Part shown: piece by piece, positions 1-64,000 of the stretch
Layout: each line of letters opens with the position of its first letter
How positions within the stretch are numbered: position 1 is the first letter of the stretch
Origin: an uncultured Trueperaceae bacterium
GTDB taxonomy: Bacteria; Deinococcota; Deinococci; Deinococcales; Trueperaceae
Assembly: GCA_963799485.1 (NCBI GenBank)
Contig: CAWCXJ010000006.1
Coordinates: 672,001 to 736,000, forward strand
Reading direction: 5' to 3'
DNA length: 64,000 bases
The notes under the pieces: model-generated
Told to the model about the DNA's origin: nothing
The model's input: only the letters and a program-made list of their open reading frames with translations
Database searches by the model: none
Translations under genes and position numbers: made by a program

Positions 1-1
1 C

Positions 2-964
2 GACCTTTATCCGCTCGAGCTCGACCGTTTTTTAAGCCCACGCCTCTGGGGAGGCGACCGGCTCGTGTCGTTTTTAGACCTCTCGGAACCCGGTGAGGCG
101 CTGGGCGAGGCGTGGAGCATTTACGGCGAAAACCGTATTCTTAACGGCCCGCTTCAGGGGAAAACGCTCGCCGAAGTCACTTCTGCACTGGGCGCTGAGC
201 TGATCGGCAGCGCGCCTCTGAAGCGTTACGGCGACACCTTCCCGCTCCTAGCCAAGTTCATCGACGCCGCCGACAAGCTTTCGATTCAAGTTCACCCGGA
301 CGACGCTTACGCTCACGAGCATGAAGCCGACACGGGCTTTCACGGTAAAAGCGAGGCGTGGCTGATTCTAGAAGCGGCCCCGGACGCGCACGTCATCTGG
401 GGATTCAAGGATACGCTGACGCCCGAAGCGGTGAAGCAGGCGGCGCGTGAAGAGCGGCTCGAGCCCCACCTCAACTTCGTTCCCGTAAAAGCCGGCGACG
501 TTATCTATAACCCCGCCGGAACGGTGCACGCCATCGGCGCAGGCATATTTTTGTTCGAGATTCAGCAGGCGTCGGATTTGACCTATCGGCTTTATGACTA
601 CGGGCGCAAAGACGCTTCGGACAACCTCAGAGAACTGCATCTGGACAAAGCTTTGGAGGTCGCCGACCTGACGCCCGGTGAACACGCGCACGTCACGCCT
701 AAACCTTTGGGAGACGGCAAAACCGAGCTGCTCAAAACCGAGTTTTTTGCCTTTGAACGGTGGGAAGTCTCAGGTGAGATGCAAGCATCTACGGTGCCGA
801 CGAGCGCCGACTTGCTGAGCGTTTTATCCGGTGAGCTTGCTGTGCGCGCAGGTGACACCGAAGTGACGCTCAAACAAGGCGGGTCGTGTGTGCTGCCCGC
901 TGCGCTGGGGGCGTACAGCGTTTCGGGTGAGGGTGTGGTGCTGCGCTGCTACGTTCCGGGCTAG
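2..964 (+). CDS. manA: Class I mannose-6-phosphate isomerase (cupin), 5' end outside the window
   Basis: Frame is open from base 2 (DLYPLEL..SPRLWGGDRL). PMI type I motifs: FPLLAKFIDAADKLSIQVHPDD, HGKSEAW, PAGTVHAIG, EIQQASDLTYRLYDY. Confidence 0.85.
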   Translation, partial: DLYPLELDRFLSPRLWGGDRLVSFLDLSEPGEALGEAWSIYGENRILNGPLQGKTLAEVTSALGAELIGSAPLKRYGDTFPLLAKFIDAADKLSIQVHPDDAYAHEHEADTGFHGKSEAWLILEAAPDAHVIWGFKDTLTPEAVKQAAREERLEPHLNFVPVKAGDVIYNPAGTVHAIGAGIFLFEIQQASDLTYRLYDYGRKDASDNLRELHLDKALEVADLTPGEHAHVTPKPLGDGKTELLKTEFFAFERWEVSGEMQASTVPTSADLLSVLSGELAVRAGDTEVTLKQGGSCVLPAALGAYSVSGEGVVLRCYVPG

Positions 965-986
965 GTTTTGAGCGTCGGGTTCGGCA

Positions 987-1625
987 CTAAGTTCGGCGCT
1001 GCGCGAACATCCAGGTATACAGCTCAGGCTCGCTGTAGGCTTTCGTCCAGCTGTTATGACCAACGCCGGGATAGACGGTCAGCTTGACGTTGCCCTTTGA
1101 CTTCTTAAGTGCCTCGACCATCTTCGTAGAAGCGGAGAGCGGTACTACAGCGTCGTCTGCGCCGTGAAACGCCCAGGCAGGCAGATTTTTGAGTTTGGCT
1201 GCGAGCGGCGGAATCCCACCCCCGCAAACCGGGACGAGCGCGGCAAACCGCGCCGGGTCTTTAAGGGCTAGATGCCACGCGCCGTAACCGCCCATACTGA
1301 GCCCGGTGAGATAAATACGCGTCGGGTCTACCGGATACTGCTTTTGCACTGTATTTAGGAGAGACTCGAGCCCGTTTAGCTCGAGCGTCCACCATGAGTC
1401 CGCCGTACACTGCGGCGCGACTACGAGCGCCGGTTCGGGAAACGGGTTGCGCGTCTCTAGAACATTCGGTAGGCCGTGCGCTTTGAGCTTTTCCAGATTG
1501 TCGCCGCGTTCACCCGCGCCGTGCAAAAAGAGGACAAGCGGTACGTTTACGGCGGTGTCCGGGGCGTAGAGCAGATAGGGGAGGGGCGCATCCGTTACTT
1601 TCCCCGGCGTCATTTTAGTTGCCAT
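987..1625 (-). CDS. Alpha/beta hydrolase (predicted peptidase/esterase)
   Basis: LFLHGAGERG, nucleophile elbow GLSMGG, FHGADDAVVP, GHNSW. Confidence 0.85.
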   Translation of the reverse strand: MATKMTPGKVTDAPLPYLLYAPDTAVNVPLVLFLHGAGERGDNLEKLKAHGLPNVLETRNPFPEPALVVAPQCTADSWWTLELNGLESLLNTVQKQYPVDPTRIYLTGLSMGGYGAWHLALKDPARFAALVPVCGGGIPPLAAKLKNLPAWAFHGADDAVVPLSASTKMVEALKKSKGNVKLTVYPGVGHNSWTKAYSEPELYTWMFAQRRT

Positions 1626-1693
1626 AAAACAGTCTAGCCCGTTCGGTAGCGCGTCACCGGATACTCTCGGGTACGCGGCGTTAGGCTAAGAGG

Positions 1694-3469
1694 GTGACGT
1701 CGCAGCAGCAAATCACCCCAAAAAACGCCCTTAACCGGCTCTGGCAGATGGTTCGCCCGCGCTGGCACCAGGCGGCGGGGTTGTCGCTACTCCTGACCCT
1801 GACTGCCGCGCTCAGCGCAATCTGGCCGAAGTTCGTGCAGTTCACCATCGACGTGCTGATTCCCAGGGCCGACGCGCGGCTTTTTTGGCTCGCGGGTGCC
1901 GGGGCTGTGCTCTTTTATATCTTCTCGGCGTGGCTCGGTTACGTGGCGATGTACTATTCGTATGCCTTTACCCAAACGGTGATTTCCGAGACGCGGCTTT
2001 CCGCTTACGGTCGTTTGTTGACGCTGCCGCTGACCCGCTTTACGCAGGAGCGTTCGGGTTCGCTGGTGTCTAGGGTCGTCTCGGACGTCAACGCTTTGGA
2101 GACCATGATTCAGTCGGGCGCGTCACGGCTTTTAGGGCAGCTTTTCAGCGTCGTGATTATCCTGATTATCTTGTTTTTTACCAACTGGCAACTCGCGCTG
2201 ATTGCCCTGGTGATTACCGCAGCGATGGCGTATACAACCGGGTATTACCAGGGGTCGCTGCGCGCGTCGGCGCGGGGCATCCGGCAGCGCGTCGGCGAGC
2301 TGACGGCTACGGCGTCGGAAGCTATCAGCAACATCGGCGTGGTTAAAAGCTTTGCCAACGAACCCTTAGAGTTTCGCCGCTTCGCCGCCGACAACGACAC
2401 GTATGTCGAGCTGAACTTGGAGCGCCGTAAACAAGTCGGGTACATGGAAGCGTTCGTCGGGCTCTCGGCAGACTTGGGACTCGCCGCCGTCCTCGTTTTC
2501 GGCGGCTACCTCGTGTCACGTCAAGACCTGACCGTCGGGCAACTTTCGGCGTTTTTGCTCTACCTGGGCAGTCTGATTGGCCCGGTACGTTCGGTTATGT
2601 TCTTTAACAACGCGCTCCAGGCGGGTTTAGCGGCTTTAGAGCGGGTTGACGCCCTGATTCAAGACCGGCCCGAAGGCGGCGGCAGCCGGACCGAACCGGG
2701 GACAGGTGAGGTAGGGCTTACGTTTCAAAACGTCTCGTTCGCTTACCCGGAAGGCCGGGATAACGCCCTGAACGACCTGAGCTTTACGGTTTTACCGGGG
2801 CAAACTGTGGCGCTTGTCGGGCCTTCAGGCGCGGGCAAGAGTACTATTGCCAAACTCGTCAGCCGCCTCTACGACCCGGACACGGGCGCGGTAGAACTCG
2901 GCGGGTTCGATCTGCGCGATTACGATCTCGCGGCGCTCCGCAGCCGGGTCGCGGTCGTCCCGCAAGAACCGACGCTCTTTTCGGGGTCGGTGCGCGACAA
3001 CATCCGCTACGCCAAACCGGAAGCCGGCGACGCCGAGGTCGAGGAGGCGGCCCGACTTGCCAACGCCACCGGGTTTATAGAGGCGCTGCCGTTCGGGTTT
3101 GAAACCGAAATCGGTGAACGCGGCGTCAAGCTTTCAGGCGGGCAAAAACAGCGTCTGGCGATTGCGCGGGCGCTGCTCAAGGAAACGTCGGTGCTGATTC
3201 TTGATGAGGCGACGAGCAGCTTGGACGCCGAATCCGAGCGGGTGATTCAGGACGCGCTGGCAGGCTTGTTCGAGGAGCGTATGGGCGTCACGACGCTGAT
3301 TATCGCGCACCGGCTTTCGACGGTGCAGGGTGCGGACAAGATATTCGTGCTGAGTGAAGGTCGTTTAGCCGAACAGGGGACGCACCGCGAACTGCTCCTT
3401 CAGCGCGGGCTTTACCGCAGGCTTTACGATTTGCAGCGTGATGACGCGGTGGCGCTGCCTTTTGATTAG
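1694..3469 (+). CDS. ABC exporter, fused permease/ATPase (MsbA/MdlB-like)
   Basis: Hydrophobic N-terminal half; Walker A GPSGAGKST, signature LSGGQKQR, Walker B ILDEATSSLD. Confidence 0.93.
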   Translation: MTSQQQITPKNALNRLWQMVRPRWHQAAGLSLLLTLTAALSAIWPKFVQFTIDVLIPRADARLFWLAGAGAVLFYIFSAWLGYVAMYYSYAFTQTVISETRLSAYGRLLTLPLTRFTQERSGSLVSRVVSDVNALETMIQSGASRLLGQLFSVVIILIILFFTNWQLALIALVITAAMAYTTGYYQGSLRASARGIRQRVGELTATASEAISNIGVVKSFANEPLEFRRFAADNDTYVELNLERRKQVGYMEAFVGLSADLGLAAVLVFGGYLVSRQDLTVGQLSAFLLYLGSLIGPVRSVMFFNNALQAGLAALERVDALIQDRPEGGGSRTEPGTGEVGLTFQNVSFAYPEGRDNALNDLSFTVLPGQTVALVGPSGAGKSTIAKLVSRLYDPDTGAVELGGFDLRDYDLAALRSRVAVVPQEPTLFSGSVRDNIRYAKPEAGDAEVEEAARLANATGFIEALPFGFETEIGERGVKLSGGQKQRLAIARALLKETSVLILDEATSSLDAESERVIQDALAGLFEERMGVTTLIIAHRLSTVQGADKIFVLSEGRLAEQGTHRELLLQRGLYRRLYDLQRDDAVALPFD

Positions 3470-3595
3470 TTTAACCGCGTTATGTTGACCTTTGCGGTTC
3501 GTAAAACTGTTTTTTATGCAAGCCGCCGCCTGACGCCCACTCGCAGTCTTTTTGCTCGGCCTCGAGCCTTCCAGTCACCTTTCACCTATCGGTAG

Positions 3596-4336
3596 ATGAA
3601 ACGCTTTCGCCGCGCCCTGCTCCTTATCCTGCTCTTCGTGTTCGCCTTCGCTGCCGGACGGCTTTATCCCGTCGTGCGTCGCTCCCCACTTATCCCCAAC
3701 CAAGACGCCGTAGTTGCCGGAATCGGCCCCACGCAGGTTCCGGTCTCGTACGATCCGGATTTGGGCGGGTTTATCGACGTTGGGCCGCGAGACTTCACCA
3801 CGCTTTTCATCTTTTACCCCGGCGGCCTGGTACGCCCGCAAGCCTATACCTGGCTCGGGGTAGCGCTGGCACCCCTCGGGGTTCGGACGCTGATTCCGGT
3901 GTTCCCGGCTGATCTCGCTGTGACTGCGGCGAACCGCGCTGATAAGCTTTTGCCCTTAGCTGAAGGCAAACCCGTCGTTCTGGGCGGTCATTCGCTCGGC
4001 GGGGCGATGGCGGCGCGTTATCTGGTGCGGCGTCCGGACGCGGCGACCGGCCTGGTGCTGCTGGGAGCCTACAGCGCAAACGGTGACGACCTGAGCGCGT
4101 TGCCCTTAGACGTGCTGGTACTCGCTGCCGAAAACGATGGGCTGGCCTCTGTGCAAGAGGTGCGTGCTGGTATGACAAGGCTTCCCGAGTCAGCACAGCT
4201 GAGCGTTATCGACGGTTCGGTGCACAGTTTTTTCGGGCGTTACGGGCCGCAAGCAGGCGACGGGCTGCCGGGTGTAACCCGCGCCGCCGCCGAGCGTCAG
4301 ATTATCGGGGTGCTGCGGGCGTTTTTTAGAGAGTAA
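3596..4336 (+). CDS. Membrane-anchored alpha/beta hydrolase (Abhydrolase_5-like)
   Basis: N-terminal hydrophobic segment, FYPGGLV, GHSLGG, HSFFGRYGPQAGDG. Confidence 0.85.
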   Translation: MKRFRRALLLILLFVFAFAAGRLYPVVRRSPLIPNQDAVVAGIGPTQVPVSYDPDLGGFIDVGPRDFTTLFIFYPGGLVRPQAYTWLGVALAPLGVRTLIPVFPADLAVTAANRADKLLPLAEGKPVVLGGHSLGGAMAARYLVRRPDAATGLVLLGAYSANGDDLSALPLDVLVLAAENDGLASVQEVRAGMTRLPESAQLSVIDGSVHSFFGRYGPQAGDGLPGVTRAAAERQIIGVLRAFFRE

Positions 4337-4345
4337 ACTTGAGCT

Positions 4346-5023
4346 ATGGATACCGCTTCACTCATCAAACAAGCCACTGAACATGCCGAGCTGCTAAACC
4401 ACTGGGCCGCGTCGCTGCCGGAACTCGAGCTGGGGAGCCTCGAGCCCGCCCGAACTGCCCTGGTCAGCGTCGACGTGATCGAAGGCTTTACCCGTCAAGG
4501 TGCCCTCGCGAGCCCCCGCGTTACGGCGATTGTGCCGAACATCGTAACTTTGTTGGACAATCTGGACAGTCTGGGCGTCCCTGCGTCGCAGATTGCTTTT
4601 GTCCAGGACGCCCACCCGCAAGACGCCGAGGAGTTTACGGCGTATCCCCCGCACTGCATAGAAGGTACCCCTGAAGCTGAAGCGGTCAGCGAGTTGCAAA
4701 CGCTGCCGAACTGGGCGCAGTATCGTCACTTTGAAAAAAACAGCATCGCCAGCCATACGAGCGAAGGGTTTAATACTTGGCTCGAGGCTCAAGCTGTACA
4801 TACCATCATCGCCGTCGGCGACGTGACCGACCTCTGCCTCTACACGCTCGCGCTGCACCTGCAAGTCCGCACCCTGGCGCGCGGTTTGGGTCAGCGCATC
4901 ATCGTTCCCGAGCCCTGCACGCAAACCTGGGACGCACCCGACCACCCCGGTGACCTCTATCACCTGCTGTTTTTGTATCAGCTGGCGCGTAACGGCGTCG
5001 AGGTCGTCCGCGCGCTGCGTTGA
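4346..5023 (+). CDS. Isochorismatase/nicotinamidase-family cysteine hydrolase
   Basis: VDVIEGF, QDAH, YPPHCIEGT, EKNS, VGDVTDLC. Confidence 0.85.
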   Translation: MDTASLIKQATEHAELLNHWAASLPELELGSLEPARTALVSVDVIEGFTRQGALASPRVTAIVPNIVTLLDNLDSLGVPASQIAFVQDAHPQDAEEFTAYPPHCIEGTPEAEAVSELQTLPNWAQYRHFEKNSIASHTSEGFNTWLEAQAVHTIIAVGDVTDLCLYTLALHLQVRTLARGLGQRIIVPEPCTQTWDAPDHPGDLYHLLFLYQLARNGVEVVRALR

Positions 5024-5421
5024 CCTGTTTGACAGATGAGTTTGGTCAGTAGTTCGGACGCTTTTGGGAAAGTACGTCGGGAACGACATTTTTCTAAAAG
5101 GGAACCCAACAAAGATTTACGTCACAGAGAAAAATTAGAGTTTACGGCGAACCCTGCCCAAAGTGTTGTTCAGCTAAAGCATGGTTGTGAAGGGACGCTT
5201 TTGGCTCGAGCTTTTCTGACAGTCCTGCCTGTATAAGGTTAAATCCCTCGTCAAACCCACCTTGAAAAACGCTATTTTACGGCGAGCACGTTTTGTACGG
5301 CAAGAAAAACCGGCGTGAAAATGTGCGTTTTGCACATTCTATAACCCGATTGGATTTGTAGACTTATCAGGTTGTTCAGACCGGGCGCTGTGTTCGGTAC
5401 ATAACGGTTTGAAAGGCATCT

Positions 5422-7188
5422 ATGGGTTGGGAAGCTTGGGTTAGTGTCGGCGTTATCATTCTTAATATCTTGCTGCTTGTATTGACGCGTATCGGCGCGG
5501 ACATCGTACTCGTTTCGGGGGTGACGGTGCTTTTGCTGCTCGGCATCTTGTCCCCGACCGACGCTTTATCCGGGCTTGCTAACGAGGGCATGGTGACGGT
5601 CGGGGTGTTGTACGTCGTGGTTGCGGGACTCCGCGAAACAGGCGGCGTAAACTGGCTCGGTCAACAGCTTTTCGGTCGGCCCAAGTCGCTTGCCGGGGCG
5701 CAGTTTCGGCTGATGGCCCCGATTGCAGCGCTGAGCGCGGTGCTAAACAACACGCCGCTGGTCGCGATGATGATTCCGGCGGTGTCGGACTGGGCCAAAC
5801 GCAACCGTTTTTCAGCCTCGAGGCTCATGATTCCGCTCTCTTACGCCGCGATTCTGGGCGGCACGATGTCTCTTATCGGGACAAGTACCAACCTGGTGGT
5901 CAACGGACTTTTGCTCGAGCAAACCCCGGTTCGTTTCGGGCTTTTCGATATCGCCTGGGTCGGGCTGCCGAGTGCGCTCGTCGGCATCGGCTTTATCGTG
6001 CTCGTCGGACGCTGGCTTTTGCCCGACCGGAGTTCGGTGATCGACCAGCAGGGCGACCCACGCGAGTACACCCTCGAGATGCTCGTCGAAACAGGCGGCC
6101 CGCTTGCCGGCAAGAGCATCGAGGAAGCCGGACTCCGCAGCCTGCCGCAGCTTTACTTAGCCGAAATCGGACGCGGCGACCGTGTGATTCCGGCTGTCGG
6201 GCCGCAAGAGGTCTTGCAAGGCGGCGACCGGCTCGTGTTTGTCGGCGTGGTCGAATCGGTCGTTGACCTCAATAAAATTCGCGGGCTGATACCTGCGCCT
6301 GATCAGGTCGCCAAACTTACGACGCCGCGTTCGCAGCGTTCGCTCATCGAAGCGGTCGTCTCGAGCAGTTCGCCTTTGGTGAATAAAAGCGTCCGCGCCG
6401 GGGGTTTTCGCACCGTCTATAACGCCGTAATTATCGCTGTGGCGCGTAACGGCGAGCGGCTCAATCAGAAAATCGGCGATATTGTCTTGCAAGTTGGCGA
6501 TACGCTGTTGCTCGAGGCTCCCCCAAGCTTTACCCGTACCCACCGCAACTCGCGAGATTTTTTTCTGGTCAGCCAGGTCGCCAACTCGACCCCGCCGCGC
6601 CACGAACGCTCGGTCGTTGCCTTCGCCATTCTTATCGGGATGATTTTGCTCGTTACCTTCAACGTGCTGAGCATGTTGCAAGCGTCGCTGCTCGCCGCCG
6701 GCCTGATGCTCCTGACCCGCTGCATTTCCGGAACGACGGCGCGGCGCAGTGTGGACTGGCAGGTTTTAATCGTCATCGCTGCGTCGTTCGGGTTAGGGAA
6801 GGCGCTCGAGGTCACCGGCGCAGCGCAGGTGATCGCCGGGTCTTTGGTTGAGGTGGCCGGGGGCAACGCCTACCTGAGCCTTATTATCATCTACTTCGTT
6901 ACCATGCTTTTTACCGAGATGATTACGAATAACGGTGCGGCGGTCTTGATGTTTCCTATCGCCCTGGCGACCGCCAACGGTTTAGATGCGAACTTTGCCA
7001 CCTTTGCCATCGCCATTATGATGGCGGCCTCGGCGAGCTTTTCAACCCCCATCGGCTACCAAACCAACCTGATGGTTTACGGCCCCGGCGGCTACCGCTT
7101 TACCGATTACTTCCGTATCGGCATCCCGATGAACCTGCTGATGGCGCTCGTCACGCTGCTGATCGCCCCCCTGATTTGGCCGTTGTAA
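5422..7188 (+). CDS. SLC13/DASS-family permease with two TrkA-C (RCK_C) domains
   Basis: LNNTPLVAM, GGTMSLIGTSTNLVV, TPIGYQTNLMVYGPGGYRFTD; central soluble RCK_C-like repeats. Confidence 0.9.
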   Translation: MGWEAWVSVGVIILNILLLVLTRIGADIVLVSGVTVLLLLGILSPTDALSGLANEGMVTVGVLYVVVAGLRETGGVNWLGQQLFGRPKSLAGAQFRLMAPIAALSAVLNNTPLVAMMIPAVSDWAKRNRFSASRLMIPLSYAAILGGTMSLIGTSTNLVVNGLLLEQTPVRFGLFDIAWVGLPSALVGIGFIVLVGRWLLPDRSSVIDQQGDPREYTLEMLVETGGPLAGKSIEEAGLRSLPQLYLAEIGRGDRVIPAVGPQEVLQGGDRLVFVGVVESVVDLNKIRGLIPAPDQVAKLTTPRSQRSLIEAVVSSSSPLVNKSVRAGGFRTVYNAVIIAVARNGERLNQKIGDIVLQVGDTLLLEAPPSFTRTHRNSRDFFLVSQVANSTPPRHERSVVAFAILIGMILLVTFNVLSMLQASLLAAGLMLLTRCISGTTARRSVDWQVLIVIAASFGLGKALEVTGAAQVIAGSLVEVAGGNAYLSLIIIYFVTMLFTEMITNNGAAVLMFPIALATANGLDANFATFAIAIMMAASASFSTPIGYQTNLMVYGPGGYRFTDYFRIGIPMNLLMALVTLLIAPLIWPL

Positions 7189-7206
7189 AGCAGTAACGAG
7201 TTAAAA

Positions 7207-7257
7207 GCAACGAGCGGTGAGTGAGCAAGCTTTCGACTTCACTCATTGCTCGTTGCC
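7207..7257. terminator. Hairpin between convergent genes (probable bidirectional terminator or REP-like element)
   Basis: GCAACGAGCGGTGAGTGA pairs with TCACTCATTGCTCGTTGC; related copy at 41244-41281. Confidence 0.6.
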
Positions 7258-7270
7258 GGGTACTCGGTAC

Positions 7271-7756
7271 TCAGTAGTAGACACTGATGGTTCCGTTTGT
7301 AAGCTCGATACGCTCTTGTTGACTCACCAACACCCCGCCTGAAAGCGACGCGCCGATATAGTAGGTCGGCTGCGTAATAAGGTCGGCTAGCGTGCTACCG
7401 TACTCCGGCCCACCGATAAGCACCTCTTGTGAGACACCGGGCGTAAGTGTCAGGGGCCCGGAGAGCGGCAGATCAACCGCTGAAGGTAGAACGCAAGGTG
7501 TTGAAGGTGCAGTGGTACGACCATAAACCGTCACAGTTGCGCTACTTGTCCCTACCGAGGTGTACGTCGCCGTTGCACGGTAGTTGGCTCCACTAAACCC
7601 TACCGGAGCTGTTTCGGTTACTGGAGACGGTGTGTAGCAAACAAGCCCGTAACTGCTGTTGCCGGGAATCTCGACGTCGGGAACGCCGATACGGATAGGA
7701 GCAAACGAGCATCCGCCTAGGAGCGTCAACATAATACCTAAAAGGAAACGTTTCAT
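7271..7756 (-). CDS. Hypothetical lipoprotein
   Basis: Signal peptide with lipobox MKRFLLGIMLTLLGGC. Confidence 0.75.
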   Translation of the reverse strand: MKRFLLGIMLTLLGGCSFAPIRIGVPDVEIPGNSSYGLVCYTPSPVTETAPVGFSGANYRATATYTSVGTSSATVTVYGRTTAPSTPCVLPSAVDLPLSGPLTLTPGVSQEVLIGGPEYGSTLADLITQPTYYIGASLSGGVLVSQQERIELTNGTISVYY

Positions 7757-7815
7757 TCTCTATATTAAAACCCCCGGCTGGACAAACTGCCGAGGGGCGC
7801 ACACCAGGGTGAGGT

Positions 7816-10212
7816 CTAGAGCTGAGCTGAAGGGGAAACCGAGTCGTCGGGCGTCGGCGGGATAAAGCTGCCCTGCGCGCCCTCTTCTAGGAGCATCAGT
7901 TTGACGACTTCACTGAAATCTTTGACCGGGGTCACGGTCAGGTCGTCTAAAATCGCGTCGGGAACGTCTTCCAAGTTGGCTTCGTTCGCTTCCGGAATAA
8001 TGACGTGCTTGATCCCGGCCTGGTGCGCGGCTAAGAGTTTTTCCTTGACGCCGCCGATGGGCAAGACGCGCCCGCGCAGGGTAATCTCGCCGGTCATCGC
8101 CACGTCGCCCCTCGCAGGCCGCCCGGTCAGCGCCGAGACGACCGCCGTTGCCATCGCAATTCCGGCACTTGGGCCGTCTTTAGGGGTGGCACCCTCCAAA
8201 ACATGCACGTGCAGGTCGCGCTTTTCGTGAAAGTCGGGGGAGATGTTAAAGTCCGCCGCGCGGGCCCGCAAGTAGGCGATCCCGGCCTGAGCGGACTCTT
8301 TCATCACGTCGCCGAGCTGTCCGGTGAGCGTCACTTTACCCTTACCGGGCGTGCTGAGCGCCTCGATGTCGAGCGTAACGCCGCCGACCGAGGTGTAAGC
8401 GAGGCCGTGGGCAACGCCGATTTGCGGTTCACGGTCGGCGCGGTCGTCGCGGAAGGGCGGGACGCCCAAAAGTTGCCGCACCGATTTTTCGTCCAGCGTA
8501 CGCGCGTCTTTCCAGGGGGTGCCGAGGTACTCTTTGGCCGATTTGCGCGCGAGTTTGGCGAGCGTCCGGTCTAGGTTACGCACGCCGGCCTCGCGCGTGT
8601 ACTCGGTGATGGTGCGGCGCACCGCGTCGTCGGTCAAAGTAAGCTTACCGTCCAGTCCGTGCGCCTTAAGCTGACGCGGGACGCGGTAGCGTTTGGCGAT
8701 CTCGAGCTTTTCGTCCAAGGTATAGCCCGGAATCTGAATGACTTCCATGCGGTCTAGGAGGGGCCGGGGTATCGTGGCGAGCGAGTTCGCCGTCGTAATA
8801 AACATGACTTTCGACAAGTCGTAAGGAATCTCTAGGTAGTGGTCGGCAAAAGTGTTGTTCTGCTCGGGGTCTAAAACCTCTAACAGCGCCGAAGACGGGT
8901 CGCCGCGAAAGTCGGCGGTCATCTTGTCGATTTCGTCCAAGAGAAACACCGGATTGACCTTGCCGGCGGTTTTCATACCCTGAATGATGCGCCCCGGCAG
9001 CGAGCCGATGTAGGTGCGGCGGTGTCCCCGGATTTCAGCCTCGTCGCGGACGCCACCCAAACTCATCCGCACAAAGGCGCGGTTGAGGCTTCCGGCAATC
9101 GACTTGCCGAGGCTCGTTTTACCGACGCCGGGCGGCCCGACGAGGCACAAGATCGGCGCGCGGTATTCGGTGCCTTCGATGTCTTTGGTGAGCTGCCGCA
9201 CCGCTAAAAACTCTAAAATGCGGGCTTTGGGTTCCTCGAGGGCGTAGTGGTCTTCGTTCAAGATTTTTTCGGTGTGGGCGATGTCTAAGTGTTCTTCGTC
9301 CATCTCCGACCACGGCAAATCGAGCAGCGTATCTAAATACGTGCGGACAACCGTCGCTTCGGGGCTGCCGCCGGGCATCTTCTCGAGGCGCTCGATCTCT
9401 TTGAGCGAACGTTTTTCGGCCTCTTCCGGCATGTTTTTGTCCGCTACGCGCTTTTTCAGGTCTTCGATTTCGGAGAGCGTTTCTTCGCCGCCGCCGAGTT
9501 CTTTTTGGATGGCCTTCATCTGTTCGCGCAGGTAGTATTCACGCTGATTGGCGTCCATCTGCTGTTTGACCCGCGCCGAAATCTGCTTTTCGGTATCGAA
9601 GCGGTCTAAGTCGCGGGACAAGAGGCTGTAGACGAGTTCCAAGCGTTTGTTGGCGTCGGCCTCTTCCAAGATGTTCTGCTTGTCCATGACCTCCCAGGTG
9701 CTGTACTTGGCGGTCAGGTCGGCCAAAGCGCCGGGTTCTTTGAGGCTGCGGAGGTTCTCTAAGTGAAACGAATCGAGGCGCAGGTTTTTATTCTGCTGCG
9801 CGTAGTCGCCGAACGCCGACTTGACCTGTTCGACCAAGGCGCGGGTGCGGGCCTCATCGGTGCTGGTCGTTTCGGGGAGTGTTTCGACCACCGCGCGGAG
9901 CGTCCCGCCGGGCAAAAAGTTCTTGACGCGGGCACGGTCTTTGCCTTCGACCAAAACCTGCAAGGTGTCGTCGGGCAGCCGGATAACTTGTTTGATGATG
10001 CCCAAAGTGCCGACTTCAAAAAGGTCGTCGCCGGTCGGGTCATCGACGCGGGGTTCACGCTGCGCCAATAAGAGGACGCGGTTGTCCGAGGCTTGGGCTT
10101 CCTCGAGGGCGCGTTTGGATTTAGGGCGACCGACATCGACGTTTTCAAGCGTGCGCGGCAACACCACAACGGTTCGTAAAGCGATAACAGGCAGTTCCCA
10201 TTCCATAAACAC
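7816..10212 (-). CDS. lon: Endopeptidase La (Lon protease)
   Basis: Lon N domain, GPPGVGKTS, RGHRRTYIG, catalytic PKDGPSAG, GGVKEK. Confidence 0.97.
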   Translation of the reverse strand: MFMEWELPVIALRTVVVLPRTLENVDVGRPKSKRALEEAQASDNRVLLLAQREPRVDDPTGDDLFEVGTLGIIKQVIRLPDDTLQVLVEGKDRARVKNFLPGGTLRAVVETLPETTSTDEARTRALVEQVKSAFGDYAQQNKNLRLDSFHLENLRSLKEPGALADLTAKYSTWEVMDKQNILEEADANKRLELVYSLLSRDLDRFDTEKQISARVKQQMDANQREYYLREQMKAIQKELGGGEETLSEIEDLKKRVADKNMPEEAEKRSLKEIERLEKMPGGSPEATVVRTYLDTLLDLPWSEMDEEHLDIAHTEKILNEDHYALEEPKARILEFLAVRQLTKDIEGTEYRAPILCLVGPPGVGKTSLGKSIAGSLNRAFVRMSLGGVRDEAEIRGHRRTYIGSLPGRIIQGMKTAGKVNPVFLLDEIDKMTADFRGDPSSALLEVLDPEQNNTFADHYLEIPYDLSKVMFITTANSLATIPRPLLDRMEVIQIPGYTLDEKLEIAKRYRVPRQLKAHGLDGKLTLTDDAVRRTITEYTREAGVRNLDRTLAKLARKSAKEYLGTPWKDARTLDEKSVRQLLGVPPFRDDRADREPQIGVAHGLAYTSVGGVTLDIEALSTPGKGKVTLTGQLGDVMKESAQAGIAYLRARAADFNISPDFHEKRDLHVHVLEGATPKDGPSAGIAMATAVVSALTGRPARGDVAMTGEITLRGRVLPIGGVKEKLLAAHQAGIKHVIIPEANEANLEDVPDAILDDLTVTPVKDFSEVVKLMLLEEGAQGSFIPPTPDDSVSPSAQL

Positions 10213-10330
10213 AAGTAAACAGCACGCGTGCAGTCTTTACCGTAAGGTGGCTGACGCGACCCGAAAACACGGCTGCCGGTAAAGGGCTGTGCCTTACGGC
10301 GCTGCTTCGGTGCTTTGGTTAGGCTGGAGC

Positions 10331-10944
10331 ATGGAAGCACTTATTATCGGCGCAGGCGGCGGCATCGGCTCAGCTTTAGTTAAGGTGTCAAAGATTACGA
10401 AATAACGTTGGTGGGCCGTAACGCCCGTAAATTGCCAGGGCTCAGGGGTCAAGTGGTGCCGACGGACGTAACGAGCGAACTCGAGGTCGAAGCCCTGTTC
10501 GCCGATCTGCCGCCTCAAGACCTCATCGTCTACGCTGCCGGGGACGTCGAGCCCGAACCGCTCCGCAGCACCTCTGCCGATAGCTGGAACCGCGTCATGG
10601 ACGCGAACCTGACCGGACTTTTCTATACCCTCAAGTACGCCGACGGTAAGCTCAGTGAAGGCGCACGTATCTTCGTTCTGGGGGCGCGCCCGGAACTCGT
10701 GACCTTCCGGGGATTTGGAGCCTACGCCGCAGCCAAAGCAGGCGTCGCGGCGCTCGTCAAGGTCGCCGCGCAGGAATATAAGCGCAAGGCGTCCTTGACG
10801 CTCGTCTTGCCCAAAGCTGTCGATACGGGGTTTTGGGCAAATGTCGGTAAGGTGCCTAAAGATGCGCTCGAGCCCGGAGCGGTCGCCGAAGCTATTGTTA
10901 AAAGCCTCGCGGGGGAGCCTGAAGACGAGTTGAAAGTTGGGTAA
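10331..10944 (+). pseudogene. Short-chain dehydrogenase (SDR) with a 1-nt frameshift near 10385-10390
   Basis: ATG 10331 gives MEALIIGAGGGIGSALVK (Rossmann motif), then a stop. The rest (KDYEITLVGRN..YAAAKA) is in another frame. Confidence 0.75.
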
Positions 10945-11587
10945 GCACCGCACCGAACGCTTTTATGTCCGGCACAGTCCCATACCCTGCGCCCGGTTCG
11001 TTCCCCAGATAGACGGCTCGCATTCCACATGCCAAAGCACCTTTGACGTCGGCCTCCAAATTGTCCCCGACCATCAATGTCTCGTCCGGTTCTGTTCCCA
11101 GCGCCTCACACGCAAGTCGAAAGATGCGCGGCTTGGGTTTACGCACCGCGACGTCGGCGTCGCCCGAGACCAAAATGCGTTTGAAATAGCCCCCCAGCCC
11201 CACCGCCTGAACTGCGGCACGCTGCATATCGGTGGGACCGTTGGTCAGTAAGGCGCAGGGGAGAGCTTTTTGGCGGCAGAGTGCAAGAACGTCTGCTGCT
11301 CCCGGGAGCAGCGCCATCTGTGAAGCATACGCGCTCAGCGCTTGCCTGACCAAATGTTCCAGGTCATCCGGAGGACGCTGCTCGAGTATCTCCAAAACCT
11401 CTTGTACCGCGCTGCAAAGCGTAATTTGACCTTCGCGGCGTAGTGCTTCAGAAAGTGCTTCTGCAAAATTTGCCAAGTCGCACTGCACCAGCATCAAATC
11501 AGTGCGGAGGCTGCCGGTAAACCCCTGAAAATCGCCCGTAAAGCGCGCCAGCGTCCCGTCAAAGTCGAAGCAGACGGCCCTGATCAC
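10898..11587 (-). CDS. HAD-superfamily hydrolase
   Basis: FDFDGTL, LLTNG, KPKPRIF, MVGDNLEADV. Confidence 0.9.
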   Translation of the reverse strand: MIRAVCFDFDGTLARFTGDFQGFTGSLRTDLMLVQCDLANFAEALSEALRREGQITLCSAVQEVLEILEQRPPDDLEHLVRQALSAYASQMALLPGAADVLALCRQKALPCALLTNGPTDMQRAAVQAVGLGGYFKRILVSGDADVAVRKPKPRIFRLACEALGTEPDETLMVGDNLEADVKGALACGMRAVYLGNEPGAGYGTVPDIKAFGAVLTQLSTRLQAPPRGF

Positions 11588-11595
11588 CGGTCAGC

Positions 11596-12579
11596 TCACC
11601 AACGCTGATGCACCTGCGGCGCAATCTTCTCGTCGTAAACGGCTTTGACTTTCGCCATCGTTTCGTCCGAAAGCGCCGGCAGGTCGGCGGCTGCGGCGTT
11701 GTCCTGAACCTGTTGCGGATTTTTGCCGCCCGGAATCGCGCAGGTCACTGCGCCAAACATCAAAATCCAGCGGAGCGCAAACTGCACCAAGCTCATCCCT
11801 TCGGGGACGAGTGCCCGGAGTTCGTCTACCGCTGCCAAGCCGGTGTCAAAGTCCACGCCGGAAAACGTCTCACCCTGGTCGAACGCTTCGCCGTGCCGGT
11901 TGTAGTTGCGGTGGTCGTTTTCGGCAAAACTGCTGTTTTTGCTCATCTTGCCGGTCAAAAGGCCGCTGGCGAGAGGAACTCTCGCCAAGATCCCGACATC
12001 TTTGGCTTGCGCTTCGCGGAAAAACAGTTCGGCGGGGCGTTGCCGGAAGATATTGAAGATAATCTGCACCGATGCGACGCCGGGGTATGCTACGGCCTTA
12101 AGCGCCTCCTCGACTTTTTCCACACTGACGCCGTAGTGCTGAATCAGCCCTTCGGACTTCAAATCGTCCAGCGCGCCGAAAACCTCGGGTCGGTAATAGA
12201 CCTCGGTCGGCGGACAGTGAAGCTGCAACAGCTCGAGCGAATCGGTCTCCAAGTTTTTCAAGCTGCGTTCGGCAAACGCCCGCAGATTCTCGGCGTTGTA
12301 ACCGTCCGCCGTGTGCGGGTCTAGACGGCGACCGGCTTTGGTCGGGATGATGAGCGTTTCACTCGTCTCACGTTTGAGCCGCGCCAGCAGGCGCTCACTG
12401 CGTCCGTCGCCGTAAACATCAGCCGTGTCGAACAAATTGATACCTTCATCGACCGCCGTATGAAGCGCCCGGAGTGCGTCGTCTTCCGAGACCTCGCCCC
12501 AGTCCGAACCGATGGCCCAAGCGCCGAAACTGACCGCCGAAACCTCGAACCCCGTCTTGCCGAGTTTGCGTGTGTGCAT
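11596..12579 (-). CDS. Aldo/keto reductase
   Basis: FDTADVYGDGRSE, LLQLH, ARVPLASGLLTGK, AIPG. Confidence 0.92.
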   Translation of the reverse strand: MHTRKLGKTGFEVSAVSFGAWAIGSDWGEVSEDDALRALHTAVDEGINLFDTADVYGDGRSERLLARLKRETSETLIIPTKAGRRLDPHTADGYNAENLRAFAERSLKNLETDSLELLQLHCPPTEVYYRPEVFGALDDLKSEGLIQHYGVSVEKVEEALKAVAYPGVASVQIIFNIFRQRPAELFFREAQAKDVGILARVPLASGLLTGKMSKNSSFAENDHRNYNRHGEAFDQGETFSGVDFDTGLAAVDELRALVPEGMSLVQFALRWILMFGAVTCAIPGGKNPQQVQDNAAAADLPALSDETMAKVKAVYDEKIAPQVHQRW

Positions 12580-12649
12580 AGTGATGCCTCCGCCGTTACG
12601 CTAACACCTCGGCGTCTCCTTGATAACGACCAAACGCTTTTGCAGGTGA

Positions 12650-13320
12650 CTAACCCGGTTTGGCCTGCGTTTGTGCGTCTATGCGAGCACGTTCACGCCC
12701 GGCGGCAAACTTTTTACGGTGGTAACGAATCCAAAAACTGATGCCGATACCGCCTAAAAGCCACGGCGAGGCCCAGACTGTCCACTCGAGCCCCGCCGGC
12801 AGCCTCGGCCCGACGTTTTGCACCATAAACGCCGTAACTGCCGCCAGATACGAACTCACCATGCGCTCCAAGTGATACGCCCACCACCTCAGGTCGGGAT
12901 TTGGGCGGCGAAAGCTAAGGTCGTCTAAAGCATTACCGAGAACCACGCCGAAGACGATGCCAAGCACTGAAAAAGCTGTAGACGCGCAAGAGGTCGAGGT
13001 GTTGCCGACACTAAATCCCAACAGCGGCAGCGCCCCCAGACGACAAGGCCGACGCCCGCGAAGAGCGCGACAGTTGCCCCGACCCAATCGAGCCGCGCGG
13101 CGCGTTCACCGTGTTCGGGACGCTTGCGCCGGAGCGAGCGCACGCCCGAAAATGCGCCGTAAAAACTCAAACTCGAGATGATAAACAAAACACGTTCGGC
13201 CTGAAGAAAAGAATCGCCAGAGCAGTAACGAAAATCACGAACATCGCCCAGAAGTAGACGCGTCCCTAGCGGCGGTGGGCGGTTCCGTCTTTTTGCGCCG
13301 GCATGGCGACGGGCGTGGTG
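12650..13320 (-). pseudogene. Degraded DUF2306-like membrane protein
   Basis: Pieces in several frames: AQKDGTAHRR*GRVYFWAM, SFYGAFSGVRSL, WWAYHLERMVSSYLAAVTAFMVQN. Nonsense codon, frameshifts, 5' end lost. Confidence 0.7.
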
Positions 13321-13564
13321 CGGGTACGCTTGTTTGCGGAGTCTAATCAATCATCTGCGAAATAAGGAAAAATATGGCGGGTTTTACTGTCTAGGACAAC
13401 AAATCTCGCGTTCAGCCGGATATGATGCAAGTTTTCTTGTTCAGGACGTGATAATTAGCGGTTTTTTAGCTTATTACGCAGACTATCTAATAGGGATGCG
13501 GGAGCGCCTGGAGATTCTGGGTGGACGGCTCGAGCCGGGTTGCGTCTAGCGGTAAAGTGCAAAT

Positions 13565-13732
13565 ATGACCGTGATAGTAGACAACCTAGCTAAAACGTTT
13601 TTAGAGTTTTGGGCGCTGGCGAAAAACAGACCGGTTGCCGAGCAGACTGCCTTGTGGGAAACGCACTACGCCTAACCTCACCGTAAAATTATGAATTACG
13701 AAAAGCACTGCAACGACCTGGAGCTGCCTTAA
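13565..13732 (+). pseudogene. Short 5' gene remnant of unknown family
   Basis: TAAAGT-N6-ATG start; MTVIVDNLAKTFLEFWALAKNRPVAEQTALWETHYA*PHRK with internal TAA at 13673. Confidence 0.4.
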
Positions 13733-13835
13733 ATGATAGCTTTTTCGCTCGAGCTTTCAGACTGCCGTAGAAAGATATAAGGGTGACGCTCCACCTTCTT
13801 TTCTACTTTCCCCGGCACCTGAGGCGGCGCGCGCC

Positions 13836-14615
13836 GTGAACGTCCTGGCGGTTATCCAAGACGACGCCCAGGCAGCAGAACTCGCGGACCGCTTTTACAA
13901 ACGCCTCGGCGACGCGCTGAGCTTCCGGCGCAGCGTCAGCGGCAAGCGTGCGCTCGAGCTGCTCCAAACGCTCTCTATCGACCTGATTATCTGCGCGCGT
14001 GAAACGTCCGACCTCGCCGGTCTCGAGGTGCTTAAAGCGGTGCGTAAAGAGTGCGAGATCGCCGTAATCCTGCTCGACCGAAGCGTCTCGTCGCGCTTTT
14101 CGCCGGGACCTTTCGACGCCATTCTAGATACCCAGGCCCACCCCGCCGACGTCCTCGAGGCCGCCTTCAGCTTGCTCGTCGCGAGCGGTCGGCTTGAAGA
14201 TGCGCGCCGTCCACAAAGTATTCCCGGGAGCGGCCGCTCAGGCCGCGACGCCAAGGTCGGCAGCACCAAGGTCGGCGGCACCCTGGAAGTTGTCTCTCTC
14301 TTCGACCTCGTGCTGCTCTTGACACAAAAGCACAGTACCGGCAAACTCTACTTGCTGCTCGGTCAGGTCGAGGCGATGTTCGTGTTTCAAGGGGGTGGGC
14401 TCGTTCACGCCGAATACAGCGAACTTACCGGCGAGGCGGCGGTGATGAAGATATTCCGGGAAGCCGAACTGCGTCCCGACGCCGAGTTCTTTTTCGAGCC
14501 GTCACCGCACAAACTGCCCCCCGGCGGCGTGACGGTTCACAGCTCGGTGCAGGAGATCTTGCTCAAGGTCGCTGTCGGACTAGACCGGCAGCGTGAACCT
14601 GCAAGCGGTCTGTAG
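13836..14615 (+). CDS. Pseudo-receiver plus DUF4388 (PatA_N-like) domain protein
   Basis: Receiver-like N terminus (DLIICARE..GLEVL); C-terminal GTLEVVSLFDLVLLL..STGKLYL..GGLVHAEY..GEAAV. Confidence 0.75.
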   Translation: MNVLAVIQDDAQAAELADRFYKRLGDALSFRRSVSGKRALELLQTLSIDLIICARETSDLAGLEVLKAVRKECEIAVILLDRSVSSRFSPGPFDAILDTQAHPADVLEAAFSLLVASGRLEDARRPQSIPGSGRSGRDAKVGSTKVGGTLEVVSLFDLVLLLTQKHSTGKLYLLLGQVEAMFVFQGGGLVHAEYSELTGEAAVMKIFREAELRPDAEFFFEPSPHKLPPGGVTVHSSVQEILLKVAVGLDRQREPASGL

Positions 14616-14648
14616 AGCGGGCGCGCCGACGCTCGCCCAGCTGCTTGT

Positions 14649-14930
14649 CTCCCTGAGCTTTTAGAAGTCCTCGACCGCGCCGTAACAACCGTCGCGGTAG
14701 ACGCCGCCGGTACCTAAAAGCTTGCCTGGGCTATCCGAGAACACCATACCGATTACGTTTTAGCCCTCACAGGTAATTACCGGCATCTGCTTGCGGGTGG
14801 CGTAGGGTACGCGGGGACTAGAAACCAGTACTTGACGTTAAATCGACTTGAACCAGAAACGTCGCTTAAAGCCGGTGTCAAGGCCAAACGTATGAGAGTA
14901 GGCGACGACTGCCTACGCAAAGTTCTCTAG
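14649..14930 (+). mobile_element. Highly degraded ISAs1-family transposase remnant
   Basis: LPELLEVLDRAVTTVAVDAAGT*KLAWAIREHHTDYVLALTGN resembles the ISAs1 core (ELLELLD..VTIDAMG.Q..IA..I....DYVLALKGN). C-terminal piece KAGVKAKRMR..LRKVL*. Confidence 0.65.
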
Positions 14931-15071
14931 GCGTAAGCCCTGTTCCGTGCGGCTGTGCGGTGATCACCGTATAGCCGCATAGTGTATGTATCGCCGTGGG
15001 AAGACGTCAAGGCGTTGTAAACGCAGAAAGTTAGGGTACTGCGACCCAGACCCTCACGCTAGCACGACGCC

Positions 15072-15617
15072 CTAGCGTTTCGACACCCGGCGGCTCTCCG
15101 GGTCGTAAAACCGCAGCGGCGCATCTTTCCAGGCTCCGGCGTAGTCGACGCCGATGCGGGACGTCGCAACGACTTGGCTCGGGGGCGTCCCCTCGGTGAG
15201 GATCAGCGGCGTTCGGGTGAGGTCGTGGCGGTTATAGTCTCTCGTTAGGCCCAGCGCGCGCGTCAGTTTGCCGGGGCCGTCGGTCTTGCCCGTAATGTTG
15301 GCGAGCGGCTCGCCTGCCCGGACGAGGACGCCTTGCGCGTCGCCGTCCTCGCCGGTGACGACGTTAAAGAGTTCATACACGCCGTAAATCAAGTACAGGT
15401 AAGCCCGTCCCGGCGGGCCGAAAAGCACCTCGGTACGCCCCGTGCGGCCCTTTGAAGCGTGACACGCGAGGTCGTGCGTACCGACGTAGGCTTCGGTTTC
15501 GACGATGCGGAGGCGCTTATCGGCAAACACGAGCGTTTTGCCGATAAGCGCTCTGGCGACAGTTTCGGCGTCCCTGCCGTAAAACGAAGTGGGTAGTGCA
15601 GCCACCTGTGCATTCAC
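15072..15617 (-). CDS. DNA-3-methyladenine glycosylase (MPG/AAG family)
   Basis: IVETEAY, DLACH, YLYLIYG, GPGKLTRALG, RIGVDYAG..PLRF. Confidence 0.93.
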   Translation of the reverse strand: MNAQVAALPTSFYGRDAETVARALIGKTLVFADKRLRIVETEAYVGTHDLACHASKGRTGRTEVLFGPPGRAYLYLIYGVYELFNVVTGEDGDAQGVLVRAGEPLANITGKTDGPGKLTRALGLTRDYNRHDLTRTPLILTEGTPPSQVVATSRIGVDYAGAWKDAPLRFYDPESRRVSKR

Positions 15618-15645
15618 CCTTTCAGCTTACCCATATAGTACGGAC

Positions 15646-16242
15646 ATGAGCGCTACAAATACTGTTATAAATATTGCCGTACTGCTTTACAACGGGGTCG
15701 CCGACCTCGACGCGCTGGGCGTTTACGGCGTCCTGGGCGCTGCCAAAACCGCACTTCCCGAGGACGCGCTCGAGCTCTACACGGTGGCCCGCTCCCGTAT
15801 GTCGGTGACGACAGCGGGCGGCCTTATCGTAACGCCGCACTGGGCGTTTATGAGCGCGCCGCCGCCGGGCGTCCTTATCGTACCGGGCGGTGACGTCGAT
15901 ACGGTTAAAAAAGACCGGGCGGTGATGGCGTATCTGACGGAACACGCGCCGGCGGTGCGCTGCTGTGTGGCGGTCGGTACCGGCGCTTTTTTGCTGGGCG
16001 AGCTGGGGCTGGTGCGTGACATGGACGCTACGACCTGGGCGGGGGCGTTAGAAAGGCTCCGCGATTATGAGGTGGGCGAAATTGTCGGTGCGCCGGTCGT
16101 AAAAAATCAGCTCGGCGACAAAGCCCGCTGGTTTGCCGGGGGTGGGGAGAAGAGCTTGGTCGTCGGTTTGGAACTGTTGCGACATCTGTTCGGTAGGGAT
16201 GTGGCTGAAGTGGTGGGGGAGAGGCTCGAGCTCACCCGCTAA
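15646..16242 (+). CDS. DJ-1/PfpI-family protein (catalytic Cys replaced by Gly)
   Basis: IAVLLYNGVADLDALG, LIVPGG, AVGTGAFLLG, ATTW; start chosen from TATAGT-N6-ATG. Confidence 0.8.
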   Translation: MSATNTVINIAVLLYNGVADLDALGVYGVLGAAKTALPEDALELYTVARSRMSVTTAGGLIVTPHWAFMSAPPPGVLIVPGGDVDTVKKDRAVMAYLTEHAPAVRCCVAVGTGAFLLGELGLVRDMDATTWAGALERLRDYEVGEIVGAPVVKNQLGDKARWFAGGGEKSLVVGLELLRHLFGRDVAEVVGERLELTR

Positions 16243-16257
16243 GCTTATAGTGCAGTT

Positions 16258-16920
16258 ATGGACGACATTCTCATTTTCGACGTCAACGAAACCCTGCTGG
16301 ATTTAGGGGCGTTAGACCCACACTTCGAACGCGTCTTCGGCGACGCCGGGGTACGCACCGAGTGGTTTGAAACGATGATTCAGTCGGCGCTGCTCGGCAT
16401 TGTTACAGACACCTATCACGATTTTGGGGCGGTGGCAAAGGGGGCGCTGGAGAGCACTGCGGCCCGCAAAAACCTGACCCTTACGGACGCCGACAAAAGC
16501 GCGATTTTGGGGCAGATTCGCAAGCTGCCGCCGCACCCGGACGTCGCCGAAGGACTGTCCCTTTTACAAAATGCCGGAGTACGGCTGGCGACCCTGACGA
16601 ACTCGACTTTGAACGTGGCGCTGGCGCAGCTCGGCTACGCCGGACTTACAGGTTACTTCGAGCGCATCTTTTCTGCCGATACCGTAAAACGCCTTAAACC
16701 TGCCGCTGAGCCTTACCAACATGTAGCCGCCGAGTTGGGTGTACCGACCTCGAGGCTGAGGCTTATTGCGGCGCACGCGTGGGATGTGGCGGGTGCAAAA
16801 CGTGCAGGGTACAAAACGGCGTTCGTAGCGCGGCCCGGTAAAGTGCTGGGGCCGTTGGCGTTGCAACCGGATATGGTGGGGAACGATGTTCTCGAGGTCG
16901 CCCGGAAACTCCTGGCTTAA
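16258..16920 (+). CDS. Haloacid dehalogenase type II
   Basis: FDVNETLLD, LTNS, KPAAEPY, AAHAWDVAGA. Confidence 0.9.
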   Translation: MDDILIFDVNETLLDLGALDPHFERVFGDAGVRTEWFETMIQSALLGIVTDTYHDFGAVAKGALESTAARKNLTLTDADKSAILGQIRKLPPHPDVAEGLSLLQNAGVRLATLTNSTLNVALAQLGYAGLTGYFERIFSADTVKRLKPAAEPYQHVAAELGVPTSRLRLIAAHAWDVAGAKRAGYKTAFVARPGKVLGPLALQPDMVGNDVLEVARKLLA

Positions 16921-17276
16921 GCAGCTTGGCTAGTCCGGTTTGACTGGTTGGGCCGCCCGGCGCGTCCGAACGTCTTGCCGACGCGTTCTTGCTTACACTG
17001 CCACAAAAGATTGCTCCGGTTGGCCTTACGGAGTTCGCTTCAAACAGGGTGGGCGTGCCTAGTGGGTGCCCGCCGGGGGGTACCTGCTACGACGAGGGCT
17101 TCAACTAGGTGCGTCAAATGTCATCACCCCTTAAAAAAGCCGGCTGTCGGTTGCGGCGCTTGCCGCGCTGAATTCTTTTTGGGTCGGGCCGATCGGGTTC
17201 AGGGTGCGGGTCTGGTTTTGGTTTTGCCAACATAGCCTGAAAGGGTATGCCCGCGACAGCTTTTCGTCAGCCGGTT

Positions 17277-17819
17277 TTAGGCCGATGTCTGCGCCGAAGG
17301 AATTGCGGCGGTCTCGAAGAGCAGTTTCTCGGCTTCACCCGGCGTGTCGAGCCGGTAGAGCGTAAGCTGCGGCGGCACCTCGGCAAAACGTATTGCGTAA
17401 CGCCTGCGCTGCCGCCAGTGCGTCTTGAAAAACCACAAAAAGATTGAATCGCAGCTAAAAAATGCTTTGTGGACGGTTTCGGTATTGCCGTTCCAGAGCG
17501 CTTCACGTGTGAACGCACGGCGACAGGTGCGCCGAAAAAGTCGCCAGAGTTTGGTACCGAAACTGTAATCGAGCCAGATGACGGTATCGGCGTGGGCCAA
17601 AATAAACGGTTGCACCTCGCTGTAGTTACCGTCTACGACCCAGCGTTCAGCCTGTAGCGCCTCTTTGACTCGCACTGCAAAGTCCGCTGCAGGTGTCCAG
17701 TCGGCACGCCAGTAAAACGAATCGAGTTCGGTAAAAGTCACCTCGAGCTTTTTAGCGAGCGCCTTGCCGAACGTCGTTTTGCCTGCGCCGGTGGTTCCGA
17801 TGACGACAACGCGCTGCAT
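17277..17819 (-). CDS. Adenylate-kinase-like P-loop protein (topology-modulation/FlaR-like)
   Basis: MQRVVVIGTTGAGKTT, ELDSFYW, WVVDGNY, ADTVIWLD, LWNGNTE. Confidence 0.85.
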   Translation of the reverse strand: MQRVVVIGTTGAGKTTFGKALAKKLEVTFTELDSFYWRADWTPAADFAVRVKEALQAERWVVDGNYSEVQPFILAHADTVIWLDYSFGTKLWRLFRRTCRRAFTREALWNGNTETVHKAFFSCDSIFLWFFKTHWRQRRRYAIRFAEVPPQLTLYRLDTPGEAEKLLFETAAIPSAQTSA

Positions 17820-17820
17820 C

Positions 17821-18726
17821 CTAGAAAACGTAGACGCCGGGCTCGAGCCCCACCGTCGCCGCCTCGGGTTCGTCGCCCTCTTCGTCCGTTTTCCAGGCAC
17901 ACGCCAGATTGCGACTATTAAACCCAAACCCGATTTTACGGTCGTGGGTCACGCAGATAAGGCCGCCGCTGCCGCCGAAGTGGACGACTTCTGTGAGGGC
18001 GTTTGTCAAGATTTCTTTTAAGTTACCGCCGACCCGGTAGCGCTCCGCCACCGTCTTGGCGGTTACGGCCCGCATAAACGCCTCACCCTTACCCGTACAA
18101 GACACCGCCACCACCCGGTCGGCGTAGGTACCCACACCGATAAGCGGCGTATCGCCGACTCGTCCGGGCCACTTGCCGAGCATTCCGCCGGTGCTCGTCG
18201 CGGCGGCGAGTCGGTCCTGTTTGTCGCGGACGACTGCACCCACGGTAGCCGAGTTGGCGGGTTCGCCCGCGTCTTTTTTCCACGCCGCGTAAGCAGCGCG
18301 TGTCCGTTCGGTGAGTAGCGCGGCGTTGTCCGTATTGTCGGGGAATGTTTCGGCGAAGGCGTCCGCTCCGGCTCCGACAAGAAAGACGTGGGGCGTCCCC
18401 AACCTCACCCGCTCAGCGAGCAAGACAGGATTTTTCGCCCGCGTCACCGCGCCGACAGCCCCGGCAGAACCGTCCCAACCCGCCGCCACCGCCGCGTCGC
18501 ACTCGACCACACCATCACGGTTCGGCGACCCGCCCGTTCCGGCGTTAAAGGCTTCGGCGTTGTTTTCCATCAGCGTTATGGCGACGAGCGCAGCGTTTAC
18601 GGCGTCGGCCCCGTTCATGAGTGCGGCAAAGCCTGCGTCTCTCGCCTCGCGGAGACCCGCTTCATAGGCGTCTCGGTCGCTCGCCTCGATATTTCCTGCA
18701 CCGCCGTGAATAAGAATCGTTGCCAT
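17821..18726 (-). CDS. iaaA: Isoaspartyl peptidase/L-asparaginase (Ntn hydrolase)
   Basis: IHGGAG, FNAGTG, autocleavage TVGAV, TSTGG, GRVGDTP, SCTGKGE. Confidence 0.9.
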   Translation of the reverse strand: MATILIHGGAGNIEASDRDAYEAGLREARDAGFAALMNGADAVNAALVAITLMENNAEAFNAGTGGSPNRDGVVECDAAVAAGWDGSAGAVGAVTRAKNPVLLAERVRLGTPHVFLVGAGADAFAETFPDNTDNAALLTERTRAAYAAWKKDAGEPANSATVGAVVRDKQDRLAAATSTGGMLGKWPGRVGDTPLIGVGTYADRVVAVSCTGKGEAFMRAVTAKTVAERYRVGGNLKEILTNALTEVVHFGGSGGLICVTHDRKIGFGFNSRNLACAWKTDEEGDEPEAATVGLEPGVYVF

Positions 18727-18945
18727 AAACTATCTAACCACGCGCCTGGTAAGGCGTGAAACTACCCGCAGAATAGTAGTTGTAAAGGCTTGCCGCTACC
18801 GGCGTGCATTTTACGGCGTGTGCTATTATCCCGGCGTGGCCCAAACCAGAGGCGACCTGCTACGGCCTACAAAGGGGCCCGAGCAGGTAGACTGGGCGGT
18901 AATGATTACCAAAACGGTCAAAGAGCTCTCATCGGGGACGCCACG

Positions 18946-19497
18946 ATGAAAACACGCGGAACACGCAGCGGTATCTTGCTGAGTCTGGACGCCAAGGATA
19001 CCGCCGAGAGTATCCGGCAGGGCGTTCAAAAAGAATTACTGTCCGGCAAGGTGTTTGTCGAACTTGCTGAGCGCACCCCGTGGGAAACACTTAAAGGACT
19101 CGAGGCCCTTATTACCGACGCCGGGGGCACGCTCGCCGAGGTTAGACCGCCGGGCGCGGTAGTGCAGGCCAAGGGCGAAACGCAGATCGTCGCCCGCACC
19201 GTGCGAAGCGGAGGCCGCGTCGAATCGCGCGGTTCGGCGATTGTCATCGGCGACGTCAACGCCGGAGCCGAAGTCATTGCCGAAGATGACATTATCGTTT
19301 TGGGTACGCTCCGGGGGATCGCCCATGCAGGTGCGGACGGCAACGAAAACGCCTTTATCTGGGCGCAACAGGTCAAATCCAAACAGCTCCGCATCGCCGG
19401 GGCGTTGGCGCAAGCAGGCGGCGACAGCAAAACCGTCTCCGGACCGGAGGTCGCGCAGCTGCATAACGGTCAGATTATCCTGCGCCCCTGGGATTAA
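18946..19497 (+). CDS. minC: Septum site-determining protein MinC
   Basis: RTVRSGGRVE..IVIGDVNAGAEVIA..IIVLGTLRGIAHAG..QLRIA..PEVA. Confidence 0.9.
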   Translation: MKTRGTRSGILLSLDAKDTAESIRQGVQKELLSGKVFVELAERTPWETLKGLEALITDAGGTLAEVRPPGAVVQAKGETQIVARTVRSGGRVESRGSAIVIGDVNAGAEVIAEDDIIVLGTLRGIAHAGADGNENAFIWAQQVKSKQLRIAGALAQAGGDSKTVSGPEVAQLHNGQIILRPWD

Positions 19498-19677
19498 CTA
19501 AGTCCCTGGTACTAACTAAAATGCACACCGAGTTCTCCTTTGAGCGGGGCAAAACGTCTGTGGACTTTCGGCAATATGCGAAGCCGTTCTGGCTGCAGCG
19601 TTGTTGGTAACTAAAAGTATAGGTCATCGCCTACAAACCGCGAGAATACGAGCAGCGAGTCGGCAACACGCCAAGGT

Positions 19678-20652
19678 TTACGGCACGGGTGCGCCGCGTG
19701 CCGCTTCCATCAGGGCAAACCATTCGGCGCGCTCGAGTGTTACTTCGTCGGCCTTGACCGAATCGGCGATCCGCGACGCCTTGTGCGTCCCTAAAATCGG
19801 CTGAATCCCTGCCGGGTGCCGTAACAGCCAGCCGAGGGCGATGGCTTCTTTGGTGGTGTTTTTCTGCTCTGCCAGCTCTGCAATCAGCTTGGCAACCGCG
19901 TGAACGTTTTCGGGCTCGTCCGGGCCGGGGTTAAAAAGCCGTCCGCCCGCCACCGGCGACCACGCCTGTACGGTGATGTCGTGTAGGCGGCAATACTCCA
20001 AAACGCTCTGTGTGTTGGCAAAGGGTGCCGTAGGCAAATTGACCAAAACGCCGTTACCGATCATGTACGAATGGAGGAGGTTGAGCTCGAGCTGGTTGAC
20101 CACCAGCGGCAAGTCCAAAGCTTTCTTGAGCAGTTCGATCTGCAAGGGGCTGTGGTTACTCACGCCGAAATAACGCACCATGCCGTTTTTATGGAGGTGC
20201 TCGGCGGCTTTCGCAACCTCTTCGGGTTCGACGAGCGGGTCGGGGCGGTGAAACGCGAGCAGATCCACGTAATCGGTACCGAGGCGTTTAAGGCTTCCCG
20301 CGACGACCTTGATAAGATGCTCCGACGAAAAATCGTAGCGTCCCGGTGGGCCGTAATCGGGGTCGGAACCGACGATAATTCCGGCTTTTTCCTGCAACAC
20401 GAGCTTTTCACGCAACCCTGGATTTTGCTTGAGGGCGTAACCGATCACTTCGTCGGATTTGCCGAGCGTGTAGATGTCGGCCAGGTCTATGTGGTTGATC
20501 CCGTGTTCATACGCTGCGGTCAAAAGCTCGTTCGCACGGTCTTTGATGTCTTGCGTTGCCGGGGTTTTGTCCCAGGTGCCGCCGATATGCCAGGTGCCGA
20601 AGGCGATACGGCTGACCGTAAGGTCGGTGTTGGCTAAGGTGTACGTTTTCAT
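19678..20652 (-). CDS. Aldo/keto reductase (YdhF-like)
   Basis: IDLADIY, LAFHRPDPL, FGVSNH, WSPVAGG, WLLRHPA. Confidence 0.9.
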   Translation of the reverse strand: MKTYTLANTDLTVSRIAFGTWHIGGTWDKTPATQDIKDRANELLTAAYEHGINHIDLADIYTLGKSDEVIGYALKQNPGLREKLVLQEKAGIIVGSDPDYGPPGRYDFSSEHLIKVVAGSLKRLGTDYVDLLAFHRPDPLVEPEEVAKAAEHLHKNGMVRYFGVSNHSPLQIELLKKALDLPLVVNQLELNLLHSYMIGNGVLVNLPTAPFANTQSVLEYCRLHDITVQAWSPVAGGRLFNPGPDEPENVHAVAKLIAELAEQKNTTKEAIALGWLLRHPAGIQPILGTHKASRIADSVKADEVTLERAEWFALMEAARGAPVP

Positions 20653-21236
20653 AAGCGTTCCCCAATCCGGCTTCACAAAACGGCAGGTACGAACCTACGC
20701 CGGTGAAGCGATTTTAGTTTGGGAGAGTATAACGCCGCTGAAACCGTATAGATTGCGTTACACGTAGCTAACGCAACCGGCGGCACTTTGATTGGTAGAC
20801 AAAAAATGCGCCCTTTCAGGCGCTTACAAAAGCCAGCCTACACCCGTATACGGTATTCGTCAAGAGTATGCGCTGAGACCCGGACAAAAGTCTGTATAGT
20901 CTCAGATGGAACAGAAAAGAGCGGTTTCAGCGTCAGCCCTAGCAGAGTTTACGCGCCCTTATAAAACGCTTCTCAAAGACCGCCGTTTGCACGAAGGGTT
21001 TGATTTTCTGTAGGGCCGGCCCCGTCTTTATAAAAGTGTAGCGGTGCGTCCATGTATGTACCTGTGCGTCGGTTTCGTTAAAACGCTTACGTTCGAGCTT
21101 TTGCGCTCGTCGGTACTGCCGACACGGTGACGTTCGGTTGGCGGCGGACCAGGCTACCCGACCGTCTCGGGCTGAATGGGGGGATAGGTGATCGCGAGCT
21201 ACACTGTTTTACTCATCCGAGTTTCGCTCATTTGGC

Positions 21237-22046
21237 TTAGCCGAACGCGGTCTGCACTGCGCCGCCGTCGACCCGGTAGTTCGAGCCGTCGACGTACATC
21301 GCCAGGTCGGAGCACAAGAAGGCAATTACGTTGGCGACCTCTTGCGGATTGCCGCGCCGTTTGAGGGTGATACCGGGACGCTCTTCAGCCAAAAAGCTCT
21401 CGACGGCTTCGTCGATGCTTACGTCCATCTTTTCTGCCCGCTGCTCCATCATCGCGTTCGTCATCGGCGTTTCGACGTAGGCAGGTGAAACGACGTTTAC
21501 GTGTACCCCGTCTGGGCCATAAGCTTTGGAAAGTCCTTTGGTCAGGTTGATGACGCCCGCTTTGGCGGCGTTGTAAGGCGTTTCTTCAGCGTAAGGCTGA
21601 ATGGCATTTTCAGACGCGATGAGGACGATGCGACCGTAGCTGCGTACGCGCATTCCCGGAATAAACGCGCGGCAAACACGTACTGCCCCCATTAGGTCGG
21701 TGTTTAAGGTCTCGAGCCAGCCGTCGTCGCTCAGCTCTAAAAAGTCGCCTGCTGCACCTCGTGTCCCGGCAATATGTGCCAAAACCGCTGCGCCACCTTG
21801 CTCGTCGGCAGCTTTGAGAAGTCTGTCGACATCAGCCAGCTTGGTCAGATCGGCCACGACCGCGTAAACTTCAGCGCCGGGTGCGTGCACTTCGACCTGC
21901 GCCTTGGCTTTCTCCAGAGGTTCTTTTTTCATATCGCTGAGGAGTACCTTCGCACCTTCAGCGGCGAGCGTCATGGCGGTGTGCAGGCCGATACCTGAGT
22001 CTGCGCCGGTGACAACGGCGAGGCGTCCGTTAAAAGCTAAGTCCAT
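21237..22046 (-). CDS. SDR-family oxidoreductase
   Basis: TGADSGIG, YNAAKAG, VSPAYVETPM, YRVDGG. Confidence 0.92.
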   Translation of the reverse strand: MDLAFNGRLAVVTGADSGIGLHTAMTLAAEGAKVLLSDMKKEPLEKAKAQVEVHAPGAEVYAVVADLTKLADVDRLLKAADEQGGAAVLAHIAGTRGAAGDFLELSDDGWLETLNTDLMGAVRVCRAFIPGMRVRSYGRIVLIASENAIQPYAEETPYNAAKAGVINLTKGLSKAYGPDGVHVNVVSPAYVETPMTNAMMEQRAEKMDVSIDEAVESFLAEERPGITLKRRGNPQEVANVIAFLCSDLAMYVDGSNYRVDGGAVQTAFG

Positions 22047-22145
22047 AAAAGAAATTTACCGAAACAGCGGCGCAGAAACTACGCGCTGCACTATAATCGC
22101 TTTATAACAAGGGCAATTCTCGCGCTGTTTTCTGTTTGTTTGGGC

Positions 22146-22175
22146 AAAAAGGACACGGCTACAAAACCGTGTCCT
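22146..22175 (-). terminator. Intrinsic terminator of the beta-helix lipoprotein gene
   Basis: AGGACACGG/CCGTGTCCT stem followed by a T run on the minus strand. Confidence 0.75.
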
Positions 22176-22194
22176 GAGGTGTGTGGACGGGGAC

Positions 22195-23190
22195 TTAGCG
22201 GTACCTGGAGAACTGCGAGTTGCGGCTGAACCAGGCGTTACGTGCTTTTATCCAGACATTTTTGTCCGTCGTAACATCGAAGCAAGCGGGGCTGGCCTTT
22301 TTGAGCTGCTCGAGGTAGCTCTTGTTGCCCCCGGTGTAGACGATGGTGTTTTTGTTACCCTTACAAGCGCCTTCGTTAAGCGGTCGGCTGTAGACCTGCG
22401 GGTGATCGCCGGGATCCATATACCCTGCGCTCTTCGGCAGCAAGAAGACGTTATTTTTGAGCGTAAGCTTGCAACCGGGGTCTTTGGTGCGAAACGTCCA
22501 CTTGAACATGTAGGCGCTGCGTTTTGCGTCCATAGCGATCAAGCTGTTGTCGATCGTAAAAGAGTTGCTTTTAAGCGCATTGCTACCCTCTTTACGGCAC
22601 GAGAAGCCCATAAAAGCCCCATCGACCAAGACGTCGGTAACACGGCCGCTGTTGCCCCGGTCGTTCTCGACGGCGTCGTCCCCGGCGTGTTTGATGTACG
22701 AACTGCGAAGGGTCCAGTTGGGCGTATTGTTCTTAAACGAGACGCCGTCGCCGGCGTTGACAACGGCGATGTTTTCGACTGTGATGTTCGGTGTGTCGGT
22801 GAAATAAATGCCGTTTTGACCGTGATAGGCAGACCACGCCGCGCTAAGGCTAAGGCCTACGTCGTAGACGCCGCCCGAAAGGCACAAAGAACCTTTGTTA
22901 CGCGCCCCGATAAACGAGAATTTACCTGCTCGCGCCATCAACTTGGCGTTGCTGGCGTCGATTTTGGGATTGCTCTGATTTCTAGCGAGCACCGTCTGGT
23001 TGTACGTCCCGCTTAGCTTCGTGACCTTGCCACCGCTAAGACAACCTGCAGCTTGGGTTGCGAGTTCGGGTACGGGCGTTTTGAGGACGCTGCTACACGC
23101 GCCCAAGAATAGAAGTATGCCTAGAAACGAAATAGACGTGCCGCGGGTGAACAGGCGTTTCTTACCCTTAGCGTTTACGGTAGTGTTCAA
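22195..23190 (-). CDS. Secreted lipoprotein with a probable right-handed beta-helix (pectin-lyase-like) domain
   Basis: TTG start with GAGAGGA RBS; lipobox LLFLGAC; periodic motifs NITVENIAVVNAGDGVSF, IKHAGDDAVEND, FTIDNSLI. Confidence 0.65.
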   Translation of the reverse strand: MNTTVNAKGKKRLFTRGTSISFLGILLFLGACSSVLKTPVPELATQAAGCLSGGKVTKLSGTYNQTVLARNQSNPKIDASNAKLMARAGKFSFIGARNKGSLCLSGGVYDVGLSLSAAWSAYHGQNGIYFTDTPNITVENIAVVNAGDGVSFKNNTPNWTLRSSYIKHAGDDAVENDRGNSGRVTDVLVDGAFMGFSCRKEGSNALKSNSFTIDNSLIAMDAKRSAYMFKWTFRTKDPGCKLTLKNNVFLLPKSAGYMDPGDHPQVYSRPLNEGACKGNKNTIVYTGGNKSYLEQLKKASPACFDVTTDKNVWIKARNAWFSRNSQFSRYR

Positions 23191-23732
23191 TGTGAGTCCT
23201 CTCTGCTGGTGGTTGCCAAACGGACACGGCACCAGGGACTTGGGGAGACACAAATATAGCTGCAGTCAGCTTTGCAACCCCGGTGGTTGTGCGCGTCTCC
23301 TGACGTAATGACTAGTTTTTCTTGCTGTGTTTGAGGGGAGGCCATCCGCTCAACGAAGCTAAAGGTATCCCGGACGTTTATTAAAGTTATTAAGCATTTA
23401 TGAGAAAAAAATGATAACAAGACCAACAAAGCTTCACAGGCAAGAGAAAACTTTGACTTTTTACCCCGCCAATCCCCTCTCATAATGCTATATAAAAAGC
23501 TGAAAATGTCCACTTTTTCACACCCGATTTTCTCGTCCAAGGTCAAAAAGTGTATCCGGCGGCAGCAAATCTGAACCTTACGACTTACGTTTCCGGTCAC
23601 TCACAGCCAAACTCTTTCTAGTAACACTCCGACCACTCCCATCAGTCCACTTCCACCAGTGCGGATTGAGTACTGACGCCCTAGGCCCTTACCCGGGTCT
23701 GCTAAAGTTGACGAATAGAAAAGGAGCAAGTT

Positions 23733-24719
23733 ATGGCTACGATTCGCTGGGGCATTCTGGGAACAGGCAATATCGCGCAGCAGTTTGCCAGGGGGCTCGC
23801 CGAAATCCCGGACGCACACCTCGTCGGCGTCGGCTCGCGAAACTTGGAGACCGCGCAGGCTTTTGCGGCGACTTTCGGGGCCACGCGCGCACACAGCAGC
23901 TACAAAGCGCTCGCTGAAGACGCCGAAGTCGAGGTCGTTTATGTCGCAACGCCGCACACGCTACACGCTGAAAACAGTTTGCTCTGTCTAGCGGCCGGCA
24001 AAGCGGTACTCTGCGAAAAGCCCTTTGCCCTTAACGCAAGTCAGGCGCAAACAGTGATAGACACTGCCAGAGCCAAAAAACTCTTTTTGATGGAGGCGAT
24101 GTGGACGCGCTTTTTTCCGCTCTTTAAGACGTTACGCGACCTCGTTCAAGAAGGGCGTATCGGCGAACTCAAACTTTTGCACGCCGACTTTGGTTTCGCA
24201 AGCCCGGTTACGCAAAACCGGCTGTTCGAGCTGAATTTGGGCGGCGGCGCACTGCTCGATTTGGGCGTCTATCCGGTGTCGCTAGCGTCGTACCTCTTGG
24301 GAACGCCGACGGAGGTCTCGAGCCACGCCTACCTGGGCGCGACCGGGGTCGATGAGCAAAACGCCATCGTCTTAAAACACCAAAACGGCGCACTGGCGCT
24401 GCTCAGCACCACCATTCGAGCAGCCACACCGCAAAAGGCCGTCGTGATGGGTACCGAAGGAAGTATCCGGGTCTGCGCGCCGTGGTGGCAACCCGAAAAA
24501 CTGGTTTTGACCGGTGCAAAAGGGGAAGAAACGTTTAGCTCACCACTGCCGCATAACGGCTACGCTTATGAAGCTGCCGAGGTGATGCGCTGTTTAAGGG
24601 AAGGGCAGCTCGAGAGTCCCGTCATGCCGCTAGACGAGACGCTCAGCATTATGAAGACGCTCGACACCTGCCGCGCCCAGTGGGGTCTCGAATACCCCGG
24701 TGAAACCCGCCCCGGTTAG
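23733..24719 (+). CDS. Gfo/Idh/MocA-family oxidoreductase
   Basis: WGILGTGNIA, YVATPH, CEKP, MEAMWTRF, GGGALLDLGVY. Confidence 0.92.
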   Translation: MATIRWGILGTGNIAQQFARGLAEIPDAHLVGVGSRNLETAQAFAATFGATRAHSSYKALAEDAEVEVVYVATPHTLHAENSLLCLAAGKAVLCEKPFALNASQAQTVIDTARAKKLFLMEAMWTRFFPLFKTLRDLVQEGRIGELKLLHADFGFASPVTQNRLFELNLGGGALLDLGVYPVSLASYLLGTPTEVSSHAYLGATGVDEQNAIVLKHQNGALALLSTTIRAATPQKAVVMGTEGSIRVCAPWWQPEKLVLTGAKGEETFSSPLPHNGYAYEAAEVMRCLREGQLESPVMPLDETLSIMKTLDTCRAQWGLEYPGETRPG

Positions 24720-24722
24720 TGG

Positions 24723-25022
24723 CTACTGCCCCGTCGGAGCCGTGGCGGCGTCCCCGACGACCGTCGTCCAGGGTCTGACCCGCCACGCCCGGACGAGGCC
24801 CGCGCGGACATACGGGTCGGCCTCGGCAAACCGCTCGGCGACCTCCGGCGTCTCGCCTTGAAAGAGCAAAACAGCCTCGTCTACGGGGTCGGTCAGCGCG
24901 CCCGCAAGGAGCAGTTCGCCTCTGTTTTGCGCCGCCCAAGCCAGGCGGAGGTGTTCGGCGCGAAACTCGGCGCGGCGCTCGAGATAGTCCGGGGCCAAAC
25001 TGTAAAAAAGAAGGTAATGCAC
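24723..25022 (-). CDS. YciI-family protein
   Basis: RAEHL, LLAGAL, FAEADPYVRAGLVRAWRVRPW. Confidence 0.88.
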   Translation of the reverse strand: MHYLLFYSLAPDYLERRAEFRAEHLRLAWAAQNRGELLLAGALTDPVDEAVLLFQGETPEVAERFAEADPYVRAGLVRAWRVRPWTTVVGDAATAPTGQ

Positions 25023-25025
25023 CGC

Positions 25026-26039
25026 CTACACCACCGCCGGAACAAGCGTCGGTTTACGAAAGGTGATGTTCTCCCACTCGCCCTCTTCGACGACCGCTAA
25101 AGCACTGTTTTGCGACTTGAAGTGCGCCACGACCTCTTGCACCAGATCGTCCGGCGTCGAGGCTGCTGAAGTCACCCCGACCGAACGCACACCCTCAAAC
25201 CACTCAGGGCGCACGTCGGCGGCGCTCTCGATACGTCTGGCGTTGCCGGTCAGGTCTTGCGCGAGTTCCAACAGGCGCATGCCGTTCGAGGAATAGTCGC
25301 TGGTAACGACTAAAAACATCTCAACGTTGGGAGCGATTGTGCGAACCGCGTCCTGACGGTTCTTGGTCGCGTAACAGAGGTCGTCCGACGGTGGGACGAC
25401 GAGCGCGGGAAACCGGGTTTTCAAGATGGCAATGGTTTTGGCGACGTCATCGACTGAAAGCGTCGTCTGGGTCAGCACGACGACCTTTTCGGGGTCGGGT
25501 ACGGTGACGGTCTCCGGGTCGGTCAGTTCGGGGTCGTGTTTACGGTTGCCGACGACGCTGACGACGGTCGTCGCGTTCGGCGCTTCACCCTTGGTGCCGA
25601 TGACCTCTTGGTGAGCGCTCGAGTCCCCGATCAGCAAAATATGAAACCCTTCGCGGGCATACTTTTTGGCTTCGGAGTGGACTTTGGTGACGAGCGGACA
25701 GGTCGCGTCTATCGTAGCGAGCCCTAACGCCTGTGCGCCCTGCCGCACCGCCGGACTTACGCCGTGCGCGGAGAAGACGACTGTTTCAGCGAGCGGTTCG
25801 CCGGCGGCCCGGGCTTTTTCTTTGAGCGGCCCCAACTCGCCGAGTGCCTCGACAAAGTGAACCCCGTGCTCCGCGCCCAAGCGCCCGACCACCGTGTCGT
25901 TATGGACAATCGCGTGATAGACCGCCAGCTTTTCACCCTGCGCGCCGAGGGTTTGCGCCGCCTCTTCAACCGCCTGAATCGCCATCACCACGCCTGCACA
26001 AAAGCCTCGAGGTTTGGCTAGATAGAGCGTTTCAACCAT
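25026..26039 (-). CDS. ispH: 4-hydroxy-3-methylbut-2-enyl diphosphate reductase
   Basis: [50 protein letters not shown]. Confidence 0.96.
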
Positions 26040-26074
26040 AGCTTTACTATACCGGCCCAGCGCTTGCCCGCGCG

Positions 26075-27190
26075 TCAGCCGGATTTTTGGGCGTCTCGCA
26101 TAGACGCAGCTTCGGCGCGGCGCTCGGCAACTTCGGAGGCGGCGTCCGCCGTCGTCCAGCCCTGCGCGGCGGCGTGTTCGGCGGCGGCGGCGGTGTCTTT
26201 TGTCAGCATCAGCGTGCTACCGTCTTCGGCGAGTTCACGGGCGAGCTTTTGTACGCTCTCACGCCGCACGGCGTCTGCCACGTCGCGGATGTAGATACCC
26301 AAGACACGTCCCGGAAAGTTGTGGACGATCTCGTAGTAGATTTCCGGGTCTTCCTGACCCGAGTCACCGATAAGGATAAAGGGCAGGGTCGGATATGTTT
26401 CTAGAATCTGTCGAATCGCCGTTTGCTTGTGCGAGCCGTGCGAGGTCGGCAGGAGTTCGGTTTCGCTGAGACCCCAGTCGCGGAGTAAAACCGGGCCGAG
26501 CGGAATCTGGTTGAGCGCCATAAACTCGGTCAGCACGTCGTAGAGGTTCCAGGGACTCGAGGACACGTAAAAAAGGGGGTTCTGAGTACCCCTAAGCGCC
26601 TCGTAAAAACCCGCCACACCCTCGAACGGCAAACGGGTGTAGGCGTTGCCGAACAGCACCTGACGCGCGAGGCTGCGGAGGCTCGTCGCGCCGGTCTGCA
26701 GCACCGTGTCGTCGACGTCGCTGATGACGCCGAAGTGTGCGGTTTCCGGCGGGATGAGGACGGACGCCTCGGCGCGAACGGGCGGGCTGCGTTTGGGTTG
26801 GGTCAGCTCGAGGCCCAGCGTCAGCAGGTCGTCATCATCGGGTTCGGCATCAGGAATATCCAGCCACTGGGCGATATGTCCCTCATCGTCTGCTCGCAGC
26901 GACCGGGCAAACCCCGGAACCGCCGCCAGCGTAGCGTTCAGCTCGGCGTGCGCGACCTCACCGCTACGAAAGCGTTTCCACGTCCCCTTGAGGTTGTCCC
27001 ACAACGAGTCTTCAGCCGTCGCCGCCTCGAGCCCGTTGTCTTCTAAAACCCGCCCCAGCAAGAACGCCCGTCCCGGTACGCCGTAACCGAGGTAGCTCTG
27101 CACGAGAAGCGGATCGTCTTCGCCGGTACCTGAGAAAGCCCGGTCGAACTGTGTTTCGGCCTGGTAGATGAGTTTATGCCAACTTGACAT
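26075..27190 (-). CDS. App1-family (DUF2183) phosphatidate-phosphatase-like protein, copy 1
   Basis: [40 protein letters not shown]. Confidence 0.88.
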
Positions 27191-28393
27191 TTAGGAGCCT
27201 TTCCGTTTGGAAACAACCGCCGCCGACTCGTCGGGTCTGCCGAACGCGGTATCTAAAAAGGTCGTATCGCGCTCTTTTTCAGCGCGCATCGCTGCGAGGG
27301 CGGCCTCGTCTATCCAGCCCTGCGCCAGGGCGTGCTGCGCCGCCGCCAGCGTGTCATTGGCCAGTACGAGCTGACTGCCCTGTTCCTGAACGCGCTTGCC
27401 GAGCGCCGTAACGACGCCGCGCCGCGCCGCGCCGCTGACGTCGCGGATATAGATGCCCAAAATGCGTCCGGGGTAGCGCGCAACGATTTCGCCGTAGATT
27501 TCCGGGTCTTGCTCGCCCGAGTCGCCGATCAAGATAAAGGGCAACGCCGGGAACGTGTCCAGAATACGCCTTATCTCATGCTGCTTAAATGCGCCGTGTT
27601 CACCGGGAAACAGCTCGCCGGTACCGCCGCGCCACGCACGCAGGTTGAGCGGCCCCAAAGGAATCTGACCGAGCGTAAGAAACTCCAGAAGCAGATCGTA
27701 GAGGTTCCAGGGGCTCGAGGACACGTAAAAGAGCGGGTTCCGGGCGGGGGTGGTGCCCTGCTCGAGCGCCCGGTAAAAGGTCGCTACTCCGCGAAACGGC
27801 AGCCGCGTGTGGGCGTTACCGAAAAGCACGGCCCCCACTACCCGCACCCAGCGCGTCACGTCGGTTTGCACGACGGTATCGTCCATGTCGCTGATCACAC
27901 CGAACTGCGCTTCCTTGTCCGGGACGAGTACCCGCCCGACGGCCCGCGCCGCCTCGACGCCCCGGCGCTGCGGTGCGACCAGGCTGTAGGTAACTTCCGT
28001 CCACCCTGCCGGAGCTGCTTCGGGCAGCTCGAGTTGCGCTTTGAAGTAACCTTGCGCGTCGGCCTCTATTTCCTCTTCGCCCCCCGGATAGCCGACCTTG
28101 AGGCGTGCGTGCGGCACCTTGTCGCTGACAAAACGCTTGTAGGTATCTAAAAAGTTACGCCAGCGGGTCGCGTCGGGCGTCGCTATCTCGAGCCCCTTGT
28201 CTTCGATAACCCGGCCCCGAACAAAAAACCGGGTTGGGGTACCGAAACTCAGGTAAGGAATGATTTCAAAGGGGCGCTTCGAGCGAAACCTTTTGAGTTT
28301 GCGAAAGGTCGTAAAGTCGCGCTCGAGGCTCAGCAAAAAATGAGTCAGCGCTTTTCTGACCCTTTCCACCACTGCCGTTTTGAGCATCGTCAC
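27191..28393 (-). CDS. App1-family (DUF2183) phosphatidate-phosphatase-like protein, copy 2
   Basis: [40 protein letters not shown]. Confidence 0.88.
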   Translation of the reverse strand: MTMLKTAVVERVRKALTHFLLSLERDFTTFRKLKRFRSKRPFEIIPYLSFGTPTRFFVRGRVIEDKGLEIATPDATRWRNFLDTYKRFVSDKVPHARLKVGYPGGEEEIEADAQGYFKAQLELPEAAPAGWTEVTYSLVAPQRRGVEAARAVGRVLVPDKEAQFGVISDMDDTVVQTDVTRWVRVVGAVLFGNAHTRLPFRGVATFYRALEQGTTPARNPLFYVSSSPWNLYDLLLEFLTLGQIPLGPLNLRAWRGGTGELFPGEHGAFKQHEIRRILDTFPALPFILIGDSGEQDPEIYGEIVARYPGRILGIYIRDVSGAARRGVVTALGKRVQEQGSQLVLANDTLAAAQHALAQGWIDEAALAAMRAEKERDTTFLDTAFGRPDESAAVVSKRKGS

Positions 28394-28516
28394 GCTGCCC
28401 CCCGAACAAAAGCTCTCACGAACTTAATATACTCGCTTAGGCAACGGCAAACCTTGCCGAAACCCGCAAAAGGCGGATAGGTTCATACTCCACAGTTTAG
28501 CGCGTGGCGGCCCGGC

Positions 28517-28546
28517 TTGACCACTGGACGCGCGCCGTGATAGGCT
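28517..28546 (+). promoter_or_regulatory. Sigma70-type promoter of tRNA-Ile
   Basis: TTGACC-N18-TAGGCT, 11 nt upstream of the tRNA. Confidence 0.6.
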
Positions 28547-28557
28547 TCTTTGCCTGC

Positions 28558-28634
28558 GGGCGATTAGCTCAGTTGGTTAGAGCGCGTCGCTGATAACGAC
28601 GAGGTCAGTGGTTCAAATCCACTATCGCCCACCA
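28558..28634 (+). tRNA. tRNA-Ile (GAT)
   Basis: Acceptor GGGCGAT/ATCGCCC, D arm, anticodon arm CGTCG-CTGATAA-CGACG, T loop GTTCAAATC, encoded CCA. Confidence 0.97.
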
Positions 28635-28637
28635 AAT

Positions 28638-28663
28638 CCTGCCCCAAGGGGCAGGGTTTTTTT
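28638..28663 (+). terminator. Intrinsic terminator after the tRNA
   Basis: CCTGCCCC-AA-GGGGCAGG followed by a T run. Confidence 0.85.
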
Positions 28664-28839
28664 GTTGTGTACTGAACTGTATTGTGTACTAAACCTGTCC
28701 GGCCCCGGTGACCCCGGTTTGACGTTCAAGCCGGGGCCGGTACACCCCAAGGTATGCGCCTAAGAGAGATCGGGCGTAAACGTGAGTAGAGAAGAGCTTT
28801 GGCATACCAGTGCAAAATGAGCGACTGCCTTGGCCTGTC

Positions 28840-29103
28840 TCAGCTTTCAGCGGGGCGTTTAAGAATAAGCGACGAGCTTGTGAGGTGGATGTCGTGAGTT
28901 TTTTTGCTTTCATCGACCGAGCTCATGTCCATCACGCCGGCAAGCTCCCAGCCCTCAGCGCCCAACCTGCCGAGCAGGTCGATAAGCCGTGTTCCGGGGG
29001 CGACCTGTTCGGGCTCGCCCTTACCTAGAATGATGAGGCGACTGTGCCCCTCTTTAACCGGCCTGGTCGTCATCATGACCTGCAAATAATCCCATTTGTT
29101 CAT
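28840..29103 (-). CDS. Small DUF4177-like protein
   Basis: MNKWDYLQV...LGRLGAEGWELAGV...LILKRP; TACCAT-N6-ATG start. Confidence 0.7.
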   Translation of the reverse strand: MNKWDYLQVMMTTRPVKEGHSRLIILGKGEPEQVAPGTRLIDLLGRLGAEGWELAGVMDMSSVDESKKTHDIHLTSSSLILKRPAES

Positions 29104-29231
29104 ACGCCTATGGTAGCCGAAACCGCCGCCCGGTGCAGGCGGCGTGCTGTGTTGTCTTGACAACGCAGCAAGGTGAGATCACACCGCGAAACAACCCGGT
29201 TGGAACAAAGCTACAAATTAGGGTTACGCGA

Positions 29232-30440
29232 CTAACCGCTAAAAACGGCGCGTTTACCGCCCAGCTCGAGCTGTAGCGTTACTACACGACCGCCCCGCTC
29301 GACCTCGAGTTCAACGGTCTGCCCGACCTGTTTACGGCGCAACACCCCGACCAGCGCGTCGGAAGTGGGCGTCGGTTCGCCGTCGACCGAAACGATCACG
29401 TCGGCGATGATCTGCACCGATTCCCGGCCGAAGACCTGCCGCTGCACGGCGTCGCGCAGACCTGCTTGGGCGGCGGGGCCGTTTGGGGCGACCCGACCAA
29501 CGATAACGCCCGGCAACGGGCCCAGCTCGAGGCCCGTCGGCAGCGCCGGGTCGTAGCTTTCTAGCCCCGGCAAGCCGATAACGAACCCGATAACCGGCAC
29601 GTCGCGCTGCTCACCCGCCCGGAGCGCCGCCAAAACCTCACTGTTTGAAACAACCGGTACCGCGTAGGCCGCGTAACCATCGTCTTCGGGGAGCAGCTCG
29701 CGCAGCGGGAAGAGTCCCGACCGTGGCGCGGAGATAGTACGGCGCGGCATAAAGGCGATATAGCTGACGACGCCGACGGCGCGCCCGGCTTCATCTAAAA
29801 CCGGGCCGCCCGAATCGCCAGGGGCGAGCGCGGCGGTCAGTTCGAACGTTCCGTCGGCAAAACTCGCCTGCACCGCCGCGACGTTCAGGCGGCGCACCTC
29901 ACCCGCGCGCCCCTGCAAGAAGTCGCCGCGACTGTTGCCGATCGCGACGACGCTGCTGCCGACGACAGGGCCCCCCGGTGACACCTCGAGGTAAGGCACG
30001 TCTTCGGCGTCTAAAGCCTTTAGGAGGGCCAGGTCGCGGTACGCGTCGAAGCCGACAAGCTCGAGAGCGTAGCGTTTTCCGCCCGGGCTGAGCGCGCTCA
30101 GCGTCACCTCACCGGGGACGTTCGCGCCTGCGTCGATTACGTGATAGGCCGTCAACACGAGGCCGTCAGGTGAAATAAAAAAACCCGTCCCGACGCCGAG
30201 GGGCGTACCGGAAAAGGTCATCAGGCTCGAGCCGATCTCGATCTGCAAGGTTGCCGGACGCGCCTTTTCAAAAGTGTCTAGCAGCGCCCCGGTAGGCGGC
30301 ACCACCGCCGGTAACTCGGGAGCACGCCGCTGCACAAGGGCCGCTTCAGGCGGCGGGCTCGGATAAAACTCGTAAAAAACAAGGGTTGTGGCGAGCAGGG
30401 AGAGCAGAAGAAGAAACCGGAGCGGCTTAAAACGCGTCAT
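29232..30440 (-). CDS. HtrA/S1C-family serine protease with PDZ domain
   Basis: N-terminal TM, GTGFFI, TAYHV, DLALL, PGDSGGP, C-terminal PDZ (GPAAQAGL..DVIVSVDG). Confidence 0.92.
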   Translation of the reverse strand: MTRFKPLRFLLLLSLLATTLVFYEFYPSPPPEAALVQRRAPELPAVVPPTGALLDTFEKARPATLQIEIGSSLMTFSGTPLGVGTGFFISPDGLVLTAYHVIDAGANVPGEVTLSALSPGGKRYALELVGFDAYRDLALLKALDAEDVPYLEVSPGGPVVGSSVVAIGNSRGDFLQGRAGEVRRLNVAAVQASFADGTFELTAALAPGDSGGPVLDEAGRAVGVVSYIAFMPRRTISAPRSGLFPLRELLPEDDGYAAYAVPVVSNSEVLAALRAGEQRDVPVIGFVIGLPGLESYDPALPTGLELGPLPGVIVGRVAPNGPAAQAGLRDAVQRQVFGRESVQIIADVIVSVDGEPTPTSDALVGVLRRKQVGQTVELEVERGGRVVTLQLELGGKRAVFSG

Positions 30441-30570
30441 TACAGTGCGGCACCTTTCGCGTGGCGGGGCTCTCCACGAACGGTTTTCGGCCGAATCCAA
30501 AAAGCGTGACGCAAGAGCGTTGACTAGTCCAGTTTACGGCGCTGCAGAGCGAGGAACTGTCAGCTACCGG

Positions 30571-30625
30571 GCGCTTGCAGTGTGCTTGTGATGTGCTTAC
30601 CGCGTGCTTACGGTGTGCTCTGCCG
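30571..30625 (-). promoter_or_regulatory. Five phased 11-bp direct repeats upstream of the HtrA-like gene
   Basis: GYGCTY at 30571, 30582, 30593, 30604, 30615. Confidence 0.7.
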
Positions 30626-30697
30626 TCACCATAAGCTTTGCCGAAGCTGCGCCCGAACCTCACACATTAAAACACCCGGAGTAGGTATAGTCGCTCT

Positions 30698-31822
30698 ATG
30701 ACGCCCCGCCCCACTACGGCTTCAGTTGAGCTTGGCAGCCCGAGCTCCAACAACCCGAGTCCCGGCAGCTCGAGCCCCAGTGATTCGAGCCCCAATAATC
30801 AGGGAGAAGCCGACTACGTAGGCTGTATTGCCGAAATCGCCCGGACCCTCGAGACCTGGAACGGCCCGGTCGTCCTCGCCACCCACGTCGATCCGGACGG
30901 CGACGCCTTAGGCAGCTCACTCGCGCTCAAACGGGCACTCGCGGTTTTGGGCAAAGAAACGCTGCTGCCTTGTACGCCGCCGCGTTACCTCGAGTTTCTC
31001 GCCGAACCCGGTGAACTTTCAGCGCCCCTCGAAGCGCTGCCGGACGGTGCGCTCGTCCTCGTCCTCGACGTCGAGGTAAGTAACCGGCTGGCGGGTGTAC
31101 CGGTCGTTGACACAGCGGTCACGGGCGCGGCCTTGACCGTCGTTCTAGACCACCACGGGACCAACAACCGCGCCGGCGACCTCGTGTGCGTACAACCGGG
31201 CAGCGCCGCGACCGCGCAGCTGGTCAAAGACGTTATCGACGCGCTGCCGCTGGCGTGGACACCCGAACTCGCGACGCCCTGCCTGACGGGTTTACTCACC
31301 GATACCGGCAACTTCCGCTATACCAACACGACCCCCGAGGTACTCCGCGCCGCCGCCGATTTGCTGATAGAGGGCGTCGACTACGCCGAACTCAACGACC
31401 GGCTGGCGTGGCGGCATCCCGACTATTTCCGGATGCTCGGCAAGGTGATGAGTACTGCCAGCTTCCCCTTTGGTGGCCTCGTCGCCTACGCCGAGATTAC
31501 CCGGGCGATGCGCGACGAAATCGGGCCGACCGACGACGACTCGAGCGACTACGTGGGGCTGATTCGTTACGCTGCGGGCAGCGTCGTGGCGCTTTTTTTA
31601 CGCGAAGAACCCCCTGAAAACGGGCAACCTAAAGTCAAGGTCTCGGTGCGCGCACGGCGCGGCGTCTCGGCGCAGGCCATCTGTGTGGCTTTAGGCGGCG
31701 GTGGACACGTCGCCGCCGCGGGCGCAACCTTGAGAGTCGGCTTGGAGGAGGCCAAGGCGCGAGTTTTGGAGGCTGTACGGGCAGAACTCGAGCGGGCGGG
31801 TTACGACGTACCGGCAACGTAA
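30698..31822 (+). CDS. nrnA: DHH-family phosphoesterase (NrnA-like nanoRNase/pAp phosphatase)
   Basis: HVDPDGDALGS, LDHH, TDTGNF, GGGGHVAAAG. Confidence 0.88.
   Translation: MTPRPTTASVELGSPSSNNPSPGSSSPSDSSPNNQGEADYVGCIAEIARTLETWNGPVVLATHVDPDGDALGSSLALKRALAVLGKETLLPCTPPRYLEFLAEPGELSAPLEALPDGALVLVLDVEVSNRLAGVPVVDTAVTGAALTVVLDHHGTNNRAGDLVCVQPGSAATAQLVKDVIDALPLAWTPELATPCLTGLLTDTGNFRYTNTTPEVLRAAADLLIEGVDYAELNDRLAWRHPDYFRMLGKVMSTASFPFGGLVAYAEITRAMRDEIGPTDDDSSDYVGLIRYAAGSVVALFLREEPPENGQPKVKVSVRARRGVSAQAICVALGGGGHVAAAGATLRVGLEEAKARVLEAVRAELERAGYDVPAT
30737..30796 (+). repeat. Four degenerate 15-bp tandem repeats in the nrnA 5' end
   Basis: agcccgagctccaac / aacccgagtcccggc / agctcgagccccagt / gattcgagccccaat. 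Confidence 0.7.
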
Positions 31823-31975
31823 CCGAAAAAGACAACCGGGTTACTTTGCTTGCACCGGTACGTTCGCCTTCACGTAAGGCGTTGCCTGATACGGTTGCCC
31901 AATACTACTGCCTGACACCGGCGTTTTACGCGCTTATTCTTGATTCTCAGTACCCAAAGACGACGGTCAAAACAG

Positions 31976-33145
31976 CTAAGACGGCCCGACAGCTTCCCTG
32001 GCAGTTTGGGCTACCTGCAACTGCTGTCGCGGCAACGCAAACCCGAAACGGCTCCCCTGACCGAGGCTACTCTCGAGCCATACACGCCCACCGTGCAGTT
32101 CGCAGAGGCGTTTGGCGAGCGCCAGCCCGAGACCGGCGCCGCTCTCGGCGCGCCCTTCGTGAGGGCTCACCCGGAAAAAAGGGTGAAAGATGTGCCGCAG
32201 ATCGTCCGGGCCGATACCGACGCCGTTATCGACGACTTCACAGCGAAACTCGTCCGCGTCCGTACTTAGCAAGACCTCGATACGCCCCCCGAGCGGCGTA
32301 AATTTTACCGCGTTCGAGAGGTACGCGCCTAAAATTTGCGCCAGTCTCGGTGCGTCGGCAAAGAGCGTCACGGACGCCTCACCTGAAACCTGAACGCTCA
32401 ACCCTCGCGCCTTCGCAGTTTCTCCGAGCCCGGTCAGCGCGCGTGTCAGCACCGTTTGAAACGAGACGTGCTCGCGGTAGAGTACCAGTTCACCGGACTC
32501 GAGCTGTGAGAGGTCGATAAGCCCTGCGACGAGCGTTACGAGCTGCGTACCGGACGTTTGAATCAGCGCCAGATAGTCGCGCTGCTTCGCGCTCAGCGCC
32601 GGGTCGTCTTCTAGCAGCTGGGCGTAGCCGATAACCGAGGTTAAAGGCGTGCGGAGTTCGTGCGAGACGGTCGCCAGAAATTCGCTTTTTACGCGGTTGG
32701 CTCGTTCCAGTTCACGGTTTTTGCGTTCTAGCTCGGCCTGGTAACGCCGCAGGGCGCTCTGCGTACTTCCCTGAACGCTTACCGTGCGAAGGGCGAGCAG
32801 CTCGAGCACCCGTCCGTTCCAACCGAGCGTGCGCGCGGCAAGCTCGGCGGCGACGTGTTTGCCGCCACGCAAGGTAGCGGTCGCTTCGTATAGTTGCGGC
32901 GATTCGGTTTTCGATTCCGGGGTAACAGCGTCAGCTACACTGCCCCCTGCGCCCTCATCGAGCTGAACAAAGCGCGCAAGCGGCCTGCCGCGCAGCTCTT
33001 CGGGCTCGTAGCCCAGATAACGAGCGAACGCCTCGTTTGCCGCTAAGATCACGCCTGCTTCGCAGACGGCGCTGCGCTCGAGGCTCAGCGCCAGAAGTTT
33101 TTGCAGCTCACGCATCCTTACAACGCCGTTTGCGCGGCGCAGCAC
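31976..33145 (-). CDS. Cytoplasmic PAS-domain sensor histidine kinase (orphan); start may be 33115
   Basis: PAS-like ANEAFARYLGY, H box SHELRTPL, N box SNAVKFT, DNGVGI, GLGLAL. Confidence 0.9.
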   Translation of the reverse strand: MLRRANGVVRMRELQKLLALSLERSAVCEAGVILAANEAFARYLGYEPEELRGRPLARFVQLDEGAGGSVADAVTPESKTESPQLYEATATLRGGKHVAAELAARTLGWNGRVLELLALRTVSVQGSTQSALRRYQAELERKNRELERANRVKSEFLATVSHELRTPLTSVIGYAQLLEDDPALSAKQRDYLALIQTSGTQLVTLVAGLIDLSQLESGELVLYREHVSFQTVLTRALTGLGETAKARGLSVQVSGEASVTLFADAPRLAQILGAYLSNAVKFTPLGGRIEVLLSTDADEFRCEVVDNGVGIGPDDLRHIFHPFFRVSPHEGRAESGAGLGLALAKRLCELHGGRVWLESSLGQGSRFGFALPRQQLQVAQTAREAVGPS

Positions 33146-33369
33146 CTGCCGACTCGGGGAACGTTTGGAGGGAACAGGTCATCATTTGCGGGTAGTATAA
33201 ACCGTTTACGGGGGATAGTAAGGGGCAGATGTCGCAAGTCTTTGCGACGCCCGCCGCAGGCTTCAGGCGGGCGCGCGTTCAGGAGAGCCCGTACCGATAC
33301 CGGACGTCGGCTACAGCCGGGTGTACCTATACGTTGAGTCGGCGTTCACGCACCCTGTACATTGGTGGG

Positions 33370-34353
33370 ATGGACATACCGACGGGGCTCGAGCCCGCTC
33401 CCAACATCTCGCCTGCCGCCACCGCACCCGGTGACACCTTACCTAGCGACAGTATGGCTGGCAACACCCTTACACCCGGCACCGCCGACGAAACGTTTTA
33501 CGGCGTCCCCAAAACGATCTGGATCATGTGGGTGCAAGGTCTAGCCGCTGCGCCCCCGGTCGTCAAAGCGTGTCACGACTCGTGGCGACAGCTCAACCCG
33601 GACTGGAACGTCGTGTTCCTCGACGAAACGAATCTGGAGCATTATCTCGGTGCAGGCTTTTTAAGCCGTTACCGGGGCGTCGCGCAGCAGGCGTTTTCCG
33701 ACCTGGTAAGGATCAATCTGCTCGCGCGCTACGGCGGTATCTGGACAGACGCGACCTGCTACTGCCAGCGCCCGTTGGCGGACTGGTTGGGTGACAAGCT
33801 GACCTCGGGTTTTTTTGCCTTTGCCTGGACGGGCGACACTTACCGGGTTGCGCGCGAGCTGAGCATGTGGTTTTTGGCCTCGAGCCGGGGCAACCAGCTG
33901 GTGCAAGGGTGGCGCGACGCGGCCAACAGCTACTGGGCGCATAATCCTAACCTCAAACGCCGCCCCAAGGTGGGCCGTTACTTCGAGTGGCTGAGCCGAA
34001 GCCCGCGCACAACGCAGTACTGGTTCTCGTACCCGCTGACCAAAGTCTTTAAGATTTACCCGTACTTCTGGATGTCGTTTTTGTTTAACGACGTGATCCG
34101 CCGCGACGCGCGCGCACGGCAGATTTGGCAAGCCACCCCGAAGCTCGACACCGAGGTGCCGCACCACATCAAACGCGTCGGGCAGCTGAGTCCACTTACC
34201 GCGTCCCTCAAAGAAGAGATAGACGCCCGGCAGGTACCCATGTACAAGCTCAACTGGCGGTATAACGAGGTGGATTATACCGAAACCAGCGTGCTTCACT
34301 ACCTGCTCTCGAGCGGCACCGTGCAGTCTCAAGCAGCAGCTAGCAGCGATTAG
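33370..34353 (+). CDS. Capsular polysaccharide synthesis protein (Caps_synth/GT32-like glycosyltransferase)
   Basis: KTIWIMWVQG, SDLVRINLLARYGGIWTDAT, WFLAS, YFW, YKLNWR. Confidence 0.82.
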   Translation: MDIPTGLEPAPNISPAATAPGDTLPSDSMAGNTLTPGTADETFYGVPKTIWIMWVQGLAAAPPVVKACHDSWRQLNPDWNVVFLDETNLEHYLGAGFLSRYRGVAQQAFSDLVRINLLARYGGIWTDATCYCQRPLADWLGDKLTSGFFAFAWTGDTYRVARELSMWFLASSRGNQLVQGWRDAANSYWAHNPNLKRRPKVGRYFEWLSRSPRTTQYWFSYPLTKVFKIYPYFWMSFLFNDVIRRDARARQIWQATPKLDTEVPHHIKRVGQLSPLTASLKEEIDARQVPMYKLNWRYNEVDYTETSVLHYLLSSGTVQSQAAASSD

Positions 34354-34418
34354 CTGGGTCGGCCTCGAGCGGCGTGCTAGCATGAACGCCCGGAGAGGGT
34401 GGCCAGGGTGATTTAACT

Positions 34419-36101
34419 ATGCAAACAAACTACATCTTCATCACGGGCGGGGTCGTTTCGTCTTTGGGCAAGGGGATTGCGAGCTCGAGTATCGGCGCGC
34501 TCTTACGCGCTCGGGGCTACCGTGTCACCGCCGTAAAAATCGACCCCTATATCAACGTAGACGCCGGAACCATGCGCCCCTACGAACACGGCGAGGTCTT
34601 TGTCACCCAAGACGGGGCCGAGACCGACCTCGATTTGGGGACGTATGAGCGCTTTTTGGACGTGCCGATGAGCCGCGCGAACAACGTCACCACCGGGCAA
34701 ATCTATCAGAGCGTGATCGAAAAAGAGCGGCGCGGCGAATACCTGTCGCAAACCGTGCAGGTCATCCCGCACGTCACCGACGAGATCAAAGCCCGCATCT
34801 ACGACGCAGGACGAGCAGCCAACGCCGAAATCGTCTTGGTCGAAGTGGGCGGGACGGTCGGCGACATCGAGTCTTTGCCCTTTTTAGAGGCGATTCGGCA
34901 ACTCCGTTTCGAGGTCGGCTTCGAGCACTGCGTCTACCTGCACGTCACGCTGCTGCCCTTTTTAGGCACGAGCGAAGAGTTCAAGACCAAGCCCACGCAG
35001 CATTCGGTGGCGACGCTCCGCAGCGTCGGCGTGCAACCCGACGGCATTATTTTACGTTCAACCAGTCCCGTCCCCGACGAAGTGAGGACGAAAATCGCTT
35101 TATTCACCAACGTCGAGGCGAGAGACGTGTTTAACTCGTTCGATACCGAGTTTATCTACGCCGTACCGGAAATCTTGGAGCAGCAGGGGATCGGGCGGTT
35201 TTTAGAAAGGCGGCTGGGGCTCGAGAAAGGCACCCCCGAACTGAGGGCGTGGCACGAAGCCGTCCGGATTTTACGCGAACCCGAAGAACACGTCGTCATC
35301 GGTATCGTCGGCAAATACGTCGCCATGCCCGACGCCTATTTGAGCCTGGTGGAAGCCCTGAAGCACGCCGGCATCGCCAACCGCGCCCGCGTGGAGCTGC
35401 GCTGGATCAACGCCGAAGAGGTCTTGGGCGACGATCTGAGCGCCCTCGCTGGACTGGACGGGATTCTCGTGCCGGGCGGGTTCGGCGTGCGGGGCATCGA
35501 GGGCAAGGTGCGAGCGGCGACCTACGCCCGTAAGCAGGGCGCGCCTTACTTGGGTATCTGTCTGGGGATGCAGGTTGCCGTGATTGAATACGCCCGGAAC
35601 GTCGCAGGCCTAAAGGCCGCCAATTCGACCGAGTTCGACCCCTATACGCCCGACCCGGTGATCGATCTGATGCCTGAACAGATTGACCTCGCCGAGATGG
35701 GCGGAACGATGCGCCTCGGCGACTGGCCGATGCAGGTCACGCCGGGAACGAAGCTTGCCGAGCTTTATGCGGGCCGGTTGAACGGTGAGGGGGTGGTGTT
35801 CGAGCGTCACCGTCACCGTTTCGAGGTCAACCCGAAGTACGTTGAGGTTTTGCAAGCTGCGGGGCTTACGGTTTCCGGCGTCACGCCGGGGATGCAGGGG
35901 CGCGGCGCGGGCTTGGTCGAGGCCATTGAACTGCCCGAGCATCCATTTTTTGTCGGTTTGCAGTCGCACCCCGAGTTCGGGACGCGGTTGATGCGGGCGT
36001 CGCCCCCCTTCAGAGGCTTTATCGAGGCGGCGGTCGGGTATCAAAGCGCACGCAACCGTCAGGCTGAGACGACCCGTGAAAGAGGTCAAAGCTTAGCGTG
36101 A
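34419..36101 (+). CDS. pyrG: CTP synthase
   Basis: GGVVSSLGKG, KTKPTQHSV, GICLGMQ, RHRHRFEVN, QSHPE. Confidence 0.98.
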   Translation: MQTNYIFITGGVVSSLGKGIASSSIGALLRARGYRVTAVKIDPYINVDAGTMRPYEHGEVFVTQDGAETDLDLGTYERFLDVPMSRANNVTTGQIYQSVIEKERRGEYLSQTVQVIPHVTDEIKARIYDAGRAANAEIVLVEVGGTVGDIESLPFLEAIRQLRFEVGFEHCVYLHVTLLPFLGTSEEFKTKPTQHSVATLRSVGVQPDGIILRSTSPVPDEVRTKIALFTNVEARDVFNSFDTEFIYAVPEILEQQGIGRFLERRLGLEKGTPELRAWHEAVRILREPEEHVVIGIVGKYVAMPDAYLSLVEALKHAGIANRARVELRWINAEEVLGDDLSALAGLDGILVPGGFGVRGIEGKVRAATYARKQGAPYLGICLGMQVAVIEYARNVAGLKAANSTEFDPYTPDPVIDLMPEQIDLAEMGGTMRLGDWPMQVTPGTKLAELYAGRLNGEGVVFERHRHRFEVNPKYVEVLQAAGLTVSGVTPGMQGRGAGLVEAIELPEHPFFVGLQSHPEFGTRLMRASPPFRGFIEAAVGYQSARNRQAETTRERGQSLA

Positions 36102-36748
36102 ACGCCGTAAATGACAGATCAACCCTCGTGATCGGTCTGGCGGGCGGGACAGGTTCGGGTAAGACGACGGTTTCAGAGGCTATCCGGCGGGCTGCCGGAG
36201 CAGCTAACCTCGTTGTGCTACCCCAAGACGCTTATTATCAAGCTCAGACCGAGCTGCCGCTTGAAATCCGCTCAAAGACCAACTACGACGAACCGAGCGC
36301 TTTTGACACCGCGCTACTTGTGGCTCAGCTCGGCGCGCTTTTACGCGGTGAGCCTATCAAACGGCCCGTGTACGACTTTACCAACCACAACCGTTCGGAA
36401 GAGACGGTGGGGCTCGAGCCCCAACCCGTCATCGTCGTCGAAGGGATTCTGGTTTTGCACGAACCCTCGCTACGCGAACGTTTTGACCTCAGCGTATTTG
36501 TCGACGCGCCGCCCGACGAGCGCTTTATCCGGCGTTTGGAGCGCGACGTGAGCGAAAGGGGCCGGAGCGCCGAAAGCGTGATTGAGCAGTACCGCCGCAG
36601 CGTCAAGCCGATGCACGACCTGTTTGTCGAACCGACTAAAGCGCACGCGAACCTGATCTTGCCCGAGGGTGGCAACAACAAAATCGCGTTAGAGGTGCTG
36701 AGTACGTTTGTCTCGAGCTTCGTTGCAGCTACAGCCCGTGCGCGTTAA
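36098..36748 (+). CDS. udk: Uridine kinase
   Basis: GGTGSGKTT, QDAYY, NYDEPSAFD, IVVEGIL, RRLERD, VKPMH. Confidence 0.95.
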   Translation: MNAVNDRSTLVIGLAGGTGSGKTTVSEAIRRAAGAANLVVLPQDAYYQAQTELPLEIRSKTNYDEPSAFDTALLVAQLGALLRGEPIKRPVYDFTNHNRSEETVGLEPQPVIVVEGILVLHEPSLRERFDLSVFVDAPPDERFIRRLERDVSERGRSAESVIEQYRRSVKPMHDLFVEPTKAHANLILPEGGNNKIALEVLSTFVSSFVAATARAR

Positions 36749-38567
36749 GGCTATCCGGTCAGCCCTTTGGGGAATTATTCTTCTGAGTTTGATACCGGGC
36801 GGGTGGCTGGCGTGGCAACGGATTCAAACCGAAGAAGACAGCATTAGCGTCACCCTGCTGCTGGATGAACGCGCCCTGGCGGAGCAGGCCGCTTACGAAG
36901 GGGTAAACCCGTTTGCGCTGGCAACCCGGTATCAAAAGGCGGGGCTTAACGGGATTGCGGTGTACGAAGAAACCTTGGAGACACTCGCCGAAGCGGGCAA
37001 AATCGCGCTTCTAACCGGTGCAGACGCACGGGCCGAAGCACTTTTACGGGGCGAACGCCCGAATATCCCACCGAACAGTCTACTTGTCCGGGCCATAGAA
37101 CCCGGCGCTTTAGCCGGCGCACTCGCCAAAAACCGCCCGGAACCGCAAACGGTGAGGCTTGCCGAGATGCGCTGGTACGTTTTTAGCGAACCCAACGCCG
37201 GAGACCGCGCCGGGGCGCAGCGTCCGGCGGGGCCGAACCGGGCGCAGCTGAGGCAATACCAACAGGCGGGCTGGGACGTCGCTTACCGCCCGGTGAACTA
37301 TCCAAATCTCGTCAACGTCGGACAGGACTTCCCGAACGTCAACTATCTGATTCATGAAGGGCTCGAGGTCGCCGGAAACCCGGACAGTTTGAGCGAAACC
37401 GCCCAAGTCTCACAGGCTTACCTGACCGGCCTCATCGAAGGCACCGACCAGGCCGGGATGCGGGCTATCAGCAGCAAGGTGCCGCTGGCGCGGGTGTTTA
37501 GCATCTCGCAGGAGTGGCTCAATACGTTGCAACCCCAAACCGTCGCCGACAAATACTTGCTGGCCGCCAACGAACGCGGCGCGCGGCTTCTTTACCTGCG
37601 GCCCTATACCGACGAGACGGTCGGTGATATGCGTGAAAATACCGAGGCTTTGGTACGGGCGGTGAGAACGGGTCTCGAGGCTGAAGGCTACCGTATCGGC
37701 CCGGTCGAAGCTTTAACTTACAGCAGCTCTCCTCCGCTCCGCGTCCTTTCCGGCGTCGGCATCGTCGCGGGTCTCGGCGTTTTGGCGATGCTCTACCCTG
37801 GTTTTTGGGGTGTATCGGTTGCGCTCGGTGTGTCGGGTCTCGGCGTGCTCGCGGGCGGCCTCAGCTGGGGCGCGTTGGCACTTACGGCGGCCCTGAGCTT
37901 CCCGGTACTCGGGTATGCACTTTTGCCCAACCGACTCTGGAGCTTATTCGGCGCGGTGGGTCTGAGTCTGGTCGGGTCGACGCTTTTGGCGGCGGTCGGC
38001 AGCGAACGCAACACGCTGCTGGCGGTGACACCTTTTGCCGGGGTTGCCGCGACGCTGGTGGTTCCCCCGGCGCTGTTTCTCTTTTTCGTGATGCTCCGTG
38101 AACGCTCCCCGGCGGCGTGGGTACGCGAGTTTTGGGCGCGACCCATCCGTTTGGGTGATGTGGCGCTCGTTCTCGTCGGTCTGGTCGGGCTGGCGTTCGT
38201 GCTGTTACGGCGCGGTAACTTTCCGGTTATCGGCGCAAGCGAGGTCGAGTTGGGGCTGCGGGCGCTCTTGTCGGACTACTTCGCACGGCCCCGCTTCAAA
38301 GAACTCATCGGGCATCCGCTGGCAGTTTTGGCGCTTCTCAACCCGCTCTGGCCCCGGTGGATACGCGGGCTGCTCTTGACGGTCGGGGTGGTGGCACTCT
38401 CGAGCATCGTCAACTCGTTTAGCCACTACCACACGCCGCTCCTGATTTCTTTTGAGCGCACCGTCGTTGCGCTCGTGTTGGGTCTTATCATCGGGCTGAT
38501 TCTGAACCTCATCGTGCGGGTTGTGGTTCGGGGGGTCTCTCTGTGGCTCACGCGCAGCGCAGCTTAA
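36738..38567 (+). CDS. DUF5693-family membrane protein (csaB-associated)
   Basis: AANERGARLLYLRP, RRGN, RPRFKELIGHP, SIVNSFSHYHTPL; multi-TM C terminus; adjacent to csaB. Confidence 0.75.
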   Translation: MRVKAIRSALWGIILLSLIPGGWLAWQRIQTEEDSISVTLLLDERALAEQAAYEGVNPFALATRYQKAGLNGIAVYEETLETLAEAGKIALLTGADARAEALLRGERPNIPPNSLLVRAIEPGALAGALAKNRPEPQTVRLAEMRWYVFSEPNAGDRAGAQRPAGPNRAQLRQYQQAGWDVAYRPVNYPNLVNVGQDFPNVNYLIHEGLEVAGNPDSLSETAQVSQAYLTGLIEGTDQAGMRAISSKVPLARVFSISQEWLNTLQPQTVADKYLLAANERGARLLYLRPYTDETVGDMRENTEALVRAVRTGLEAEGYRIGPVEALTYSSSPPLRVLSGVGIVAGLGVLAMLYPGFWGVSVALGVSGLGVLAGGLSWGALALTAALSFPVLGYALLPNRLWSLFGAVGLSLVGSTLLAAVGSERNTLLAVTPFAGVAATLVVPPALFLFFVMLRERSPAAWVREFWARPIRLGDVALVLVGLVGLAFVLLRRGNFPVIGASEVELGLRALLSDYFARPRFKELIGHPLAVLALLNPLWPRWIRGLLLTVGVVALSSIVNSFSHYHTPLLISFERTVVALVLGLIIGLILNLIVRVVVRGVSLWLTRSAA

Positions 38568-38575
38568 GAAGACAC

Positions 38576-39580
38576 TTGAAGATTCTTGTAAGCGGCTACT
38601 ACGGCTTCGGCAATCTGGGCGACGAGGCGCTGCTCTCAGGTATTTTAGGCGGCCTTGGTAAAGAACATGTAACAGTTTTATCTAAACGTCCAAGCGAAAC
38701 TAAGGCGCTTCACAACGTCGCTGCGACGCACCGCCTCACCGGGTTCACCAGTCTTTTCGCTTGCGACGCGCTCATTTCGGGCGGCGGCGGGTTGCTGCAA
38801 GACAAGACGAGTATGCGGAGCTTGCAGTATTATCTAAGCGTTATCGGACTTGCCAAACGTCTCGGTAAACGGGTCGTCATTTACGGTCAATCGGTCGGCC
38901 CGCTGAGCGAAAAGGGAGAACAGGCAGTTGCCAAAACCCTGCGCGGGTTGCCGGTTGCAGTGCGGGACAAACCTTCGCAAGAACTGTTAGCCCGCTTGGG
39001 CATCTCTGCAACGCTCGTCGCCGACCCTGCTCTACTGCTTTCCAAACCTGCCCGTAAACCTGAAGAAAATGCCCCGGTGCTCTTTATTCCGCGCGGCGGT
39101 CTGCCCGAAACGACCACCGCCTTTATTCAGGTCGCCCGCACCCTGCACGCCGAGGGCGTTTCACTGGCAGGTCTGGCGTTGCAACCGGATGAGGACGAAG
39201 CGCCGCTTGAGCAGCTCACCAGCGCTGTTCCCGCCGTAAAAAAGCTTTCTGCAACGACGCCGGCAGCGGCGCTCGAGTACGTCGCCGGCAGCCGTTACGT
39301 CATCTCCGCGAGGCTTCACGGACTCATCTTTGCAGCGCGGGCCGAACGCCCTCTGAGCGGGGTCGCTTACGACCCGAAAGTGGGGGCATTTTTAGAAGCA
39401 CTGGGCTGCCCCGTCCATCCGGTAAATCCCGACCCGGAGGCGTTACATCACGAGGTGCGTCACCCGCACTTTGATGCGGCAAGAGCAGCGGCGCTGAGGG
39501 CCGGGGCCGAAGACGGCCTGAGCTGGCTAAGATGCGAACTAGCTAGACCGCCAAATCTGCCGAACCTGAACGGGCGCTAG
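38576..39580 (+). CDS. csaB: Polysaccharide pyruvyl transferase CsaB
   Basis: SGYYGFGNLGDEA, GGGGLLQDKTS, GQSVGPL, VRD, RLHGLI, YDPKV. Confidence 0.92.
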   Translation: MKILVSGYYGFGNLGDEALLSGILGGLGKEHVTVLSKRPSETKALHNVAATHRLTGFTSLFACDALISGGGGLLQDKTSMRSLQYYLSVIGLAKRLGKRVVIYGQSVGPLSEKGEQAVAKTLRGLPVAVRDKPSQELLARLGISATLVADPALLLSKPARKPEENAPVLFIPRGGLPETTTAFIQVARTLHAEGVSLAGLALQPDEDEAPLEQLTSAVPAVKKLSATTPAAALEYVAGSRYVISARLHGLIFAARAERPLSGVAYDPKVGAFLEALGCPVHPVNPDPEALHHEVRHPHFDAARAAALRAGAEDGLSWLRCELARPPNLPNLNGR

Positions 39581-39626
39581 CACGTCTTTCAAACCTCGCC
39601 TCACCCGGATGCGCTAAGCTGCAGAG

Positions 39627-40424
39627 GTGAAGCGGCTCCTCACTTTTGGGTTTGGCCTCGGTTTGGGTGTGTTCGGCGCAGCTTGGGCGCAGGGCGACCC
39701 CGCTACCGCCCTCAGAGAGCTGCTCGGGAGTGGCTACTACGCCCTCGCCGCACAGGTCGAGGGGCCGAGGGCCGTACAAACTGCCCCGCAAAACGCCGAA
39801 GCACACCTGCTCTACGCGCGGGCGCTTTACCTTGTCGGCAACCTGAGCGCGGCCCGGACGCAGCTCGAGCAGGCCAAAACGCTCTCGACAACTCAGCCAG
39901 CAAGCCAGCCAGCAACTCAGCAAGTACGCCGTTCGGTCACGCACCTAGACGCGCTTATAAGGGCAGCGCAGGGCGACGCAGCGCGCGCCACCCGGCTTTT
40001 AGAAAGGGTATTCAAGGCGGCACCCGACTATCAAGTAGCGATGGACTGGGGTCAGGTGGCGTGGCAGAGCGGTGATTTGGGGAAGGCGTTACGCGCTTAC
40101 CGCGCGGCGGCAGCGACGCCCGCGGGTCAAACAGAGCCGTGGCCCACCCTCAACATCGCACGGCTACTGCTCCAACAAGGACGCTACGAAGCTGCCCTGA
40201 CTCCCCTCGAGGCCACCCTTACCCGCCTCGAGCAAGATGCCACCGGGCAAGCTGCCAGCCTGCGCCCCTCGCCGGCCTATCCGGAAGTCTTTTACCGTCT
40301 CGGTCAAGCGCACGAAGCCTTGGGCGAGGTGCAGGAGGCCGTTTCGAACTATCAAGCTGCGCGCAGCGCCGACCCCGCTTACACGCCCGCAGCCGACGCG
40401 CTGGCACGGCTCGACCAACCCTAG
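39627..40424 (+). CDS. Exported tetratricopeptide-repeat protein
   Basis: Signal peptide (AWA-Q); TPR-like helices AEAHLLYARALY, YRLGQAHEALG. Confidence 0.8.
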   Translation: MKRLLTFGFGLGLGVFGAAWAQGDPATALRELLGSGYYALAAQVEGPRAVQTAPQNAEAHLLYARALYLVGNLSAARTQLEQAKTLSTTQPASQPATQQVRRSVTHLDALIRAAQGDAARATRLLERVFKAAPDYQVAMDWGQVAWQSGDLGKALRAYRAAAATPAGQTEPWPTLNIARLLLQQGRYEAALTPLEATLTRLEQDATGQAASLRPSPAYPEVFYRLGQAHEALGEVQEAVSNYQAARSADPAYTPAADALARLDQP

Positions 40425-40549
40425 AGTGGCACGGCACGCAAAGTGTAGGGTTTACCACTTATCTAACAGCGCCGTATCCGTGATACTATACTTTACTGAG
40501 TAGCACCCGGCCTGGGGCAACAGGGGTGCCGACAGAAGGAGGCCCCGAT

Positions 40550-41227
40550 ATGCTGAGCATCACCGAACACATTTCCGAAGGCGACTGCGACACCCCCGAG
40601 GTCGTACCGAGTACGCTCGCCCACCCGACCCGAATGCTCGAGCCCGGCGCACTTCTTTACGAAGCAGGCCGCGAGGCAAGTTCGCTTTACATCGTCAACA
40701 GCGGCGTCTTAAAGGCCGTCGTCCCGACTTCACTGGGCCGCGACCGCATCGCCGACTTGCACGGCCCCGGCGACGTGTTGGGGCTCGCAGCTATCGACGG
40801 TGGTACCCACGCCGAAACCGTTCAAGCCGTTCACGACGCCTGTCTGACCCCACTCGACCCGCAGCAGGCGCTGAACGACCGGCGTTTGCGCGACTATATT
40901 TTTCACAGCATGGCCCGGCAGCTCCGCCGTAGCCGTGAAGCCATCGACGACGCCGAACTCCCGGTCGGTGCCCGCGTGACCCGCACCTTCTTGCGCTTGA
41001 CCGAACGTTTCGGTCAGGGCGCGGACAGTGGTGAAGGCGTCAAGCTGCCCCTCGCCCTGACGCATGAAGATTTGGCTTCGCTTACGGGTTCATCTCGCGT
41101 CACCATCACCCGAATTTTGGGCGAGTTACGCCAAGAAGGGGCTTTGTCCGGTACCCGCGGCGTTTACGTCGCCAACCCGAGAAATCTCGAGGCCGCTACC
41201 GACAACTACGTGATGCAGGTCATCTAG
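40550..41227 (+). CDS. Crp/Fnr-family transcriptional regulator
   Basis: AGGAGG RBS; cNMP-binding-like LYIVNSGVLK..GPGDVLG; HTH LTHEDLASLTGSSRVTITRIL. Confidence 0.92.
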   Translation: MLSITEHISEGDCDTPEVVPSTLAHPTRMLEPGALLYEAGREASSLYIVNSGVLKAVVPTSLGRDRIADLHGPGDVLGLAAIDGGTHAETVQAVHDACLTPLDPQQALNDRRLRDYIFHSMARQLRRSREAIDDAELPVGARVTRTFLRLTERFGQGADSGEGVKLPLALTHEDLASLTGSSRVTITRILGELRQEGALSGTRGVYVANPRNLEAATDNYVMQVI

Positions 41228-41243
41228 CAGTAGTTAGCAATGA

Positions 41244-41281
41244 GTAACGGGCAATGAGAGTTTTACTCATTGCCCGTTGCC
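41244..41281 (+). terminator. Hairpin after the Crp-family gene
   Basis: AACGGGCAATGAG-agtttta-CTCATTGCCCGTT, T-rich downstream. Confidence 0.7.
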
Positions 41282-41307
41282 TCTTTTTGACTATTCCAAG
41301 CGTAAGG

Positions 41308-41331
41308 TTCAAGCCACCGCCTTTAGGCGGT
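41308..41331. mobile_element. IS200/IS605-type end-hairpin remnant
   Basis: TTCAAGCCACCGCCTTTAGGCGGT resembles IS605 subterminal palindromes; it lies next to the IS1 end. Confidence 0.4.
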
Positions 41332-41339
41332 CAGATTTC

Positions 41340-42145
41340 GGTAGTGGTCCACCATCAACTGATAGTGCCACGTTCTAGGTTATAACGAACGAGAAACATA
41401 TGTAAGCAGATGAGGTGCATGTGTTCGGACTTGGAGAAGGATAAAGTTTTTCTGATAAAACGAGCGAGGCGCTGTCGGATGGTGTTGTTGAAGCGTTCAA
41501 CATGAGCGGTCAAGCCGGAGTCTTTGCCCACGGCCTGGTGTTGTTCATCAGGAATCACAGCTTGGTAAGCTTCCCAGAAGTCGCTGAAGACAATGCTTTG
41601 CTTGTAGCTTTCGGGAATGTTGCTCCACAGCTTGCGACAGGTGTCGATGCCGCGCCCACCTATGACACAAGCAACGACCTGTTTGGTTTGTTTGCAAACC
41701 GCTAACCAGACCCACCGTTTGTTGCGTTTGCAGCCCACAAATGACCAAAGTGCCCCAAACGAAGTGGCAGGGTACATCTCATCGAGTTCGAGTTGCAGCG
41801 CTTCAGAGTTCTCGGGGGTGACAAGCGTGGCGCTAAGCGGCGGTGTTGTCTCGGCTTTTTTTAAGCCACTTCGCTACCGTAGTACGGGACACGCCGAAGG
41901 TCCGGGTCAGTCCACGCATACTGGAACGCTCCTGATACGCCTTGAGTATCTCGTCTTTCTTTTGTTCGCCGTAGCCTTTGGCAGCCGGATTCTCGCGACT
42001 GGACTTGCCACACCCTCGACACAGGTATTTTTGTTTGCCGTTAGGAGCATGACCGTTCTTGACAAGTTGGTCGCTTTCGCAGTGCTGGCAGTGAACAACT
42101 TTAGTGACCATCCCTTAGCTTATCAGTCTTTGATGACCCACTACC
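41340..42145 (-). mobile_element. IS1-family element (insA 42111-41833; insB to 41355 via -1 frameshift)
   Basis: Ends GGTAGTGG / CCACTACC; InsA zinc finger CQHC..KNGH..YLCRGC; A7 slippery site at 41856-41862; InsB LELDEM..WSFVG, SDFWEAY, HVERFNNTIRQR. Confidence 0.92.
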
Positions 42146-42919
42146 GAAACGGCTAAGCGTCTGAAAGCGGAGGGTTTTAGCCTGTCCACCATAGCGGCCA
42201 AACTCGGCGTCGGCTCGTACGCCGAATAGCGTTGAACGTTAGGAGTACCTTGAGCCGTTGGTTCGCCCAAGGCACTTATGCCAATAAGCAGCGCAGTCGC
42301 ATCCTCGAAGCCTATCGACCCTATCTCAGACAAAGGTGGGAAGCGGGCATAAGTAACAAGATGCAGCTTTACCGGGAGATTATGGCGCAAGGATTTACCG
42401 GTGCCTACGGACTCGTCTACGCCTACTTCGCCGAGCTAGAAGCTGGGATTGGGCTTTTGAGTGCGAGCAAGAAGCAAAACGTTCAACGCTATTCGGCGTA
42501 CGAGGCGACCCGGTTATTCACACGTCAACGAGCTACGTTAAATCGGCACGAGATCAGACGGCTCGAGCAACTCTTCAAGAATGTGAAGGAGGCTGAGCTT
42601 TGCTATGAGCTGGCGCAACGCTTCGTGTTCTTGTTTGAGCAGGAGCAAGCACCCGAGCAGACCCTCGCGGCATTTGACCGTTGGCTCAAAGACGCCATAA
42701 ATAGTGGCATCGACGAACTTGCCCGCTTGGCAAAGGGCTTTAGTAACGACAGGCTCGCTATCGGAGCGGCTTTAACCCTGCCCTGGAGCAACGGTCCGAC
42801 GGAAGGTAAAATTACTAGGCTCAAACTTCTGAAGCGGCAAATGTACGGACGAGCCAGCTTTGATCTACTTAGACAAAAGGTGCTTCTTGCGGCCTGACCA
42901 CAAAACTTTCGTAAGAGCC
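42146..42919 (+). mobile_element. ISL3-family transposase 3' fragment, truncated by IS1
   Basis: LEAYRPYLRQRW..LYREI..GFTG, WSNGPTEGKITRLKLLKRQMYGRASFDLLR; right end ..TAAGAGCC. Confidence 0.85.
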
Positions 42920-43216
42920 AGTCGCTTCTCGGTTTGGGCTTAATTACGCATAGAACTTAGATCGTTTCACTCAGGTCGTGTTCCGGCCTCGTCCAGCCTT
43001 GCAGATGCGAGCTCTAAGCTCCGGCAACCGCTCGGACTCTACCGGAGACGTCGGCACGACGACCCTTGCTTTTTTACGGTCTCAGCGACCTTGGGGTCTT
43101 CGGTCTGCCGCGCCGTGTCCCATGCTCAAGATACAAGGGGTCTCATTTCTCCTATCAAAATATTCGTCTAGCACGCACCCATTTTTTGCCGATTAGGTAT
43201 ATCAAGAAACGGTCGT

Positions 43217-44918
43217 GATACTGTTGGCGAAATCAGAAACCAACGGCCAGGGCGGCGAAACGGGATATGCGGGTACGCGCGTGCGGTTTGCCCTCGAGCC
43301 AGTCGAACACCCGAGAAAGATTGATCCCGACCGCCGTTGCCACGTGTTGCAGCGAGGTCTTGGCGAGTCCCCGGTAGCGGCTGGTCCGCAGGCCACACAA
43401 ACGGATGCCTTGGGATAAGGTACCTTCGATTCCTGAACGCCGGGAATAGGCGTGCACACCTGCTGCTGTTGAGAAAGAGTTTCGTGCGCTGTTCAAAGCT
43501 TTGTACTGGTCTTTGGGGTGAAAATTCAACATTCGCCGGTTGCTTCGGGTGCACTTATGCTTACTCGGACACGACAAGCAATCTGCACGTCGAAACCGGA
43601 CCTGGATAAACGGGTACCCATCACGGTGCATATGTTGCTTCCATGAAGCAGTTTGTTTACCCCTAGGGCATGTTACTTGCTGCCTCTGCCAGTCGATAGT
43701 AAAGGCACGCTGATCAAACGCACCTTCGGTTCGACCCTGCCAGCTTTTATCACTGCGCGGCGGACCGATTAGTTTAATCCCCTTTTCTCTACTACTGCAC
43801 AACAACCCGGCGTCCACGTAGCCTGCGTCTACCAAGTGCTCCTTAGGCGTGAGTTCTTTGGCGACTAAGGATTGCTGAACGGTTTCGGTACAAGAGACGT
43901 CTTGCTCCACCGAGTCGGTCGTGAGTACGTCGGTGATGAGATGCACGCCGTCGTCGTCACAGGTTTCGGTGAGATGCACCTTGTATCCCACCCACTTTGT
44001 CCCGGCTTTCTGGCTGAATTTCGCTTCGGTGTCATAAGGTGATTCCAGACGTATTGGGGAGTGGAACCGCTCTTTATTGGTTGTCTACCTAAGTCCCTGA
44101 TTTTTACCACCCTCATCCTCTCGAACGAAATGCTGCTGCCACACAAGACGCAGCGTTTCTACTGCGTCCAGCTCAGTGAGCTGCTGGGGTGCTTCTTGGG
44201 CTAAAGCTTCTAGCAGGGTGAAGCCGTCTTCAGCTATTTGCATACCCAGCTTTTCCTTGGCTCTTGCCCCTTTGGGAAGGCGGTAATCTTCGACACGCCT
44301 GCCGTAGCGCTCAAACCAGGCAGGCTCAGCCACACCCTGCAGCCAGTCTGGGTCTTCTTTTGCCAGCTCATTTAAGGTGGCTCGCAACGTCTCGCCTACC
44401 AATTCGAGTCGGTTGAGTACCCGTATGGACGCGAGCACATGGGTGGAGTCAGTGCGCTGCTTGCCGCGGGCTTTGACTAGCCCTATCGTTTGAAGGTGTG
44501 CCAGCACGTTGTCGAGCAGTAGCTGTTCGGCTTCTCCCTGAACCAAGCGACTGCGAAACTCACTTAGCGCCGAGTAGTCGAAGCCGGGGTCGGTCAGCTC
44601 GAGCCCGAGCAGATACTTTAGGTCGATGCGGGCACGAACCGCGTCGGCAGCCCCCCGGTCGGAGAGATTCTCGAGAAACTGGACGACTGTGACGGAAGCT
44701 AGACGCCAGGGCGAGAGCGAGGGCTGGCCACGCTCAGAGAACAGCTCGGCGAAGTCCTCGTCGCGGTACAGCGCGCCAAACTCGTCTCTAATTCTTAAGT
44801 ACAGGTTCCCTTTGGGAAAGGCGGCTTTGGCGACGCGGCTAGTTTCCCCTGGCACAACGCTGATCTTGTTTGGTTTTAGCATCACTCATTATGGCTTCTT
44901 AATTTCGCCAACAGTATC
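43217..44918 (-). mobile_element. IS1182-family element with a nonsense-mutated transposase
   Basis: Perfect 17-bp IRs GATACTGTTGGCGAAAT (43217-43233, 44902-44918); 8-bp target duplication ACGGTCGT; QRTDSTH, GYKVHLTETC, VDAGY, RSGIEGTLSQ; in-frame TAG at 44085-44087. Confidence 0.93.
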
Positions 44919-45242
44919 ACGGTCGTTTTAGTTAACCGTCGGACTGCCGTGGCTTACGCTAGAGACGGCCCGTTCTGCCGCATAGTGATCCGTCCGCTAA
45001 AAACCGACTGGGTTAGGTAGTGTGGCGACGCCAATGCGCCATATATGTAGCCACCAAACGGCTAGAGTTCATAAGGCGGCCTCCTCTGCGAAGTAGAATC
45101 TCACTCTATACGTATTTGGCAAATGAACCACATATGGGATTAAGCGAAAGATCACAATTATCCAGCATCAAGCACTCCAAAAAGGATTCCGAGAGTTAAT
45201 CAATCATTTACCCTGTTCACGGCGCGGCCAACTTCCGTTATT

Positions 45243-45296
45243 CACACCAATTCCACACATCTTGCACCCAACAAGTACACGCGCCTCCTGCAAACT
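45243..45296 (+). promoter_or_regulatory. Direct-repeat box plus -10 upstream of the DedA/VTT gene
   Basis: CACACCAATTCCACACA-N31-CAAACT. Confidence 0.65.
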
Positions 45297-45354
45297 TACA
45301 ACCAGACAGCGGTTACCCAAATCCGAACCGCCCACCGAAAAAGAAGAGGAGATC

Positions 45355-46179
45355 GTGGAAAACACAGCGCGCGTCAGGACGTCTAGAAGCGGAGCTTGGC
45401 TCGAGCGAAGCGAGACAGCGTCGCTCGAAACAAAAAGAACCCGCTCGCACAATTTAGATGGACACAAGCTGCTGCGCTACGCCGCGCTATTCGTCTGGGC
45501 GGCGCTCATGGTTGTGTTCTGGTTAGGGGTGCGCAGCGCGGACGTCGGCGCGCTCGAGTATCTGCTCGGCGTCATCGACACGGTGTCGCGCAACGCCTGG
45601 GCACCCGCCGCGTTACTGACCCTCTACCTGCTCCGCCCGCTGTTCCTGGTGCCCATCACGCTGCTCAATCTCGCCTCGGGCTTTCTGCTTGGTTCTTGGT
45701 GGGGCGTGGCGTTCGGGCTGACGGGCGTGCTGCTCTCCTCTACAAGCGGCTACGGGATCGGTCGCTTTTTCGGTTCGGCAGAGCTAGGGGAGACGTTATC
45801 GGCGCGGTGGTCCCTCGTGCGGATGTTGCGGAACCGGGGCTTCGAGGCGGTGCTCGCGGGCGGTCTCATGTACCTGCACGCGGACGCCGTCAACCTGCCG
45901 TCGGGCGTCATGCGAATTCGCTTCCCTGTCTTCTTAGCCGGCATCGCCCTCGGCAACGCGCTCACGCTCACGACGGCGGTGCTGGCTGGGGCGTCGGTAG
46001 AGGGCGGGCTGGCGGACGCGGCCGTCACAGTGGATCCCACCTATCTGGCAGTCGCGGCGGCGCTCTTCCTTGTCAGCCTCATGCTGGCTTATTTGGTACG
46101 AAAGCGCGTGCGTCTGGGAGGTGAGGGCAAGAATGACAAAGGCAACGAGAGGGTGAGGGCGTCCGCGCGTCTCACCTAG
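45355..46179 (+). CDS. TVP38/TMEM64 (DedA/VTT) family membrane protein
   Basis: GAGGAG RBS and GTG start; LYLLRPLFLVP..LASGFLLG..YGIGRFFG; hydrophobic throughout. Confidence 0.8.
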   Translation: MENTARVRTSRSGAWLERSETASLETKRTRSHNLDGHKLLRYAALFVWAALMVVFWLGVRSADVGALEYLLGVIDTVSRNAWAPAALLTLYLLRPLFLVPITLLNLASGFLLGSWWGVAFGLTGVLLSSTSGYGIGRFFGSAELGETLSARWSLVRMLRNRGFEAVLAGGLMYLHADAVNLPSGVMRIRFPVFLAGIALGNALTLTTAVLAGASVEGGLADAAVTVDPTYLAVAAALFLVSLMLAYLVRKRVRLGGEGKNDKGNERVRASARLT

Positions 46180-46193
46180 CATCAGCGCTTGTC

Positions 46194-46247
46194 TACACAA
46201 AATCCACACAAGAGGAGCATAGAACCCACCGTCTCCCTTTCTAAACT
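46194..46247 (+). promoter_or_regulatory. Direct-repeat box plus -10 upstream of the YceI gene
   Basis: TACACAAAATCCACACA-N31-TAAACT. Confidence 0.65.
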
Positions 46248-46292
46248 GATCACAGGTTTGAACAAACCGACATAACTCAGAGGAGGAATACT

Positions 46293-47000
46293 GTGAAATC
46301 CATTCAGATAGGACAACAAAGAAACTGGCGGAGGTGGCTCATAGGCGGTGCCGGGCTCGCTGTACTCGTCGCCCTCTCGCTCGTGGCGTGGTCGCTCTTC
46401 AAGCCGACTGAGGCAGCAAGCGGACCCGTTCAAGCGGCGGCGCTGGAGACCTCAGCAGCCGACGCCACGGTTTACACCTTCGCTGCCGGCGACGCCGAAG
46501 CGAGCTTCCTCATCGACGAGGTGCTGCGCGGCGAGGACGTCACGGTCGTCGGCACGACCGACCAGGTCGCTGGAGAGCTGTCTTTTAACTTCGCCGACAC
46601 GAGCACGGCGCAGCTCGGCACGGTGCGCGTGAACGTCCGCGACCTCGCCACCGACAGCGAGTTCCGCGACCGCGCCATCAAGAACCAGGTTCTCTTGACT
46701 GACGATTACGAATACGTGAGCTTCACGCCGACCGAGATCACGGGCTTGCCCGAGAGCGTGAGCCCGGGCGACACCTTCGAGGCGCAGATCACAGGCGACC
46801 TAACGATCACCGACGCGACCTTGCCCGTCACCTTCGACGCTGCCATCACCGTCGTGTCAGAGGGCGAGTTGACTGGCACGGCAACGACGAACTCTGCTTA
46901 CGAGGATTTCGGCTTAACTATCCCCTTCTCACAGTCGGTGGACGCGGTTTCGGACACGGTGACGCTCGAGCTGGACTTCACGGCGCAGGCACAGGGTTGA
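46293..47000 (+). CDS. Membrane-anchored YceI-family protein
   Basis: EASFLIDEVL..VVGTT..LATDSEFRDRAI..GDLTI..FGL. Confidence 0.85.
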   Translation: MKSIQIGQQRNWRRWLIGGAGLAVLVALSLVAWSLFKPTEAASGPVQAAALETSAADATVYTFAAGDAEASFLIDEVLRGEDVTVVGTTDQVAGELSFNFADTSTAQLGTVRVNVRDLATDSEFRDRAIKNQVLLTDDYEYVSFTPTEITGLPESVSPGDTFEAQITGDLTITDATLPVTFDAAITVVSEGELTGTATTNSAYEDFGLTIPFSQSVDAVSDTVTLELDFTAQAQG

Positions 47001-47105
47001 GTAAGACTTCAATGGAGAGTGTCTTCCGCGAGAAGGTACCGCTTCACGTCGCTGCATCGGCGGTCGTCCAAACGAGCAGCGTTTTACACTAAGGGCGAGG
47101 TTCTT

Positions 47106-47435
47106 GTGCACACCATACTCATCGTTGAGGACGAACTGGACATCGCCGAAACGGTCGAACTCTACCTCCGCAAAGAGGGATACAGGACCGAGCGAACGGG
47201 TTACGGCAGGCGTGCCCTCGAGCTGTGGCGGGCCGCGAAGCCCGACCTCATCCTCCTCGACATCGGGCTGCCCGAGGTGGACGGGCTCGAGGTCTTGCGC
47301 CGGGTCCGCGCAGAGTCGAGCGTACCCGTCATCATGTTCACCGCCAGGGCTGTAGAGATCGACGAACTCCTATGGTTGGGTAGGCGCGGACGACCACGTC
47401 ACCAAGCTGTTCTCCCCACGCACGCTCCTCGCTAC
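47106..47435 (+). pseudogene. Truncated, frameshifted OmpR-family response regulator
   Basis: ILIVEDE..DLILLDIGLPEVDGLEVL..MFTAR, frameshift, then GADDHVTK; no DNA-binding domain. Confidence 0.8.
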
Positions 47436-47701
47436 TAGGGACAGTTCGCTTCAGCTTTGGCGCACACGGTAATCACATAGGCGAAGCGCATCCCGCCGAG
47501 GTACTCCCTAACGCTTTTAGCGCGGTGCCCTGCCATATCGAAGCCCAGCTCGTCCATCACCCGCAGGGTATAGGGGTTAATCACGCTAGGGGCCAAGCCC
47601 GCGCTGTAGGCCGTGAAGCGCTCGCCGCCATAGTTACGCAAGAACGCTTCGGCCATCTGGCTCCGCGCCGAGTTGCCGGTGCAGAGAAACAGCACATTCA
47701 T
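47435..47701 (-). pseudogene. arsC: Second arsenate reductase (LMW-PTP type), 3' truncated
   Basis: [26 protein letters not shown] then stop; lacks the distal HW.F.DP segment. Confidence 0.75.
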
Positions 47702-48174
47702 CTCGAAAAACCTTTCTCGGGCAGTCTGCCCGCTTCGATCAGCCGGGATTCCGTAGGGGTTTCGCCTTTAGCTATTGCCTCGACTAGCGCCCGGCTCATG
47801 CCGCCCAGTGCGTCCCGCACCTCGCGCCACTTCTCTAGGCTTTGCCTGCCAGGGTCGGGAAACGACACGTGCAGCCGCGTGGTTTTCGCCGGATAAAGAG
47901 GACAGGCTTCATTGGCGCTGTCGCACACTGTCACCACCACATCAAACGCCCACGGGTCGGGCAGCTCGTCCAGCGTTTTGGACGTGTGGCCGGAGAGGTC
48001 GATACCCACTTCCTGCATCACCGTGACGGCCTCCGGTTTGACCTGCGTCTTTTCCGTCCCGGCTGACTGCACCTCGATAGACGCGGCAAGGTCGTTAGCG
48101 TAGTGGCGCACCCAGCCTTCGGCCATCTGGCTCCGCGCCGAGTTATGGGTGCAAAGCAGTAAAACCCGTGTCAT
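47698..48174 (-). CDS. arsC: Thioredoxin-dependent arsenate reductase (LMW-PTP fold)
   Basis: [30 protein letters not shown]. Confidence 0.9.
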
Positions 48175-49316
48175 GCGCGTTCCCCCTTGACGGTGTGGCT
48201 TATTTCCGTGGCGCAACCCGCATCCGCCGCTTGCAGCACCGTTGCCGAGGTTGGTTCAGGCTCCCCGAAATAGCGCCGCCGCAGCCAGAAGGCGACCGAA
48301 ACGAGCCCGATCATCGCCGGAACCTCGACCAGCGGCCCGATCACGGCGGCGAACGCCACGCCGGAGCCGACGCCGAACACCGCCACGGCGACCGCTAGGG
48401 CCAGCTCGAAATTGTTCCCGGCAGCGGTAAAAGACAAGGTAGCGGTTTGCGAGTAGTCAGCCCCGACGAGCTTACCCATCCCGAAGGAGACGAGGAACAT
48501 CACCCCGAAGTAGATCAGTAGCGGCGCGGCGATCAGCAGCACGTCAAGCGGCTGGGCGAGAATTGCGACCCCTTGCAGGCTGAACATCACTACGATGGTA
48601 AAAAGCAGCGCCAGCAGCGTCACCGGGCTGATACGCGGCAAGAAAACCGTGTCGTACCAGCTTTGCCCCTTACGCGGAATCAGCACCACCCGGCACAGCA
48701 CCCCCACCACGAAGGGGATACCGAGGTAAATCAGCACGGCTCGAGCCACCTCCCCAATGCTGATACCGATGACGTTCCCCTCAAGCCCGAACAGGGGCGG
48801 CATGACCGAGAGGAAAAACCAAGCATAGACGCTGAAAAAAAGTACCTGAAATACGCTGTTAAAGGCCACCAGCCCCGCCGCATAGTCCCGATCACCTTCG
48901 GCTAGTTCATTCCATACCAGCACCATTGCAATACAGCGGGCCAGCCCGATCAGAATCAAGCCCACCATGTATTCGGGATGGTTATGCAGGAAGATAATAG
49001 CCAGAAAGAACATCAAAAACGGGCCGATCAGCCAGTTTTGCAGCAGCGACAACCCTAGCACCCGGACGTTGCGGAACACCTGCGGCAGCTTGCCGTAACG
49101 CACCTTGGCGAGCGGCGGAATCATCATCAGCACCAGCCCGATAGCGATAGGGATATTGGTTGCGCCGACGCTGAGAGTGTCCAAAGCGCGACCCACATCC
49201 GGCACTGCCGCGCCGAGGGCGACGCCCGCCGCCATCGCTAGGAAAATCCATAGCGTTAGATAGCGGTCGAGAAATGACAGCCGTTTGCGCGGTGCCGGTA
49301 GGGGCGCGGTGGTCAT
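48171..49316 (-). CDS. acr3: ACR3-family arsenite efflux transporter
   Basis: [40 protein letters not shown]. Confidence 0.95.
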
Positions 49317-49627
49317 GCGGCAACTTCATCCGTCTTCACGGTTTCATAGCGGCCCAACTGCTCACGTACCGCCGCAAAAGCAGTAGGTTCGAGATCGTAA
49401 TACACCCATTTCCCGCGTTTATCGCCGCGCACAAAGCCCGCTCGCACGAGCAGCTTCATGTGATGACTCACAGCAGGCTGCGAGAGGCCGAGGAAGGTTT
49501 CCAAGTCACAGCCACAGACACCCTCATCACGGCTGCAACAGCTCTGAATCGGCTCTAACAGAAAATTTAGAATGTTCAGGCGGTGCGGGTCGGCAAGCGC
49601 CTTGAGTTTGAGAGCGAGATCATCCAT
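49313..49627 (-). CDS. arsR: ArsR/SmtB-family repressor
   Basis: [39 protein letters not shown]. Confidence 0.92.
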
Positions 49628-49637
49628 ACAAGTATTC

Positions 49638-49663
49638 TATACATAAACAGATTCAAATGTGTA
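49638..49663. promoter_or_regulatory. Putative ArsR operator between arsR and the DUF6428 gene
   Basis: Imperfect inverted repeat TATACAT..N12..ATGTGTA overlapping the arsR -10 (TAGAAT). Confidence 0.5.
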
Positions 49664-49714
49664 ATGCTATTGTCAGCGTAAGGCTTGACCTAAACCTTTA
49701 CTGAAGGAGCTATC

Positions 49715-50209
49715 ATGTCGCACCCCTCATTCACCGCCCAGTTTGAAGCCGCGCCCGCCAAATCTTTACGGTTTACCGTGGACGGCCAGCAGCTTGTGCC
49801 GAACGATTTTCACGTGACCGAAATCAAAAAAGTTTCGATTGAATCGCTCGATTGTGGCGGCGGCGCGAGCGCGTGGGAAGAGCTGGTGATTCAGCTCTGG
49901 TCGCCGCGTGGCGACGATACCCCCGAGCCGATGACGGTCGGCAAGTTTGCCAGTATCTTGGCGAAAGCCGACGCGCTGCCCCTGCTCGACGGCGAGCATG
50001 TGCGCTTTGAATATGCGCCCGTGGGCCAGCCAGCGGTGCAGTACGCGCTAAGCCGCATCAACGCCGAGGGCGACGCGCTAGAAGTGGAACTGATTGCGCC
50101 CTATGTGGCCTGCAAGCCCATCGAACGCGGCCAGATGAGCGAGCTGTCAGTTATCGGAGAAGCGGCCTGTTGTGCGCCCAGCACTAGCCAGGCGAAAGCC
50201 TGCTATTGA
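49715..50209 (+). CDS. DUF6428-like protein with Cys-rich tail
   Basis: FHVTEIKK..LDCGG..WEELVIQLW, ACKP, C-terminal ACCAP..ACY. Confidence 0.75.
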   Translation: MSHPSFTAQFEAAPAKSLRFTVDGQQLVPNDFHVTEIKKVSIESLDCGGGASAWEELVIQLWSPRGDDTPEPMTVGKFASILAKADALPLLDGEHVRFEYAPVGQPAVQYALSRINAEGDALEVELIAPYVACKPIERGQMSELSVIGEAACCAPSTSQAKACY

Positions 50210-50237
50210 GCTGAATTCCTACCGTTTATTACATCAG

Positions 50238-50897
50238 CTAAGCAGGACAGGCACAGGCATCAGCCGGACAACGGCCTGCCGGACACAAGGCCGGGTGCAG
50301 CTCCTGCCACGCTTCGGTCATTACTGTAAAGGCCGAGTGCAGGAACACCGCCACGATCACCAAACTAATCAGTAAATCCGGCCAGATCGAGCTGGTGAGC
50401 GCCGTCGCACCCGCCGCGAGAATCACGCCGGTGTTCGCTACAATGTCGTTGCGCGAGCAGAGCCACGTCGAACGCATATTGATGTCGTCGCTCCGGTGCC
50501 GGGTAAGTAAATAGAGACACACGCCGTTAGCGATGAGGGCCACCATAGCGGTTAGCGCCATCAGGCCAGCGATAGGCGTTTCCGGCACATAGAGTTTATA
50601 GATTGCCTGCCCCAGCACCCCAAGGCCGAACACCGCCATGATGCCGCCTTTGAGCAAAGCCGACCGCGCCCGCCAGTGCAGCGCCCGTCCGATAACAAAG
50701 AGGCTAAAACCGTAAACGAGCGTGTCGCCCAGCATGTCGAGCGAATCCGCTAATAGCGCCACCGAGCCGACCAGTAGCCCCATGACCAGCTCAACTACGA
50801 ACATGCCGCCATTGATCCCCAAGACCGTCCATAGCACCTTGGACTGGCTTTTTTGCAGCGCTTCGACTTCGCAACCTTTATCTTGTCAACAGGACAT
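50238..50897 (-). pseudogene. CDF-type cation transporter with in-frame TGA at codon 4
   Basis: TATAAT-N6-ATG at 50897 reads MSC*QDKGCEVEALQ..; ALLADSLDMLGD, DINMRSTWLCSRND, WPDL. Confidence 0.7.
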
Positions 50898-51010
50898 GCG
50901 ATAATTATAGGCGCTTCTCAGGAAATTGCAGTTATTGAGCTGAAACACCCATAGCTAACCTGAGTTCGAAAAGCTCTTAATTCTTATTGTGAAGAATTGT
51001 TTCAAACCGT

Positions 51011-52192
51011 CTACGCCACTATTTGTAGCGGTATTCTCACCTGAAACAATGCGCCACCGCCCGCACGGTTCATGACCTGCACACTGCCACCGTGGAGCTT
51101 CACCAACGCGTCAACAATCGCCAGACCTAAACCCGAAGAGCCCTTCGTATCTTTGCCCTGAATAAACCGTTCAAAGATATGTGGCAGGTCGGCTTCAGGG
51201 ATGCCTGGGCCGGTATCACTTACCTCTAAACACGCACCGGAATCACAGGTTTGGACGCTGAGTTGCACCACGCCACCGGCTGGCGTAACGCGTAACGCAT
51301 TGTCGAGCAGGTTCCCGAGTACCTGGATCAAGCGGGTTTGGTCGATGTTGGCTACGATATCGGCTCCGGTACACACGAGCGTTACGCCTCGTTGCTGCCC
51401 CCGCGCCTGAAAACTCTCAGCGACCTCCTCGACTAACTCATTCAGATGGGTCGGTTGCCGCTTTAGGGTTAGCTGTCCAGCGTCGGCGAGCGAAAGCGTC
51501 CGGAGGTCTTCGACTAACTGTGAAAGCACCCCCGTTTGTGTGAGTAGATGTCCAATTTGCGCCTTACTCAGGGGCATAAGTCCGTCTTGGAGCGCCTCGA
51601 GCCGCATCTGCAACGCGGTCAGCGGCGTGCGGAGTTCGTGGGCGATATCGGCGACCATCGCCTTGCGTTCACGTTCGAAAGTCTCCAGCGCCTCAGACAT
51701 GTCGTTAAAGGTGACGGCTAAACGGTCCGTCTCGAGACGTGAGCGCCGCTGCTTCTCGCTCAACCTCACGCGGGCGCTGAAGTCTCCGGCAGCGACGCCC
51801 CCGGCAGCCTTGGAAACCGCCGCGATAGGTTGTGCGATGGAGCGCGACACGAGCAGGGCCAATAGAACCGTCATCCCGACGGCTAAAAGCAGCCCGATGA
51901 GCAGCATCTGCTCCTGTAACCGTCTACGTTCTTCAAAGGAGAGGGCTTGCTGGCGAAGCATGTCGGCTTGCGTACCACCGTCCCCTAAGCCGGAAAGTGA
52001 CGTGGCCCTTGCGCGGCGAGGGCGTAGACCGAAGAGGTCGAACCGTGGGGGCGGCACCTGCGCGCGCACCTCGCTCGGCAGCGACCAGTAGGTGCGGTAG
52101 TCGGCGACCTGAAGCACCGCTGCGAGGATCGCCAAAGACAATGCGGTCGTCATAATCATGGCGACGGCTAGACGGGGGGCAAGGCGGTTCAA
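51011..52192 (-). CDS. HAMP sensor histidine kinase (BaeS-like)
   Basis: Two TM segments, HAMP, DIAHELRTPL, NLLDNAL, DTGPGI, GLGLAI. Confidence 0.93.
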   Translation of the reverse strand: MNRLAPRLAVAMIMTTALSLAILAAVLQVADYRTYWSLPSEVRAQVPPPRFDLFGLRPRRARATSLSGLGDGGTQADMLRQQALSFEERRRLQEQMLLIGLLLAVGMTVLLALLVSRSIAQPIAAVSKAAGGVAAGDFSARVRLSEKQRRSRLETDRLAVTFNDMSEALETFERERKAMVADIAHELRTPLTALQMRLEALQDGLMPLSKAQIGHLLTQTGVLSQLVEDLRTLSLADAGQLTLKRQPTHLNELVEEVAESFQARGQQRGVTLVCTGADIVANIDQTRLIQVLGNLLDNALRVTPAGGVVQLSVQTCDSGACLEVSDTGPGIPEADLPHIFERFIQGKDTKGSSGLGLAIVDALVKLHGGSVQVMNRAGGGALFQVRIPLQIVA

Positions 52193-52869
52193 GAGGAGCG
52201 AGCTGTCAGCCGGTAGCCGACGCCGCGCACCGTTTCTAAAATGTCGGCGGCACCCTGTTCGGCAAGCTTGGCGCGGATGTTTTTGAGGTGCCGGTCGATA
52301 GCGCGTTCTAAAGCGTCACTTTCAGGCATTGCGGCGTCGAAGAGTTCGGTGCGGCTCATCGCCTTGCCGGGGGCGTGAGCGAGCGTCTCGAGCAACTTGA
52401 ATTCGGTCGGCGTGAGCTGTAAAGCGGTGCCGCCGATACGTGCTTCGACCTGGTACGAATCGACCTCCAAAGGACCGACCCGGACGACCTGCGGTGCGTC
52501 GCCCTCCGCCTTGCTCCGCCGCAACACCGCCCCGACGTGCGCCACGACCTTACGGGGGCTGCACGGTTTGGTGAGGTATGAATCCGCGCCGAGCCCTAAT
52601 CCTAGTAGCTCGTCAAGTTCTTCGCTGCGCGCCGTGAGCATCACCACCGGGGTACGGCCCGCTCCGCGAACACGGCGCAAGACCTCCAACCCGTCGAGCC
52701 TGGGCAAGCCGATGTCGAGTACCACGAGGTCGGGTTGCGCGGCGCGAAACAGACGCAAGGCTTCTTCACCGTCGGCGGCGCGTTCGGTCTGGTGCCCGTC
52801 GTTACGCAGGTAAAGCTCGAGCATTTCGGCAATTTCACGGTCGTCCTCGACGACCAAAATCAGGGCCAT
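52189..52869 (-). CDS. OmpR-family response regulator (BaeR-like)
   Basis: GGAGG RBS; VEDD, LDIGLP, MLTAR, LTPTEFKLL, ETVRGVGY. Confidence 0.93.
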   Translation of the reverse strand: MALILVVEDDREIAEMLELYLRNDGHQTERAADGEEALRLFRAAQPDLVVLDIGLPRLDGLEVLRRVRGAGRTPVVMLTARSEELDELLGLGLGADSYLTKPCSPRKVVAHVGAVLRRSKAEGDAPQVVRVGPLEVDSYQVEARIGGTALQLTPTEFKLLETLAHAPGKAMSRTELFDAAMPESDALERAIDRHLKNIRAKLAEQGAADILETVRGVGYRLTARSS

Positions 52870-52947
52870 ACGACCTCCCGGAGTTAGTGTACGCTCCAGC
52901 TCATCTACCTTCAGTGTATTGTGCATAGCTCTCCAAAGCCACAGGTT

Positions 52948-54177
52948 TTACGGTGTGTCCGAGGTGTCGGTGCTCGTAGGTGAGGTGGTGTCCGGGACTG
53001 TGGTGTCGAGCGTCGTATCTGAGGTTGTCGTGTTCAGGCTCGAGGTCTCCCCCGCACCGTCAGTAAGGGTGTTCTCTAGTGTGTCATCTTGGGCGCTGCT
53101 AGAGTCGTCCGAAGTCGCGCCGTTTGAGACTGCACTTACGTCGGAACTACCCGTGCTGCTTGTTGTACTGCCGCCAGAGACGGTCTGCTCGAGCGCTAGC
53201 GCCGCCAAGCGAAAGTCGTAGAGCGCGCTGTACATCGCCACTTCCGTTTGCATATGGCTCAGCTGCGCCTCCTGAAAGCTGATAGGAGCGAGGCTGCCCG
53301 CGTCAAGCCGCGCTTTTTGTGCGGCAAGTTCTTCTCGTGAGGCGCTGAAGTCGGCCTTGGCACTCTCGAAACTGCGCTCGGCGCTCGAGAGCGCATTGTA
53401 CGCGCCGCTAACGTCTAGCTCGAGGCTCCGGCGGGCGGTGTCGAGGTCGCTTTGAGCACGCGTCAGCGCGTCCTGCGCGGCGTCGATATCGGTCTGAGCA
53501 CTAAAGGCGTTATTGACCGCCGCGAGTTGCGCCTCGGCGACCGTCACGGTGGTCGAGGCTGCTTGTACGCCGCTGTTGGTCGCTTTAGCCTGACCTAAAC
53601 TTGCTGCTAACGTTGGCACGGCGGGCGGTGTAAGGCTGATTTGGACGAGCTGCGCCGCATCTTGTCGAATAAGGCTAGTGAGCTCGCCCTCAGCAAGGGC
53701 TTTGGTTTGCTCGGCGTTTTGCCTATTGCGCTGCGCTGCGGCGAGGGTGTTTTGCGCCTGAAGCAGCTCGAGGTCGGTTGCGGCCCCCGCGTCTAGGCGA
53801 ATCTGCGTCGCCTGCACGGTGGCCTGTTGGATGGCGAGGTCTTGTTCGGCGACCTCGAGGGCGCGCTCGGCGCTCAGCGAGTCGAAGTAGGCGCTTGTGA
53901 CTTCCGTGCGTGAGGTGAAACGGGCGGACTCGAGCGCGGCCCGGGCGTTTTCAAGGGTTTGCTCGGCCTGGAGCGTCGGAACCCGGAGGGCTAAAGGGTC
54001 GGCCTGAAGCCGGGTCAGCTCGCGCTGCGCTGCCGCAACGTCGGCCTCTGCGCCCAGCACGTCCGGATCGGCCGCAGGGGCTGCGCGCAAAACTTCAGTG
54101 AGAGTCAGCGCGTCACCCGTCGTCTGTGCAAAGGTAACACTCACGCTTAAGAGTAGGGAAAGAAAAAGCCGCCGCAT
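52948..54177 (-). CDS. TolC-family outer-membrane efflux protein with Ser/Thr/Asp-rich tail
   Basis: Signal peptide; two OEP-like coiled-coil halves (EVTSAYF..RLDAGAAT..DLELLQAQ; RLDAGSL). Confidence 0.8.
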   Translation of the reverse strand: MRRLFLSLLLSVSVTFAQTTGDALTLTEVLRAAPAADPDVLGAEADVAAAQRELTRLQADPLALRVPTLQAEQTLENARAALESARFTSRTEVTSAYFDSLSAERALEVAEQDLAIQQATVQATQIRLDAGAATDLELLQAQNTLAAAQRNRQNAEQTKALAEGELTSLIRQDAAQLVQISLTPPAVPTLAASLGQAKATNSGVQAASTTVTVAEAQLAAVNNAFSAQTDIDAAQDALTRAQSDLDTARRSLELDVSGAYNALSSAERSFESAKADFSASREELAAQKARLDAGSLAPISFQEAQLSHMQTEVAMYSALYDFRLAALALEQTVSGGSTTSSTGSSDVSAVSNGATSDDSSSAQDDTLENTLTDGAGETSSLNTTTSDTTLDTTVPDTTSPTSTDTSDTP

Positions 54178-54178
54178 A

Positions 54179-55546
54179 TTAGAGAACCTCCAGAGGATCG
54201 AGGGCGAGGGTTTGGAGCAGGTTCAGCTGGGCCAAGAGCACACTGTCTTGCAGGCGGGCGAACTGCACTTGTGCGTCCAGCAAGCTCGCCTCGGCGCTCT
54301 GAACTTCGTAAGGCGCGACGAGGCCGAGACCTAAGCGGGTGCGGGTCGTCGCGAGCGAACTTTGGCGCTGCTCGACAAGTGCCTGGGCCGCCTCGAGGCT
54401 GTTTTGCGCGGTCATGAGCTGAGTCTGGGCAGCTTGAAGCTCGAGCCCGGCCTGCGCCTGAACTTGCGCCAACTGCTGCTCTGCGTTCTGGACACCGGTT
54501 TCAGCCGCTGCCAGCGCTGAGCCGCTGCCAGTGCCGAACGGAATACTCACGCTGAGCTGGGCGCTCAAACCTTCACGAGTCGCCGTTCCCGCGACCCCTG
54601 TTGCCGTGCCGTCCGGGTCGTAAGCGACGCTCAAGGACGGTTGATAGGTTTCCGTGGTCAACCCCGCTGCCAACGTCACATCTGACGAACTGTAACTCGC
54701 GCTCACGCCGCCGCTCGGCAATACTTCACGCAAGGCGGCGTCGGCGCTGAGCTGCGCAGCCTGCACCGCTAAGCGGGCGCTTAAAACGTCGCTGCGCTCG
54801 GCAAGCCGCGCAGCTGCACCGCCCAGTTCGGGCAGCGTCACGGTTGGCGGTTCCCCGGATACGGCAGCGACGTTTGCGCCCAGCGTTTGGGAAAGCGCCC
54901 CTAAAGCCTGGTCTCTTTCCAGAGCCACTTCAGCGAGGTCGTTTTGCGCTTCGCTCAGCCTGATCTGCGCGTCCAGCACATCGGCGCTGCTGGAGGCCCC
55001 GGCCTCCAGACGGGTTTGGGTGGCGTCGAGTGCGCTCTGGGCGACGTTTACGGCGGCTTCTAGGGCTTGTTCTTCCTGAGCGTAGCGGAGGGTCTCTAGG
55101 TACTGCGTGGCAACCGTGACCACGGTGTCTCTGCGGGTGGCCCCCAGCACAGCCTCCGCAGTTTCTACCGCCCACTTTGCCTGTGTTACGCCGTCAGCCA
55201 CGTTGCCGTAAGGGACGACGTTGAAGCTGCCTGTGAGCGTGAGCGGCCCGAAGTCGCCGGTAGCGGCTTCAGCTGCTGAAACATATGTCCGGGTGTAGTC
55301 GGTGCTGAGGCTGCCCGAGACGAGCCCAGACGCAGCTTTTAACTGCTGCTGTGCAAGTTCGAGTTGCCCCTCAGCGAGCTCGACTGCCGGACTTGCGGAC
55401 GCTGAGGAGACCGCCTGGTCGAACGATAGTGTCGTTTCTGCTTCCTGTGCCGCGGAGAGCGGAAGGGCGCTCAGACCTACCAAGCAGGTCCCTAGAAACC
55501 AACGCTTCAGGTTGGTTGAGGTTTGATTATCTAACTGGCGTGTCAT
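54179..55546 (-). CDS. TolC-family outer-membrane efflux protein
   Basis: Signal peptide; OEP repeats (VATQYLETL..RLEAGASS.ADVLDAQ; RLGLGLV..EVQSAE). Confidence 0.82.
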   Translation of the reverse strand: MTRQLDNQTSTNLKRWFLGTCLVGLSALPLSAAQEAETTLSFDQAVSSASASPAVELAEGQLELAQQQLKAASGLVSGSLSTDYTRTYVSAAEAATGDFGPLTLTGSFNVVPYGNVADGVTQAKWAVETAEAVLGATRRDTVVTVATQYLETLRYAQEEQALEAAVNVAQSALDATQTRLEAGASSSADVLDAQIRLSEAQNDLAEVALERDQALGALSQTLGANVAAVSGEPPTVTLPELGGAAARLAERSDVLSARLAVQAAQLSADAALREVLPSGGVSASYSSSDVTLAAGLTTETYQPSLSVAYDPDGTATGVAGTATREGLSAQLSVSIPFGTGSGSALAAAETGVQNAEQQLAQVQAQAGLELQAAQTQLMTAQNSLEAAQALVEQRQSSLATTRTRLGLGLVAPYEVQSAEASLLDAQVQFARLQDSVLLAQLNLLQTLALDPLEVL

Positions 55547-55552
55547 AGGAAC

Positions 55553-55606
55553 AGTGTCGCAGGCATAGAATAGGGTTTTGTATGCACTCGATGCGGATTT
55601 GATATG
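55553..55606 (-). promoter_or_regulatory. Direct-repeat box plus -10 of an internal leaderless promoter for the TolC genes
   Basis: Minus strand CATATCAAATCCGCATC-N31-GACACT-N6-ATG(55546). Confidence 0.65.
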
Positions 55607-55630
55607 CACGTTCCGGCAGATAAGAGAACC

Positions 55631-56962
55631 CTACTCATAGCGCAGGCTTTCAACTGGATCTAACCGGGCAGCGCGCTGCGCCGGATAAAACCCGAAGAAA
55701 ACGCCGACCAAAAGTGAGAACCCGAAGGCCAACACCATCGGCGGCAGCGTGTACGAAGGCGTGAGGTCTAAAAGCGGCGCGGCGACGTAGGCGCTGCCGA
55801 CCCCGACTGCTAGGCCGATCAGCCCGCCCCCAGCGGAGAGCAGAGTAGCCTCGAGCAAAAACTGCGTCAGGATGTCCCTGGGTCTTGCCCCGAGCGCCTT
55901 ACGGACGCCGATTTCGCGGGTGCGCTCCGTCACCGAGACCAGCACGATGTTCATGATGCCGATACCGCCGACGAACAGACTGATTGAAGCAATCGCGCCT
56001 AAAAAGAGTGAGAGCGTCTGACTGACCTCGTTGAGTGATTCCAGACTGTCGGCCTGGTTTTGAATCTCGAAGTCGTAATCGTCTACGGGCTCACCCAAAA
56101 GGCCGTGCTGATTGACCAGCAGCGTCGTCAGATCGTTTTCCAGACCCGTTAACACGTCCGGGCTCGAGCCCTCCACATAGACCGAACCTATGGTCGGGTC
56201 GCCGATGGCGGACTGCCGATACACGCGCTGCAAAAAGGTACTCAGCGGAACGAACACGTTCGTATCGGTGTTGCCGAAACCGCTGCCCGACGTGGGCAAG
56301 ACGCCGACCACCGTAAACGAGTTGCCGTTAATGCTGAGCGTTTCACCCAGCGCACTGCCGCCTGGAAAGAGCGTCGTCGCCGCTTCGGAACCGAGAACGG
56401 CGACCAGTGCGTTGTTTCCCAGTTCACTTTCGCTGAACCAGCGCCCCGTCGAGGTCGCGCTATTTCGCACCGTTTCGTAACTCGGCCACGTTCCCGTCAC
56501 GCTGGCGCTCAAGTTCTCTTCGCCCGCTTTGACCTGAACCGTCGTGTCAATGGTGGGCGCAACGTCCCTGATTCGCGGGTCGTCGAGTGCCACAATCGCG
56601 TCGGCGTCGCCTAACGTAATGCTGTTCGAACTGCCGCCACGCACCAGGCCGGGTGAACCGAACGAGCGGCTGCTCGAGACCGTCAGCAAGTTCGTTCCGA
56701 GGCTCGAGATGCTCGCCGTTACGCTGCTCGTGACGCCCGCGCCGATAGCAGTCAGCGCCACAACCGCCGCCACCCCGATAATCACGCCGAGCGCGGTCAG
56801 GGCGCTGCGGGTGACGTTTGCCCGAACCGAACGCCACGCCATCGTCAGGGTTTCAAGGAATCCGAGTCCGCCGGAATGAGGCGGTGTGAACGGGTTTTTA
56901 GTTACGGCAGGCGTGACCGCCGGGCTTGGGGTGGCGTTTGTCGCTGTGACCTTTTCCATCAC
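55631..56962 (-). CDS. MacB-like ABC permease
   Basis: RSALTALGVIIGVAAVV, VGGIGIMNI.LVSVTERTREIGVRKALGA, FGFYPA..P.ESLRYE. Confidence 0.92.
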   Translation of the reverse strand: MMEKVTATNATPSPAVTPAVTKNPFTPPHSGGLGFLETLTMAWRSVRANVTRSALTALGVIIGVAAVVALTAIGAGVTSSVTASISSLGTNLLTVSSSRSFGSPGLVRGGSSNSITLGDADAIVALDDPRIRDVAPTIDTTVQVKAGEENLSASVTGTWPSYETVRNSATSTGRWFSESELGNNALVAVLGSEAATTLFPGGSALGETLSINGNSFTVVGVLPTSGSGFGNTDTNVFVPLSTFLQRVYRQSAIGDPTIGSVYVEGSSPDVLTGLENDLTTLLVNQHGLLGEPVDDYDFEIQNQADSLESLNEVSQTLSLFLGAIASISLFVGGIGIMNIVLVSVTERTREIGVRKALGARPRDILTQFLLEATLLSAGGGLIGLAVGVGSAYVAAPLLDLTPSYTLPPMVLAFGFSLLVGVFFGFYPAQRAARLDPVESLRYE

Positions 56963-57732
56963 AGCTGCCCCGCAGCCTCGGCTCGAGCCGTGCCCGTGTC
57001 CCCATGAGCGACCGGCTGGGCGGTGTCGCTCTCGAGCAGCCCGTCACGGAGCCGCACCGTACGCTTTGTCCACGCGGCGATGTCGGGTTCGTGCGTGACG
57101 ACCACCACGGTTGTACCCTCGTCGTTTAGTTCACGAAAAAGGGTCATGATGTCTTCGCCGGTTTGGGTGTCCAAGTTGCCGGTCGGTTCGTCGGCTAACA
57201 GCAGCGCCGGGTTGAGCGAAAGCGCCCTCGCCACGGCGACGCGCTGCTTTTGCCCCCCGGAAATCTGCGAGGGGAGGTTTTTTGCCTTATCGGCGAGTCC
57301 CACTTTGGCGAGCAGCTCGAGCGCCCGCTCCCGCCTCACCTTGGGTTTGACTCCGGCATATAAGAGCGGCGTTTCGACGTTCTCGAGCAGGCTGTACCGC
57401 GGCAGTAGGTGAAACGCCTGAAACACAAAGCCGATAAACCGGTTTCGAACCTCTGCCCGTTCGCCCTCGCTCAGGTCCGTGACGTCCGCCCCCGAGAGCA
57501 AGTAGCGCCCGCCTGTCGGCTCGTCCAGGATGCCCAGGATATTCATCAGGGTCGATTTGCCAGACCCAGACGGCCCCATTAGCGCCACGAACTCGCCCGC
57601 ATAGACATCGAACGACACGCCTTTAAGTGCCCAGAACGCGGTATCGCCCAGGTCGTAACGTCGGGTGATGGCCTCGAGCCGTAAAACAGCGTCCCTACGG
57701 TCTGCCTCATAGCAGGTTTCAGGCCGGTTCAT
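56959..57732 (-). CDS. MacB/LolD-like ABC ATP-binding protein
   Basis: GPSGSGKST, ISGGQKQR, LADEPTGNLD, VTHE. Confidence 0.94.
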   Translation of the reverse strand: MNRPETCYEADRRDAVLRLEAITRRYDLGDTAFWALKGVSFDVYAGEFVALMGPSGSGKSTLMNILGILDEPTGGRYLLSGADVTDLSEGERAEVRNRFIGFVFQAFHLLPRYSLLENVETPLLYAGVKPKVRRERALELLAKVGLADKAKNLPSQISGGQKQRVAVARALSLNPALLLADEPTGNLDTQTGEDIMTLFRELNDEGTTVVVVTHEPDIAAWTKRTVRLRDGLLESDTAQPVAHGDTGTARAEAAGQL

Positions 57733-59324
57733 CGTGGCCCCCCGCCACCGCCGAAACCAGCGCCCGGTGGCCCGCCGAAACCGCCCCCACGGTCACCGGC
57801 GTCACCACTCGCTTCAGGTTCTGAAGCAGTTCCTGAGCCCGGTACGCGCACCGTCACCGCTTCACCACCGGACAGCAAGGTGCTCGGGTCGGGTCTTGCC
57901 GGAGCCGTTTCGGCGTCCGGATTATCCCCTGTACCGGCAGCGGCCACCGTTCTGTTCGGGGTTCTAATTTGTGTGTCGGTAGGTGCATCTGCGGGTATAC
58001 CTTCTGGAGCCTCGGCAACCTGCACGACGGTGTTAAGCCCGTCTGTCCCGACAACCTCGACCGGCAGCGGAACGGCGCGACCAGCCTGCTCGAGTTCGAC
58101 GACGCTTCTATCACCGAACGTTTGCACAGCGGCAGTCGGCACGCTGAGGGTGTTCTCGAGGGTCTCGACTGCAATGTTAGCCTCGGCAGTCATCCCCGGA
58201 CGGAGCCCCAGGTCGGAGTTGACGATTTGCACCGTCACCCCGAAGATGGGGATGTTGTCCTCTACAGTGGCGCTCGGCGACACCGCTGTCACCTCGCCCT
58301 CAAATGTTTGGCCGCTTACCGCGTCGGCGGTGACCGTCGCCGCTTGACCGACCCGGACGCCGCTGATTTGGGTTTCGTCGACCTGCGCGGCTAACTCAAC
58401 CGTTTCGTAGTTGCTCAGCGTCAAGAGGGTCTGCCCTGCGCTCAGCGTGGTTCCGGCCTGAATTTGGATGGCGCTCGAGGTATCCGAAGTACTTTCGTCG
58501 CTGATGGCGGTGACAACCCCGGCGATAGGCGCGGTGATGGTCGCGTCCGCCAGATTACGCTGCGCCTGCTCTAAGGTGAGCTGCGCCTGTGCGGCGGCGA
58601 GTTCGGCATTTCTGAGGTCTTGCGTGTCGGCGTCACTTTGAAGCGTCTGCGTCGTGCTGAGGGTAGCTAGGGTGTCCTGTGCATTATCCAGGGTGGCGAC
58701 TGCGGTGTCGTAAGCATTTTGGGCCGTTTGCACCTCGGCTGCACTGCCGCTACCAACCTCGCGCAACTGCTCGGCGAGTGAAAGCTCTTGTTGAGCTGTT
58801 TGGACGCTGCGCTGCGCCTCACTTACGGCGCGCTGGGCCTCGGCAACCGCGCTAGCACGTCCCCTGCTGCTGTCGGTCTGCCCTAAACGCAGGCTCTCGA
58901 GTTCGGCTTGCGCCCCTTCAAGTCCCAGCTGCGCTTCAGTCACGGCTTCTTGCAAGGTTTCAGGCTCGAGCTGAGCGAGCGTTTGTCCTTTCGCTACTTC
59001 ATCGCCCACGCTGGCCAAACTCTGAATCGTCCCGGCAACGGGTGCACTGACGCTGACGCTTTGCGCGGCGGAGAGCGTCCCCGGTCCCGAAATCGTCAGG
59101 TCGTAGGGGGCAGGTGTCACTGAAACAGTTGTGTAGGTGGTTTGCGCCGCGCCCGCACGCTGCTGCGCCTGCCACCACCAGCCGCCCGTAGCCACCACAC
59201 CCAATAACGTGATAAGTGCCAGCCAGAGCCGTACACGCCGCCTTGCCAGACGTTTGCCCCATTGTCTGCCCGGTCGTTTTTCTTTGTCTTGCACCGTCTG
59301 CCGGTCTGTGCCTATCACTGCCAT
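57729..59324 (-). CDS. MacA-like periplasmic adaptor (membrane fusion protein)
   Basis: N-terminal TM, lipoyl halves (VSAPVAGTI..GDEVAKGQ; ITAPIAGVV), long helical hairpin, LRPGMTA. Confidence 0.9.
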   Translation of the reverse strand: MAVIGTDRQTVQDKEKRPGRQWGKRLARRRVRLWLALITLLGVVATGGWWWQAQQRAGAAQTTYTTVSVTPAPYDLTISGPGTLSAAQSVSVSAPVAGTIQSLASVGDEVAKGQTLAQLEPETLQEAVTEAQLGLEGAQAELESLRLGQTDSSRGRASAVAEAQRAVSEAQRSVQTAQQELSLAEQLREVGSGSAAEVQTAQNAYDTAVATLDNAQDTLATLSTTQTLQSDADTQDLRNAELAAAQAQLTLEQAQRNLADATITAPIAGVVTAISDESTSDTSSAIQIQAGTTLSAGQTLLTLSNYETVELAAQVDETQISGVRVGQAATVTADAVSGQTFEGEVTAVSPSATVEDNIPIFGVTVQIVNSDLGLRPGMTAEANIAVETLENTLSVPTAAVQTFGDRSVVELEQAGRAVPLPVEVVGTDGLNTVVQVAEAPEGIPADAPTDTQIRTPNRTVAAAGTGDNPDAETAPARPDPSTLLSGGEAVTVRVPGSGTASEPEASGDAGDRGGGFGGPPGAGFGGGGGPR

Positions 59325-59401
59325 AATCCTGTCACCTTCGCCTCCGTGTGTCGTAAAAAATAAACTTGAGGGCTCGCCCTAAGCTGCGCGAAACCTTCCT
59401 T

Positions 59402-59551
59402 ATCGTGTGCCGCGTCTATTGGGTTTGCGTACAGAACATGTGCGGATTTGATGTGGTTGTAAATCCACCTGGCTTTTACGCCAGGAACAGAACCAAGCAC
59501 ACGAAATCCGTACACAACCCAAAACGTTTGGACATGTTGAGGCGTCAAACT
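59402..59551. promoter_or_regulatory. Back-to-back pair of direct-repeat boxes with -10 elements
   Basis: Minus: CACATCAAATCCGCACA(59455-59439)-N31-CACGAT. Plus: CACACGAAATCCGTACA(59498-59514)-N31-CAAACT. Confidence 0.68.
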
Positions 59552-59613
59552 TCGAAACAGATGGTTGGAAGCACCCAACGAACCGACCATCACGCAGCCT
59601 GAGGAGGCAAAAA

Positions 59614-60045
59614 ATGAAACGTACCGTTATCGCAACCGCACTCGCCGCAACCCTTTTAGTCACTGGATTCGCCAGTGCCGAAGACGCCCTTTTCCCCAGC
59701 AACAACGCCAGCGCCGAAGTAACGTTTTACACCGCTGACCCTGAGGCTAACGGCGTCTTGCTAAACACCGCGATGGTCAACAACAGCCCGTTCGCAGCCA
59801 CCATAGACGGCGCTGATGCGGCGACCTACATCACCATCAGCTATGACGGCGAAAGCTACACCTTCCCGCTCGCAGAGAGCGGTGACACTAAGAATGAGGT
59901 AATGCTCGAGGTTACCGACAACACCGCCAACAGCGAAACAGCTCAGTACGTCTCGGATACCGGCACGGTCTCGCTCAGCGACGTGATAGACGGATTGGCG
60001 ACCGACCCGGAGCTACTCGAGGCGTTGCAAGCTACCGTAAGCTGA
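59614..60045 (+). CDS. Secreted acidic hypothetical protein
   Basis: GAGGAGG RBS; signal peptide MKRTVIATALAATLLVTGFASA. Confidence 0.75.
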   Translation: MKRTVIATALAATLLVTGFASAEDALFPSNNASAEVTFYTADPEANGVLLNTAMVNNSPFAATIDGADAATYITISYDGESYTFPLAESGDTKNEVMLEVTDNTANSETAQYVSDTGTVSLSDVIDGLATDPELLEALQATVS

Positions 60046-60067
60046 CGTTGCGCCGAGCACATCATCC

Positions 60068-60100
60068 AAACGGCTCCGGGTTTCGTACTCGGAGCTGTTT
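60068..60100. terminator. Hairpin between convergent genes
   Basis: AAACGGCTCCGGGT-ttcgt-ACTCGGAGCTGTTT. Confidence 0.65.
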
Positions 60101-60235
60101 GAACATGGTTGTTAGCCCCGAGCCCAGCCTGCAAACACCCCAAAGTGGACGTCAGCTGAGTAAACAGATACCTCGCTGCCGTCCCTCGGCACATCTTCGT
60201 CAAGCCGCAAGCTGTGGTTTCTTATTAGAGACCCT

Positions 60236-60895
60236 TTAACTCAACCCGTGCTCCACCGCGTAAACCGCCGCTTGTGTACGGTCTCTAAAGCCCAGCCGCG
60301 TCAGGATATTCGACACATGGTTTTTGACCGTACCCTCGCTCACGCCAAACTGTCTAGCGATTTCTTTATTCGATGCACCTTTAGCGAGAAGGCGCAGCAC
60401 CTCGAGCTCTCTAGGCGTCAGGTCGTGTTCTAGCTCTTTTTTCTGGTCGGCTTTGTCTTGCCGGTCTCTGAGCGAGCCGACGAGCTTCCCGGCTACGTCC
60501 GGCGCGAGCTGGAAAACGCCCGCATGGGCGAGTTTGACGGCGCGCGCTAGGTCGGTAGGAGGGATGTCTTTCATGAGGTAGCCGCACGCCCCGGCCAGAA
60601 GAGACTGCACGATGTACTCTTCGTCGTCAAAGGTGGTGAGCATGATGACCTGGCACGAGGGGAGCCGCTGACGCACCCTCGCGGTCGCCTCGACGCCGTT
60701 CATCTCGGGCATACGCACGTCCATCAAGATAACGTCGGGCTTGTGCTCCTGGGCCTTTTCCACAGCCTCTTGACCGTTCGCCGCCATGCCGATAACCTCA
60801 ATGCCGTCCTCGAGTTCCAAAAGCGAGGCGATGCCCTCGCGAATGAGGTACTGGTCGTCGGCGAGCAGGGTGCGGATCGGTTTTGTTCCCGTCAT
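60236..60895 (-). CDS. NarL/LuxR-family response regulator
   Basis: LADDQ, LMDVRMP, LTTFD, LTPRELEVL..SNKEIA..TVKNHVSNIL. Confidence 0.93.
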   Translation of the reverse strand: MTGTKPIRTLLADDQYLIREGIASLLELEDGIEVIGMAANGQEAVEKAQEHKPDVILMDVRMPEMNGVEATARVRQRLPSCQVIMLTTFDDEEYIVQSLLAGACGYLMKDIPPTDLARAVKLAHAGVFQLAPDVAGKLVGSLRDRQDKADQKKELEHDLTPRELEVLRLLAKGASNKEIARQFGVSEGTVKNHVSNILTRLGFRDRTQAAVYAVEHGLS

Positions 60896-62238
60896 CGCTC
60901 CTGTCCTCGTCCCGGTCGCGTTTTTGGGATGGTGGCCGTGAGTCTCGTTCCGTGGGGTTGGCTCTGAAGCGTCAGCTTGCCGCCGACCAGCCCCAAGCGT
61001 TCTTGTAGACCCACGAGACCGAAGCCGCTTCGCCTCTCCTGCCAGCCGCTCGCGTCGAAGCCGGAGCCGTCGTCGCACAGGTTCAGCGTCAGGCGTTCGT
61101 CGCCGAAATCCAGGCTTAGGGTGACCTGACTCGCCCCGGCGTGTTTGTGGATGTTGGTCAAGCCTTCTTGAATCACACGGTAGAGGGTCATGAGGACGAG
61201 GTCGCTGTAACCCCTGCTGTCGCCCATTCTCTGAAGTTTAAGCTCGAGGTCCCCGTGCCGCATCCGTGCCAGCAGGCTCTCGAGCGCATCGTCAAACGAA
61301 AAGGGGGTACTTTTCCGCAGGCTCCCTACCGATTCGCGGACATCTTTTAGTGCATCTTGAACCGTCCTCTGCGCCTGTTTTACGGCGTCTTGGGTACGCT
61401 TCGGGTCACGTTCTTTGTAGGCGTTGGCTTTTTCTAGTTGAATATTGATCGCCGCCAAGTGATGTCCCAAGCTGTCGTGGACATCTCTGGCGACGCGGTT
61501 GCGTTCTTCGGTAGCGGCAAGCTCGGCAATCTGGTCGGTCGAAGCCCGCAGGTCGTGGTGCGAGGCTTCTAGAGAGGTGTGGAGCGTCTCGAGTTCCGCC
61601 TGATCCGCCGCAGCCCGTGCCACTGCGCGAGCCAGCAAAAAGGTGAAAAACAAGATGACGAGCACGCCGAAGCCGCGGTCAACGAGCTGCCCGAGCGGGA
61701 GCGAGGTTGACGGCGGCTGACCGGGTAAGGGTCGCCCCGCTGCCGGGGGTGGTTGAAGGGTTGGCAGTGTGGGGTTAATCCCGACTCCTTGGCTCAGCAG
61801 CAGGAGGAGGCTGGCGGCGGCTACGGCGTAGCTCACCCACTTGCTCACGGCTAAATACAAGTACAAAATCAGGACGAGAAAAACGACCTGCGAATAGAGC
61901 GGGTCGCCGAACGCCAGAATAGCGGCGAACAGAAGCAGTCTGAAGGCGAGTTGCGGCAAGCCGACACGTTCTGACGCGCGAAAACTTGCTGAGCCTAGCG
62001 CTGCAGACTCGAGCCCGATGAGGCCCAGGATGGCCGCTAGAAAAATCACGAAGCGCACCCCCTGCGGCGCGGAGACAAGCGAGTTCGGCCCGATGCCCCC
62101 AGTTAATACGTCAACAAGTCCGGCCAGCAGCACCAGGCCGTAAGTCGCCAACGCAATAAAACGGTAGCGCTTGTACAGGGGCGGTAAGACGTCGGTACGC
62201 CGTAATCGCAGCGTCCGCATTTTCAAGGAACGGGTCAT
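60892..62238 (-). CDS. HisKA_3 membrane sensor histidine kinase
   Basis: Multi-TM N terminus, ERNRVARDVHDSLGH, QEGLTNIHKHA, DDGSGF, GFGLVGLQER. Confidence 0.92.
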   Translation of the reverse strand: MTRSLKMRTLRLRRTDVLPPLYKRYRFIALATYGLVLLAGLVDVLTGGIGPNSLVSAPQGVRFVIFLAAILGLIGLESAALGSASFRASERVGLPQLAFRLLLFAAILAFGDPLYSQVVFLVLILYLYLAVSKWVSYAVAAASLLLLLSQGVGINPTLPTLQPPPAAGRPLPGQPPSTSLPLGQLVDRGFGVLVILFFTFLLARAVARAAADQAELETLHTSLEASHHDLRASTDQIAELAATEERNRVARDVHDSLGHHLAAINIQLEKANAYKERDPKRTQDAVKQAQRTVQDALKDVRESVGSLRKSTPFSFDDALESLLARMRHGDLELKLQRMGDSRGYSDLVLMTLYRVIQEGLTNIHKHAGASQVTLSLDFGDERLTLNLCDDGSGFDASGWQERRSGFGLVGLQERLGLVGGKLTLQSQPHGTRLTATIPKTRPGRGQER

Positions 62239-62378
62239 GCCCTTAGAGCGTAACAGACGTAAACCGAAATGACATCTATCCTTTGGCTAAAAAACTAGCC
62301 GAAGGTCATAGGGCCAGCGGCTAGCTAAAATCTCGTTCACCTCAGACGTCAGCTCGGTGATTCGCACCCCGGCCTTTC

Positions 62379-62432
62379 CAAACAAAACCTATACACGACC
62401 CATCCCCGTACCACACAGACCCCCAGCATACT
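62379..62432 (+). promoter_or_regulatory. Direct-repeat box plus -10 upstream of the 62491 gene
   Basis: CAAACAAAACCTATACA-N31-CATACT. Confidence 0.5.
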
Positions 62433-62490
62433 TTTCAGTAGATGGCGGAACCCAAACCGCCATCTGAAACAACCTCTATAGGAGAAAACA

Positions 62491-62931
62491 ATGAACCACA
62501 CTGAAAACCGCTCCGAATACCTTGCCAACAAGAATGCAGAAAGCTTCCGGCACTACCCTGCCGAGCATGTCCTAGGCGTTTTTGAAACCACCGAAGCTTT
62601 AGACGCGGCGCTTCTAAATCTGGAAGATAGGGGCGTCAGCGCGGAGGGTATCGACCTCTTATGCGGCGAACGAGGTGCCGAAATACTCGATAAGAAAGGC
62701 CAGAATCACGGGTTTTTGGCACGGGCAGTGCGGGTCATCCAATATCTCGGTTACGAGCAGAGGACGCTAGAAGACTATGACCAGCAGCTCAGAAGCGGTT
62801 ATTCACTCCTAGCCGTACCGGTAAGCGTACAAAACAGTAAAACCGACCTGGCAGACGCCTTCAAGGACGGCGGTGGCAAACTCCTACGCTATTTCGGCAG
62901 GTGGAGCATCGAAGACCTTTATGTGCGCTAG
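62491..62931 (+). CDS. Hypothetical protein (general-stress-protein-like)
   Basis: GGAGA RBS; VLGVFET.EALDAAL..L...G....I, YDQQLRSG..LLAV, YFGRWSIEDL. Confidence 0.65.
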   Translation: MNHTENRSEYLANKNAESFRHYPAEHVLGVFETTEALDAALLNLEDRGVSAEGIDLLCGERGAEILDKKGQNHGFLARAVRVIQYLGYEQRTLEDYDQQLRSGYSLLAVPVSVQNSKTDLADAFKDGGGKLLRYFGRWSIEDLYVR

Positions 62932-63472
62932 TGGTTCCCCTCGGACCGTCGACGGCGTGTCAAGGTTGCGTCAGACTACGAGCAGATACTCGGCACAAAG
63001 GCGAGGCCGACACCTAAGTAAACCCCAAACAATTCCCGGATGAGACCTTTACACGCCTGCCTCTGCCACACTCGTTTAAGCGTGAAGAGGCGCACCCAAG
63101 CCGGTCGCTAAGCCTTCACCCTTCCCATAAGTTCTCACGCTTCAGCTTCTCCAATCAAGCTGGCAGATACTGGGATGAAGAATCAGCTCGTGAGTAAACC
63201 GAGCCCAGAAAGGAAGCACAAAAAGCAGGTCGGGGTACTGACGCTGACCGAAAAAACCTCCAGCGTACATAGATTGGCGTCTGCAACGCTGGAGGCTCGT
63301 TCACAGCCCGCGAGGGGACTGCTACGTGAGTGTAGCAAGGTTCTTTTGCGGAGTAAAAGGAGCCACCCGTAATGTTCACAAGCACTGGTGCTGTTCGTTC
63401 AACACTCTCGAGACAACCGTCCCTACAGAGGCGCGGCTGATGGTTCGTCAAGCTGCAAAGCCAATCCCCTTT

Positions 63473-64000
63473 GGCTCTTCCTGCGTTTCAAGGAGCTACC
63501 AGAACCTCAATGAGGGACGGTAATAGTGCCCTACCCCGGCTCCTAACGTTGTGGACGAGCTCGAAGAAGCCCAAATAGAGTGGCAACTTTTCTTGCGAGA
63601 TGCCGCGATGGGGGCGAAGCCAAGAGCGCAGTAGCGACCAGAAGCCCTCAATGCTGTTGACATGCACCTCATGAAAGCCATCGCCATCTTGCGGGCATAC
63701 TCACCGGCAGAGTGGTTGACGGCTTGGTGCTCGTATCCCCACTGCTCCAAGCGGTCATAGATGCAGTACTCGTCAGTGTAGATAAGGCCGCCCCTGGAAA
63801 TGAAGCTTTTGATGAATGGCGCGATAGTCTTCTGCTTTACGTTGGCAAGCATCTTGATCACTACCTCACCGTTGCGTTGCAGCATCCCTAGCACAGGAGG
63901 CTTCTCCTTCTCGAGCGTGCCTCTTCCGCGGCTTCCTTTGAGTCTGCGCCTTCGTCCCTGACGCTCCTTGTTCTTGACCGCCTGAGCTTGTCCCTTGTGA
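63473..64000 (-). mobile_element. IS1595-family (ISXO2-like) element, frameshifted, runs past the window end
   Basis: RGRGTLEKEKPPVLGM, IYTDEY, VNHSAGEYAR, frameshift, DGDGFHEVHVNSIEGFWSLLRSWLRPHRGIS; terminus GGCTCTT at 63473. Confidence 0.88.

Follow-up and report, generated by a model that had tools for sequence, protein, structure and literature searches.

Six direct-repeat promoters point to a probable local efflux and envelope regulon of an OmpR/PhoB-family regulator in an uncultured Trueperaceae bacterium

A window of 64,000 nucleotides from an uncultured Trueperaceae bacterium (contig CAWCXJ010000006.1) carries an island of efflux, envelope and two-component genes, and raises the question of whether these genes are controlled together and, if so, by which protein. 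An earlier note on this DNA proposed that six intergenic sites, each a 17-mer placed 31 nt ahead of an NANNNT hexamer, respond to one BaeR-like regulator encoded at 52189-52869. The most plausible answer, to which a probability of roughly three in four can be given, is that all six are sigma-A promoters which depend on an activator and make up a single local regulon.

All six 17-mers and hexamers are present on the strands and at the positions where they had been placed, each with the 31-nt spacer, each intergenic and each oriented toward the gene downstream (6/6). The DedA/VTT promoter (45243..45296, plus strand) holds half-sites CACAC, CACAC, CACCC and TACAC at 45243-45286, the last two being the in-phase units seen before at 45265 and 45276, and the -10 element CAAACT at 45291-45296. 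In the YceI promoter (46194..46247, plus strand), half-sites at 46194-46237 precede TAAACT at 46242-46247. On the minus strand, the promoter of the tolC1-tolC2-regulator-kinase genes (55553..55606) has half-sites at 55606-55563 and GACACT at 55558-55553, and that of macA (59402..59455) has half-sites at 59455-59412 and CACGAT at 59407-59402. Divergent from macA lies the plus-strand promoter of hyp143 (59498..59551; half-sites 59498-59541, CAAACT 59546-59551), and the weakest box belongs to hyp146 (62379..62432, plus strand; half-sites 62379-62422, CATACT 62427-62432).

These sites are restricted to the island. A degenerate 16-mer with at most one mismatch found exactly the six sites in the 64-kb window, with 0.30 expected, and none of 100 shuffles reached six matches. 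Across both strands of the 3,655,195-bp genome the same search gave 28 matches, and five of the six matches without mismatch fall inside an IS-flanked stretch of 17 kb. A genome-wide scan with a weight matrix gave 377 matches scoring at least 10, of which 368 lie beyond the cluster region; the hexamer at +31 accompanies all six cluster sites and only 14 of the 368 outside matches (3.8%, against a background of 4.4%). The shuffles and the genome-wide scan together exclude a chance origin of the six-site pattern.

The genes behind the boxes include a DedA/VTT-domain membrane protein (45355..46179, plus strand; Pfam VTT_dom, E 2.9e-13), whose GTG start follows an AGAGGAG ribosome-binding site, and a YceI-like protein (46293..47000, plus strand; Pfam YceI, E 9.7e-20). 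On the minus strand, MacAB-type genes (55631..59324) comprise macA (57729-59324), an ABC ATPase (56959-57732) and a MacB-type permease (55631-56962), with Pfam scores of 74.3 bits for HlyD_D23, 119.2 for ABC_tran, 148.9 for MacB_PCD and 79.7 for FtsX, and with 129 bits for TIGR01730 (cut-off 94.9). These are followed, on the same strand, by two TolC-like outer-membrane factors, the first at 54179..55546 (Pfam OEP, 134.9 bits) and the second at 52948..54177 (75.4 bits), so that adaptor, ATPase, MacB core with FtsX permease, and outer-membrane factors occur together as in a MacAB-TolC-type tripartite ABC efflux pump. Because ATPase and permease are separate genes here, the score for the MacB equivalog of E. 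coli stops at 244.8, against a cut-off of 966. The regulator (52189..52869, minus strand), with GGGAGG as ribosome-binding site before its ATG at 52869, and a sensor histidine kinase (51011..52192, minus strand) complete the tolC1-tolC2-regulator-kinase series, in which gene borders overlap or leave short gaps and which has the box at its front, as in an autoregulated two-component operon. The kinase carries HAMP, HisKA (H-box IAHELRTPL) and HATPase_c, together with two membrane segments and a loop of some 68 residues on the outer side. Two further plus-strand genes belong to families without a name: hyp143 (59614..60045), a secreted protein of 143 aa with a signal peptide, and hyp146 (62491..62931), a protein of 146 aa without one. 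Transposase genes flank the island.

The regulator is intact, with Pfam Response_reg at 92.8 bits (cut-off 30.2) and the winged-helix domain Trans_reg_C at 69.7 bits (cut-off 26.2). Its translation contains the acidic pocket (VVEDD), the phospho-acceptor Asp (VVLDIGLP), and the Thr (MLTAR) and Lys (LTKP) of a receiver, and its winged helix aligns with the DNA-binding domains of AdeR, BaeR and PhoB. Among solved structures, BaeR (4b09, E 6.2e-48) matches the whole protein best, and the AdeR DNA-binding domain (5x5l, E 5.8e-16) is the best match to this domain alone. Scores stay under the equivalog cut-offs for BaeR (NF007982, 182.9 bits against 380), AdeR (NF012227, 189.4 against 340), CpxR (NF008199, 154 against 341) and CreB, and the PhoB model TIGR02154 (185 against 296.2) is matched at family level only. 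Since the BaeR, AdeR, CreB and CpxR cut-offs are all missed, "BaeR-like" holds as a statement of resemblance within the OmpR/PhoB family, and membership of BaeR does not. Similarly, the best NCBIfam models for the kinase are BaeS_SmeS, BaeS and AdeS, all under cut-off, with the BaeS equivalog at 202.9 against 603.

Upstream regions of Trueperaceae orthologues, where the earlier note had advised looking for the box, carry it before macA and before tolC-tolC-regulator-kinase operons. The order macA-macB-tolC1-tolC2-regulator-kinase is found in two genomes, G004, whose regulator is 83% identical, and G021 (64.5%), with box, 31-nt spacer and NANNNT ahead of both macA and tolC1; no NarL-type regulator was found in either locus. 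Loci L060 (71%), L052 (68%) and G035 (66%) have box, spacer and hexamer ahead of tolC or the regulator, and in G035, L052 and L054 the regulator gene itself has a box directly in front of it. Composite sites are thus present in all five loci whose regulator is at least 64% identical, and in seven of the 14 non-paralogous loci scanned; the remaining seven, where the chosen score yields no composite site, have regulators of at most 63% identity or are fragmentary. Autoregulation appears conserved because box, spacer and hexamer recur before the orthologous tolC-tolC-regulator-kinase operons, including those of G004 and G021.

This conserved pairing of box and orthologous regulator favours the proposal that the 52189-52869 protein serves all six sites, its own operon included; the identity of the binder, the direction of control, the start sites and the inducing signal are inferences. 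Regarding the two genes of unnamed family that had been assigned to the regulon, the two G004 homologues of hyp143 keep the box, and its inclusion gains by this; hyp146 rests on one site, the weakest, and has no close orthologue for comparison. In several genomes, boxes are followed by two uncharacterised secreted families: that of hyp143, whose members have one to three repeats, and another of proteins 111-131 aa long.

It is also conceivable, if unlikely, that the boxes are real and that their main binder is a paralogue from another locus (contig C9 or C6:607-608 kb, for example), or that control involves cross-talk, the DedA and YceI boxes being orphans of a truncated second regulator. There are ten kinase matches in the studied genome (G000), and the regulators paired with them, which belong to the same subfamily, are 58-62% identical to the island regulator. 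Moreover, the DedA and YceI promoters adjoin the truncated regulator (47019..47438, plus strand), a receiver of the same subfamily that matches the island regulator over its residues 23-111, at 63% identity, and not past these. To the regulators of L052 and G013, which are linked to YceI, it is about 70% identical, compared with 62% to the island regulator. G013 has a YceI-regulator-kinase operon with a box, and by its sequence the remnant is best read as a relic of an operon of this type, under whose lost protein the two promoters may have evolved. However, the remnant has no DNA-binding domain, and the YACAC-type box travels with the nearest regulators (at least 64% identity, five loci), before tolC or the regulator gene. 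The paralogous systems of contig C9 and of G001 have boxes of the CAAAC type in the same 31-nt register (5/5), and their recognition helix is HITN in place of the HLKN of the island regulator; the C9 paralogue thus differs in its helix and in its own box, which is of CAAAY type. The hyp146 site opens with a CAAAC half-site and in this resembles the paralogue boxes.

A profile of 20 sites was compiled by demanding the 31-nt spacer and NANNNT, which omitted a box in L053 that has no hexamer at 31 nt. The 11-bp direct-repeat box of OmpR/PhoB form stands, and its two half-sites become four, in phase over about -60 to -17. The half-sites share the core YAYAY, head to tail, with units 1-2 strong and units 3-4 weaker, and the -10 element, cAnaCT, starts four bases past the array. 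Several positions that played no part in site selection are also biased, namely A at +25 (14/20) and +36 (15/20), in the phase of +3 and +14, A at -9 (16/20), C at -8 (16/20), and A at the predicted start 7 nt past the hexamer (13/20). Naive binomial P values for these positions range from 2e-5 to 2e-8 and are overstated, because the comparison sites are evolutionary kin and not independent.

The hexamer can be regarded as a genuine -10 element. Over the whole genome, TANNNT has its peak 5-7 nt upstream of ORF-opening ATGs, with TAAACT, TAGACT and TAAGCT as the top forms, while CANNNT has no comparable peak there. The usual -10 element of the genome is TAnRCT, and C at -12 is therefore specific to this regulon. 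The first T had been reported absent from five of the six hexamers, which is correct, and the base in its place is a conserved C, beyond mere degeneracy. Matches to the sigma-70 consensus number four in 45000-63000 (3.4 expected), with none at the six sites. Transcription would start 6-7 nt past the hexamers. An in-frame ATG or GTG lies 6 nt past the hexamer in tolC1 of the studied genome (ATG 55546, for which reason its mRNA is probably leaderless), in the G035 regulator gene and in the paralogous regulator genes of contig C9 and G001, a position that indicates leaderless mRNAs for all four.

Repression, in which the arrays are operators and the regulator or another factor acts by covering the -35 region, is a weaker candidate and improbable. 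Units 3-4 cover -38 to -17 and could block RNA polymerase, but there is no -35 consensus there to block, and the conserved C at -12, where the promoters of the genome have T, is what one expects of promoters in need of assistance. In addition, the geometry relative to the -10 element is constant to the base pair in 20/20 sites, in a set assembled by spacer and hexamer. That the sites are alike as copied promoter cassettes or by chance, with no common regulator, is barely credible: flanking transposase genes would allow assembly from mobile pieces, but the spacer sequences share no likeness beyond the A positions in phase, other genera show this geometry with spacers that have diverged, and chance fails against the shuffles and the scan.

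Under activation by the island regulator, the four half-sites over about -60 to -17 would replace the -35 element, and cAnaCT would be the organism's normal -10 element with C for T at -12. The likeliest mode of action is that the phosphorylated regulator binds in tandem dimers and brings in RNA polymerase. This protein would thereby switch on the MacAB-type ABC efflux pump and, by positive autoregulation, the genes for itself and its kinase along with both TolC-like channels; the DedA membrane protein, YceI, the secreted 143-aa protein and the 146-aa protein would be further targets.

In PhoB-type promoters, tandem 11-bp direct repeats replace the -35 element just upstream of the -10 element, and the regulator recruits the sigma factor; the island differs in half-site sequence and regulon. 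In E. coli and Salmonella, BaeSR switches on efflux genes and a periplasmic protein, target genes that differ from those of the island. BaeR is, of all solved structures, the closest to the full-length island regulator, and BaeS-type models fit its kinase best. The BaeR consensus TCTNCANAA (PMC3799227) resembles the TCCRCACA of the island. In AdeRS-AdeABC of Acinetobacter baumannii, an OmpR/PhoB regulator and kinase are likewise encoded beside the tripartite efflux pump that they control, and the AdeR DNA-binding domain shares the stretch SDALER-x-D-x-H with the island regulator. The AdeR site, AAGTGTGGAG-N-AAGTGTGGAG (PMC5766154), repeats every 11 bp, and on its reverse strand one reads TCCACAC, the core of the second half-site of the island. 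It is described as intercistronic, unlike a classic promoter site, and as one 21-bp repeat, in contrast to four half-sites in constant register with a -10 element (PMC5766154). Furthermore, AdeRS belongs to another phylum than the island system, that of a Deinococcota, and controls an RND pump, whereas the island has a MacAB-type ABC pump and, with it, two genes for TolC-like proteins.

The circuit is most likely of a well-known type, a two-component regulator acting on an efflux pump and envelope proteins, here in a little-studied phylum, and the regulon reveals no new regulatory principle. A bolder and rather doubtful view is that the strict 48-bp register and the conserved C at -12 define a distinct activator-obligate promoter class in Trueperaceae, and that in Deinococcota the two box-linked secreted families correspond to Spy and CpxP, which are periplasmic stress proteins; in such a class, a regulator tetramer may stand in place of the -35 element and the C may be selected, beyond being tolerated. 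For Deinococcota, where almost no such circuits have been mapped, the island offers a testable two-component regulon and a binding-site model with base-pair geometry and predicted start sites, some of them leaderless. It is predicted to link an AdeR/BaeR-like regulator directly to a MacAB-type pump, and would give DedA, YceI and an unknown secreted-protein family a functional context in envelope or efflux stress.

The six 17-mers of 11-bp half-sites at 45243(+), 46194(+), 55606(-), 59455(-), 59498(+) and 62379(+), their strands, their 31-nt spacers and the hexamers that follow proved, on inspection of the window, to be as the earlier note had described them. The hexamers are, in that order, CAAACT, TAAACT, GACACT, CACGAT, CAAACT and CATACT, and all six boxes are intergenic and oriented toward the next gene. 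A degenerate 16-mer of the box, allowing at most one mismatch, matches only these sites in the 64-kb window (0.30 expected), and none of 100 shuffles reached six matches. In the whole assembly (3,655,195 bp on 15 contigs, with the window at C6:672001-736000), the same pattern has 28 matches, and five of the six exact ones lie in the 17-kb stretch that holds the cluster. A weight matrix finds 377 genome matches scoring at least 10, including 368 outside the cluster region. Only 14 of these 368 (3.8%) have NANNNT 31 nt downstream, as expected from the background of 4.4%, in comparison to six of the six cluster sites. Outside the cluster, the strong boxes at C6:570113, C8:291324, C6:523966 and C6:572013 are among those lacking the hexamer at 31 nt, the latter two falling inside long ORFs. 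At C9:220214, a weak box with TAAACT lies upstream of a gene whose N-terminus we take, by eye, to be ClpB-like; this site was attributed to chance, because the hexamer frequency among weak matches equals background. No Rfam family matched positions 44000-64000 at the gathering score.

Two of these strong boxes have features of their own. The orphan box at C8:291324(-) (locus L091, score 22.7) precedes a gene whose product, a lipoprotein of 421 aa, contains a beta-propeller repeat (Pfam SBBP); the box has a consensus TATACT 24 nt from its start, so that it would occupy the place of units 3-4 in the regulon promoters. At C6:570113 and at L029:6208 in the relative G001, homologous genes in the two genomes are preceded by some 30 bp of conserved sequence with a box-like start, CAAAYAAAAKCT..., running into ATCCGGTTTTAT; neither copy has a hexamer at 31 nt, and this sequence may be a different operator.

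The regulon lies within a stretch bounded by transposases, one of the DUF772 type at 44085-44885(-) and one of the IS1595 type from 63496(-) to the window end. Between them, Pfam identifies DedA/VTT (45355-46179, +), YceI (46293-47000, +), a receiver-only ORF (47019-47438, +), an arsenic-resistance block (ArsC, ACR3, ArsR, DUF6428) with a CDF transporter (47698-50837, mixed strands), a histidine kinase (51011-52192, -), an OmpR-type regulator (52189-52926, -, probable start 52869), two TolC-like genes (52948-54177 and 54179-55546, -), a MacB permease (55631-56962, -), an ABC ATPase (56959-57732, -), a MacA-like adaptor (57729-59324, -), and a NarL-type regulator with a HisKA_3 kinase (60236-62238, -). 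The genes for a 143-aa secreted protein, hyp143 (59614-60045, +), and a 146-aa protein, hyp146 (62491-62931, +), complete the map. With its transposases, arsenic block and CDF transporter, the box-bearing stretch looks like an assembled resistance island. The receiver-only ORF, directly after YceI and ending where the arsenic block starts, matches residues 23-111 of the island regulator at 63% identity and nothing beyond them, and is nearer (about 70% identity) to the regulators of locus L052 and genome G013. As G013 encodes an intact YceI-regulator-kinase operon with a box in front, this kinship indicates that YceI once had its own, now truncated, regulator pair.

Composite sites, in which the box is followed after 31 nt by NANNNT, recur in genomes that bear the names Truepera or Trueperaceae in public records. 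In G004, of the same genus (regulator 83% and kinase 64% identical to the island pair), and in G021, of another genus (64.5% and 44%), the genes run in a single direction as macA-ATPase-macB-tolC1-tolC2-regulator-kinase, with one composite site before macA and another before tolC1. Locus L060 (regulator 71%) has such sites before tolC1 and before a gene for a secreted 291-aa protein, L052 (68%) between macB and the regulator and before a gene for a secreted 247-aa protein, and G035, from another family of the order (66%), before the regulator and before a TolC gene. The earlier note had proposed looking for the box in front of Trueperaceae orthologs, and it is present, as a composite site, in all five loci with a regulator at least 64% identical. 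Among more distant regulators (about 60%), the site precedes the YceI operon in G013 and the regulator in L054. Overall, composite sites occur in seven of the 14 non-paralogous loci scanned, and the seven without one either have regulators that are at most 63% identical or are fragmentary loci; L053 keeps the box and lacks the 31-nt hexamer. A pattern search of five relatives gave 19 matches versus eight for a reversed control. Eight new loci were inspected, a set outside which L032, L036, L037, L039, L044, L046 and L047 fall. Three (L035, L038 and L040) are properly placed upstream of genes, L041, L042, L043 and L050 lie inside ORFs, and at L048 no clear gene follows.

The nature of the hexamer can be read from the genome under study, in which TANNNT peaks 5-7 nt upstream of ATGs opening at least 150 codons, with 230 occurrences at 6 nt versus 27-78 at other same-phase offsets. 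The commonest forms genome-wide are TAAACT, TAGACT, TAAGCT and TATACT, and position -14 is frequently G, which makes leaderless promoters with a TAnRCT -10 element the norm here. The regulon hexamers fit this form except at the first base, and since CANNNT has no genome-wide peak upstream of ORF-opening ATGs, C at -12 is particular to the regulon promoters. An in-frame ATG or GTG lies 6 nt past the hexamer at tolC1 of the island, the G035 regulator and paralogous regulators on contig C9 and in G001, and an ATG lies 6 and 7 nt past it in G013 and L054. At tolC1 of G004 and G021, the ATG 6-7 nt past the hexamer (L021:14379-14430 and L023:10198-10225) opens short ORFs of 13 and 7 codons, with the actual tolC start and ribosome-binding site further on, whereas in the island the corresponding ATG shares the reading frame of tolC1. 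These short ORFs may encode leaderless leader peptides. A sigma-70 consensus scan gave four matches (3.4 expected), and at none of the six sites did it pick out a -35/-10 pair.

A profile was built from 20 aligned sites, the six window sites plus 14 found in relatives, in which positions 0-16 and two hexamer bases, A and T, served as selection criteria and are conserved by construction. Among non-selected positions, A occurs at +25 in 14 and at +36 in 15 sites, keeping the exact register set by the invariant A at +3 and +14. The array thus has four half-sites, of which two are strong and the others weaker. In addition, A is found at +30 in 14 sites and seven bases past the hexamer in 13, and the first, fourth and fifth hexamer bases are C in 14, A in 16 and C in 16, respectively. 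Naive binomial P values of 2e-4 to 2e-8 mark the most that this evidence can be worth, as the sites are kin and not independent. If transcription starts at the conserved A, the four half-sites cover about -60 to -17.

As a candidate binder of these arrays, the neighboring NarL system is disfavored by the absence of NarL-type regulators from the G004 and G021 loci. In the OmpR-type regulator, both the receiver and the winged-helix domain are intact. Its description as BaeR-like stands insofar as BaeR (4b09, E 6.2e-48) is the nearest solved relative of the whole protein, though the BaeR equivalog cut-off of NCBIfam is not reached (182.9 vs 380), nor are those of CreB (203 vs 273), AdeR (189.4 vs 340) and CpxR (154 vs 341). 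The nearest solved relative of the DNA-binding domain is AdeR (5x5l, E 5.8e-16). The published AdeR site consists of two direct 10-bp copies separated by a single base, and its other strand includes TCCACAC, which is also the core of the second half-site in the island (PMC5766154); the BaeR consensus likewise resembles the box (PMC3799227). Two paralogous systems carry tandem boxes of the CAAAC type that keep the 31-nt register (5/5), at C9:173462 and 175473 (L026) and at 8648, 10653 and 11220 of L029 in G001, preceding their own leaderless regulator gene and genes for secreted Gly/Phe-rich repeat proteins. The recognition helix reads HITN in these paralogs versus HLKN or HVKN in the YACAC group, a suggestive co-variation with box type, seen in few lineages.

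Conserved among the predicted targets are macAB, both tolC genes and the genes for the regulator and its kinase. DedA is box-linked in the island, and YceI both there and in G013. That the boxes give both hypothetical genes a regulon context is borne out for hyp143, for which both G004 homologs (58% and 42%) are preceded by box-N31-CAGACT or TAGACT, but less so for hyp146, whose homologs (about 24-32% identity, in five of 80 other family genomes) have no box scoring at least 10 with a hexamer nearby; without a close ortholog, its membership depends on one site, the weakest of the six. There are 17 metagenome homologs of hyp143 (53-79% identity), and it shows a weak relationship (E 6e-5) to the repeats found in larger secreted proteins downstream of boxes in L052, L060, contig C9 and G001. 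Boxes in G004, G003 and G001 precede genes of another small secreted family (111-131 aa); neither family is in Pfam. No NCBIfam family or usable protein atlas match was found for hyp143 either, and its AlphaFold model (mean pLDDT 75.2) has no fold assignment, with best hits of E 0.13 (Foldseek against PDB) and Z 3.3 (VIA wide search).

Two further features accompany hyp143. Exactly between the divergent macA and hyp143 boxes lies an inverted repeat with perfectly matched 6-bp arms and a 6-nt loop, CCTGGC-TTTTAC-GCCAGG (59470-59487), which was not observed at the equivalent position in G004 (L087). In the latter, a DUF2218 gene (L087:974-1297, -) divergent from the hyp143 ortholog is faced by a strong box (score 21.4) with no NANNNT at 31 nt.

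The most probable reading, at roughly three chances in four, is a two-component system that acts locally and is under positive autoregulation. The phosphorylated island regulator would bind the four tandem half-sites, replacing a -35 element, and activate weak sigma-A promoters with C at -12. Its targets would be a tripartite efflux pump of the ABC type, together with a small number of envelope proteins, and the regulator-kinase pair would raise its own expression. Promoters of the PhoB type work in a comparable way, though the island system is not a member of the PhoB equivalog family; similarly, the proposed circuit would work like AdeRS or BaeSR while falling outside their equivalog families. 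No description of this regulon was found in the titles and opening lines of abstracts on Truepera two-component or efflux systems or on MacAB regulation. The value of the proposal is that Deinococcota would gain a regulon and a promoter model that are both precise and testable.
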